A DNA stretch of 64,000 nt from Octopus vulgaris. Taxonomy: Eukaryota. Location: the NCBI GenBank assembly GCA_951406725.2, contig OX597831.1, positions 25,358,001 to 25,422,000 on the forward strand. Reading direction: 5' to 3'. The translations under genes were made by a program, and so were the position numbers. The notes beneath the pieces are model-generated. The model was not told where the DNA came from and made no database searches. It saw only the letters and a list, made by a program, of their open reading frames with translations. Of the stretch, positions 1 to 64,000 are shown piece after piece (the first letter of the stretch is position 1; each line of letters begins with the position of its first letter).

Positions 1-222
1 TTCTATTTTTTTAAGGGGAAAGAAATAGGTTCCTTTAAACATGGCAGAAAAAAGTTACTTTCCCATTTGGCTGAAATCATTAAAAATGGAAGTGATTACA
101 TTCTTGATTACAACTATACAGATAAACATAGTTTACATTCATTTTTATATCTTTTCTAGTAAAATGCAATTACTTTCCAAACACCCTAATATGTATATAT
201 ATATGTATATATGTAGACAAAA

Positions 223-428
223 TAAATAAGTAGATTGCTTACATGTCTGCACTAATATAAACAACCTTTAAATTAAGGCAGATATTAAGCTGCCTCATAA
301 GGTTTGAAGAAATCCATGTTAAATTATAATCCCTTAACAGAATGTCTCTAGAATGCAAAGTCAAGTTTGTGTCCATGTGTGTGTACGTGAGTGTGTGTGT
401 GTGCGTGTGTGTGTACAATTCTATTCAG
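223..428. repeat. ~200-bp direct repeat, copy 1 (copy 2 at 2411-2608)
   Basis: TAAATAAGTAGATTGCTTACATGTCTGCACTAATATAAACAACC...GTGTACAATTCTATTCAG recurs at 2411-2608 with scattered substitutions. Confidence 0.9.
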
Positions 429-519
429 AGGGTTTTTTTAGCCCAATATTTACTAGCTACTATATTTCATTTTTGGATTTGGTTTGCAAGATTCTTTATG
501 TGAGTTCGTGTGTTGAAGC

Positions 520-1127
520 ATATTCTGTTGTGTCTGGAGAGAGTCTTTCTCTTTTTGTGCCTTATGATTTAACACACTCACCGGTAAAATTTGCACCTAT
601 TTCTTATTTTCATTTTTATTTTTATTTTTATAAAAATAAGAAATAAGTGGAAATTTTACCGGTGAGTGTTAAGTTAAGTTAAGTTAATTTTTTGGCTCAA
701 AAAGCAAAAAGCAAGGTCATGTAGGGGGACATAGAGTTATGTACAGGGATGTTCATGCAAAGAGTTCAGGCCATTTCTGCTCAAGAGAGACTTTGAACTG
801 AGCGGTCATCAGCATCTTCACTATCTCGTCCGGCAGCTTATTCCACGGATCCGCAACCCGGACGGAGAAAGCCCCTCTCCTTCGATTGAGATGAAATCGT
901 CGCAGATAGAGCTTTTCGGAGTGACCCCACAGCCGACGCTCTGGAGCAGGAGTGAAGAACAGCTCTTTCGAGAGGTTACACTTTCCGCTTATTATGTTGT
1001 GAGGAAGAATGAGATCACCACGGCGGCGGCGTTTTTCTAGAGAATAAAGGTCGAGCGTCTTCAGCCTGAGTGTGTTAAATAATAAGGTACAAAAAGAGAA
1101 TGACTCTCCCCAGACACAACAGAATAT
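520..1127. repeat. Imperfect inverted repeat (foldback) whose right arm is split by a LINE insertion
   Basis: Left arm 520-610 (ATATTCTGTTGTGTCTGG...AACACACTCACCGGTAAAATTT...CTTATTTT) is the reverse complement of 632-669 joined to 1074-1127. Confidence 0.85.
670..1066 (-). mobile_element. 5'-truncated CR1-clade LINE 3' end with (TTAAC)n tail and 7-bp TSD
   Basis: Reverse complement matches 56489-56870 (LDLYSLEKRRRRGDLI...LRGH...FSVRVADPWNKLP). TGAGTGT is duplicated at 663-669 and 1067-1073. Confidence 0.9.
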
Positions 1128-1613
1128 ATTTGCTGTTATTTATAGTTTTATCGGCTTTGAGATTTGCCCCATCAAAAAAGAATTTTATTTGTGTGTGTGT
1201 GTGTGTAATCCTTTTGTGTGCATCAGATGTCATCGCACATTTTGTCTTCAAATTTGTCCCATTGTTCTTGACAAACGTGGAAGTGGTGAAAGCCTCACAA
1301 GCATACATTCGCACATATATTCTTTCCATGTGTACCCTTGTACAGTTGCAGCTTGTGTATGTGTTCTTACACTCATTTACACAAACACATAAGCATGCCG
1401 TCAATGTACTTCATACCTACTTTGGCATGGTGACAAGTGTTACAGAGCTGCAAAATGGCTAAATGGATAAAGTATTTGAAACTATCACAAGGCTAATGAT
1501 ATAGACACACCTACAGCAGTAAGTTCATTAACATAATTAATGAAAGTAGGTGTGGTGCACTGTAAGGTAATGCAGAGAACAAATTATCAGGTGTGGCAAA
1601 AATATTCCACATA

Positions 1614-1802
<189 letters not shown>

Positions 1803-1882
1803 GTTTTAAGTTTTGGCACAAGACTGGTAATTTTGGGGGAATATATATACACATATATACACACACACACACATATATATGT

Positions 1883-2046
1883 GTGCAAGAGTAGCTGCAT
1901 GGTAAGTAACTTGCTTATGAACCACATGGTCCTGGGGTCAGTCCCACTGTGTGACACTTTGGGCAAGTGTCTTCTACTATAGCTTCAGGCTGACCAAAGC
2001 CTTGTGAGTGAAATTGGTATACAGAAAACTGAAAGAGGCCTGTCGT
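1883..2046 (+). mobile_element. SINE family A, 5' half
   Basis: tRNA-like head and GACACTTTGGGCAAGTGTCTT core; matches the full copy at 37982-38369. Confidence 0.85.
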
Positions 2047-2121
2047 GTATATATATATATATATATATCTGAATAAGATAGAGTCAACAAGAAGGAGTAT
2101 TGCTGAACTGTTATTTTTCAG

Positions 2122-2223
2122 TTACTATACGTTTCCATACAACATAGTTCTTCATATATGCAAGAATTTGATTAGGCACTGGTTTACCTGTATAATGGGA
2201 TCCAGTTGTATTTCTTCAGGTAA
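2122..2223 (-). ncRNA. Decayed type I hammerhead-like motif (Penelope-like pLTR remnant)
   Basis: Minus strand: TTAC-CTGAAGA-A-ATACAAC...GTTGTAT-G-GAAAC-GT-ATA-GTAA. Stem I TTAC/GTAA, 7-bp stem II, mutated stem III; module abuts (TA)n. Confidence 0.55.
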
Positions 2224-2410
2224 TATTCAAATGGTTGTCCCTGTTAGTTACAAAACCTTCAACTTCCATCTGCCTTCTTTGAATTTATATGTTTATATAT
2301 GATAAGAGAAATATATCATGATAAAATTTATTTAACCATTGGAAATTCATGCATCACAACAATTGTTTCACAACTTAAAACATGTGATGATAATTTATTT
2401 TATTATATTT

Positions 2411-2608
2411 TAAATAAGTAGATTGCTTACATGTCTGCACTAATATAAACAACCTTTAGATTAAGGCAGATATTAAGCTGGCTCATAGGGTTAGATGAAA
2501 TCCATGTTAAATAATAATCCCTTAACATAATGTCTCTAGAACGCAAAGTCAAGCTTGTGCCCATGTGTGTGTGTGTGTGCGTGCGCATGTGTGTACAGTT
2601 CTGTTCAG
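2411..2608. repeat. ~200-bp direct repeat, copy 2
   Basis: See 223-428. Confidence 0.9.
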
Positions 2609-3323
2609 TAATTGGGAGTAGGAAAGAAATTGTACAAATGAATGCATTCAGTTCCTGAAAAGGCCATGTTTGGCAGAAAGTTTGCATGATGCAATTTCAA
2701 GACCTTTCAATGTCATTCATATTGCTAGAGTCCATTCTGACTAACATGTGCCTAAATTTGAAAGGAAAAAAACCTTTTGATTGACTCAGCATGTATAGAT
2801 AGAGGAAAGGAGAAATCAGTCACATCATTTATGGATTTGTTAGCATCTTTACCATTGATTGAGATAACAAAAGATTCCTTAACTAATTGGAACTGGTATT
2901 AATCATGATTCTAGTTGGATCCAACTCTGAAAACCTGCTAGCAATATATATACTTTGCAGAATATTTTATAATTTTAAAAATAATTCATTTTTTTTTTTT
3001 TTGTTTTTTATAAAACTGTCTCAGGGGTCAGACTAAATACTGTAGCAGGCCAAATCCAAAGCACAGTCAGCATGCTTGACTTTTCTGCAATATGGGTTGC
3101 ATCAGATAATCTCTGTGCTCATTTACCATAGCAGCCATATCATCATCAGCAAAGGCTCTTGCATATTTTAAAACAGAAATACTATGAATGCATGTTTAGC
3201 TGTAAACCTTTAGACTGTATGCCAAGCAATAAAGACAGGATGGCTATAACTGGAATGTCCGAGGAGTCTGTTGTTTCATTGACGATTTTGGCAGTGGTGG
3301 CGGCGATTATTATTACTCCTTTG

Positions 3324-3554
3324 CTCTTTTACTTGTTTCAGTCATTTGACTGCGGCCATGCTGGAACACCGCCTTTAGTCGAATCAAATCGACCCCAGGA
3401 CTTATTCTTGGTAAGCCTAGTACTTATTCTATCAGTCTCTTTTGCTGAACCGCTAAGTTACGGGGACCTAAACACACCAGCATCGGTTGTCAAGCGATGT
3501 TGGGGGGACAAACACATATACACGACATATACACACACATACATACATATACAT

Positions 3555-3586
<32 letters not shown>

Positions 3587-3757
3587 CACATATACGATGG
3601 GCTTCTTTCCGTTTCTGTCTACCAAATCCACTCACAAGTCTTTGGTCAGCCCGGGGCTATAGTAGAAGACACTTGCCCAAGATGCCATGCAGTAGGACTG
3701 AACCTGGAACTGTGTGGTTCGTAAGCAAACTACTTACCACACAGCCACTCCTGCGCC
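3324..3757 (-). mobile_element. SINE family A, full length
   Basis: tRNA-derived head (GGCGCAGGAGTGGCTGTGTGG...GGTTCAGTCC), internal (TA/TG)n, tail CAGCATGGCCGCAGTCAAATGACTGAAACAAG. Confidence 0.9.
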
Positions 3758-4404
3758 TATAATTATTATTGTTATTATCATTATTATGAAGAACATATCT
3801 GTACATCACAACACTGCTTTATTATCTGGCCAAATTTACAAGTCATTCAAATTTAGCAGAAGAAAAAACAAGGAAGCTGAACAAAGAGAGAGCAGCTGCC
3901 TCTTCCTTGTTCATTCACTGGCAACTTCAAGATCTTACAAATACCACCATCTCTCTCTCTCTCTCTCTACATTCCATGGAATTGGAAGTGCTTAAAAAGT
4001 TAGAATTTCTGCTCCGTATAGTAATTGAACCTGTCAACATTCCATGAACTCTTGTACTTAATCTAGTTTCCGTAGTTTATTCAAAATAAATGATTAACTA
4101 AGAAATCTTCAGAGACCAAAAGTACATAGTTAACATGCAGACAAAAATCTTTATGGGACACCACCTAACACATTTACAGTTATAGCACGGCTGAAAGAGA
4201 TTCTGATCTAATATCATTATACACACACACACACACACACACATATGTGTGTGTAGGTGTGTGGGTGTGTTTATATATGTATATGTATGTATGTGTATAT
4301 ATGAGTGCATATGTATTTATAAATATGTATATGTTTGTGTGTGTATATATATATATATATATACATTATATGTTTCTATAGATATGTGTGTATATATGTA
4401 TGTG

Positions 4405-4429
<25 letters not shown>

Positions 4430-4438
<9 letters not shown>

Positions 4439-4445
4439 AAGAGGG

Positions 4446-4500
<55 letters not shown>

Positions 4501-4545
4501 GAGATGGATGGATGGATAGAGAGATAGATAGATAGAGAGGTAGAG

Positions 4546-4612
<67 letters not shown>

Positions 4613-4670
4613 GAGATGGAGAGATGGATGGAAAGATGGATAGATAGATAGATATATAGATAGATAGATA
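4430..4670. repeat. (GATA)n/(GA)n microsatellite
   Basis: Directly visible; another (GATA)n lies at 6025-6098. Confidence 0.95.
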
Positions 4671-5243
4671 AGCAAATATCTATGTACGTAAGATTGTATA
4701 GCAACATAAAATACAAATGTGAGTGAGGGGGTGGGTTTGTGTATCATTGTGCTACAGTGAGTGCAGTTATTAATGGAATATTTTTGGTTAATTTTGCACA
4801 ACAACAACTAAAGTTGTTCATGAATTTAAAAAAGAATCATCTGATAGTTGTGAAAGTATATGGCCAGTAATTAGAACAATGGGCCATTCCTGGACCTTTG
4901 ACGTGATATTGTTTAGTCAATATCCAACATGAGTGAAATGGCAAAGTAAATTTGATTAATACTGCCCTGACACTAGAACATTAACCAAAACTGAGCTGAA
5001 TATCTAAAAATATCTAAACGGCTACCATTAATGGTGCATTTTATAGTATACATTAGCATAAATGTCTTGTGTCTTCTCCTTAACAGTGCCACATCGTTTC
5101 CTTATGTAACTATATTTCCCAATATTCAAATTATTCTGGCATCAGGCTCACTATCATGAGGTGGTGAATTCAAGTACCGGATGAGGCTATGTGTTGTGTT
5201 CTTGAGCAAGACACTTTATTTTTTCATTGCTCCAGTTCATTCA

Positions 5244-5458
5244 TCTCTTTTACTCCTTTACTTTGTTTCAGTCATTTGACTGTAGCCATGGCTGGAGCAT
5301 CGCCTTTAGTCGAGCAAATCGACCCCAGGACTTATTCTTTGTAAGCCTAGTACTTATTCTATCAGACTGTTTTTGTCGAACTGCTAAGTTAAGGGGATGT
5401 AAACACACCAGCATCGTTTGTCAAGCGATGTGGTGGGGGGACAAACACAGACACACAA

Positions 5459-5505
<47 letters not shown>

Positions 5506-5676
5506 CATATATATGATGGGCTTCTTTCAGTTTCCGTCTACCAAATCCACTCACAAGGCTTTGGTTGGTCCGAGGTTATAATAGAAGACACTTGTCCAAG
5601 GTGCCATGTAGTGGGACTGAGCCCGGAACCATGTGGTTGGTAAACAAGCTACTTACCACCCAGCCACTCCTACACC
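5244..5676 (-). mobile_element. SINE family A, full length
   Basis: Same consensus as 3324-3757. Confidence 0.9.
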
Positions 5677-6023
5677 TATACTTACCATACAGCCATTCCT
5701 ATGCCTATATCTGTAGAAATTAGTTGCAACATCACTGGTGCTTGGATAACATTGGTGGTGTAAAGAGGGGAGGCTGCATGGCAACTGATAGTCTTGCATA
5801 GACAACCTGTCCCTGACTTGTGTCTCGGAGGGTAACTTTCTTGGTGCAATCTCATGTTCATTAATGACCAAAGGGGGTCTTTATCCTTACCAAATTCAAA
5901 TTATGACATGTAACCTAATGACATGTAACTGGCATAAACCCAGCAATTTAGTAAACGAGAGATTGATAAAATAAAGGAGTGTGTGCGTATGTATGAGACA
6001 GACAGACAGACGGACAGATAAAG

Positions 6024-6099
<76 letters not shown>

Positions 6100-6418
6100 T
6101 GAGAGAGATTGTTATGTAACTCATTTGTTTATGATATGATACTCAAATTTGATGTAATGCCGTGCAAAGCACACCTGGTTTTCCTCCTAACATTAGAACA
6201 ATGATAAATTGCAGGGGCATGTGTTCAGTTTATGCTACTAAAGCATCATACACACACACACACACACACACATATATGTATATATATGTACGCCTATGAA
6301 GATTTACAAACATACTTTCCCAATGATTCTCGGTTTACCTACCATTATAAACAATACAAAATGTTTTTTCTCAAACCTTTCATAATGTGATACAAGTGTT
6401 TGGTGTAGCAATTGCACA

Positions 6419-6509
6419 CGGCTAAAAAAGGCTTTTGAACTATCTGTTATGTCGATTATGCATTGATGTAAGAATAAGTTGTTCTATAAAGCCCGAAACA
6501 TATGTACCG
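6419..6509 (+). ncRNA. Decayed type I hammerhead-like motif
   Basis: CGG-CTAAAAA-A-GGCTTT...AAAGCC-C-GAAAC-ATAT-GTA-CCG. Stem I CGG/CCG, stem II GGCTTT/AAAGCC and palindromic stem III ACATATGT are intact; core CUGAAGA has decayed to CUAAAAA. Confidence 0.55.
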
Positions 6510-6550
6510 CAACATCCTTTGTGTCCTGTTTTTCATTTATTTCATTTGAT

Positions 6551-6603
<53 letters not shown>

Positions 6604-7118
6604 TGCATATGTATGTCTGTTTGCTGTATAAACCAACAGCTTATGGCTTTCCTTTGCATGAGATCTGGACTCTTTTTTATCCCTGCCAATAGCAGGACTA
6701 AATACCTTCAATTAGCCTTTCCAGATTCCTCCAAAAACCTTTTGTCTACAGTGCTGCCTAAACATTACACTTAATACTGGAATCTCTAATCAAAATGAAG
6801 GAGACTACTTTTACATATAATGCTACATTTGCTTCCTCATGGCATCAGTTACTAACCCCATAACTATCTAGGAGCAGCCTTATCCAGTAGCACTTAGCAG
6901 TCAGTAATATCTATCTACTAACAGCCAGGACCAGTTGATATTGACACAGCCAAAGAGATTGAATCATTACTTACCATCCAATGACAAGCAACCATATCTA
7001 GAGGCTATGACAATCTCGTTACTCAGAACTTTGTATCTGAACAACCAATAGTGTTTTTCTCACTTCTGTGAAACTTTATGATTCTTGATTATTTTGTTAA
7101 TATAATAAGGCACGAGTA

Positions 7119-7265
7119 GGTGCAGGCCTGGCTGTGTGATTAGAAAGCTTGCTTCCAAGCCACATGGTTTCAGGTTCAGCCCCACTGTGTGGCACCTTGG
7201 GCAAGTATCTTCTACTATAGCCTCGGGCCAACCAAAGCCTTGTGAGTGGATTTTGGTAGAGAGAA
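7119..7265 (+). mobile_element. SINE family A, 5' half
   Basis: Matches the family A head and core. Confidence 0.85.
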
Positions 7266-7364
7266 CTTTCCATAGTGTGTGTACATGGGTGTAGGTGCTT
7301 GTGCCTCCTAACAGAATAATAATATATGTATATGTGTATGTGAGTTTGTTTGATTGTATGTATA

Positions 7365-7794
7365 GGCACAGGAATAGCTGTGTGGTAAGTAGATTGCTTG
7401 CCAACCACACGGTTCAGTATTCAGTCTCACTGTGTGGCACCTTGAGCAAGTGTCTTCTACTATAGCCTCAGGCCTACAAAGACTTGTGAATGGATTTGGT
7501 AGATGGAAACTGAAAGAAGCCCGTCATATATATGTATGTATATATATATATATATATGTATGTATGTGTGAGTATATGTTTGTGTGTCTGTGTTTGTCCC
7601 CCCCCCCCCCCGCCCCTAACATTGCTTGACAATCAATGCTTGTGTGTTTGTGTCCCTGTAACTTAGCTGTTTGGCAAAAGAGACTGATAAAATAAGTACT
7701 AGGTTTACAAAGAATAAGTCCTGGGGGGCGATTTGCTCGACTAAAGGCGGTGCTCCTACATGGCCACAGTCAAATAACTGAAACAAGTAAAGAG
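7365..7794 (+). mobile_element. SINE family A, full length
   Basis: Matches the family A consensus from head to tail. Confidence 0.9.
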
Positions 7795-8568
7795 GGTATA
7801 TATGTGTTTATGTATGTATTTGTATTATATTAACATTTTTTTATTTACTTGGAATCAGTGAGAAAAAAACCTGCTTGATTCTTCAGATGCTTGATTCTTC
7901 ATAATCAATGCGTGTGCTTGTGTGTGAGCATGTCTGTGTGTCTTTGTGAGTGTGTGTGTGTGGTCACTGGTGTGAAAAATATCTTCAAGTGCGCAAGTAT
8001 ATCAAACTGTTTTTACCATTACAATATATATATATATATATATAATCACTAACGACAATTGTTGTTCTGTCAAGGTTGTTGACATTTAATGCTGGGTTTT
8101 AACTGCTGCAGTGACCTTGTGTTTTGGAAAGAGAGAGGGAGGGAGGGAGAGAGAGAGAGACAGGGGATGAGAATAGTAGGAGGAGGAATAGCGGGAGGAA
8201 ATGACATTTGTTGAATAAAGAATTACGCTAGATATTGATATAAATGAGCATAATGATGACAGTGATCATGATTAAGATGCGATTGAGAATAAACATGATG
8301 AGTGATGAAAAAGAAAACAGCAACAATAACAATAAAGACCGTTATAACAATGACGTTAATTTTATTGATGAAGATGGTGATGAGATGATGATGACAGTAA
8401 TGATGACATCAATGACGATGATATGATGATGATGATGGTGGCGATAGTGAGGGTGTTGGTGGTACTGCTGTAACATTGATGTCAAAGACAACTTTCGTAT
8501 AAGATCAATATTGGTAATAGAAAAGTTACAGGGAGTTGAGTCACTCTTAATATATTACTGGTGCTTAT

Positions 8569-8780
8569 TTAATTCTTTAGCATTCAGATTAACGCATCGA
8601 ATCTAATGCTTATCTGTTCACGTTGTTTTGAATTAATCATGCATAATCTTGTAGCTTTGAAATTCCTCTGATGTGATTGTTTATTTTTTGGAATGACATT
8701 GTAGGGTCAGTGTGAGAATTGAACATAAAACACGCAGAATATATGAGCTAGATATGACTGGTTTAAATGAGAAAGGGTTA
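8569..8780 (+). mobile_element. piggyBac-like MITE
   Basis: TTAA-TTCTTTAGCATT ... AATGAGAAAGGG-TTA degenerate TIRs. Related pieces at 9285-9449 (ends AATACTAAAGGGTTAA), 62060-62470 and 62475-62951. Confidence 0.6.
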
Positions 8781-8812
8781 TCTATTTAGCATTTGGCACT
8801 TATATTCAAGCC

Positions 8813-9270
8813 ATCATCATCCTCATCATCATCGTTTAACGTCCGCTTTCCATGCTAGCATGGGTTGGACGATTTGACTGAGGACTGGTGAACCAGATGG
8901 CTGCACCAGGCTCCAAATCTTGATCTGGCAGAGTTTCTACAGCTGGATGCCCTTCCTAACGCCAACCACTCCGAGATTGTAGTGGGTGCTTTTACGTGCC
9001 ACCGGGCCAGTCCTGCAGTACTGGCAATGGCCACGCTCAAATAGTGTATTTTACGTGCCACCTGCACAGGAGCCAGTCCAGCGGCACTGGCAGCGACCTC
9101 GCTCAAATGTTTTTTTTTTCACGTGCCACCAGCACAAGTGCCAGTAAGGCAATGCTGGTAACGATCACGCTCGAATGGTGTTTTTTACGTGCTACTGGCA
9201 CGGAAGCCAGTTAGCCACTCTGGCAACAATCATACTCAGATGGTGCTCTTAACGCTCCACTAGCACAGAT
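8813..9270 (-). mobile_element. SINE-like family C with (GAT)n tail and internal tandem units
   Basis: Tail ...CAACCCATGCTAGCATGGAAAGCGGACGTTAAACGATGATG; repeated GGCACGTAAAA-containing units. Confidence 0.85.
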
Positions 9271-9481
9271 GGCTCCACTATTTTCAGACCAGCCATATCC
9301 AATCTTTCACACTTACCTTCGTTTGTCATTCTAAAATTAATTACATCATTGACATTTTTGAAGCTACAAGAGAATGCATGATTAATTCAAAACAATGCGA
9401 ATAAGCAACCATTGCATTTGATACAGCCAGCTGAATACTAAAGGGTTAACAACAATGGAGAGAAGAAAGTCGGTTTCTCTC

Positions 9482-9861
9482 TCTTTACTCTCTCTCATTT
9501 ACTTGTTTCAGTCATGTGACTGTGGCCATGTTCGAGCATCGCCTTTATTCAAGCAAATCGACCCCAGGACTTATTCTTTGTAAGCCTAGTACTTATTCTA
9601 TCGTTCTCTTTTGCTGAACCACTAAGTTATGGGAACGTAAACACACCAGCATCTGTTGTCAAGCGATGTTGAGGGGACAAACACAGATACACAACCATAC
9701 ACACACACATATATATATACACGACAGGCTTTTTTCAGTTTCCGTCTACCAAATCCGAGACTATAGTAAAAGACACTTGCCCAAGGTGCCATGCAGTAGG
9801 ACTGAACCCAGAACCATGTGGTTGGTAAGCAAGCTACTTACCACACAGCCACTCCTACGCC
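9482..9861 (-). mobile_element. SINE family A with internal deletion
   Basis: Matches the family A consensus. Confidence 0.9.
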
Positions 9862-10594
9862 TATTTAGCTTATGAAAATGTATCATTTAATTTCATACTA
9901 CGTAGCCCTCAATCAGCCGTGATCACATCAGTAGCCAATCAAGCAACACAACACGCCTCATATATATTTTGCTCCAAATAGTTGAGGACCAAACTGCACA
10001 CTCCAACTTCCAGTAGTTAATCATATGATTTGCTGGGTCACAGTCTAGACTTGTAATCTCTTCATTTACCAGTTCTTTTCTGTAATCATATTTTTTGTTA
10101 TTGCCGTGTAGCTTCAGTTCAGTTCCACCGGAGCCAAGTAGACCTATTTCATGTACATGGTTAGCAAACACCTATGTGTGAACTACAGATCTATCATTCC
10201 ATGTTTGCCTTGCATCCACTTAGCTGGACTTAGCTGGACACTGGACACTCTCGCATGCAGTGATTAACCATTAAGTTATTCAGTCAGAGGGAGTTAGCTT
10301 ACATCTCATTGTTGGAGATTGATATTTGAAAGAGGGATTTAAAAGCTTTTATGTTATCTGTTATTCTTGGATAAATCTGCAAAGAACAGTGGTATGTTAA
10401 AGGTGAATTTCACTGAAGGTCTTAAATTTAACAGTTGAAATGGTGTTAGTTTTATGACAGTACAGTTGAAACAGGCAGATGGTGAACTGAAACATAAATC
10501 TAGGGTTTTAAAATTTGATAACCTTAGATAAGATTTAGACGACAGCAGCTCATCTCTAATGATATGGCCTGCTGTAATTGTCACTTATTGTATA

Positions 10595-10994
10595 CTAGTA
10601 GTATCACTCGGCGTTGCTCGGGTTTGTTTTCTTTTCTACCCTTCAGAATTGGAATTTTTGAAAAGGAAAAATTTTGCATTATGTAGCTTGTTATTCTTTT
10701 TAAGTGAACATTTTTTCTGGTTGAAATACACCGAAAATTGGTGACATAGCAGTAAAAAAATTGTAAAAATAGGGATTTTCATAGAAAAGAAGCACCTTTT
10801 TTATGTAAATAATTTTTGGTGTTAACATGGTTCGATTTGAACTTTTTCTTCTACAGAAGGAAGAGCAAGCCTTCTTCTATCATACTCTCAATTTTGGTCA
10901 ACTTGCGCTGCAGGGTCTTGGAGGAGATAGTGTTAGTTGAAGGCTACCAAACCTGCCATACACAGACAACTTCAGCTTTATATATATATATAGA
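10595..10994 (-). mobile_element. Non-autonomous Helitron
   Basis: Minus strand starts TCTATATATA and ends AAACCCGAGCAACGCCGAGTGATACTACTAG|T (GC hairpin plus CTAG). Termini are shared with 33912-34281. Confidence 0.8.
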
Positions 10995-11138
10995 CTGAAC
11001 CATGTATAACATTTTAGATTAAGAGGAAACAGAAACGAAATGTATAACTTCAAGTTTCTTTATGTTGTAAACAGGCTGAGAAAGTGCCTGCTTGACCAAA
11101 GTAAGGGAACTAAAACTATTAAAGAAGTTTTATTCATA

Positions 11139-11262
11139 GGCGCAGGCATAGCTGTGTGATAAGAAGCTTGCTTCCCAACCACATGGTTCTGAGTTCACTC
11201 CCACTGCATGGCACCTTGGGCAAGCATCTTCTGTTAAAGCTTTGGACTGTGAGTGGATTTTG
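11139..11262 (+). mobile_element. SINE family A, 5' fragment
   Basis: Matches the family A head. Confidence 0.8.
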
Positions 11263-11718
11263 TTAGAAAATTTGCACCCCTACTTACTTTTCTCAGGTTT
11301 AGAAAACTGTGTAAAAAGTGATCTGTAAAAAGTCACTTGAAGTTAGGTTTCTTCTCAAAGAACAAGGTACAAAAATAAATAAATAAAAATAAAACAATAA
11401 AACCTTCGTTTGCCAAAAATTTTGGACCTGGATTTTCACCTGCTAAACAAATTTCTTCCTCAGCCAGTGCTTGCTACAAGAATTTTTCCTGTTTCTATAC
11501 CTCAGGGTGACTGAAGAATATATTCGATGTAACAAATAGAACTTCAGCTACAACAAATTCACTCACATGTATCCAACACTCTTTTTCTTTTATTCTTACA
11601 CACCTCTCTCTGTCTTTTCTATTGTTCCGTATCTGAGATTAATAACTCTTTATAAAATTATAATTTCACCAGAATGATTAACCACAGCTATAGATGGGCA
11701 ATATTTATATCTACACTA

Positions 11719-11934
11719 CGAGGAGGTGCTAAAAAGTTCCTGGCTTTAGGTAAAAGAAAATACAGGAAGATCAGCTAGTTATGATTTATTCAACATGTTC
11801 CCCTATCAGATTCACACACTTATTGCAGTGGTCACTCAGTTTTTCTAAGCCCTGTAAAAGAACTCGGAAGTTTGGGCAGCCAACCGGGCCTTTCACAATA
11901 CCCTTAAAGCCAGGAACATTTCAGTACCCCTTTG
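11719..11934 (+). mobile_element. mariner-type MITE
   Basis: TA-CGAGGAGGTGCTAAAAAGTTCCTGGCTTT ... AAAGCCAGGAACATTTCAGTACCCCTTTG-TA: ~30-bp TIRs with TA TSD. Second copy at 55943-56926. Confidence 0.8.
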
Positions 11935-13211
11935 TAAATGTCCATTAGTTTTATTTCCAATGGTCTTCAACTGTCCTTTTCCTGATGGGATTCAAATTAG
12001 GGCCCTTTCTTTCCAAACTACACACACCAATTATGGATTATTATTAAGTCTGGGATGTGAAAAGGAGGAGACAATATGGTTAAGGAAAGAACATAAAAAG
12101 GAGAGACAAGAATGGTGGGTGGACTTTATGCTGCTCCATGGAAGTCCAAGTATTTAGTTCCAAGGAGTAGCAGACATTGTAGTCATGGCAAGAAAGAGAG
12201 AAAGAGGAGAGACAGTTGACACACAGATCAAAGAATGAAGTGTATTTGTGCGGGGTTGAGGAATTACTGTCTTCCACTGACTTTTTTCTGGTAGACATTT
12301 ATTTAAGGATGCCTACGTTGAATATTAACTACATCAGACTCACCAGTAGTCTCACTGGGATTGTGAAGGTCATGGACCAAGTTTTTTTCACTTGAGTAAA
12401 CCATAACAAAACAGGCGTTTACTATCAATCAATTGCAGGGTGATTGACTTCTATACTGATTAAATAGGAGGAACAGTGAGACAGAACACAAACTATTTTA
12501 TTATTAGCCACAAGGCTAACACTTTTAATGAGCTGTTCCTTCGCATCTTAAGAATTTTGTCAAAAAAAAAGCCCTGAAGACATTTTAAAATAGTTAAAAC
12601 CAGATAAAACTCCCCCAAATAAACGGAACCTTCCTCAATTTACTTTCCTTAAATTTTAGAAAAGCTGAGAGATTTTTCATTCTAAAACAGATTTAAATGT
12701 ATATGAATGTGTAATGAGTGTGTCTGTTTAAAATTCATTTCACTAATTTATTTTTTCTTTGTTTTTATTTTTATTCCTTTTTTTTTAATACTTTAACCAT
12801 TATTTAATGAATTGCAGGTGAAAAGTGATTTGCTAAAATGATGACAAAGTTAGAAATTTAAACCAATTAAAACTGAATTGATTTAATGTTCTCATCTAGT
12901 ACATCCGATAAGTTTCTTAGCAGTGCTTTTAAAATATTCCATTGACATTTCAATGACATTTCTCTAAATGTAAAGATCATTTGTAATTTCAGAGAAGGTA
13001 GAGGCAGCAGGTGACAATAAGAAGATAAATATTCAAAATACTAATACTAAACTATGAACTATTACCCACTTTCCCATTGACGTCTTTTTGAAGTTGATTA
13101 TTTATTATTATTATTGTTAATCAATGTATTAAGTACTAGTCAAGTATTTGGTTTGATTACCTCATCTAAAATTCTTCGACTAAATTCTTGGCTTCGATTT
13201 CAAATTCCACA

Positions 13212-13261
13212 TGGGCATATGGCGTAGTGGTTCGATTCCAAGCAGTGACCTGAACAATAAC

Positions 13262-13319
<58 letters not shown>

Positions 13320-13510
13320 TCGAAAAATACCTTAGGAATGAGAACACAGGTTTGAAATTTCTCCAAGCCACCTGATGAAGGCTGGAGGGTATTTCAGCCG
13401 AAACGTTGTGTTAACAACAAACAAGATGAGGATAAACATCCTTCGAATGTAAATAATATAAATAATGTAAATAATATAAATAATGTAAATAATATAAATA
13501 ATGTAAAATA
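13212..13510 (+). mobile_element. tRNA-headed SINE-like element carrying a hammerhead motif
   Basis: Box A-like TGGCGTAGTGG fused to box B-like GTTCGATTCC, then (AAT)n, the hammerhead motif, and a (TGTAAATAA/TATAAATAA)n tail. Confidence 0.65.
13369..13410 (+). ncRNA. Minimal type I hammerhead ribozyme motif
   Basis: CAC-CTGATGA-A-GGCTG-GAGGGTATTT-CAGCC-GAAAC-GTT-GTG. Intact core, stem I CAC/GTG, stem II GGCTG/CAGCC, palindromic stem III AACGTT, GUU triplet. Confidence 0.75.
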
Positions 13511-13583
13511 AGAACCAGGTGAACACTGGGGTTGATTTAATCATGAAATTGCTGGTTGCATGCTATAATCAAAAATCATTATT

Positions 13584-13790
13584 AAGGCATTGAGCTGGCA
13601 GAATTGTAAGCATACCAGACAAAATGCGTAGTGACATTTCATCTATCTTTTATGTTCTGAGTTCAAATTCCGCCAAGGTTGACTTTGCCGTTCATCACCT
13701 CGGGGTCAACAAAATAAATACCAGTAAAACACCAGAGTTAATGTAATTGATTTCCCCACCCCTCAGAATTACTGGGTTTGTGCCAAAATT
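13584..13790 (+). mobile_element. SINE family B
   Basis: AAGGC..GAGCTGGCAGAA head, GAGTTCAAATTC box B, GACTTTGCC-TTCATC..GGGGTC..AAATAA.TACCAG central domain. Confidence 0.85.
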
Positions 13791-13963
13791 ATCAAGAATT
13801 ATTATTATTAAGATAGTAAGCTGGCAGAAACATTAACATTCTAAGTGAAATGCTTAGCAGTTTTCATCCAGGATTTTGTCCATTTTTACATTCTGAGTTC
13901 AAATTCTGCCGATAAGGTGGTGAGATGTAATCTAAAGGTGATTTGGCTCTTATTTTTAGCAGG

Positions 13964-14250
13964 CTGACTCTGAGAGTAAATTAAAAACATTCCAGGCCAA
14001 ATCCAGACCCACAATCCTAAAATGTTGGATTCCCAAGTTTTAATTAATCTGATAGTTTCCAGCGATTCTTTTACGTGACCTTTTGTGACAAATGTTTTGT
14101 ACGATGACAATTTTTACAATCAAAAGGCTAACTCCATGAGTAAATTAACAATATTCTAGGCCAAATCCGGACCTGCAATCCTGAAATTTTGGATTCCTAT
14201 GTTTTCATTACTATGATTGTTTACAGCGATATTTTTTACATGATTTTTTT
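13964..14250. repeat. Diverged tandem duplication (~165-bp unit, 2 copies)
   Basis: GAGTAAATTAA.AA.ATTC.AGGCCAAATCC.GACC..CAATCCT.AAAT.TTGGATTCC occurs at ~13974 and ~14138. Confidence 0.8.
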
Positions 14251-14492
14251 GCACCTAATATGATCATCATCAGGATATGACTCTGGAGGAAGCAATTGCA
14301 ACAAATTCTCCAAAACAAGTCAGATATCTGTTTACAGATCTTCCTATTCAGGGTCAGTTGCTTAGAAGCTATATACTAGTTTAAATTCTGCCTTATTGGG
14401 ATCATTTTTAAGCTCGTGTATATGTATATATATATTTCGTAATGAGATAGAAAACCAAGGCTGTGTAGATTTTAGAAATTTATAGATAGAAA

Positions 14493-14540
14493 GTCTTACA
14501 GCTGTTTCCAGGATATTTATTATATCCCTTCATCGGAGAG
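14493..14540 (-). ncRNA. Minimal type I hammerhead variant
   Basis: Minus strand: TCT-CCGATGA-A-GGGATAT-AATAA-ATATCCT-G-GAAAC-AGCT-GTA-AGA. U4C core change, palindromic stem III ACAGCTGT; module 14435-14725 lies between TA tracts. Confidence 0.7.
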
Positions 14541-14721
14541 GGTGTGAGAGGATGGTTAAGAAATAGTTAATTTAGATAAGATATAAAATAGAGAGTGAGG
14601 TGGAGGAAATAAAAGAAAATAGATATGTGATATGTAGGGATATTGCATTTGTAGATCCATTTTTTTTTAGGCAGAATGATATACATATAATATTCCAATA
14701 CCTTGTGAATAAAATCCAATA

Positions 14722-14790
<69 letters not shown>

Positions 14791-14792
14791 AT

Positions 14793-14935
14793 AGGGTTCT
14801 TTCAGTTTATGTCTTCCAAATTCATTTGCAAGGCTTTGGTCAGCCCGAGGCTATAGTAGAAGCCACTTGCCCAAGGTGCCACACAATGAGACTGAACCCG
14901 GAACCATGTGGTTGGGAAGCAGGCTTCTTACCACA
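14793..14935 (-). mobile_element. SINE family A fragment
   Basis: Matches the family A 5' half. Confidence 0.8.
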
Positions 14936-15439
14936 TATATTTTTTATACTGTCTACATGAATAACAGGCAGTGCAGAAAAATTTATAAAGAAAACACATG
15001 GTACTGTATACAACAAAAGAACCCAGACATTCCTTGATAACATCAGTGGTGCCAGTACAGCTGGAGGGAGCTAACAACGTTGGAAGGTGCCAAAATCATT
15101 GTGATCTTCAGTCCAACAGCTGATAAACTGAATGCCCCGTGGTGCAAGTTGTTTATAAAGTATAGATTAATAATAAATATCTGTATTTCTCTCAGCTTGT
15201 ATGCGTTTATGTAAACATGAATGTATTTATATTTATATATCGTATGTACATGTTATATATAGTAAATATATGTAACATCAATAATGTGTGAGTGTATGTG
15301 TGTGTGTGTGTATGCGTATACCATCAGCATCATCAACATTTAAGTTCTGCTTTCCATGCTGGCATGGGTTGGACGGCTTGACAGGAAATGGTAAGGCCAG
15401 GGACCACACCAGGACTCATAGTCTGTTGTGGCTTGGTTT

Positions 15440-15672
15440 CTTATTTCTTTATTACCCACAAAGGGCTAAACATAGAGGGGACAAACAAAGACAGACAAAG
15501 GGATTAAGTCGATTACATCAATCCCAGTGTGTAACTAGTACTTAATTTATCAACCCCGAAAGGATAAAGGGCAAAGTCGACCTTGACGGAATTTGAACTC
15601 AGAACGTAACGGCAGACGAAATATTGCTAAGCATTTCGTCCGGCATGCTAACATTTCTGCCAGGTTGCCGCC
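15440..15672 (-). mobile_element. SINE family B inserted into a family C copy, ~19-bp TSD
   Basis: CTGTTGTGGCTTGGTTTCT (15423-15441) and CTGTTGTAGCTTAGTTTCT (15672-15690) flank it. Confidence 0.85.
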
Positions 15673-15701
15673 TGTTGTAGCTTAGTTTCTACAGCTGGAT
15701 G

Positions 15702-15745
<44 letters not shown>

Positions 15746-15747
<2 letters not shown>

Positions 15748-16082
15748 GAAATATTAAAATTACTAAGTCTCTCTAAAAGAGATCACGGCAGCGTTCCTGG
15801 AAAATAATAGTTATTGCCATACTAATATGGCATTCTTATAAAAATAAGAATAAAGCTGTCCGCTTATTAGCTCCATGAGGCCATCGCCTTAAGTTAGCTA
15901 TTTGATACACAAACTGTATCCATATAACCTTCGAACAAGTGTGGAGCGACTGACCTCCCTTGTTCGAAGGTTATATGGATACAGTATCAAATAGCTAACT
16001 TAAGGCGATGGCCTCATGGAGCTAATAAGCGGACAGCTTTATTCTTATTTTTATAAGAATGCCATATTAGTATGGCGATAAC

Positions 16083-16088
<6 letters not shown>
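15746..16088. repeat. (TA)n-embedded structured repeat with snap-back palindrome
   Basis: Arms 15804-15939 and 15959-16088, 19-nt spacer, one 6-bp indel. Homologous single copy at 44179-44394. Confidence 0.85.
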
Positions 16089-16135
<47 letters not shown>

Positions 16136-16138
<3 letters not shown>

Positions 16139-16348
16139 GGTGGCCCAAATGTAGGTTTACAGTTATTCAACTATCTCTTTCGCTTTCATATATTAACAGT
16201 TTAGATCTTAAACATTAAAAAAATATGAAACCATTATTCTATGATAATTTAGTTAAATGTAAGATAGAAATTTAAATGCAATAAAATATTTTAACCAAAA
16301 TTTAAAGTGCCAACGTGATAACTGTAAACCTACTTTTGGACCACCCTA
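16136..16348. mobile_element. Tc1/mariner-superfamily MITE
   Basis: TA-CAGGGTGGCCCAAATGTAGGTTTACAGTTAT ... ATAACTGTAAACCTACTTTTGGACCACCCTA-TA. Confidence 0.85.
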
Positions 16349-16455
16349 TATATACATATGATTGCACACACACACACACACATACATATACATACACACT
16401 TATAAACTTACATATTTACATATGTATATGCATTACTTCTGAAGGTACAAACATC

Positions 16456-16489
<34 letters not shown>

Positions 16490-16567
16490 GTGGTAAGAAA
16501 ACAAATGTTAAAGAACTTATAGAATATATACTAAAATACTATGTCGTCATCAACATCATCATCATAG

Positions 16568-16611
<44 letters not shown>

Positions 16612-17055
16612 GTCATCGTCATCGTTTGCTTACAGGAAGTTCAACTGGGGCCAGGACTGATATAACCTATAAATACAAGGAAATTACATTCTCCTTAATG
16701 TTGATAGCATGCATGAATATACATACATATATATATATATAATATAAATATAACGTGTGTGTGTGTGTGTGTGGTGTGTGTATAGTTCGGTGTATAAGAG
16801 CAGCTTAAATGTAGGTAACACCGCAAGAAATCTGAGAATTGCATATCAAACATGTAAATATTTTGTTAACTTCCCACCGTCTTGAAATTCAATGTCAGAC
16901 ACACTTAACCACATTAAAGGGGGGAAAAAACGCAGATGAATATATACATGTGTGTGTGTGTGCATGTGCATGTTTGCATATATGATATTATGTATGTGTA
17001 AATTCATATATATATATATATATATACATATATACATATATATATATATATGTAC

Positions 17056-17136
<81 letters not shown>

Positions 17137-17592
17137 CATGTATGTATCTATGTATGTTTATATATCTATCCATTTATTTATGTCTTTATTTGTTGCTGTG
17201 TGTATGTGACTGTGTGCATTTATGTGTGTGTCTATATACAAGGGTTTAGCTAATGTTCAAGTACGTATCTTACCATACACATGCCAAGCAATGTTTACGA
17301 GTTTATACATTTCACCTATGTGGGTGTATAATTTTATGTAGGCTGCATGTATACAAAATTGTCTGTCTGACTGTCTGTCTGTCTGTATGTATGTATGTAT
17401 GTATGTATGCATGTACCTGAACACATACATATACAAGCTTGTACTTTGTCATTGAACATTGGGATCTGTAATTTTTGTCTTGTGTATGTGTACATACACA
17501 CAATTTTCTGTGTCTACATTTGTGTATATACACTTATTACTGATTAAATTCTTCCGTGTCTGTATATACACACATACAAGTATGCATATATA

Positions 17593-17640
<48 letters not shown>

Positions 17641-17907
17641 AGGGGGAATATTCCTTGTGTTGTATGTCTTGTACTCTGTTTTCTCGTTGTTTGAAAAATA
17701 GTTTGTTTCCATGTTTTTGTTCTTATGTTTTCGTTTCTCATTGTGTTCAACGTTTTTTTGATGTCCTGTACCCATATATGCATGTATATATACATATAGA
17801 TGTAGGTATGTACATATATGTATGCATATATATGCATATATTTATATACTATTTATATTATTATATGTTTGAATGCCACGCATCCTTTTCCAAGTAAATT
17901 TTATCTA

Positions 17908-17958
<51 letters not shown>

Positions 17959-18505
17959 GTGTGTGTGTGTGTGTGTGTATGTTTGTATGTAAAGAATTGT
18001 GTGTATGTGTGTTAATGCATATTGATATAAAACAAAGAAACTAGAGCCGTCTCTGGAAACATAGACAGTTGCTAAGAAGATTTCTATCACAGAAGCAGCT
18101 TATATAAATAGAGCTTTGCACTTGACTTGTTCCGTAATATCTTTGTTGTGCTGAAACATATGCCAGTGGGTGTATATAGTTTGGCACTTAGATTCACCCT
18201 CAATTTCTCACCCGGGCCATATGGTGCTAACAATACATCAGATAATATCCATGATAATAACATACATGTTTTGTATCATGTCTCTTCTCCTCCACACTTC
18301 TATCGCTCTCTGTCAAGGCAGAGTGCAAATATATATTTATTTACTACATGCGATATCATAAGATCTATATAACATGTATTTCCTTTAGCTTTGTGTTTGT
18401 TTTTTTTTATTTTATATTCAATTTTTTTCTTTTTTAACTTTTGAGAAACCTGGGTACATGTGTGTTTTTGAGTATGTGTGCTATACATGTGTGATTGTAT
18501 GTTTT

Positions 18506-18539
<34 letters not shown>

Positions 18540-18556
18540 TGTATGTGTGATACATA

Positions 18557-19503
18557 AAGGCACATGGTTCTGTGGTCAGAGCATCAGGATCACAATCATG
18601 ACATACTGAGTTCAATTCCCAGACTGGGCTATGTGTTGTGTTCTTGAGCAAGACACTCATGTTGGTGCCACATTAAAAGCACTGGTGCTGGTGCCACATA
18701 AAAAGCACTGACGCTGGTGCAAAATTAAAAGCACTGATACTGGTGCCACATAAAAATGCACTGATGCTGGTGCCACATAAAAATGCACTGATGCTGGTGC
18801 CACATTAAGAGTACTGGTGATGATGTCCCTTAAAAAGCACTCATGTTGGTGCCACATTAAAAGCACTGACGCTGGTGCAACGTTAAAAGCACTGATACTG
18901 GTGCCACATTAAAAGTACTGATGCTGGTGCCACATAAAAATGCACTGATGCTGGTGCCACATTAAGAGTACTGGTGATGATGTCCCTTAAAAAGCACTCA
19001 TGTTGGTGCCACATTAAAAGCACTGATACTGGTGCCACATTAAAAGCACTGATGCTGGTGCCACATAAAAATGCACTGATGCTGGTGCCACATTAAGAGT
19101 ACTGGTGATGATGTCCCTTAAAAAGCACTCATGTTGGTGCCACATTAAAAGCACTGGTGCTGGCACCACATTAAAAGCACTGGTGCTGGTACCACATTAA
19201 AAGCACTGGTGCTGGTGCCACATAAAATGCACTGATGCTGGTGCAACATAAAAATCACTGATGGTACCACATAAAATGCACTCATGCTTGTCCCACATTA
19301 AAAGCACTGGTGCTGGTTCCATATAAAATGCTCATGGTATACATTGTTAAGTGGTTGACATTAGGAAGAGCATCCAGCCATAGAAACCATATCCGAAAAG
19401 ACAGTGGGGTCTAGTGCAGCTCCCAACCTTATCAGCTCTGGTCAAACCATCCAACCCATGCCAGAAAGGAAAGCAGACGTTAAATGATAATGATAACAAT
19501 GAT
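18557..19503 (+). mobile_element. Chimeric SINE: family D tRNA head + ~26-bp minisatellite + family C tail
   Basis: Head 18557-18657 (GAGTTCAATTCC, GTTCTTGAGCAAGACACT); array of GGTGCCACATTAAAAGCACTGATGCT 18657-19340; tail GTGGTTG..ATTAGGAAG.GCATCCAGCC...GACGTTAAATGATAATG. Confidence 0.8.
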
Positions 19504-20867
19504 GTTTCATGAAGGCACTTTTGTGGATTTCATGCTCCCCGAACCTTCTGGAAATGGTCACTCACCACTGCTATAGAATCAAATGGTTCAGTATACCAGC
19601 CATGAAACAAAGAGAATAAAAAAATTTTCAAAGCAAATAAATAAATCTAACGTTCTGTTGTATTTTTCTCCATTATTACTTTTTCCCTAATCAGATTTCT
19701 GATTAATGAAATTATTCCAAGTCAATTAATTGTCATTTTATAAATAGAAGCTATTATGTTATTAATCTGAGATCCACAGAGTAACAACTAAACTTTATTG
19801 AATTGCTTTATGACATTTACAGTGTGTTGGCTGAGGTCACACAACACAAAAACCAGTGTCAGATTGGGAACTGTTGTTGTTGTAGTTGTTGTTTTGTATC
19901 AAGTCAATTCTAATTAAGTAGACCTATAATCAGCATCATATCAACCATGACCATCCCCACTTTCTGTATATCCAAAATTACACTGAGCAGTGTTTCCCTA
20001 AGTTTTCAATTCAGTGGTGAGGAAATTGAGCAAGATTTGACTGCTGTTCTTAGCATATCAAGCAACTGTTTAGAGGTTGGTTGACTTAGTTAATCATAGA
20101 TTTTTAATGAGATTCCCAGCATCTGTGAAGTGGGAGTTTCCACTTGATCTATTAACTTGCTAGAGATGGCCACCAAATCACACTTTGCTAGCTCAGAGAA
20201 AGGAAGGACACATCGAGTAATGTATCCATAGATTCATTATGCCTCAAAAACAGAGAATGATCAAAGCTGGAATGCCTTTCATCACAGATCTTCTTAATCT
20301 GGACTGATCTGGAGATAAAGAACACCAACAACTTTATCAAAGTTAATTTCCAATTTAGCTCTCTCTTTTTTTTTTATTCTTTAAAGTTGGAATGGCACAG
20401 AGTGAGGAGGCCCCTAATGATTTAGGACAGAGCCTTTACCAGAGGGACAAAATATTAAATTTTTTTGTCTTTCTAAGATCAAGAGACAATCCCAAAACTC
20501 AGATCCCTCAACTGTCCATACTCTACAAAACTATTCAATACCCACAAAACTTACATCTCCTTAGGAGGGTTGCTGGGGTAAAGTCCCCATGCACCTCTTC
20601 CATAGGGTCCTTCAAAAGCAGCCACCGTTAAATTTTCTGGTTTGATTCCCAAGTGCAGCCAACTATGATTATCGATATTACCCAATCATCTATTCCTGGT
20701 CTAACCCGAAGCTACCTGCCACTTTGCTTGGCTTAAAGAATCCATCTTAAAATTCTTTCCAGCAACATTGTAACCACATGTCTGTAGCTCCAGAGCTGTA
20801 GCTTCTCCAGGCAGATATATAGTAGCTTAATTTGGAGAGATTCCTTCAGCCTTGGGCTATATACCCT

Positions 20868-21241
20868 GTTTCGTGCCGATGGCACGTTAAAAACACCATT
20901 CAAGCGTGATCATTATCTGCATCGCCTTACTAGCACTTGTGCTAGGGGGACGTGAAAAAACATTCAAGCGAGGTCATTGCCAGTGCTGCTGGACTGGCTC
21001 CTATGCAGGTGACACATAAAAAGCACCATTTGAGTGTGGCCATTGCCAGTACCACCTAACTGGCCCTGGTGCTGGTGGCATGTAAAAGCACTCTCTACAC
21101 TCTCGGAATGGTTGGCGTTAGGAAGGGCTTCCAGCTGTAGAAACTCTGCCAGATCAGATTGGAGTCTGGTTTTCCAGACCTCAGTCAAATTGTTCAACCC
21201 ATGCTAGCATGGAAAGCGGACGTTAAACGATGATGATGATG
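20868..21241 (+). mobile_element. SINE-like family C
   Basis: Tandem units plus conserved 3' part and (GAT)n tail. Confidence 0.85.
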
Positions 21242-21469
21242 TTGATTGCCGCAGAAATCCCCCCAAGGAACCCTATTTTGGCCACTTTTAGTCATAGGTG
21301 TACTCTTTCAATAATTAACCAATATAGTAAAAATTATCCAATACCACATATATCTATGTATGATTTTTGCCAAAAGCAGATTTTATCTGGTTCAAGGATC
21401 TAAAAAACAATTTCTTCTTTTGTTTTATTATTTGCTGTGATACTTATGTTCCATGTTGATCTTCAGTTT

Positions 21470-21506
21470 ATATATTCTGTTTATTTTCTTTTACTTTCAG
21501 GTGAGT
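21470..21506 (+). promoter_or_regulatory. Candidate recursive splice site (3'SS abutting 5'SS)
   Basis: TTCTGTTTATTTTCTTTTACTTTCAG|GTGAGT: long pyrimidine tract, YAG at 21498-21500, immediately followed by a consensus donor. Confidence 0.5.
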
Positions 21507-21799
21507 GAAACATTTATTTTTTACCAGACATTTTGGTGAAACTGCTGAGTAAGCCAGGCCAGGTTTGACATATTTGATTTTTTAAACTTAAAATAACAAT
21601 GCCCTCAAAATATAACACAGAGAGTGCCAGCCTATTGGTTGAAGGGTCATCATTTTTGTACATTGCCACATGTAGTCAGTTACCTATCAAAAGTAGCTTA
21701 AAGATTTTCTCTGTTAAGTCTTCAGATTAAGTTTTCTGCTCATAAAAGGTTAAACAATGGAATCACTTTTGAAGGGTGGATCAGAAGTTATGGTTTTAC

Positions 21800-22093
21800 C
21801 AGCGCTGCCTTGACTGGCTTCTGTACCTGTTGCACGTAAAAAGCACCAACCGATCATGGCCGCTGCCAGCACCCCCACCCCCGGCACCTGTGCTGGTGGC
21901 ACGTAAAAAGCACCCACTACACACACAGAGTGGTTGGCATTAGGAAGGGCATCCAGCTGTAGAAACACTGCCCCAGATCAGACTGAAGCCTGGTGCAGCC
22001 TCCTCTGGCTTCCCAGACCCCGGTTGAACTGTCCGACCCATGCTAGCATGGAAAATAGACGTTAAACGATGATGATGATGATGATGATGATGA
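21800..22093 (+). mobile_element. SINE-like family C
   Basis: Conserved 3' part and long (GAT)n tail. Confidence 0.85.
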
Positions 22094-22577
22094 TAACACA
22101 ATTGGTGAATAATAAAACAATTGCTTAGAAAGGTGTTTCCGTAAGCTGTAGCAAAACAGATATCACAAGAGAATTTGTAAAGCTCTCGTTTTTGTTTCCG
22201 TTTATTTGCTAATAATTACATCCTTCGCATACACATGTGCACACACATACAAACTCAGATATGGCATTTGTAGTGACTTGACCAACTGTGAATCCCACTC
22301 AAATGCATTAATCAAATCTGCAGTTATGGTGGATGACACTTTCCAAATACTATATCATCATCATCATTTAAAATGTGTTTTCCATGCTGGCATAAGTTTG
22401 ACAGTTTGACTGAAGCTGGTAAGCCAAAGAGTTGCACCAGGTTCTGGTCATCTGTTATGGCTTGGTTTCGACAGCTGGATGCCATTCTTAATGCCAACCA
22501 CTTAACAGAGTATAGTAGATGTATTTTACATGACACTGGCATGGGTGTCCTTTATGCATCACTGGTATGGCTGCCAT

Positions 22578-22811
22578 AAGGCGGCGAGCTGTCAGAAACG
22601 TTAGCACACCAGGCGAAATGCTTAGCGGTATTTCATCTGCTGCTACGTTCTGAGTTCAAATTCCACTGAGGTCGACTTTGCCTTTCATCCTTTCGGGGTC
22701 AATTAAATAAGTACCAGTTACGCACAGGGATCGATATAATTGACTTAATCCGTTTGTCTGTCCTTGTTTGTCCCTTCTGTGTTTAGTTCCTTGTTGGTAG
22801 TAAAGAAATAG
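22578..22811 (+). mobile_element. SINE family B, full length, nested in a family C copy
   Basis: Near-consensus B; C-related sequence on both sides (22355-22575, 22812-22950). Confidence 0.85.
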
Positions 22812-23288
22812 GTTTGGGTGTCGTGTCACTAGCATGTGTGCCTTTTATGTGTTACAAGCACAGGTGCCCTTTTCCACATCACCAGCACTGGCCACAACCG
22901 CAATTTCACTTAGTTTGACATGTCTTCTCAGACACAGCAAATCACCCAAATCCAGAATCATGTTTGCAAAGTGGCTACATCTTGAAACGACTGCAGATTC
23001 TGTCCATTTACTGTTTAAACCTATCTTTCTTTAGTGCATCAAAGCTTGTAATATAGGCTCAATTTTGCAGGTCAAACCCAGGAGAAAACTTTTGAGACAT
23101 TCTTTTAAGGAAGAAAAGAAGTGTGCTGTATATGCCAGACTGAAGGCTAAGCAGGCCAAGACTTCAAAGTCCCTGTTAGCACTATTTTGTTAAAGAATAA
23201 TAAATATATACTCTACAAAGTGTATTGAGTAATCAGTCAGTTTAATGTAAAATTGCTGTTCATTATAACTCATTATAAAAGCAAATAT

Positions 23289-23327
<39 letters not shown>

Positions 23328-23859
23328 TATACATATGTACACACATATACATATATGTGTGTGTATATATATATAGAGAGAGAGAGAGACAGACAGATAG
23401 AAACACACATATATATAAATACACACACACGCATGCACACAGTTCTGTGTGTGTGAATGTCAAAGGTTTAAGTCTACGCTCCTACAATATGTGTGTTTTG
23501 CGTATAATTTTAATGATGGCAACATTGGAAAGTGAATGCAGATCTGGCATTTGGAATATTAATATTGTGAATGTTAAAGGGTTAAATCCATCATGCAATA
23601 TGAAAGCTATCCTGGTCTTTGTAAACTTAATGAGAAAAAGGACAGAAAAAAAAAAACCTTTAAATGTAAAAAATGCTGTAATTTCACCATTTCACTCTTC
23701 TGTTCATTACAGCCTGTTCACTAATTACATCTTGATAGATAAAACAATTGTCCAGAGATCATATAAATAGGGAAGCTCTTAGTGTATTGTTAATCAGAGA
23801 TCCTCAGAGTAATAACCAAAGTCTGTTGGATTTACTTCTATTATTCATTCGTTTTGGTT

Positions 23860-24420
23860 AAGGCATCTGGCAGAATAATTAGCATGACAGGCAGAATGCT
23901 TGCGAGCATTTCATCTGCCTTTATGTTCTGAGTTCAAATTCTGCCGAAGTTCATTTGCCCTTTATCCTTTCAGGGTCGATGAAATAAGTAGCATCTGAGT
24001 TCTGGTGGGGGTCAATGTAATTGACTAAACCCCTACCTCCAGCCTTCTTGACCTTGTCTCAAAATTTTAAGTTATTTTTGATTTATTTTGATTAAAGCAG
24101 CTGGCAGGATCATTAGAATGTCAAGCAAAATGCTTAATGGTATTTCATACCATTTCATACCAAAGGTGGCGAGCTGGCAGAGTCGTTAGCGAAATGCTCA
24201 GTGGTATTTCATCTGCCGCTACGTTCTGAGTTCAAATTCCGCCGAGGTTGACTTTGCCTTTCATCCTTTCGGGATCGATTAAATAAGTACCAGTTATGCA
24301 CTGGAGTCGATATAATTGACTTAATCCGTTTGTCTGTCCTTGTTTGTCCCCTCTGTGTTTAGCCCCTTGTTGGTAGTAAAGAAATAGGTGTTTCATCCGT
24401 CTCTACATTCTGAGTTCAAA
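23860..24420 (+). mobile_element. Cluster of nested SINE family B copies
   Basis: Diverged B at 23860-24070; young full B at 24163-24387 interrupts another B (24095-24150 / 24388-24425). Confidence 0.8.
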
Positions 24421-24794
24421 TTTGACTCTTCCCTCAATTGATTGTCATAAGACCAGTTAACAAAGGTTCTTCTGGGTGCCTGACTCAATGACCAGTAATT
24501 CGCATTCTTCTCTACTGTTCTACTCCCAATAACCAGTAGAGTTCTTTGGTGTGAATCTGTCTGAGATAAAGCATGCAGCAATACAGCTTCTGGCCATAAT
24601 TTTTCATAAACATTTTGACAGCAAATGTTTGATATGCACTGATCAAAACCAGAATGGTGACTATCAAAATACAATAAAACATGAGACACAATTTTCACCC
24701 ACCTTACTTCAAGAGTCCTATGTAAAGCATGGGAAGTTTTTCTCTGGCCCTCTGTACATAACAATTCATTAGCAAAAACAGGAGGTATAAGACA

Positions 24795-24960
24795 GCTTAA
24801 AAAGCTGTGGGTCCTTGAAACCCAGGCTATTGCAGTAACTGGTCCTGAAGCGCAATGGCATTGCTGGGATCTTTGGCACTATGCAGTGGCATCCTGTTCT
24901 GGCATTGGTGTAGCTTTCAATGCTGAAATTTGGCACACTTCCCTCCAGGATTTGTATATA
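24795..24960 (-). pseudogene. LINE ORF2 C-terminal fragment (same family as 34290-34735)
   Basis: ILEGSVPNFSIESYTNARTGCHCIVPKIPAMPLRFRTSYCNSLGFKDPQLF is nearly identical to the 34294 ORF. Confidence 0.75.
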
Positions 24961-25103
24961 GTGCATGTATAATTTGTATATATAATTTCTGTAATTAATA
25001 TTGACAAATAAGCAAACTAACGAATATTCCCAGTATTAAAAATGGTATTTGGTTAATGTTTGAAGAAACACAAAATTGTCAGCTGGCAATATTAATCAGA
25101 CAT

Positions 25104-25530
25104 TAAGGCGTTGAGCTGGCAGAATCATTAGCATGCTGTGAAGGCAGCAAGCTGGCAGAAACGTTAGCACGCCGGGCGAAATGCTTAGTGGTATTTCATC
25201 TGTCGCTACGTTCTGAGTTCAAATTCCGCCGAGGTCGACTTTGCCTTTCATTCTTTCGGGGTCGATTAAATAAGTACCAGTTACGCACTGGGGTTGATAT
25301 AATCGACTTAATCTGTTTGTCTGTCCTTGTTTGTCCTCTCTGTGTTTAGCCCCTTGTGGCCAATAAAGAAATAAGAATCTTTAGCATGCTGGGTGAAATG
25401 GTTAGCAGCATCTCATCTGTTTTTACATTCTGAGTTCAAATTTTGCTGAGGTCAACTTTGCTTTTCATCATTTTGGGGTCAAATGAAATAAGAACCAATA
25501 CTCAACTGGAGTCAATTTAATTGACTTAGC
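25104..25530 (+). mobile_element. SINE B (25141-25375) nested in SINE B with 18-bp TSD
   Basis: AGAATCATTAGCATGCTG (25121-25138) and AGAATCTTTAGCATGCTG (25374-25391). Confidence 0.85.
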
Positions 25531-26059
25531 CCATCAGACACTGATATTATCTGAAGGTTTGATGGCTGAGCTATTTTCCAGAAAAGAGCTATATAGAAGA
25601 CCTATTTTCGCACTTCTATATTTCTGTCCAAAATATCAATAAGGAATGTTTTCCCCTTTAGGAACAAGGCCCAAAATTTTGGGGGAGGGGGCCAGTTGAT
25701 TAGATTGATCCCAGTATGCAACTGGTACTTAATCCATCGACCCCGAAAGGATGAAAGGCAAAGCTGATCCTGGCAGAACTCGAACTCAGAATGTAAAAGA
25801 CAGACAAAATATTGGTTGTGATGACGTGTGTTCCAGTTGATTCAATCAATGGAACAGCTTGCTTGTGAAATTAACACGCAAGTAGATGAGCACTCCACAG
25901 GTACATGAACACTTAAAATGCAGTAATACCTCACTTTATGAGGACCTTTACTAGACTCTGGGTTTAAAAGTTTATTTTATAATTTTTCAAGCACAAGATC
26001 CAAATTTTGAACAAAGTGCAAAAGTTTCTACTACCATAACAAATTCTTACGTGGGTTAC

Positions 26060-26584
26060 TACTCTTTTACTTGTTTCAGTCATTTGACTGTGGCCATGTT
26101 GGAGCACAACCTTTAGTCAAACAAATCGACCCCAGGACTTATTCTTTGTAAGCCTAGTACTTATTCTATTGGTCTCTCTTGCTGAACTGCTAAGTTACAA
26201 GGATGTAAACACACCAGCATCAGTTGTCAAGCAATGTTGTGGTGGGGGGACGAACACAAACATATACATATACATATATACGACGGGCCTCTTTCAGACA
26301 CACAAACATATACACACACATACATACATATATCTATATTATTATGGCTGCCCCCTTGTTATCGAGTATGGCCATTGCACGAAGCTTAACTGTTACTGGT
26401 GCAATCACAGCACCAGTAACAGTTAAGCTTCGTGCAATGGCCATACTCGATAATGACACACACATATATACGATGAGCTTCTTTCAGTTTCCGTCTACCA
26501 AATCCACTCACAAGGCTTTGGTTGGTCCGAGGCTATAGTAGGAAGACTGAACCCGGAACCATGTGATTGGTAAGCAAGCTACTT
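26060..26584 (-). mobile_element. SINE family A with internal duplication and foreign palindrome insert
   Basis: Family A consensus interrupted at about 26340-26456. Confidence 0.85.
26359..26453. repeat. Perfect 44-bp palindrome with 7-nt loop
   Basis: TTATCGAGTATGGCCATTGCACGAAGCTTAACTGTTACTGGTGC-AATCACA-exact reverse complement. Confidence 0.95.
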
Positions 26585-26753
26585 GAGAAATTTATAAACC
26601 AAAAATAAAAAAGAGCTTCTCCTAAGCAAACAACTCTAGGCTTGTTTTTTATAAAGAAATCTACAGCTCCATCTATAAGTGCTTGTAAATCAGAAATTGC
26701 ATCTACAAATGATGGTATGTGCTAGTCTAATGTGAGTGAAAGTGATTCAGAAG

Positions 26754-26754
<1 letters not shown>

Positions 26755-26795
<41 letters not shown>

Positions 26796-27345
26796 GTTTA
26801 ACGTCCGCTTTCCATGCTAGCATGGGTTGGACGGTTCAACTGGGGTCTGGTGAGCCCGAAGGCTGCACCAGGCCAGTCAGATCTGGCAGTGTTTCTACAG
26901 CTGGATGCCCTTCCTAACGCCAACCACTCCGAGAGTGTAGTGGGTGATTTTATGTGCCACCGACACAGGTGCCAGACGAGGCTGGCGAATGGCCACGCTT
27001 GGATAGTGTTTTTTATGTGCCACTGACACAGGTGCCAGATGAGGCTGGCGAATGGCCACGCTTGGATAGTGTTTTTTATGTGCCACTGACACAGGTGCCA
27101 GACGAGGCTGGCGGACGGCCACGCTCGGATGGTGTTTCTTATGTGCCACTGACACAGGTGCCAGACGAGGCTGGCGAACGGCCACAATCGGATGGTGTTT
27201 GTTACGTGCCCACAGCACGGAGGCCAGTCGATGCAGTACTGGCTACGGCCACGTTCGGATGGTTTTCTTATGTGCCACCGGCACTGGTACCACAAAGATA
27301 CAAATTCCATTGATGTTCATCTATTTTGATTTGGTTTGATTTTTT
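26755..27345 (-). mobile_element. SINE-like family C with 63-bp tandem array
   Basis: ATGTGCCAC recurs at 26952, 27015, 27078 and 27141 (63-bp period); (GAT)n tail at 26755-26795. Confidence 0.9.
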
Positions 27346-27830
27346 GATGACTATAATAATAATTTTTTTTCTTATAAATAATCTTCATGTTCTTTTTATT
27401 TTGCATAAAATATTCTTTATTCTCAACTCTTGTTTTATTGCCATTTATTTATGAGTATTATAAATTTCATAGGTAAAATATTTTTCTGGAAACGGATTAT
27501 AATTTACAACATTGCTACTATCAGAAATTATTGCTCTGCTTTATGAGTTTACACTTAATGAGCAGTCTACAGGAGCAAATTAACTCATATATCAAGGCAT
27601 TACTGTAGTTTCCAGAGAGATTCTGTATGACACACTGACAAGGCCGACCCATTGAACTACAGGTATGAGGTGATATTAAAAAGTTCCTAGGCTAGTTCTG
27701 TAGCACATTAACAGATGGCAGTACACAGTTGTGTGCATAGTGAGGGCTAGCAGTGACCCCTCATGGGGCAGTGTACTGAGTGACATTACTGTGTTTACTT
27801 CGCAAGTTGTGAAATTTGTGTTTTTGAGAT

Positions 27831-28233
27831 CAGGAGTGGCTGTGTGGTAAGTAGCTTGCTTACCAACCACATGGTTCCGGGTTCGTTCCCACTGTGTGGC
27901 ACCTTGGGCAAGTGTCTTCTACTATAACCTCAGGCTGACCAAAGCCTTGTGAGTGGATTTGGTAGACGGAAGCTAAAAGAATCCCGTCGAATATATGTAT
28001 ATATGTGTGTGTGTGTGTGTCTTTGTGTGTCTGTGTTTGTCCCCCCCAACATCACTTGACAACCGATGCTGGTGTGTTTACATCCCCGTAACTTAGCGGT
28101 TCGGCAAAACAGACCGATAGAAAAAGTACTAGGCTTCCAAAGAATAAGTCCTGGGGTGGATTTGCTCGACTAAAAGGAGGTGCTCCAGCACGGCCGCAGT
28201 CAAATGACTGAAACGAAGAAAAGAGCAAAAGAG
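27831..28233 (+). mobile_element. SINE family A, full length
   Basis: Near-consensus copy; preceded by a mariner-like left end at ~27665-27830. Confidence 0.9.
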
Positions 28234-28835
28234 TATCATTTGAGGTTTTTAAAGTGTCACACAATGCAGTTTATACTCTGAACTCCTTGGGCGTGATTTG
28301 AACCTTTTTAACTACTTAACCATGGCTATGCTGTTCTATATTAACACATCCCCCACCCCCACCCAGGAGAGGCATCAACATCACACAATAACATATCTGC
28401 TCAGAAAAATAAAATGTAATATAATTACTATATAACTATTAGGTTTCACTAATTAGAAAAATAATCATTTTGTTTAAGTCTTTCATTGATGTATAGGCTG
28501 TTGCCATGTGTGTTTGCATACATTTAAATGTGTGTGTGTGTGTGATGTGTGTGTGAGTCTGTGTGTATATGTGTGCGTGTGTGTGTTTATGGTTGTTTAG
28601 TTAGTTATGATATAATTTCTGAGTGTCTGTTCACAATCACTGCAATTAGTTAGTGTGGTGGTGGAGACATAGATGATTTGAGGAGGTGTCATGGTTGATA
28701 GACAGACAGTGGTAGGGCTTTCATGATAGGGTTACTTGCAGGGTACATAATCAATCATCAATATACAATGGTCAGTACACCATGGTCATAGTAAATATGC
28801 ACACACGTATATATAATCACATGTATATATATATA

Positions 28836-28975
28836 TCATCATCATCATCATTTAACGTCCGCTTTCCATGCTAGCATGGGTTGGACGGTTCAACTGGTGT
28901 CTGGGGAGCCCGAAGGCTGCACCAGGCCAGTCAGATCTGGCAGTGTTTCTACAGCTGGATGCCCTTCCTAACGCC
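28836..28975 (-). mobile_element. SINE-like family C, 3' part
   Basis: Nearly identical to 26790-26920. Confidence 0.85.
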
Positions 28976-28989
28976 ATATATATTTATAT

Positions 28990-29243
28990 CATGTGATCAC
29001 GTGACCAACCAGGCCATCAGATGTTGCTACACATCACTGGTCACAATGCGCTTCGCATTGTTTTAGCCTTCAAATGATGCCACCCCGCTGGCTAAGCGAG
29101 CAGGCCAACAGAAGAAAGAGTGAGAGAAAGTTGTGGTGAGCCTCATGGAGCTTTTAGGTGTTATTTCGTTCAATAAACACTCACAATGCCCAGTCTGGGA
29201 ATTGAAACCACGATCCTACGACTGCGAATCCACTGCCCTAACC
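28990..29243 (-). mobile_element. tRNA-derived SINE (family D variant)
   Basis: Head shared with 57777-57900 (CAGTGGTTAGGGCAG.GGA.TC...GGTTTC.ATTCCCAGAC); different 3' tail. Confidence 0.75.
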
Positions 29244-29296
29244 ACTGAGACATTGTGCCTCCCTATATATTTATATATGTATACATATATATATAC

Positions 29297-29383
<87 letters not shown>

Positions 29384-30079
29384 TACACAAAGAGACTTGC
29401 AAACATGTATGCACAAATATGCACACAGACAAAAATATTGCTTTTCTAATTAGTAATCTGTAATGATTATATTTGAATTACATATTATTTTGCAGACAAT
29501 AGATGTCAAATTTATATGAAGAAGAAATATAATTGTTTGATGATAATGCTTTTCTGAAGTGGAGTGAAGGCAATTAATACTGTGAAGGAAATGGCAGGAC
29601 AGGATCTATACACATAGCCATAGTTAAGTGGCTCACTTCTCAACCACATGGCCGATGGTAGTAGAAGGAGTTATGGGGATTTGTATATTATAAAATCAGA
29701 GAAAATGGGGTACATGGTTCATCTGCAGTCATTTGTTATGACTTTGACTGTTCATGGCTTTGGTATGACTTAATAAGCTTTCTCTATACTGGTCATCTTT
29801 TTTCTTAGATTTGCCATTTTATTATGCTTCAATTCCTTTTCATTTCATTATTCCCTTTTGCAGAATCTTTGAATCTCAGTCTGAGTTTTTCATATTTCCT
29901 TTACCCCTTGTATTGTCAGGAGTAAAGAAGGTGTTTGGGAAGTCTGATGTTATCCATCTGTGTGTGTTCCAACCAGCACTGGATAAACCATTAAGCAGAA
30001 TAAGCACATGCCTAAGGCTTCACTGAAATGGTAAATGGTTTACGATACAAAAGAAATCACTTTAGACTTGCTAAAATAG

Positions 30080-30415
30080 CGTTCCTGCCGGTGGCACGTA
30101 AAAGGCACCATTCGAGTGTGATCATTACCAGCATCTCCTTACTGGCACTTGTGCCGGTGTGCAAGTGGCACATAAAAAATAAACACCATTTGGACGTGGC
30201 CGTTGCCAGTACCGCCTGACTGGCCCTCGTGCCAGTGGCACGTAAAAGCATCCACTACACTCTCGGAGTGGTTGGCGTTATGAAGGGCATCCAGCTGTAG
30301 AAACTCTGCCAAATCAAGATTGGAGCCTGGTGCAGCCATCTGGTTCACCAGTCCTCAGTCAAATCGTCCAACCCATGCTAGCATGGAAAGCAGACGTTAA
30401 ACGATGATGATGATG
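30080..30415 (+). mobile_element. SINE-like family C
   Basis: Close match to 8813-9270 in the opposite orientation. Confidence 0.85.
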
Positions 30416-30794
30416 TTTATATGATCAGAAATCTAATTTTGAAGTGTTCATGGTGTCATAGTGAGGATCTGATCAAAGACATTGCAATTAAAATATAAAA
30501 GAGGAAGCTTTTCAAAGTAACTTTGTTTTTGGATTTGGTGTATACAAAAACGAATATTTTCCACCTTTCTGTTAGTCTTGTATCATTTTTGAGAAATAAA
30601 AAAAATTATTTTATGGTATATTATTGCTTATATTTTCAATTACACACATATATATATATATATAGGGGCACCAAAATCTTTTAAATAATTAGAGCCTCTA
30701 TTGATCTTAATTTGTGCCTGGTTCCAACCAGAGGAAATTTCGATTAATTAGGATTTCCATCATAGGCAGCAGACCAGCATGTCATGGGATCTCT

Positions 30795-31026
30795 CATTTC
30801 TTTATTGCCCACAAGGAGCTAAACATAGAGGGGACAAACAAGGACAGACAAAGGGATTAAGTTGATTACATCGACCCCAGTGCATAACTGGTACTTAATT
30901 TATCGACCCCAAAAGGATGAAAGGCAAAGTTAACCTCAGCAGAATTTGAACTCAGAACATAACGGTAGACGAAATACCACTAAGTATTTCGCCTGGCTTG
31001 CTAACGTCTCTGCCAGCTTGCCACCT
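30795..31026 (-). mobile_element. SINE family B, full length
   Basis: Near-consensus B. Confidence 0.9.
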
Positions 31027-32749
31027 TTCTGGACAGGTACCTGACACATACACAGAAGATAAGGGATATGTGGTTGATACATGGAAAGTGGTGGGGATGC
31101 ATGGTAGATGCATAAGAAGTGGTATATTCACAGAACATGGAGATGCATGGTAGGTACATAGCAGAACAACAAAGCACTAAGGTACATGGTAACGGTACCA
31201 TCAGTAGGGGTTTGTGGTAACTACTTAGTGAGAGTACATGATAGTTGCCAATAACTTCCTTCAGTGATTGCAAGTTTTGTAATCAATTTGTGGACATGTG
31301 GTCAGGTGGTTTTCTTTGATCATAGTTGAAATTGAATCTCTGAGCAGAAGTTTAAATGCATAAAAACATCTAGGTCTGATTCCGGAAGACATTTTATTTG
31401 ATGTTCTAATAATTCTGAAAATCCATAAAGCATTTTTGTACAATGTTTTCCAGACTTTGGAAATTCACAATTCACGTTTTGAAGAATTCAGTTCACCATA
31501 TAAAAAGCACTCAGTCCACTCTGTAAGGTGGTTGGTGTTAGGAAGTTCATGGAAGCCTTGTTCAGTCTTCTGCTTAAGCCAGCCCCTGCAAAACTATCCA
31601 ACCCATGCCAGCATGGAAAAATGGACGTTAAGTGATGATGATAATCATCATCATCATGGAAGCCATTGCTGTGTATTTTGACAGCCTCATATTCACCTTC
31701 TAGTCATTTGTGCAGGTTGTCATTTTTGTCAAGGTACACTTTGACTACTTGGGTTTACCTAGAAGTGCAAAACCACATAGAATCACTGCCATGGAGATAC
31801 ACACAGACACACATGCACACACTCACAGCAAACCACTGGTCGTAAACGTCATTTAACTAGCTACAAATAACAGCTGTAAAGTAATTGGCATGAAGAAGGG
31901 CATCTAGCCATAGAAACCATGCCAAAGCTGACAACAAATGGAGCATAAAGCAGGGGCCCATCAGATCCTGTCAGACAATCCAACCCATACCAGCTTCAAG
32001 GGTTTAGACCTCTGGTTCTCAAAGTGGGCAATACTGCACCCTTAAGAGTGGTGGAGGCATGCAAGAAAATTGTAGGATGGCAAAAAGGGGGCACTGGATG
32101 TAAATAATGGGTTAATGACATTGTTTTATTTGTGAAATACAGTTCTGAATTTACTGAAGAAAGTGGTCTATGTTTGTAGTAGGGTAGGGGTAGAGGGTGC
32201 TAGGAATGTGGCCTGGGTGCCAGGGTGGGGCAGCGGCGGCCTGAACCAGTAGTTTAGACAATCAATTCAACTGCATTATTTGTTTCAACTCAGAAATTAT
32301 TTCACCAATCTCTGTAAGACAAAGCATTAAGTTTAAGGACGAAAGCAATATTGCTCACTTTTGAAATGGTGAAAATGTAAAGACAACTGTACGATGATGA
32401 GCTGAGAAGGTCTTGTAACATCATTAATAATTGAATTAAGAACACTACTGTTCTACACGAAACATCAAGGACTATTAAGAAAATAGCAAGAATCTTTAAT
32501 AAAAATGATTGAATTGGAACACAGATTCGTATTTCATGTGTATATATGCATGAGCATACACAAGCACAGACACATGTACATGCATAAGCATGCATATATA
32601 AGTGTGTATGTGTGTGTGCGTGCGCATATATTTATAGACACGCACACACATGTACACATACACACATTATATATGGATCTCTGTGTGTGTATGTGTGCAT
32701 ATCTATCTATCTCTATATATATGTATATATACACAGCATTTATATGTGC

Positions 32750-33005
32750 ACACACTATCAAATACACCAGACACATAGACACACTTAGACACACACACAC
32801 ACATATGCACACTATCAAATACACCAGACACATAGACACACATACACACTTACACACACACACATATACACACTATCAAATACACCAGACACATAGACAC
32901 ACATACACACTTACACTTACATATACACATTATCAAATACACCAGACACATAAACACACATACACACTTACACACACACACACATGTATACACAATACAC
33001 ACACG
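32750..33005. repeat. Minisatellite, ~58-bp unit x4
   Basis: CACACTATCAAATACACCAGACACATAGACACAC repeated four times within CA-rich sequence. Confidence 0.85.
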
Positions 33006-33297
33006 TGAAGTGTTTTTCTCTTATTACATCCCTCATTTGGAAATTAGTAAAAACCCCTCAGAGTGAATTTATTTATTTATTTATATATTTGTATTGATTT
33101 TTTTGTTGTATCGATTTTTTTGTTGTATACATTTTTAATTTGAGTTTTGCACAGTTTACTCTTAAATGAATGAGATGGATTGTTCTTGAGGACATGTTTA
33201 TCAATTTGATAACATCAACATCACCTGACCATTGTCAACCCACAAAATTTTCATCATTTTCATCACCATAATTTCTACTGCCTCCACTGCTATCATT

Positions 33298-33337
<40 letters not shown>

Positions 33338-33848
33338 CTATGTTACACTACAACTATCACGATAACATTTATCTGTAAGTATTTATACCATTGATAAGTT
33401 TTATTTCAAGATTTCTTGCCAATAGAGAAAGAGCCGGTTTCTAACCTAGATTCAAGGCTCCTTGAATCTAGAATTTCAATATCCTGGAATTTGAATATCA
33501 GCAACAGGATATTTTTGTTTGTTTCCATGTATATATGTATGTATATGTGCAGATTTGCATGTTTGGCTTTTAGTATTCTCATGCATATAGTTACATATCT
33601 TGACATGCTCATGTATGTATACATGCATGTCTCTTTTTATCTATCTATCTATCTATCTATCTATACATATATATATATATATATGTATATATGTACATAA
33701 ATATATATAAATATAAATATATATATACATATATATATATATGTATATAAATGTATATAAATATAAATATATATATACATATATATATATGTATATAAAT
33801 ATATATAAATATAAATATATATATACATATATATAAATATAAATATAT

Positions 33849-33911
<63 letters not shown>

Positions 33912-33914
<3 letters not shown>

Positions 33915-34281
33915 ATATATAAACGGCAGTTTGTCTGTGCGTGTTTCTGTGTGTCTGTTTGCTTGTACCCTCACTCTGACCACAGCTTTCAACCGATTCT
34001 GATGAAACTTGACACACACATAGCCCAATGTCATAATTCAAAACTAACGCAGCGAAAATTTTGAAAAGTTCCCCCAGTTCAGAAAAAGATCGATAAATTC
34101 GACATGGGGTCGACAATCAGAAACACAAACCACAGATGGTGTAGGGGACGCAACTCGGCCTTTTTAACTGTCAAAAAAAAATTTACCATCATTTTTTTCC
34201 CATTTTTTGGCTATAACTCTCTAAAAGTGCTTTATAGTTATTTCCCTTACAAACCCGAGCAACGCCGGGCAATACTGCTAG
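33912..34281 (+). mobile_element. Non-autonomous Helitron
   Basis: A|TCTATATATAAA start; CCCGAGCAACGCCGGG hairpin (34254-34269) then AATACTGCTAG|T. Canonical A|T insertion, no TSD. Confidence 0.85.
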
Positions 34282-34289
34282 TATATATA

Positions 34290-34735
34290 TACAATGCTAA
34301 ATTTTGACATTGTAAGCTACACCAATGCTAGAACGGGACGACACTGCCTGGTGCCAAAGATCCCAGCAATGCCATCACGCTTCAGGACCAGCTTCTGCAA
34401 CAGCCTGGGTTTCAAGGGCCCACAGCTTTTTAATATTCTCCCAAAGAGTCTGAGGAACTTGCACAAAGTAGATGTAGCGGTTTGTAAATCAAAGCTGGAC
34501 ATCTTCCTGTCAAGAGTCCCAGAAGCTGGTCCTGAAGCGTGATGGCATTGCTGGGATCTTTGGCACCAGGCAGTGTCATCCCGGCAAGCAGTGCAAATGT
34601 GAGTAGCTATATCAAACTCCATTCTTCACCAAGTGCCACATATTAGACGAGGTTCTTCGTAATAACAGTGTAGCACAAAACAGCAGTGCATCAGCATGGC
34701 CACAGCTCTGAGCTGAAACTAGAGGAAAAAAAAAT
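34290..34735 (+). mobile_element. 5'-truncated LINE 3' end (CR1/L2 group) with internal inverted replacement
   Basis: SLGFKGPQLFNILPKSLRN...KSKLDIFLSRVP resembles the post-RT C-terminus of these LINEs; 3' UTR ends CAGCTCTGAGCTGAAACTAGAGG(A)n. Confidence 0.75.
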
Positions 34736-34767
34736 ATGTATATAAATATATATAAATATAATATATA

Positions 34768-34803
<36 letters not shown>

Positions 34804-35845
34804 CATGCATACATATATATATAAGTATGGAACTTATTGACTCCTTTTCTACATAATGATATTGGCTACTTCTCAGTTGACATTACAGTCTCAATTCCTT
34901 TCTTGCTAAAATTTTGGTATTCATTTTACCTTAAAGTTTCTCAGTACCAGGCTCTATGCCTGAAGATGAAATTTCCTCTCTAATTCTTTGGAAGATCCAG
35001 CCATGAGAAAAACGATACTGACATATAGAAGTTAAACATAGACAGCTAAACTTAAACTTCTCTGTAATGGTCTACAAAATTATCATAAACAGCAATTGGT
35101 TAAGAAACAAGCCTTGATGAACGCCTATCTATCTGTTAATCCCTTCACTTAACTCATTACACGCGCTCTCTCTTTCTCTCTCTCACTCTCTCTCCGTTGA
35201 ACACAAAACCTTTACATGGCGTGCACAGCTTTTGAAGCCATTCATCTACATCGGATTTTCTTAGTGACTACCAGCTTAGAAAAACTAAGGATTTTGACAA
35301 AAAAAAATGAAAGAAAAACAGAAAGAATATAGCTCACTTTTTGACAAAACTGAATTAAAGATTATATCAGGAACATATGGTCAAGATAATCCTATAATAA
35401 TTGATAATCAAACTGTCACAGTGGTGAATGAATTTCTATCTTAGAAGTATTATAACAAATCAATATGATGACAGCAAAAAGATAAAAAGAGATATTTGTT
35501 ATAGCAATATATAGCTGCTCTTCTTAAAACCATATTTGTGAAAATCCATCAATAAGTAAAAAGGCCAGGTTGAAATTCCTGCACACTTTGATATTTCAAA
35601 TATCAATCTATGGATTTGAATGTTGGGTTAAAAAAAAATATATATATACAGCTGTTTGAAAAGAGAATTTTCTAATTTTGGTGTTGTAAGTAAGAGAAAG
35701 CCAAGATTTTGCTGGACAGACAAAAAAAAAAAAAAGGACAAATCACTTTGTGCTGACCGATTTGGAATTGAGTAGAGACTTGTAAAAAGAACTGGATAAA
35801 CAAAAATCTTAGACATCTTAAGTTTGAGCATTGCTATAAAGGTAA

Positions 35846-36315
35846 GTGGAGGTGCATGGCTTTGTGGTTAGGGTGTCAGCACCATGATCGTAAAATTGTG
35901 GTTTCAATTCCTGGACTGGGAGACGTGTTGCTCCAGTCCACTCAGCTGGCAAAAATGAGTAACACTGCAATGGACTGGGGTCCTGTCCAACTGGAGAACA
36001 CATACGCCATAGAAACCGGGCCCATGAGCCTGGCTAGACTTTAAAAAGGCACATTTGTGGGAACGCGTAGCTTAGTAGTTAGGGTGTAAGCATCATGATC
36101 GTAAGATTGTGGTTTCAATTCCTGGACCGGGCGACGCGTTGTGTTCTTGAGCAAAACACTTCATTTCATGTTGCTCCAGTCCACTCACCTGGCAAAAATG
36201 AGTAGTCTTGTGATGGACCAGCATCTCATCCAGCTGGGTAACACATACGCCATAGAAACCGGGAAACCAGGCCCATGAGCCTAGCTAGGCTTTGAAAGGG
36301 CGCATTTATTTTTTA
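35846..36315 (+). mobile_element. Two head-to-tail family D tRNA-SINEs
   Basis: Units 35846-36056 (internally deleted) and 36057-36315; box A/B, GTTCTTGAGCAAAACACTT core in the second unit, GGCCCATGAGCCT.GCTAG.CTTT tail. Confidence 0.85.
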
Positions 36316-37275
36316 TTTATTATTGCTATAAAGGAAGATGACATACAATAATTGTTGGGTGTTGGAAAAAGTTCAAGAGGAAGACATATAACAAAAAACT
36401 GTTGTGATTTTGGAGATAACAGAATTGAAGATGTCACAATTTATAAAAACAGCTGAAAATAGAGACAAATGGAGAAGAAATATTAACTGAGCTACACACA
36501 CACTCCTAGGGTTGGTGGTTGCAAAATGATACCACCACTACCACCACCACCACCACCACCACCACTACCACCACCATCACCACCACCACCACCACCACCA
36601 CCACTACCACTGCCATAGCCGACGACACCAATGACAACAACAACATATCAATTCAGGTATTGATTACTATAGTTGATGGGTCTTTCTGGTTTTTTAAGGC
36701 ACACCGGCTGATTGGTCGCACTTCAATTTTGGCAGCCCAATTCTTGAACAACCACTTGCCAATACTCGAAGCCTTGGTCTTTTGTTTATAAGAGCCAGGT
36801 TGATTTTCTTTGGATATTTATTTTGTAAAGAAAGATAGCCTCATGAACTAAAGAATACATTGATTTAAAGCATTTTTTTCTTTCTTAGTAGCTGTAATGA
36901 TAATCATGATAATATAAATAACTATAATTATGATTGTATGGTATCATAATGTGCATATATGTATATGTGTGTATATATACATTTACAATTATATATATAT
37001 ATAGATAATATCGTGATTTTGTTTATTTATTCACACACATCTGCTTGTATGTGTGTGTGAATAAATGTATGTATGTATGTATATATATAAGTGTGTGCAT
37101 ATACATATGTATGTATATATATATTTCCTGAGCATCCAATAATACTATATTTGTTCCACGTCCTCGCATTGTTGTGTTTTTTTGTGCTTTCTTGTTTGGA
37201 TTAACTTTATATATCTGTATATATATATGTATGTATGTATATGTATGTAAGTTTATATATGTATATATATGTATG

Positions 37276-37312
<37 letters not shown>

Positions 37313-37343
37313 GTATATATATATATATATATATATACATACA

Positions 37344-37378
<35 letters not shown>

Positions 37379-37981
37379 GTGTGCATGTGCATGAGTGTGT
37401 GTGTATATATATGTGTGTGTGTTTTTGTGTGTTTGTGTGTACATGTGTATGTATATAGTATATCATGAAGAAAATCTTCCAGAAGCTTTGTCTTTCATTT
37501 TGTCATCACTTTCTTCATTGTCAATGCTGTCATCGCCAGTCGTTTGCTATCTCCAGCATTTTTCTTATCATCATCATCATCATCTTCAGCCCTAGCAGCA
37601 GCAGCAGCAACAATGTTGTACTTCTCTTTCTCCTTCCTTTCAGACTCTCTAGTTTCCTTCTTATATATCACCATCGACTTCATACACCTCTCCTTATCAT
37701 CATCATCATCATCATCCCCTCTACACAACTACCACCACCACCACCACCATCAACACCATCATCACTATCATTACCACCACCATCACCACAAAACCGACAA
37801 TACTACAATAACAACCATTATACCTTTGCTATGACTGCCCAGATATATTGATGGCTTACAGCTTCTTCTCATTTTCTGTGTTAGAATCATTTCAAGAAGT
37901 TGTTGGCCTTCTTTTCTTCCTATTCTTCTTCATAGTATTATTATTATTAGTTATATTTTTATTATTATGATACTTGTAGTA

Positions 37982-38369
37982 GGCACAGGAGTGGCTGTGT
38001 GGTAAGTAGCTTGCTTACCAACCACATGGTTCCGGGTTCAGTCCCACTGCGTGGCACCTTGGGCAAGTGTCTTCTACTATAGCCTCGAGCCGACCAAAGC
38101 CTTGTTAGTGAATTTGGTAGACGGAAACTGAAAGAAGCCCATCATATATATGTATATATATGTGTATGTGTGTGTTTGTGTGTCTGTGTTTGTCCCCCCA
38201 ACATCGCTTGACAACCAATGCTGGTGTGTTTACGTCCCCGTAACTTAGCGGTTTGGCAAAAGAGACTGATAGAATAAGTACTAGGTTTACAAAGAATAAG
38301 TCATGGGGTCAATGTGCTCGACTAAAGGCGGTGCTCCAGCATGGCCGCAGTCAAATGACTGAAACAAGT
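37982..38369 (+). mobile_element. SINE family A, full length (reference copy)
   Basis: GGCACAGGAGTGGCTGTGTGGTAAG...GGGTTCAGTCCC...GCATGGCCGCAGTCAAATGACTGAAACAAG. Confidence 0.9.
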
Positions 38370-38461
38370 TGGAAGAGCTGTAGTTTGCTATTTCATCATG
38401 TCCTTTTATGAGCTGAGTTCAAATCCCATCATAATTCTTCTTCTCTGGCTTTCAGAGAACA

Positions 38462-38795
38462 ATAGGGTAAAGACCACCTCCTCTGGTCGTGAATTACTAT
38501 GGAATTGCACTTAGAAAGCCATCCTCCGAGGCACAAGTCTGGACGAGGTTGTTTATGAAAGACCAGCAGTCAACCATGCATACCAGCCTCCCCTCTCTAT
38601 GCTCCCAATGTTATCCAAGGGAAAGGCAAATACAGCTTGGCACTGTTGACATAACTCATTTCTACAACTGAGTGAACTGGAGTAATGTGAAATAAGTGTC
38701 TTGCTCAAGAACACAACACCTCAACCCAGTCCAGTAGCCGAACTCACTGCCTCATGATTATGAGCCCAACACTCTAACCACTGAGCCATGCACCT
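38462..38795 (-). mobile_element. tRNA-derived SINE, family D-related
   Basis: Head GGTGCATGGCTCAGTGGTTAG and TTCTTGAGCAAGACACTT core; homologous to 51940-52211 and 5700-5890. Confidence 0.8.
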
Positions 38796-38825
38796 TTGCA
38801 CAATAAATATCAGTGAAATACTGGT

Positions 38826-39037
38826 TTCACATTTTGGCACAAGACCAGCAATTGTAGGGTAGTGCTTAAGTTAATTACATCAAATCCAGAGTTCAACTGG
38901 TACTCATTTTAGTGAGCCCAAAAGGATGAAACACAAAGTCAACCTTGATGGAATTTGAACTCAGAACTTAAAGACAGGTGAAATCCTGCTATGCATTTTG
39001 CCAAGGGTGTTGACCATTCTCCCTGCTTACTGCCTTA
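38826..39037 (-). mobile_element. SINE family B, diverged
   Basis: B central domain recognisable. Confidence 0.75.
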
Positions 39038-39224
39038 ATATTAGCAAAATATTCAGAGTTGATGTAATCAGCAATCCGTTCCTTCACCTTATCTACCGGG
39101 GTTGATATAACCAACTGTACCCTTTCCTGCTTCAAATGCTTTTGTTGATATAATTAGATGTACCCTAATCCAACCCAAATGTAATATCCAGCCAATCATT
39201 TTTGTTTGACTATTGAGACCTATT

Positions 39225-39597
39225 GAGTCAAGTACATCAACGTCAAAATAAAAATCAAATGGAAATTGTAGTTGTAATACCCATGCCAGTGGCACGTAAA
39301 AAGCCCCCATCCGAATGTGGCCGATGCCAGCACCACCTTGCTTGGCTTCCATGCTGGTGGCATGTAAAAAGCACCAACCGATAGTGGATGTTGCCAGCCT
39401 CATCTGGCCCCTGTGCTGCTGTCACGTAAAAAGCATCCACTACACTCACAGAGTGGTTGGTGTTAGAAAGGGCATCCAGCTGTAGAAACACTGCCAGATC
39501 AGACTGGAGCCTGGTGCAGCCTCCTGGCTTCCCAGACCCTGGTCAAACTGTCCAACCCTTGCTAGCATGGAAAACGGACGTTAAACAATGATGATGA
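39225..39597 (+). mobile_element. SINE-like family C
   Basis: Tandem units, conserved 3' part, (GAT)n tail. Confidence 0.85.
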
Positions 39598-39614
39598 TTG
39601 TTACCATTTTGCAT

Positions 39615-40003
39615 CTTTAACTTGTTTTAATCATTAGACTGCAGTCATACTGGGATGCCAATTTGAAGAATCTTTTGCTTAACTGAATCAACCCCAGTAC
39701 TAATTTCTCTGTAAGCCTGGTACTTATTTGATCAGTCGATTTTGCTAAACTGTTAAGTTATGGGGATGTAAACACACCAACACCAGTTATCAAGTAGCAG
39801 TAGGATATAAACACAGACACAAAGATGGACACACACACACACACATCAGGTTTCTCTCAGTTTCCATCTATGAAATCCACTCACAAATCTTTGGACGACC
39901 CAATGCTATAATAGAAGACACTTGCCCAAGGCACCATGTAGTGGGATTGAACACAGAATCCTGTTGTTGGGAAGCAAGTTTCTTACTGCACACCCAAACC
40001 TGA
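39615..40003 (-). mobile_element. SINE family A, older copy
   Basis: Diverged match to the family A consensus. Confidence 0.75.
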
Positions 40004-41014
40004 GCAATTAATGTCTTAATTTTATTGTTTAACACCAGGTCATCTCCTATTTTGTAGAACTACAATCACAAATTTTCCAACCATAACCATCTCGGAAGTT
40101 TTGTACAGCTGGATTTTTGGTGTACAATGTGTCCCTTTATATTTAAGACATCAAAATATGATACAAAATTTAGATTCAGCTGCTTCATCTAGCAGATGGA
40201 CAGGCTGCAGAGGGACATTTTCATTGGCTCTCAGTAGCAATGGCGTTATCTTGTAGAAATCAAACAAAACCAAGCTACCAGTAAATTCCATTGATTGCAC
40301 TTTTAACAGAGTAGGGAATTCAATGACAGATGATATTTCAAAGCCACATTCAATTACGTCAAGTATATGTTTGTTTGTTGCTGTTGTTGTTGTTGTTGTG
40401 TTGCATTTCAAATGTCATCATTCTGTCCACTCCTCCTTCTCCTCTTCCTCATCATCATCAACATCATCATCATCATCAATTGCTCTCTCTCCTCCATCAC
40501 ATCACCCTTCCATCTCTCCATCATTCTCCTGTTTCCTTGGTTCTCAGTTGCGAGCAAATTGCTGTCCAAGTAATGTTTGATTCCACCATAAACTCCTTCT
40601 GATGAAAATCTTTCATCAATCAAACTCGTTAGCATATGTGCGTTGATTCATTACCTCCTGGCAAGTAAACGAAGTAAAGTGATGAAAACAGCATCAAAAT
40701 TACTGCTTTTTTTTTTCATTATCAAACTGAAAACTTAGCAAATGAAAAAAAAAATATATTGCATATTTATAACTACTTGAATGTTACAAGGTGAGGCCAT
40801 GGGGCACCATCAGCTACATAACAAGGGGCAACCTATACACACATGATAATACACACATATACACATACACATACATATATTTGTGTTACATTTGTATGCA
40901 TATAATACATATATTTATATATATGTACATGCATATATATGTGTGTATATATATATATGTACAGATATATAAATATATATATATATATATAGTATCAGTG
41001 TCTCTGTATACATC

Positions 41015-41880
41015 TGGCTGTGTGGTAAGAAGCATGCTTCTCAACCACATTGTTCTTGGTTCAGTCCCAACTGTGTTACACCTTGTTCAAGAGTCTTCTA
41101 TAGCCTCGGGTCAACCAAAGCCTTGTGAGTGGATTTGGTAGATGGAAACTGAAAGTAGCCTATTGTACATCATCATCGTTTAACGTCCGTTCTCCATGCT
41201 AGCATGGGTTGGACGGTTTGACCAGGGATCTGGGAAGCCAGAAGGCTGCACCAGGCTCCGGTCTTATCTGGCAATGTTTCTACAGCTGGATGCCCTTCCT
41301 AACGCCATGCATATGTATATATCTAGGTGTGTGTGTCTTTGTGTCTGTGTTAGTCCCTGGTTCACTGCTGGACAAAGAGTGTTGGTGTGTTTATGTCCCC
41401 ATAACCTCTCTTACTGGGTAACCATGTACTTCCTCTATAGCAAAATAACCTGTTTCTGGTTCTCCATCTCTCTCTCTTACACTCTAACCTTGCATCACCT
41501 GACACAAGATCCCCTCTTCAAATGCCCCCACCTCTCTTAATATTTCTTGTCTTGCAAGTTACTTGGTGACTCTGCTGGTGCTGGTGCTATGTAAAAAGCA
41601 TACAGTCTACACTGTAAAGTGGTAGGCATTTGGAAGGGCATCAAGCTGTAAAAAATCATGCCAAAACTAACATTGCCTGTGCTAGTGCCATCTAAAAAGC
41701 AGTGAGTCAACTCTGGAGAGTGGTTGATGTCAGGAAGGGCATCCAGCCATAAAAAACCTGCCAAAACAGACACAATAGCCTGGGGCAGTCTTCTACCTGG
41801 CTGGTTCTTGTCAACTGTCCTACACATACATGCACGGAAAATGGATTGTAAATGACGATGATGATGATGATGATGATGAT
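41015..41880. mobile_element. Nested SINE cluster (A interrupted by C; further C copy)
   Basis: A at 41015-41160 and 41330-41405; C (minus) at 41170-41308; C (plus) at 41520-41880. Confidence 0.75.
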
Positions 41881-42003
41881 GTAGTAGTAGTAGTAGTAGT
41901 AGTAGTAGTATATGTGTGTCTATGTATTAAGATAGAGGTTCATTGAAAAACCAGTTAGTTTAGCTGTCTGTTTATATATCTCAATATATGATAACACAGT
42001 TTG

Positions 42004-42528
42004 TAAGATGGTGAGCTGGCAAAATTGTTTATACACTGGAAAAAATTCTTAGTGACTTTATATTATGTGTTCAAATTCTGCTGAGGTCAACTTTGCCTTT
42101 CATCCTTTTCAGGGTCGATAAAATAAGTACCAGTTGTACACTGGGGTTGATGTAATTGACCTATTCCTTTCACTGAACTTGCTAGCCTTGTAGCGAAATT
42201 TAAAACCTATACATGATAATACATGTATAGGTTTTAAATTTCGCTACAAGGCTAGCAAATAAGTGGAGGGAATAGGTCAATTACGTCAGCCCCAGTGTAC
42301 AACTGGTACTTGTAAGGAGGTGAGCTGGCAGAATTGTTAGCAAACCAGACAAGGTGCTTAGCAACATTTCATCTGCCTTTGTGTTCTGGCTTCAAATTCT
42401 TCCAAGTTTGACTTTGTTTCTCATTCTTTCAGGGTCAGTCAAATAAGTACCAGTTGAAGACTAGGGTCAATGTAACTGATTTACCCACTCCTTTAAATTT
42501 GCTGGCCTTGTGCCAAAAGTAGAAACCA
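42004..42528 (+). mobile_element. Two SINE B copies around an inverted duplication of a B tail
   Basis: B at 42004-42207 and 42314-42528; palindrome arms 42125-42215 and 42222-42311. Confidence 0.85.
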
Positions 42529-44058
42529 ATATATGAGAACATAGCTTATGGATACACAATACATCGGAACAACTGTGTGAAGTTTCTGTGATAGAAAAAA
42601 GCTATACAACTCACACAGTTACAATAATCAGTTTGACTGGCTGGCAACAGGTTCCCGCTAACTATATATTTGAATTGTCATTAGTTGAGAATACAACTGT
42701 GGACAATGTAATTAGAAAAATTTGTTTAATGAAAGCTTGTTCAACAAGAAGATATCTTTCCATTGTCGGTGTAGATTAGAATATGATAAGTTGACGAATC
42801 TATGTGTCTATATTTTATATATTTCATATTGACATAGTCAGTGTTAAGGAAGTATGTACACAGATTGTATGTTTGTGTGTGCGTGTGTGTATGTGCATGT
42901 GTGTGCATGTCTGTGTGCATATATGTATGTATATGTGTGTGTGTCTTTGTGTATACAATATGTATGTATATGTGTGTGTATATATATGATATACATGTGT
43001 GTGTGAGTGTATATATGTTTGTGTATATATATACGTATGTATGTATATGTCTGCATATATATATAGATAGATAGATACATATGTATGTATAGATATATAT
43101 ATATGTGTATATATAAGTGTATGTGTGCATGTATATATGTATATACATGTGTGTGTACATATATATGTATGCATGTATGTGTGTAGATGTATATATATAT
43201 GTGTGTGTGCATATTTATGTATATGTTTATGTGTTTGTATATGAGTGTATATATATGTATATACATACATACACATGCACATGTATATATATATGAACGA
43301 ATGCATAAGTATATAAACATCTTTGCACATGCTTGAATGTATATATATAGTTACACTGTCACATACAAAAATGCATATGCTCACACATGTGCACATACAT
43401 ACACGCATGCATGCACACATATACACACACATTTCATATCAAATATTAGAAGATTAATTTTGGGTGTGGCATTTAAATATTTGTTATTCTTGTATTGATT
43501 AAATTGTACATTTACGAACTCTATATACATTTAGACATTCAACACATTTATCCAAATCTATATATTTATGCAAACATAATGGATTATGTATAGCTAAACA
43601 TTCAGCCCATACACTTAGGAGGTATTTTTCAACAAACTCTTATGTATATAAATTATGTCTGATATGTATGTCAGCATGTAAACATGTTCTATATTAAAAA
43701 GACTAACAGATTTATGCAACACACAATACACACACACACACACACACATATATATGTCATCAGTAAATCATAAATCCAAAAGAGAAGCACTCCCTTAGTT
43801 ATAGAGCAATAATTAAATATAATTATGGTTGGTCTATGGGTTTCATGTCCACAAAGGGCTGAGCTTTATGGTGTTTCTTCAGGGTCCTAAGAAACTCTGT
43901 AAAGCAAGGCTAAGCACTTCATGGATGTGAAATCCAGGCTAACCCCCAGAGACCAGCTATAACTGTCTTTTTGCCATGATAGATCACTAGCCACTATATC
44001 TTTTTCTATTTCTATTTTCTATTTTTTCTATTTTCTGTCCCTGTTTATTTCTATGTTC

Positions 44059-44094
44059 CTTTTTGTTGAAGAGCATAGGCTCGAAACGTAAAAG
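44059..44094 (+). ncRNA. Minimal hammerhead variant
   Basis: CTTT-TTGTTGA-A-GAGC-ATAG-GCTC-GAAAC-GTA-AAAG. Stems I and II and ACGT palindromic stem III are present; the core has two changes; the module ends in (TA)n at 44163. Confidence 0.6.
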
Positions 44095-44178
44095 ACTTTC
44101 TCACTTCCCAAGCGTTAAACTAACACATCTGTTTGTTCTTTTGTTTTTTTGTAAATTATCACTATATATATATATATA

Positions 44179-44394
44179 TAGAAATGTTATAATTTCTAAA
44201 CCTCTCTGAAGGAGAGATACAGCAGCAGTACTGGGTATTAATATTTATTGCCAAACTAACGTGGTAGTCCAGAGAAATAGGACGAATGCAGCTGTTGGTT
44301 AGCTTCAAGAGGCGATTGCTTCTAGCTAGCTATATGATGCACAAATCTGCATCCATAAACCTTCGAACAAGGGAGGTCACCAACTTCCCCTTGC
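44179..44394 (+). repeat. Structured (TA)n-anchored repeat, copy 2
   Basis: Aligns with 15746-15958, with compensatory changes. Confidence 0.75.
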
Positions 44395-44703
44395 TGGCTT
44401 GGCATTCACAGACCAGTTTCAGTGTAGTTTCTCCATACCAAAACACTGTGTCTCTTTTGGCAGTGTTTTTAAGGTTGGATGCCCTTCCTTACATCAACCA
44501 CTCTGAAGAATGGACTTAGTGCTTCTTAAGTGGCATAGGTTAATTTTGGTATGGTTTTTACAGCTGGATGCTCTTCCAAATGCATTGTATGTGGCACCAA
44601 CACTGGTAGGGTCACCAAGTAACTTGCAAGACAAGGAATTATGAGAGGGGCAGGGGTGTTTGAAGTGGGAACTCATGTCAGAGGATGACAAAGAGACAGA
44701 ATA

Positions 44704-44763
<60 letters not shown>

Positions 44764-44837
44764 ATGCCTGCATACATGCATTCATCTCTGTATTTTGAAA
44801 ATGTTATGAAACGTTTCAGTCCCAAAAAATCTTGCCT

Positions 44838-45204
44838 TATTACCTCTGCCTTAGTGAAGGTAGAGGTATTGTTTTCAGTCTTGTTTCTTTGTCCGTGGAC
44901 AAGATATCTCAAGAACCGCTGGATGGATACAGATGAAACTGCCAGGAATGTTTGGCTTCATGACTAGTGTGAACTGATTACATTTTGGGATCGATACAAT
45001 ATCAGGCAAAGATTCTAGATTATTTTTCCCGTTTTTTTTAACTTAATTTTTGAGAGCAGTTGGGTTCATTATTAGCATTCTCTCGTTTGTGAGAGCAGTT
45101 GAGTTTATTTCAGATATTCACATTTTAAAAATCATCCCCAGCTAATTGTTGCGAGGACATTGGTGTTGCCTTGGCAGAGGTTTGAACTCTCTGAATGCTC
45201 TTGT
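44838..45204 (+). mobile_element. Helentron-associated (HINE/DINE-1-like) non-autonomous element
   Basis: 5' TATTACCTCTGCC with nearby inverted GGTAGAGGTA; 3' subterminal inverted GGCAGAGGT followed by an imperfect hairpin GAACTCTCTGAATGC-TCTTGT. Confidence 0.65.
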
Positions 45205-46084
45205 GTTGTACTTATTTCTGTTTCTATGGAAGTCAATAGAAAATGCATTTCATATGGAATTTCATGTTACAGCAAGATTTTTTTTTCAGAAATACCATGG
45301 TTCCATAACTTAAGAGATGTTTGTATTTAAAAGAAAAGATTAGATCAGTTACTCTAAGTGCAGGGCCATGGTTGGGCATGGTGCCATAGTTTCTACTCAC
45401 AAGGTTCTCATTAATGAGATTCCATTTTTTTTCCTTACTCAACAATGTACTTTTTTTGTACTCAGTACTTAATAAAATAATTACTGGTAGAGTCTTTTGT
45501 AGTAAATAATCGTGATAAAATATTAAAAATAAGATTGTTTTTTACCAACCATCAGTGGGGCATGCATTTTTCTGAAAAGTTGTAGTGGTACCTGGTGGGG
45601 AATAGATTGGGAAACATTATGTTAGATAGAAAAAGCAGCATGCTAGAAATAACAGCAAGACACCATGGTGTTAAGAAATGAAAAGAAAGCCTCTTTTTCC
45701 ATTTTTTTACAGCATTATTAAATTTCCCTGAGCAAAGGACACATTGCGTTAAGGTAGCATATGTTTGGTGAGCTTGTAAACCGATATGAAGAAGTTGTGT
45801 CTGGGACATTTGATCTGGTACTGATCAGGTTTACTTTGGAAGTAAATCACAGCAACAATATCACTCAGGCATTAAAATTTGTCAAACAATCTGAAATGTC
45901 TTCTAGATATTCCTGTTATAGAGTCAAAGACAGGAGGGTTGTTAGGGTGTGGTAATGGGAAAGAGTTGCTATTTCAAGAACGAAATATTTATGCGGAAAG
46001 TGAATAAATAAATAACCATGATGTGATGAGGACATTAACTGAATAATTAGCAATACTTTAAGTTTCCATCATCTACAAACAATT

Positions 46085-46270
46085 TCACATCATAGGAAAT
46101 ATCACGCATGATATGAACACATGATTTAATATCAAGAGATGTATCACATGTGATTTGATATGATAGGAAATACCATACAGGATATAAACATATGTGATTT
46201 GATAACACTGGAAATATTACAGGACATAAGCATGCAATATGATAATATAGGAAATATCACAGGATATATT
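46085..46270. repeat. Degenerate ~45-bp minisatellite
   Basis: ATAGGAAATATCAC..AGGATATAAACAT..GTGATTTGAT repeated about four times; one more unit at ~47053-47077. Confidence 0.6.
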
Positions 46271-46359
46271 ATTTGCTGACAACTTGCAGATACAAGTGCT
46301 ACCAGTTGAAAGCTTCACTTACCAGACACTAGTAGACTTACAGGGTCATCAGGAGAGAA

Positions 46360-46980
46360 AGGAGGGGAGCTGGCAGAAATGTTAGCATGCTTAGCGGTAT
46401 TTCGTCTGCCATTACGTTCTGAGTTCAAATTCCGCCGAGGTCGACTTTGCCTTTCATCCTTTCGGGGTCAATAAATTAAGTACCAGTTGCGTACTGGAAT
46501 CGATCTAATCAACCTGGCCCCCTCCTCCAAAATTTCTGGTCTTGTGCCAGACAAAATGCTTACAAGGTGGTGAGCTGGCAGAATCGTCAGCACGCTGGGC
46601 GAAATGCTTAGCGGTATTTTGTCTGCCGCTATGTTCTGGGTTCAATTCTGCCGAGGTCGACTATGTCTTTCATCCTTTCAGGGTCAATAAATTAAGTACC
46701 AGTTACGCACTGGGGTCGATGTAATCGACTTAATCCGTTTGTCTGTCCTTGTTTGTCTCCGCTGTGTTTAGCCCCTTGTGGGTAGTAAAGAAATAGGTAT
46801 TTTGTTTGCCATTACGTTCGGAGTTCAAATTCTGCCGAGGTTGACTTTGCCTTTCATCCTTTCGGGGTTGATAAATTAAGTACCAGTTACACATTGGGGT
46901 CGATGTAATCAACTTAATCCCTTTGTCTGTCCTTGTTTGCTCTCTCTATGTTTAGCCCCTTGTGGGCAATAAAGGAATAA
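46360..46980 (+). mobile_element. Stack of three SINE B copies within one 9-bp TSD
   Basis: AGGAGAGAA at 46351-46359 and 46980-46988; B units at 46360-46548, 46563-46797 and 46797-46980. Confidence 0.85.
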
Positions 46981-47534
46981 GGAGAGAATGTGTGCTGTTT
47001 CAGGACCTTTCTCTCAATAGCATATTCGTGCAGTGTCCCCACTGCCTTGCTGAGAAATATCGCAGGATATATACATGAATGTGTATGTGTGTGTGTGTTT
47101 ATAAATTTTCAGAATTCAAAAGAATCAGATATTTAAATAGCAAAAGCACCAAGGTACAGTCAGGGATAGCGCACCTGTGTACCAACAATGTCTACCGATA
47201 TATATACGTACTTACTAAAGTAAATACAGATTTGTCCTTCCAGTTATGTACGCATTCACAAGTAGTTTACTGACTCTGTGTGTCATGTAGGACATACTGG
47301 GATACAGTCTCTGCATGTATTCCACTTCTACTACAAACTCCAATATATTTGCACTAGACTGCAAATTTGTTGCCAGAGATACACCAATGCCTTATTAAAT
47401 AATGAAAGAACACCTTATATAATACAGCCTTGGTCATGGACGAATACCTTGACATATGTATTAACTACATCTGTGCTGACATGTAACTAAACAACAACAA
47501 CAATACATATCTAATCATAGTGTCATTATATACT

Positions 47535-47571
<37 letters not shown>

Positions 47572-47611
47572 TTGTATTATATATATATATTTGTATATAT
47601 ATATATGTTTG

Positions 47612-47642
<31 letters not shown>

Positions 47643-47797
47643 TTGTAGATATATATATTTGTATATAGAAATACAATAAGAGGCTTCTAAATAGGAAAGC
47701 CTTGTGCAAGAAAGAGCAGTAGAAAGCTCAAAACCACCAAATAAGGATTAATTTTCGAAAGGAATGAAAATTTAAAACGTTTACCATCTTAATTATT

Positions 47798-47866
47798 TCC
47801 CAGACCATGGTTTCTAACTATTTCTAGCAAAAAAATATTTGCTGAAGGCCAGTTTCATCAGTGGGA
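47798..47866 (-). ncRNA. Type I hammerhead ribozyme motif (best preserved)
   Basis: Minus strand: TCCCA-CTGATGA-AACT-[TTCAGCAAA..TTTGCTAGAA hairpin]-AGTT-A-GAAAC-CATG-GTC-TGGGA. 5-bp stem I, intact core, GUC triplet, palindromic stem III ACCATGGT. Confidence 0.8.
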
Positions 47867-48026
47867 CAGATTTTTGATCTCAAATACACAACACAGCCAG
47901 ATCCACATGTAAAACTAACTGCCTGTATATCCTAACTTTTCAGACCACTGCGCAGACGCAGATTAATATATATTAATATATAGATTAATATATATTAGTA
48001 TATACAGATGCATATATATATATATT

Positions 48027-48144
<118 letters not shown>

Positions 48145-48352
48145 TATATATATATATATATACTACAAAATTAGAGAATGGAGAAACATACATAAATCAA
48201 TAAAACATCAACTATCCATGATACCCAATCAATACTTTAATACACCATTACATATGAGTAGAGGCATTATACAAAAAGAGATATACATTAATAGTAAAAA
48301 GATAAAGAGATATAAGTAAAAAATTTCAAATATAATATGCAATTAATCAAAA

Positions 48353-48458
48353 CTGACAGCTGTTTCGGCAGTGAGGGCAGTCATACTATTTAACCTATAA
48401 GCCATAAAGGCAGGTATAAATGAGGCATTAACAAGGATGCCCCACGGCCTCTTCAGAG
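48353..48458 (-). ncRNA. Hammerhead motif, left-arm copy
   Basis: Reverse complement of 49311-49418 with a 2-nt loss in the stem II extension. Confidence 0.7.
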
Positions 48459-48801
48459 AATTAAATTAAATTTGTTATAATTGTGAAAAATATTATATAA
48501 TCATATACATATAAATATAAAAATATAAAAATGTAAAATATAAAAACTTATACATCATAATGCTACACTTATATAATATAATACACATTGGTACAATAAA
48601 GGAAGGTAAACAGAACAAAATAAAACAAAATATATATCAGTGTATATATTAATATTAATAAGTACCGATATTATACATATTTGGCTAATATTTTTTAAAA
48701 AAAACCTAACACATAGGGAGATGAAAAATAATAATAATTAAAACCATGGTTCAGTTCATAAAATTCTAAAGCTATAAAAGTTAATAAAAATTACTATTAA
48801 T

Positions 48802-48844
<43 letters not shown>

Positions 48845-48903
48845 GATACAGTTAAGTTTGCACGATCTTGAAAGGATGGACTTTGTGCAAACTTAACTGT
48901 ATC

Positions 48904-48964
<61 letters not shown>

Positions 48965-49310
48965 ATTAATAGTAATTTTTATTAACTTTTATAGCTTTAG
49001 AATTTTATGAACTGAACCATGGTTTTAATTATTATTATTTTTCATCTCCCTATGTGTTAGGTTTTTTTAAAAAAAAAATATTAGCCAAATATGTATAATA
49101 TCGGTACTTATTAATATTAATATATACACTGATATATATTTTGTCTTATTTTGTTCTGTTTACCTTCCTTTATTGTACCAATGTGTATTATATTATATAA
49201 GTGTAGCATTATGATGTATAAGTTTTTATATTTTACATTTTTATATTTTTATATTTATATGTATATGATTATATAATATTTTTCACAATTATAACAAATT
49301 TAATTTAATT

Positions 49311-49418
49311 CTCTGAAGAGGCCGTGGGGCATCCTTGTTAATGCCTCATTTATACCTGCCTTTATGGCTTATAGGTTAAATGAGGTATGACTGCCCTCAC
49401 TGCCGAAACAGCTGTCAG
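49311..49418 (+). ncRNA. Hammerhead motif with long branched stem II
   Basis: CT-CTGAAGA-GGCCGTGGGGCA...ATGCCTCATTTA/TAAATGAGGTAT...TGCCCTCACTGCC-GAAAC-AGCT-GTC-AG. Canonical core and GUC triplet; stem I is only 2 bp. Confidence 0.75.
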
Positions 49419-50624
49419 TTTTGATTAATTGCATATTATATTTGAAATTTTTTACTTATATCTCTTTATCTTTTTACTATTAATGTATATCTCTTTTTGT
49501 ATAATGCCTCTACTCATATGTAATGGTGTATTAAAGTATTGATTGGGTATCATCGGATAGTTGATGTTTTATTGATTTATGTATGTTTCTCCATTCTCTA
49601 ATTTTGTAGTATTAATTTACGGTAATATTATTACCTTTACCCATATAATACATTTGATGAACTGATTGTTTGACAATTTTTAACATCTATGTATTAATCT
49701 TGTTGGGTACCTATCTGGCAGTATATTGGATATATATTATCCCATGGTGGGTTGAATTTTCAACCCCTATCTCATTTTATAACCTATATATATATATATT
49801 TATATATATATGTTTGCATATATATATGTTTGTATATATATATATATATTCAATCTTACAACTTACATAGAACCTCTCTGGTGCCAGAAGCACAAAAAAA
49901 AGCACCCAAAAGACTCGGTAAAGTGGTTGCCATTAGGAAGGACATCCAAGCATAGAAACCAAGCCAAAGATATCAGCCTTATGTAGAATCTTTAAAGGCC
50001 AACATGCTGCACTAGATATATTTAGATGGTAATCAAATGCGAAAGAAGCTTCCTTACCACCCCAATAAGACAAAAATACCAATATCTGTATATGCAGCTC
50101 TTCGCTGTAATGTAAAGTAAATCTGGTTTTTACTTTAGACATTAATATACAAACTCCACAAAGAAACTAAAGATTTTCACCCATTACAAAATAATGTTGG
50201 AGACTTTTTGATGTCAATCAGCACGCTGGAAAAAGCAACCAAATCTTATTGCAATGGCTTAAAAGATCGAAGGGTATGTTAGATATTGTAGTTAAACATA
50301 TTCTATGTCTGAAATGAAAAAAAGACTGGAAGTTTGAGATTAGAATAACTTTGATCATAAATCTTGTGAATCACAGAGCTAAGCAACAGCAACAACAGCA
50401 TCTAAATGACTGATTTTCTCTCAGTAAAGATTAAAGTGTAATCTTTTGTGGATTGGCGGTATTTCCCTATGATCCGATCATCGATCTTTCTGAAATATTG
50501 AAAATTATTACATCATACTTTGTGATATACATAAAATTAGTAAAGTGAATGAAAAATGATCAGAATTGAACTTAGAGGAGTCAGCAAACCACAATTGTTA
50601 AATCACTCATCTGCCTCATCTTAT

Positions 50625-50743
<119 letters not shown>

Positions 50744-51149
50744 CAATTTGATATTTATCTATATTGATATACATCTGTCTGTGTGGTGAGTGCACATATA
50801 TGTACGCAAGGCTCTAAGTACGCATGCATACATATGTTTGTCTGTGTGGATATATGTATGCATATGGAATCATGAGTGCATGATGTTTTGTATGTATGTA
50901 TGTACGCTGTTTGGGACTACGTAAACATCTATAAGTTCTTGCTTGTGTATGTGTGTGTCTTAAGATAGATTATGTTTTGTTTCAATACACAATTGATTCA
51001 ATGGAATCGATATTCATTTCTACACAGACCATTCAACAAACTACTTTTACAACTTCATACGCATGTATGAAGTGCTGTATGTGTATAAGCGCTGTATCTG
51101 TATGCATGTGCGTGTGTTTGTATATATATATATATATATGTATGTATAT

Positions 51150-51234
51150 AACACCAAGTAAATTAGGGGTTATGGATCCAACCCACTAAGGGATAATATT
51201 TATCCAATATACTATTAGTATAACATCCAAATTC

Positions 51235-51238
<4 letters not shown>
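51150..51238 (-). mobile_element. Short 3'-terminal fragment related to the 48160-49785 element, in (TA)n
   Basis: TAGGGGTT......CAACCCAC...GGGATAATAT.TATCCAATATACT matches the reverse complement of ~49718-49770. Confidence 0.65.
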
Positions 51239-51291
<53 letters not shown>

Positions 51292-51352
51292 GCATATGTG
51301 TGTGTGTGTGTGCACATATATATATGCAACTAGATACACACACACTTGCATA

Positions 51353-51588
51353 AAGGTGGTGAGCTGGCAGAATCATTAGCACACCGGGTAAAATGCTTAG
51401 CGGTATTTCATCTGTCTTTACAGTCTGAGTTCAAATTCTGCCAAGGTCGACTTTGCCTTTCATCCTTTTGGGGTCGATAAATTAAGTACTAGTTATGCAC
51501 TGGGGTCGATGTAATCGACTTAATCCCCTTGTCTGTCCTTGTTTGTCCCCTCTATGTTTAGCCCCTTGTGGGCAATAAAGAAATAAGA
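51353..51588 (+). mobile_element. SINE family B, full length
   Basis: Near-consensus B. Confidence 0.9.
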
Positions 51589-51939
51589 TACACATACACA
51601 CTTCTATGCCTGTATGTCTACCTGTTTATCTTTATCTCAATGTATAACTGTTTTGTTGCTGTTGTTAACCAACCAGCTAGATGTAGTCATCTAGCCAACC
51701 AATCAGCCAGCCAGCCAGCCACTCATCCAGCCATCCATACAGCTATCTAACCAGCCATCTGTTTGTCATTATAAACTATTGAACATCTACCATACTGTCT
51801 TCTTTGCACTTGCATCAGTGATTTTTAGTGAGAGAAATTACAATTTAACTAATTTATCAACAGTGTACTTCTTGAAGCTTTGCTTTCGGTGGGAACAATT
51901 TAGTTTTATCTCCTGTAAAGAAAGGGTAAAACCCCTACT

Positions 51940-52211
51940 TCGATCATAAATGGCCATATGATAGTTTATGGAAGACCAGAAATCACCCAGGTGTACCAGC
52001 TTCCCCTCTCCACGCCAAGGGAAAGGCAAAGTCTGAGACAGTTTGGCACCAGTGACATCATCACAGCGCATTTCTACAGGTGAGTGAACTGGAGTAACGC
52101 AAAATAAAAATGTCTTGCTCAAGAACACGACACATAACCCAGTCTGGGAATCGAACTCACTACCTCGTAGTTGTGAGCTAAATGCTCTAACCACTGAGCC
52201 ATGCACCTTCA
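51940..52211 (-). mobile_element. tRNA-derived SINE, family D-related
   Basis: GGTGCATGGCTCAGTGGTTAG...GAGTTCGATTCCC head and TTCTTGAGCAAGACA core. Confidence 0.8.
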
Positions 52212-52276
52212 CATCTTATCTCTTGTGAAACTTCTAGTAATGTTGTACCTGCTGCTGCTACTACTGCTACTACCAT

Positions 52277-52440
52277 CAGTGTTGTCTTAAGGCATGGGCA
52301 CACTGGGCAGTTGCTCAGGGACTCATGGGGTCTAGGGGCCCAATTCTGTGGCCTGCTGTTAATAAATAAATACTATAGGCTCCAGGGCATTGATTTGCTC
52401 TGGAGGTCGGGGTGCTTATAGTGGTGCTAAGATGATTCTG
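52277..52440. mobile_element. Possible hAT-type MITE
   Basis: CAGTGTTGTCTTAAG ... CTAAGATGATTCTG degenerate TIRs with GC-rich subterminal motifs; TSD not clean. Confidence 0.3.
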
Positions 52441-52626
52441 ACTACTGCCACTACTACCACCACTGCTACTACTTATGTATAATACTGGGCTTGTGATTAT
52501 TTCATTTCATTCCATTGTTCTGCTCCTTGATGAAATGTCTCCTTTACCATGTCAAGGGTCAAGTTATTGTTATTGGAATTTAGGAAACAAAAACTGCATG
52601 GAAGCCTATGGGACATTCCCAGATAG

Positions 52627-52666
<40 letters not shown>

Positions 52667-53187
52667 TGCACACACATTAATTTGCTTATCAAAAACCAAA
52701 CCAACTCTGGCAACTACTGGTAGATTCTCTACATGGAATACTTACTGTTCAACAGACAAACAACTTGATTCTTCATGTAGAAAAATTGCCAATAGTCACC
52801 AGCATCGATTTCAGTTCACCAAATTCCATATTTTCCAATAACCTCTTGTTTTCCAATTTCTCTTTCTTTCCCATTCATAACTGTTTATCTGCCATCTCTC
52901 ACCCCAACCTCCACCATCAATGTTGATAACACCATCCACATCACAATAACTTACCTTTCATCAGCCCTATATCTCAGTAACTACATTGATCCACTATTAT
53001 CTCTCCAATATGCTATGTGTAAGAGACTTCTGTAGGAGAGTATTATCTGGTTGGTTATGTTGCAGCTTCTTACCTGTGTAGACTGGCATATCCTATATGC
53101 ATTTCACCTGCTCATTCTCTGCTGCAGGCAAAGGCTGGTGCTCATACCACTTGTTGGGACATTCTTGCCCATACTTCCTGCACAACT

Positions 53188-53386
53188 TAGAACCGTTAGC
53201 ACACTGGGCAAAACGCTTAGTGGCATTTTGTTTGTCTTTATGTTCTGAGTTCAAATTCTGTCGAGATCGGCTTTGCCTTACATCCTTTTGGGGTAGATAA
53301 AATAAGTACCAGTTGAGCAGTGGGGGTCATGTAATTGACTTAACCCCCTCCCATGAACTTTCTGGCCTTCAGCTAAAATTTGAAAC

Positions 53387-53484
<98 letters not shown>

Positions 53485-53695
53485 AGGCAGTGAGCTGGCA
53501 GAATCATTAGCACACTGGACGAAATGCTTAGCTGTATTTTGCCCATCACTACATTCTGGGTTCAAATTCTGCCATGGTCAACTTTGACTTTTATCCTTTC
53601 AGGGTCCATAAATAAAGTACCAGTGAAACATTGGGGTTGATGCACTTGACTTCATCCCCTTCCCACAAATTTCAGGCCTTGTGCCTATAATAGAA

Positions 53696-53727
<32 letters not shown>

Positions 53728-53995
53728 CATTAGTAGTAGTAGTAGTAGTAGGCAGCAAGCTGGCAGAATCAGTAGCACACTGGGTGAAATACTTAGCAGT
53801 ATTTCGTCTGTCTTCACGTTCTGAGTTCAAATTCTGCTGAAGTTGACTTTGCCTCTCATCCTTTTGGAGTTGATAAATTAAGTACCAGTGAAACACTGGA
53901 GTCGATGTTATCGACTAATCCCCTCCCAACAAATTTCAGGCCCTGTACCTTTAGTAAAAAGGATTATTATTATTATTATTATCATTATTATTAGC
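53188..53995 (+). mobile_element. Three head-to-tail SINE B copies separated by (ATT)n(AGT)n
   Basis: Units at 53188-53388, 53483-53696 and 53750-53962. Confidence 0.85.
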
Positions 53996-54583
53996 AGTAG
54001 TAGAAGTAGTAAATTTAATAAAATGCTGAAATACACTATACTCTAAGTACTTGCAGCAAAGCACTGCACTTGAACATGGTACCTATCAGTGCAATGCAAT
54101 CACAATGTCAGAGGTGTTACTCTCTAATAGCTGTCTTTGTCTGGCTGACAGTTTGATAGGTTATTGGCCCAGCTAGCTATAACAATACATCAGGGTATTA
54201 CACTGTATTCAATAGCCAAATAATGAGACATTAACACTTCATAAAATTCAAATTTAAGACTGATAATGTATCTTCAGAAGAATGTGCGTGAATGTGTACA
54301 AGAGGGAGGGTATTTCTGCCTCCATTTCAAATACTATTTACAACTCTTTTGAATTCCACTTTTGTATTTAATTTCATGCTTGTTACAGAGATAAAAACGT
54401 AGAGTTTGGTTAATTTATCACCCCATCATCACCCTGCTTTCTGGTCCCTTGGCCGCATTAAAATTCCTTAATGGTTTTTAAAATTCACTTTCTGTATCTA
54501 AAGGTAAACACCAGATGGTTTTTATGGCTATAGGGAGGTAGTTTATCAGGCAAAAAGTAAATTTTATCAAACTAATGAAACTA

Positions 54584-54640
<57 letters not shown>

Positions 54641-54641
<1 letters not shown>

Positions 54642-54852
54642 AGCAGTGAGCTGGCAAAGCAGTTAGCATGTGGGGCAAAATGCTTAGCAGCATTTCATCT
54701 ATCTTTACTTCCTGAGTTCAAATTCCACCGGGTTAAGCATTGCCTTTCATCCTTTCGGAGTCAATAAAATAAGTACCAGTTATGCACTGGGTCAATGTAA
54801 TTGACTATCCCTCTACTCCAAATTTCAGGCCTTGTTCCTATAGTAGAAGGGA
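54641..54852 (+). mobile_element. SINE family B between (ATT)n tracts
   Basis: B consensus. Confidence 0.85.
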
Positions 54853-55942
54853 TTATTGTTATTGTTATTATTATTATTATTGTTATTATTATTATTACTA
54901 CTATTATTATTATTATTGAGTGAAAGAGCAGTGCATGCCATCAAAGTGACACTGGGGTAAAATATACGAAGCCCATTATACCCGTTATGACTACCCGTCT
55001 GATTAAGGTACATCAGGCAGTGTGGACTTGATGCTTTTTACATGGCCTCAGCACTGGCAGGGTCACCAAGTAACTTGCAAGACAAGGAATTTTGAGAGAG
55101 GCAGGGCCTTTGGAAGAGGGGATCTTATGTCAGATGGCGAAAGGTTTAGAGTGTGACAGAGAGATGGGGAAACAGGAAGAACAAGTGTCTTGCTATAGAG
55201 GAAGTACATGGTTACCCAGCCAAGAGAGAGAGGGGAGGAGGAAGAGAGAGAGAGTGTGTGTGTGTATATGTGTGTGTGTACCTATACACGTGTGTGTGTG
55301 TGTGTATATAGCCAAAAGAACTTGGCTACAACAGTACAAGCTAAAGAACAAGTTTTTAACAATATAGAGCATTCACTGCTGAAAGTTGGAAGTCATACCA
55401 GCTGTTAAGGAAATGAAAATTATTTTTTAACCTATGAAGAATTGATTTTTGGCTGTTGAAGGTCACTACAGTATATCTGTAGTGCTTTAACTTTGATTAT
55501 TTGAGTTGGTGAGAGAGTGAGAGACAGGTGTCTTGACAATAGACACATTGAAGCATTGATGATGGTGGAGTATCAGCTTTATAATGCTTTGGATATTTGT
55601 TATTGTTAAGCCTCTGATGATCAAAGCTGTTCTAGTTTTTTGTCTATCAAGGATTATACTGTTCATTGTGGACTTCATTTTTGTTCTTTTTTTAAATAGC
55701 AAGGTGTGAATTGAGGGAAATTTAGTTACTCCTTTCAGCAGGCATATCAATCAAAGAGAAATATCGTTTTTTTCAATAGTAGTGTGACACATTATCATCA
55801 TGGCAATTTATACATTTTTTTTTTGTGGTATTGCAATAAATTAATTTTTTGAGTTTGTACAGTATCCACTTAATGTGAGTCTAAGATGGCTAATTATAAT
55901 TTTAAATTTAATTGGAATTTGTTAACCATGATCTTATGTCAG

Positions 55943-56866
55943 TCAAGGGGGTGCCAGAATGTTCCTAATTTTGTGGAAAAGAAATTACTGGAGGATCAGT
56001 TAATTATGATTTTATTCAACATATTCCCCTCTCAGGTTCACACACTTGTTGCAGTGATCCTTCAGTTTTTCTAAGCCCTGCAAAAGAACTTGGAAGTTTA
56101 GGCCTCTGACCAGACCATTCACAATACCCTTCTGTCGGCTCTACTCCTGCAACTCAACTTGATTTCGAGCCGGGTCGTCTGCTGCTGGAGAGGACCGATC
56201 AGGTAAAGGACCTAGGTATCTTGGTGGATTCCTCCTTTTTGCCTTCAGCCCAGTGCGTCCATGCTGCCAACAAAGCACGCGGAATTCTGTTCTTGATTCG
56301 ACGGTCATTCGGAATGCTCACAGCAGCCATATTCCTACCACTCTATGTCACGCTGGTGAGACCCATATTGGAGTATGGGATTCAAGCCTCTTCTCCTTAT
56401 CTCCTCAAAGGCATACAGCATCTCAAAAGAGTCCAGAAGCTGGCTACCCGCATGGTTCATGGTCTCAAAAATTTGTCCTACGAAGAAAGGCTGAGGACGC
56501 TCGACCTTTATTCTCTTGAAAAACGCCGCCGCCGTGGTGATCTCATTCTTGCCCACAACATCATAAGCTGAAAGTGTAACCTCTCGAAAGAGCTGTTCTT
56601 CACTCCTGCTCCAGAGCGTCGGCTGCGGGGTCATTCCGAAAAGCTCTACCTGCGACGATTTCATCTCAATCGAAGGAGAGGAGCTTTCTCCATCCGGGTT
56701 GCGGATCCGTGGAACAAGCTGCCAGACGAGATGGTGAAGATGCCGACGACCGCTTTGTTCAAAGCCTCCCTTGACCTCAAGTGGCCTGAACTCTTTACAT
56801 GAACACCACCCTGTACTTAACTCCATGTCCCCCTACATGGCCTTGCTATTTGCTTTTGAGCCAAAT

Positions 56867-56897
<31 letters not shown>

Positions 56898-56926
56898 AGC
56901 CAGGATCTTTTCAGCACTCCCTCATA
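55943..56926 (+). mobile_element. mariner-type MITE split by a CR1 LINE
   Basis: 55943-56131 plus 56897-56926 reconstitute the 11719-11934 element (…ACAATACCCTT|AAAGCCAGG…). Confidence 0.85.
56132..56896 (+). pseudogene. 5'-truncated CR1-clade LINE (end of RT and C-terminus of ORF2, 3' UTR, (TAAC)n tail)
   Basis: VKDLGILVDS...AANKARGILFLIRRSF...LYVTLVRPILEY...RVQKLATRMV.GLKNLSYEERL..LDLYSLEKRRRRGDLI. Premature TGA at 56569, where the 670-1066 copy has GGA. Confidence 0.92.
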
Positions 56927-57776
56927 GCTTGGGATTCATACCATCAGACTGGTGTCTCTTATGCTGAACATACATTAGAACAAAGAGAAGGATAATGCTT
57001 TTGGCTACAGGTGAGATGACATGGTTTTACATGTTAGCTTAGAAACATTGATTGGATAGGTAATGGATGGTGGAAGTTAAACAAAACGAGATGCCAGGGA
57101 TATGGTATGATAGCAGAGGAAAAAGAAGAAAACTCGATAAAAACAAAGGAAATATATTTGGCATATGTATGAGGAAATCTTGGCAAATATTCTTGTTTAG
57201 AGAATTGCAATTCCTATTTGTAACTTATTATATTCATTGAATATATGAACCTGGCATAAAAGAATGAAGTGAATAAATAAATGAGTGAGTGACTGAATAC
57301 TGAAGGTAAGATAAACAACATGCCATGAGAATAAGCAAAAATCTGAAACGGAATCAATCAATATCTGATTTGGAGAATCTGGTAAACAGATTGATTCTTT
57401 ACTAAAGTCATCTTCAAAGAGCGGTGTGATGGATGCTTTGAGGAAATGTTCCAGAAGCTAAAATCCTTTATCTCAAGTCAGAAAATAATCGAGATGGTAC
57501 GTGTGTGTGTGTGTGTGTGTTTTGTGTTTTAATGTAGGTGGTGGACTGGATGGGGGTCTGCAAATGCAGATGTTTTCATGCATGTCTGGCTTACGTTTGA
57601 TGTAAAGCAGGCACCATATCTCTTTGTTTAGATTCTTTATCAGAATACACAATGGTTGACTGAAAGATATTAGTATGTTCACTAGTAGAGAATCTGGTCA
57701 TTAGTTACTGTGTTGGATTTTCAAGTCAACAATAAACCAAACAGGATGGTGACTTTCATTGTTGTAATAAGAGAAA

Positions 57777-58078
57777 GGTGGCGACGCAATGGTCCAGTGG
57801 TTAGGGCAGCGGACTCACGTTCGAAAGATCGTGGTTTCGATTCCCAGACCGGGCGTTGTGTGTGTTTATTGAGCAAAAGCACCTAAAAGCTCCACAAGGC
57901 TCTGGCAGGGGGGGGGGGCGACCCCTGTTGTACTTTTTGGCCCCAAATTTCTCTCACTCTTTCTTCCTGTTTCTTGAGTAACGCTACGATGGACTGGCGT
58001 CCCATCCAACTGGGGGAACACATACGCCACAGAAACCAGGAAACCGGGCCCATGAGCCTGGGTAGGCTTGGAAAGGTA
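57777..58078 (+). mobile_element. tRNA-derived SINE, family D variant
   Basis: Box A/B head; tail shared with 36200-36300. Confidence 0.85.
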
Positions 58079-58358
58079 AAAAAAAAAAAGAATAACAGAA
58101 AGAAGAGGAGGAGGAGGAGGAGGGGGGCAGTTATAAGTGGTATAAGTGATAATGTAAATATATCCCATGCATCATGACTATCATCATTATCAATAACAAC
58201 AGCAGAAGGAGCAGCAGCAACGTCATTATTTTTACATCAGCATTTTTCTATGTTGGCAGGGGTCAGATAAGATTCCTTAAAGCAACCCTCTATGGCTGGA
58301 TGCCCTTTCTGATGCCACTAAACCTTTCATTTTAATTTTTTTTTTTTTATAGGTATAG

Positions 58359-58668
58359 GCGTAGGAGTGGCTGTGTGGTAAGTAACTTGCTTACCAGCCA
58401 CATGGTTCTGGGTTCAGTCCCACTGCGTGGCACCTTGGGCAGGTGTCTTCTACTATAGCCTCAGGCTGACCAAAGCCTTGTGAGTGGATTTGGTAAACGG
58501 AAACTGAAAGAAGCCCATCGTATATATGTATATATATATATGTGTGTGTATGTGTGTGTGTTTGGGTGTCTGTGTTTGTCCCCCCAACATTGCTGGTCTG
58601 TTTACGTCCCCGTAGTTTAACGGTTCGGCAAAAGTGACCGATAGAATAAGCACTAGGCTTACAAAGAA
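58359..58668 (+). mobile_element. SINE family A, 3'-truncated
   Basis: Family A consensus. Confidence 0.88.
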
Positions 58669-59593
58669 TGCCCTGTGTGTGTGTGTGTGTGTGTGTCTTC
58701 TCGGATCTCGGGCATCCACCATCTGATTGCGCTCAAATTTGATATGTAGATACCAATGGTATCAGGGCATGTATAAGTCTTCAAAAAATTACAAAAATCG
58801 ATTCCAGGTAAGAATGCGATCGATAAAGCCATTCTTGTCCTGCTTTTCATCCGTCAACCTGTACATAACTGCACCTTCCATTTTTTGTTGTTTTTTGTAC
58901 TGCCAAGCTCACTGTTTAAACCATGTTTGTGTTCCCCCAATCAACAGCCTTATCATTACTGGTACTTTAAACTCTTTGGTTTCACATTTGTGTGAACAAA
59001 ATCGTTTTTCTTTGGAATAGAAAAAAAGTCTATCTTTATTTTTTCTTTTGCTGGTGTCTTAAATTTAGGTTAAATCAGTGTTTCTGAAAGGGGAGGCCTA
59101 TGGGACGGTCGGACAAGTTGTTTTGAGAAAATTTGGTTTAACTGTTTGACAACTTAGCACTGTCCATTGGACGGCGGGGGGGGCGGGCGTTTTTCTCATA
59201 TATTATATATGTCAATAAAATAATAATGTATTTATATATGTTCTTCATAAATGTCATATTGTATTATATCATTCACAGTCGTATTCCATTATATTGTCTT
59301 ATATTAGACATTGGTGATGTATCCTCTGTCAGTTTTGCTGACGATCACTCACTTGTTCATTACTGAGTCGCCAACTTATTTTACTATAGTATTGTAACTG
59401 CCTGGTGTCATAATGCTAAAGTAAGAGATACTTGCCCAAGGTGTAGTGCAGTCAGACAGAATCCCAAACTACATGGTTAGTAAGTAAATTTCCTACTACA
59501 ACATAGGAGATGGAACTGAATGAATTTCTTGTAGCAATGTCATATTTACCATTGAAGTATGTCCTTTGAGAATCTTTGAAGTAGAGAATATGG

Positions 59594-59775
59594 GTTTCAA
59601 ATTTTGGCACAAGGCCAGCAAGATTAGAGAAGGAGGTTAAGTCTCATCCCCAAGTACTTATTTTATTGACCCCTAAAAGGATGAAAGGCAAAGTCACTCT
59701 TAGTGGAATTTGAGCTTAGAATGTAAAAGATGGGCAAAATAATGCTAAGCATTGGGTCTGCCAGTTTGCTGCCTT
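59594..59775 (-). mobile_element. SINE family B, diverged
   Basis: B central domain. Confidence 0.75.
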
Positions 59776-60589
59776 TTTGGAGTAGATAATGAATTTGGAT
59801 TATGGTTTGAAGGTGTCCCAACATAGACGATGAGCTAATTATATAAAAATATATACAAATAAATCATCACAATGATGCTACTATCATTGTATAGCAACAG
59901 GTTAGCTTTGTTCAAGCTCATCTAAGGTCAAAGAAGTTCTAACCATGACCACCCCATCATTCCTCTATTGTTTTTTGTTTTGATTTTCAGGCTTTCTGTA
60001 CCCTGAATGATGTCACGCAATTTATTCTTTTTAATCTGTCCAGGATTCAGTCTGAAAGAGAGAGAAATTTGGCTGCTATTTCTAGCAAATCAAACAGCTA
60101 CATTAAGACTTGATCACTGATTTGTTTCTAGGAGGGTGATGAGAACACATTAGAGGTACCCTCTTTGGCAATTCTTTCTAGTAATGTTAGCAGCCAAACA
60201 GACCTGTGCATATCTCATCTACCTATATGTGAAGCAAGTTTACACTGGAACAGGTTCTTATTAACTTCACCTGTCCTGTAAGAAAATTTAAATCTTAATT
60301 ATGACAAAACCAGGAAATAGTCGTTAAATATACAGTACTACTGCTGGTGCTGGTGGTGTTGATGTTGTTGTTGCTGCAGTTTTTCTACTGCAGCAAATGA
60401 GAGGTCAGTAACTACCTCTGCGTACTTACTTACATATAGTCAATTAGATTGGGTCAAGGGTGTCTGCTGAGACACACAATGAAAATTTAATTTGATTACT
60501 AAAAAAAAAAGCAAAATAATAAACAATTAAGAGTGTTTTTCTTTTTCTTTTGTAAATGGATCAAGACATTTAAAATTTTTGCATTTTAT

Positions 60590-60866
60590 CTCATCATCAT
60601 CATCCTCATCATCATCATCATCCTCATCATCATCATCATCATCATCACTGTCATTGTCGTTGTCATCCCCACCACAACACCATAACCATCATCAACATCA
60701 TCACCATTGTCATCATCATTATCATCATCATTATCATTATCATCATCATCATCATCAACACCATTATCATCACCATTATCATCATCATTATCATCATCAT
60801 CATCATCATCATCATCACCATTATCATCATCATAATCATCACCCTTATCGTTGTCATTATCATCAT
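60590..60866. repeat. Degenerate (CAT)n tract adjoining an old family C tail
   Basis: Directly visible; source of the poly-S/H/M ORFs. Confidence 0.9.
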
Positions 60867-61109
60867 TTCGAAGTCACTTTTTTCCATACTGGCATAGGTT
60901 GGATGGGACTTCTTGAAGCAGTATTCTATAGCCAAGATGCCTTTCCTGGTGCCAAAACTTAACTTGTTTGCAGATTAGAAACTTTATTTTACGTGATCTT
61001 TCCATACCAATCTGCTAGACATATTGTTTGTGTCAGGAATATAAACAAAATTCACTACGACACAAATAGGATTAATGGGAAAAAAATGAGGAGGAGGCCA
61101 ACAAGCAGA

Positions 61110-61146
<37 letters not shown>

Positions 61147-61272
61147 CCACACACACACACATCCATGCATATGCACACACATGCATGTACACACATATGC
61201 ACATGCACACACACATACACACATGTGCACACACATACATGTATGCATACATATGTAATATATACATACATG

Positions 61273-61600
61273 TGAAGGCACATGGCTTAGTGGTTAGGGG
61301 CATTTGGTTCATGATCGTAAGGTCAGGAGTTCAATTCCCAGTGATGCGTTGTGTCCTTGCGCAAGACACATTATTTCATGTTGCTCCAGTCCACTCAGCT
61401 GGCAAAAATGAGTTGTACCTGTATTTCAAAGGGCCAGCCTTGTCACATTTTGTGTCACACTGAATCTCCCTGAGAACTACATTAAGAGTACATGTGTCTG
61501 TGGGGTGCTCAGCCACTTGCACATTAATTTCACAAGCAAGCTGTTCCGTTGATTGTATCAGCTGGAACTCTCATCATCATAACCGACAGAGTGCTCCTTT
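61273..61600 (+). mobile_element. tRNA-derived SINE, family D-related
   Basis: GGCACATGGCTTAGTGGTTAG, GAGTTCAATTCCC, GTCCTTGCGCAAGACAC, GCTCCAGTCCACTCAGCTGGCAAAAATGAG. Confidence 0.8.
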
Positions 61601-62198
61601 TTTGATACATACGTACAATTATATGTTGGTTCTTCATACAGTTTTTATCAAGCTACTTTCATTCACAAGATATCAATCAAGTTGAAATGACACCTGCCCA
61701 AGGTGCCACACACTGAGATTGAACTAAAAACCAATTTGTTGTGAAGCAAACTTCATAACCACACAACTATTACAAATGTTTACTTTCTCTAAATTTCAAA
61801 TTCATTAAACTGAGATATTTTGCTAAATTACAATTGATTGGTAGTGGGAAAAATCTATAATTGAAATTTAAACTTTAATCTTAATTGATTAAGAGAAAAA
61901 TAATTGGAATTTGTTATTGATTTAAGTTTGTTTTTATTTAGCTTTTTCCAGTAAGATCTCAGTTTCATTTAGTTTCAAAATCCATTTTTAAATATTTTCA
62001 ATAAAATAGTATTTTTTTCTTTACCTTAGATCAACCCTGATCCAACATAGCTGTTGTCAAGGATTCTTTAAAACTTAATCAGACCAGCTATATCCAGTTA
62101 TAATATTCTTCCTCTTTTATGTTCAAACTGGCCAGATTAAACCTCTCACACCTACCCTAAAATGTCATTGTAAAAATAAACAATCACATCATTAAAAT

Positions 62199-62433
62199 AT
62201 ATTTCTTTATTACCCACAAAGGGGCTAAACATAGAGGGGATAAACAAGGACAGACAAAGGGATTAAGTCGATTACATCGACCCCAGTGCAAAACTGGTAC
62301 TTAATTTATCAACCCCAAAAGGATGAAAGACAAAGTCGACCTCGGCGGAATTTGAGCTCAGAACGTAATGACAGATGAAATACCGCTAAGCATTTCGCCC
62401 GGCGCGCTAAAGTGTCTGCCAGCTTGCTGCCTT
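62199..62433 (-). mobile_element. SINE family B in a piggyBac-like MITE, 13-bp TSD
   Basis: ACATCATTAAAAT on both sides. Confidence 0.88.
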
Positions 62434-62636
62434 TACATCATTAAAATCTTGAAGTCATAACATAAGGCATGTTTAACTATTTAGCATTTAAACCAACCAT
62501 ATCAGGTCCAAGTAGTCAACCGATTTTATGTTCAGACCAATCAGATGAGGTCTCTCACACCTACCTAACAATATCATTCTAAAAATGAGCAATCACATCA
62601 TTGAAATCTTGAACTTAACAGAATAATGCATGATTA

Positions 62637-62870
62637 AAGTGGCTAGCTGGCAGAATCGTTAGCACACCGGATGAAATGCTTAACGGTATTTTGTCTGCCG
62701 TTATGTTCTGAGTTCAAATTCCACCAAGGTCGACTTTGCCTTTCATCCTTTCTGGGTCAATAAATTAAGTACCAGTTACGTAGGGGTGTCGATGTAATTG
62801 ACTTAAACCCTTTGTCTGTCCTTGTGTGTCCCCTCTGTGTTTAGCCCCTTGTGGGCAATAAAGAAATAAG
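62637..62870 (+). mobile_element. SINE family B in a second MITE copy, ~18-bp TSD
   Basis: AGAATAATGCATGATTAA on both sides. Confidence 0.88.
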
Positions 62871-63068
62871 AATAATGCATGATTAATTCAACAAAATGGG
62901 AACAAATGAGCATTATATTTGACAGAGTAATCTGAATGCTCAAGGGTTTAACCATAGCTATGCTGTTCTTTAAGACAAGGCATATCAAAGACTAATCTAT
63001 TTAAATGATGGGACATAAATTTAGGCAGATTTTACTACTATTTCTAGCAGGTGAACTTACCTCAGTTA

Positions 63069-63480
63069 CTCTTTACTCGTTTACTTGTTTCAGTCATTTT
63101 GACCTGCGGCCATGCTGGAGCACCGCCTTTCGTCGAGCAAATCAATCCCAGGACTTAGTGTTTGGAAGCCTAGTACTTATTCTATCAGTCTCTTTTGCCA
63201 AACCACTAAGTTACAGGGACATAAACACACCAGCATTGGTTGTCAAGCGATTTTGAGGGGACAAACACAGACACACAAACATATACATACACACACACAT
63301 ATATATATACATATATACGATGGGCTTCTTTCAGTTTCCGTCTACGAAATCTACTCACAAGGCTTTGGTCGGCCTGAGGCTATAGCAGAAGACACTTGCC
63401 AAAGGTGCCACGCGGTGGGACTGAACCCGGAACCATGTGGCTGGTAAGCAAGCTACTTACCACACAGCCACTTCTGCGCC
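63069..63480 (-). mobile_element. SINE family A, full length
   Basis: Family A consensus. Confidence 0.9.
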
Positions 63481-64000
63481 TTGTTGGCCATGTATTTGGT
63501 TAGAATCGAATGTTAAGGCAGAGGTGTACTTATATTTTCTCATATTTCATGAACAATAGAATTGTTGATTCCAAGCTTCCAATTATGTAACAGTATCACT
63601 ATAATCATAATTGCAAGGGTAACGAGAGATCTGTAGAACCGAAGCCTAAGATGTAAATTGAGATATCTTAATTTGAAAGCGTGCACTGATAGGTTTTCTC
63701 AATAAAGTCAACAATTGTTCCCAATATTCATTATTCAGTGATGTATACTTAGACATGTATACTTAGACAGATCTATACAAACATATATTCTGGATCTCCA
63801 CATAGTTTCTGACAATCAAATAACACTCAGAAAGTATTGGACAGTATGAAGCCATAAGAAGACATTTACCCAAAAGTACTACACTATTATATCTTTTATA
63901 AACATTGCAGCCTTCTTTGTATACATTCTTTTATCTTCTTTTACTTGCTCCAGTCTTTGGATTGTGGCACCGCCTTGAATGGCTTAGCCAAACAAATCAA

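Follow-up and report, generated by a model that had tools for sequence, protein, structure and literature searches.

Two copies of a repeat in the window

The window, a 64,000-nucleotide stretch of the Octopus vulgaris genome, contains two diverged copies of a repeat, A and B, each starting at a (TA)n tract. As the first-pass annotation had described, the copies are related (75% identical over 197 nt, E ~3e-28), and the helix motifs that it quoted are found at their positions. The boundaries that it gave to the repeat have to be redrawn: the homology of A and B stops at unit position 194 (15939 in A, 44371 in B), a second arm of copy A, reaching 16088, had been missed, and copy B continues to about 44436.

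Copy A has a fold-back structure and is enclosed by TA tracts, (TA)20 at 15705..15744 on its left and (TA)25 at 16086..16135 on its right. Arm 1 (15746..15939, minus strand) represents unit positions 1-194 of family A, starting from an outer fixed end called T1. It matches the 362-nt unit of locus L033 at ~99% identity, and its RNA sense appears to be the minus strand. Arm 2 (15938..16088, plus strand) is inverted and runs from unit position 215 to position 59, that is, to an inner fixed end called T2; it carries a 7-nt deletion and overlaps arm 1 by 2 nt. What had been taken for a terminal hairpin in copy A is the place where these two arms join, and it is no homologue of the hairpin in copy B. 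Arm 2 ends ~19 nt before the cut site of the hammerhead described below, and copy A has lost the hammerhead.

All structural features of arm 1 are given on the minus strand. According to the end census, a 58-nt 'tail' (15746..15803) separates T1 from T2; it comprises hairpins H1 and H2 and one strand of helix P3. The fold and pair counts define a multibranch domain (15786..15862), which is closed by P3 (15786-15792 paired with 15855-15862), contains the inner hairpins P3b (15816-15831) and P3c (15832-15851), and holds T2 in an unpaired linker. The two-part hairpin H4 (15868-15900) and hairpin H5 (15904-15920), recognized by the same means, follow.

Copy B (44179..44436, minus strand) belongs to family B, abuts a (TA)8 target tract (44163..44178), and extends from T1 to about unit position 260, where it is cut off on the RNA 5' side. 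It is 92% identical to the family B consensus. Comparison with the family B motif reveals the remnant of a type I hammerhead at 44405..44435 on the minus strand, which consists of the 3' half of the core, the palindromic stem III and the 3' strand of stem I; the cut is predicted to fall between 44411 and 44410. Stem II has decayed, and the 5' part of the core is gone.

The repeat unit and its predicted hammerhead

In the genome, the complete unit is 340-362 nt long and occurs as monomers, tandem arrays and fold-backs sited at (TA)n. The ~210-nt structured repeat recognized at first is the antisense 3' half of this unit. Seven families of the unit (A-G) have consensuses that are ~61% alike; family A is young and comprises the subfamilies A1 and A2, and family B is old. 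The 362-nt unit occurs in head-to-tail arrays; arrays reach ~12 units in family A and ~17 in family E. Families A-E lack a protein-coding frame: in their trimers, the longest ATG frame has 21-63 codons.

The type I hammerhead pattern is present in six of the seven family consensuses in the window minus sense and in none of the seven on the plus strand; the hammerhead of family G, which the pattern script missed, was found by eye. It is built from a 6-bp stem I, a 3-4-bp stem II and a palindromic stem III, and in families A, B and D its core has the U3-A8 variant described for Penelope-like elements (PMC4209133). The pattern is intact in 35/38 long A copies and 57/66 long E copies, and in 1/19 long B copies. 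The hammerhead is a self-cutting RNA motif predicted from the sequence. The first-pass annotation had recognized no hammerhead, which holds within its span; in the full unit, one lies ~40 nt past the end of that span, on the other strand. The Rfam search that it proposed gave no match in the window at the gathering score, and the hammerhead, too, escaped Rfam. At a loose E-value, locus L033 matched RT-2 at 19 of 40 bits and, on its TA tract, a microRNA model; both were attributed to chance.

Insertion ends

After removal of 34 duplicate loci and 8 edge-cut clusters, 200 insertions were available for a census of ends, 88 of them two-armed and 112 running in one direction only. The insertions show two fixed ends, T1 and T2, 45-58 nt apart. 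Among the two-armed insertions, 74 are T1/T2, two are T1/T1, none is T2/T2, and 12 have an unclassified end, so that one end of each kind is found in 74 of the 76 that can be classified. The T1 ends are inflated in this census because the loci were chosen by similarity to queries starting at T1. Partial tandems, inverted truncated arms and ragged 5' ends are all present among the insertions.

The fixed ends lie at TA repeats. In the young families, (TA)n occurs within 20 nt of 56/59 T1 ends and 47/50 T2 ends (103/109 together), as compared with 2/10 far breaks; in the old families, the corresponding numbers are 47/108, 19/44 and 9/102. The window background is 3.8%. The proposal of a TA-targeting mobile element is borne out by these counts.

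A hammerhead-bearing unit with a two-ended tail footprint therefore very probably represents a non-autonomous Penelope-type element, an animal non-LTR retrozyme, which gives a name to the RNA that the first-pass annotation had been unable to place. The ribozyme, together with the polarity of the fixed and ragged ends, points to the window minus strand as the template RNA, and not to the plus strand, which had been taken as the working one.

The folded domain

Both window copies fold better than shuffled sequences on the plus strand (z -3.6 and -3.2 for A and B, with 0/200 shuffles equal) and more weakly on the minus strand (z -2.5 and -1.4). Across the seven families, compensatory changes are found at 15 of 32 pairs, and neutral simulations (n=200) gave at most 4. 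The sequence alignment is not in register at H1 and H2, which were therefore left out of this scoring. These results uphold the earlier suggestion of a selected multi-helix structure and the covariation expected of it. The count of further pair types was not above that of shuffles (482/500 were as high), and in families E and G folding of the domain does not surpass that of shuffles (z 0.0 to -1.2). Judged only by eye, a SECIS-like or splice-signal role for the hairpin loops was set aside.

Search for a coding partner and for transcripts

The first-pass annotation had proposed to follow longer copies to a coding region. In the loci fetched, no RT/GIY-YIG frame is linked in sense to a unit, and among the loci examined no coding element carries the folded domain. 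A Neptune-type coding element of the same genome leaves the same kind of footprint, with its ends 46 nt apart. However, 5 of its 14 insertions are T1/T1, versus 2 of 76 for the units (Fisher p = 0.0008), and its end sequence is unrelated; for these two reasons this abundant element is not an established partner. An RT/GIY-YIG fragment beside a family A unit (L043) proved to be a separate insertion of a coding Neptune whose end is unrelated. For an older Neptune family, known from the chimeric locus L166, no homologous end turned up among the matches listed for 30 loci, and a homologous end was likewise absent for a third Penelope-like family (L035/L275). A degenerate pattern search for a partner, poorly designed, returned 0 matches.

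Contigs of four sequencing runs, the kind of which was guessed, covered 24-26 of 29 unit bins. In run X10, also of guessed kind and with RNA and DNA indistinguishable, one 392-nt record wraps the unit once, as would be expected from a circle and equally from uniform tandem units. These contigs do not enter the interpretation below.

Alternative explanations

The units could have broken off from coding Penelope-like elements as their terminal repeats (pLTRs), without ever having been independent RNAs. Penelope-like elements occur most often as truncated ends (PMC8557442), and at L166 a family C unit and a truncated Neptune frame directly adjoin each other within one insertion. Unit and frame have opposite senses there, however, none of the Penelope-like frames in the fetched loci precedes a unit in the sense of that unit, and complete units run on into another unit copy, up to ~17 times, all of which makes this origin improbable. 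The suggestion that the repeat is a derivative of a DNA transposon (a MITE) with long terminal inverted repeats, inserted at TA, comes from the fold-back shape of copy A between its two TA tracts. It is effectively refuted: the two ends are set apart by the fixed tail, neither arm lengths nor junctions are constant among the copies, more than half of the insertions are one-directional, and tandem arrays occur. The insertion ends also lack terminal inverted repeats that are identical and constant in length.

The remaining alternatives concern the function of the fold. It might act on the plus strand, in first-strand cDNA or in an antisense RNA of a viroid-like replication with both polarities. 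The window copies do fold better on that strand, as does the family A consensus (z -4.8, versus -3.0 on the opposite strand). The G·U wobbles that had been assigned to the plus strand are indeed there in copies A and B, although in copy B base 44320 is a minority state (6/47 family copies) and 44265 is found in 18/47. The excess disappears across the seven consensuses, where the strand-neutral helices have 5 G·U cells on the plus strand and 10 on the opposite one, which is not a significant bias (p = 0.30). Folded as a full circular unit, the hammerhead sense is more stable by 7-24 kcal/mol in four of six families; family B is equal on both strands, and family F is slightly better on plus. The folded domain alone does not decide the working strand. 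The ribozyme, of which the plus strand lacks the pattern, and the stem I wobble that separates A1 from A2 both fall on the minus strand, and action on the plus strand is very improbable. A stronger competitor, although still an unlikely one, is that the helices are selected because they stabilize a circular RNA or protect it from nucleases, and not for docking a protein, and that nothing but the TA-rich sequence around them determines the start sites. Animal retrozyme circles are strongly self-paired (PMC7229834), and T1 and T2 are both TA-rich, so that priming by complementarity alone is possible. Generic pairing, however, would not demand that helix order and size, the linker bearing T2 and some loop bases be kept among families only ~61% alike, and the end positions are constant relative to the fold.

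Comparison with known elements

Like the octopus unit, metazoan non-LTR retrozymes are non-coding tandem repeats of low GC content with a type I hammerhead; their units span 150-450 bp (350-390 bp in mussels), and Penelope-like machinery has been proposed to move them (PMC7229834; bioRxiv 10.64898/2026.07.22.740005). Cleavage and circular RNA have been demonstrated for them; for the octopus unit, both are predictions. In the available portions of Cervera and de la Pena 2020 and of Li, Clavereau and Pollet, neither a cephalopod family nor a two-ended fold-back footprint is described, nor is a domain besides the ribozyme that is conserved and covaries. With the pLTR/tail of endonuclease-bearing Penelope-like elements of the Neptune type (Craig et al. 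2021, PMC8557442; Cervera and de la Pena 2014, PMC4209133), the unit shares partial tandems, an inverted truncated arm, a tail at one end, the (TA)n preference and a minimal hammerhead with a palindromic stem III and the U3-A8 variant. Neptune-type elements differ in having an RT/GIY-YIG frame attached and a tail of 30-40 nt, as opposed to no frame and 45-58 nt, and the nearly strict T1/T2 pairing of the octopus units is unlike them. Two internal start sites of reverse transcription also define the tail of PAc Poseidon of the green anole (Frangieh et al. 2024, PMC11167929). In vitro, the PAc protein acts on both strands of AT-rich DNA, cutting and extending each of them, and requires a ~170-nt RNA stretch around the start sites. 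That stretch lies in the coding frame, and the two strands did not differ in start site in that study; in the octopus unit, the stretch is non-coding and covarying, and each insertion has one site of each kind.

A proposed course of insertion

By combining these observations, a possible course of insertion can be described. Tandem transcripts in the window minus sense would be cut by paired hammerheads into monomers, which may circularize. A GIY-YIG/RT protein supplied by a coding Penelope-like element would then nick a (TA)n tract on either strand, and cDNA synthesis would begin at T1 on one side and at T2 on the other through short TA complementarity. Joining of the two cDNAs at a few shared bases would create a fold-back such as copy A, running round a circle or along a tandem RNA would create arrays, and early stopping of the cDNA would leave a copy such as B.

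Both window copies are thus best regarded, with a probability of roughly 0.75, as truncated insertions of a 340-362-nt non-coding, hammerhead-bearing unit with a Penelope-like footprint, the covarying helices of which likely serve as a docking handle for the reverse transcriptase/endonuclease. Taken by itself, the assignment of the helices to an RNA handle docking a Penelope-type enzyme is somewhat favoured, and the domain likely fixes both start sites of reverse transcription. Penelope-like enzymes are the closest retroelement relatives of telomerase. It is tentatively suggested that the domain works as a portable docking module: a dimer of this telomerase-related reverse transcriptase would be placed on it with its subunits at T1 and T2, respectively. 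Every insertion would then be primed on both target strands at two different sites, and the fold would be retained in many parasite families although its sequence changes.

The class of element is already known, and what the octopus copies add is a conserved RNA domain that covaries in at least seven families and spans the two start sites of reverse transcription. They lend genomic support to the view that retrozymes are moved by Penelope machinery. The folded domain offers a ready-made mutational map for testing how Penelope-like enzymes choose their RNA and what causes the tail at one end (PMC8557442, PMC11167929). If the docking-module reading is true, it would be a natural covariation map of template recognition by a Penelope-type enzyme.

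The repeat unit and its families

The repeats that begin at positions 15746 (copy A) and 44179 (copy B) are 75% identical over 197 nt in a pairwise alignment, and both start at a (TA)n tract. The first-pass annotation had described them as two diverged copies, and the helix motifs that it quoted are found in both. Folded as the + strand, each copy beats shuffled sequences. Copy A is a fold-back, which runs through unit positions 1-194, continues as an inverted arm from 215 to 59 and ends at a second (TA)n; its supposed terminal hairpin is the junction between these two arms. Directly to the right of copy A, at 16125-16359, a short element lies between TA tracts; its terminal inverted repeats measure 42 bp and are 90% alike, and it resembles a Tc1/mariner-type MITE. 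Elsewhere in the window there are a near-perfect palindrome of ~1 kb (48380-49400; arms of ~500 bp, short loop near 48870), which is AT-rich with a TAA/TAT microsatellite and unrelated to the units, and a 153-codon frame (56110-56571) resembling, by eye, a LINE reverse transcriptase's C-terminal portion.

A search of the 2.8-Gb genome gave at least 856 first-look candidates for copy A and at least 2406 for copy B, 40 of which were scored per copy; these figures are not copy numbers. The longer copies are head-to-tail arrays and inversions of a 362-nt unit. ATG frames never exceed 63 codons in the units of families A-E. Profile searches of the fetched loci added further families. Seven, A to G, were characterised, with units of 340-362 nt and a mean identity of 61% across the folded domain; additional single copies in these loci are more diverged. 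Copy B belongs to family B, an old family. Families A and E are young (copies ~99-100% identical), and arrays in family A reach ~12 units. Family E (loci L243 and L244; G000:C16 and C2) is the strongest candidate for present-day activity, its near-identical 360-nt units forming arrays of up to ~17.

Conservation of the domain structure

In an alignment of 22 copies from the families, the RNAalifold structure, derived from the same alignment, has 26 pairs, of which 18 are changed on both sides, with 91% of cells paired; none of 500 shuffles was as high, and slid controls gave 24-44%. One of five measures was not above shuffles. As a control for relatedness, neutral evolution was simulated from the ancestral sequence down the family tree and the products were refolded. 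In 200 such simulations more than one Watson-Crick type occurred in 0.4 pairs on average and in 4 at most, against 15 of the 32 observed pairs. The covariation proposed from two copies persists in the deeper alignments. The domains of families E and G fold no better than shuffles, yet keep the aligned helices.

Hammerhead and strand

About 40 nt beyond the end of the repeat as first delimited, a long rod on the opposite strand bears at its tip the pattern of a type I hammerhead, in which stem I has 6 bp and stem III is palindromic. By script the pattern was found in six of the seven family consensuses on that strand and in none on the + strand; the family G hammerhead was recognised by eye. 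The earlier statement that no hammerhead fits is correct within the span then described and incorrect for the full unit. The hammerhead region is absent from copy A, both arms of which end short of it, and copy B retains a decayed 3' half (44405-44435). Rfam detected neither the hammerhead nor the domain of the units. The U3-A8 core of families A, B and D is the variant described for Penelope-like elements (PMC4209133). In family E position 4 is a C, a feature shared with this genome's coding Neptune, a Penelope-like type, and the family's 45-nt tail and C4 core resemble those of that element. In locus L225 (1501-1994) the unit changes from family F to family D inside the hammerhead region, which suggests template switching between families.

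The fixed ends of the insertions adjoin (TA)n and the far ends are ragged, which, independently of the ribozyme, argues that the hammerhead sense is the template. The argument that G·U wobbles mark the + strand does not generalise, because the domain has 5 wobble cells on this strand and 10 on the opposite one. The domain itself is strand-neutral, and gives no proof of the hammerhead-sense call either.

Insertion footprint and candidate partner

Among 200 deduplicated insertions, from loci selected by similarity to queries starting at the outer fixed end (T1), 88 are two-armed: 74 combine T1 with the inner fixed end (T2), 2 are T1/T1, none is T2/T2 and 12 have an unclassified end. T1 lies at unit position ~1 and T2 at ~46-62, and at most arm junctions the arms have a few bases in common. 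This pattern of a tail at one end with tandem and inverted copies is that of Penelope-like elements (PMC8557442). In vitro, a Penelope-like protein cleaves AT-rich DNA on both strands and extends them from two internal start sites, which define the tail (PMC11167929).

The very abundant coding Neptune encodes a reverse transcriptase, a CxxxxCxxC linker and, at the C terminus, a GIY-YIG domain. It shares the units' footprint, with ends 46 nt apart; 14 of the 26 loci examined have both arms (9 T1/T2, 5 T1/T1). Neptune can be called no more than a candidate partner, as its end sequence has no relation to that of the units and it shows a larger T1/T1 share (p = 0.0008). Its unit is 4271 bp long, and at L108 6340-9935 (G000:C8; also in L106, L107 and L111) a 454-codon frame and the 775-codon frame for RT/GIY-YIG share a 91-nt overlap in the -1 frame; canonical Penelope-like elements have one frame. 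Within the overlap seven consecutive T precede an A, a motif resembling a ribosomal frameshift site. The chimeric insertion in L166 (266-1819; G000:C55) has family C units next to the truncated frame of an older Neptune in the opposite sense, with no TA tract at the join, and hints, as one case, at mobilisation in trans. Another Penelope-like family, ~31% like the abundant Neptune, has an 833-codon open frame and ends at (TA)n (L275 1151-3649; G000:C6).

Proposed mechanism

We infer the cleavage, circularity, protein binding and partner of the units, and the following process can be proposed for a Penelope-type retrozyme. Tandem transcripts would most likely be cut to monomers by paired hammerheads. 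The monomers may be circular, by analogy with the mussel and axolotl retrozymes (PMC7229834). A Penelope-type protein would then bind the folded 3' domain, nick both strands of (TA)n and copy from T1 and T2. Because T1 is located just beyond the final hairpins and T2 within the multibranch domain's unpaired linker, the domain probably serves as a docking and positioning element.

The element class is already published (PMC7229834; bioRxiv 10.64898/2026.07.22.740005). Among the papers that literature searches listed, none dealt with cephalopod retrozymes or with a similar conserved domain. To this known class the octopus units add one useful, testable feature.
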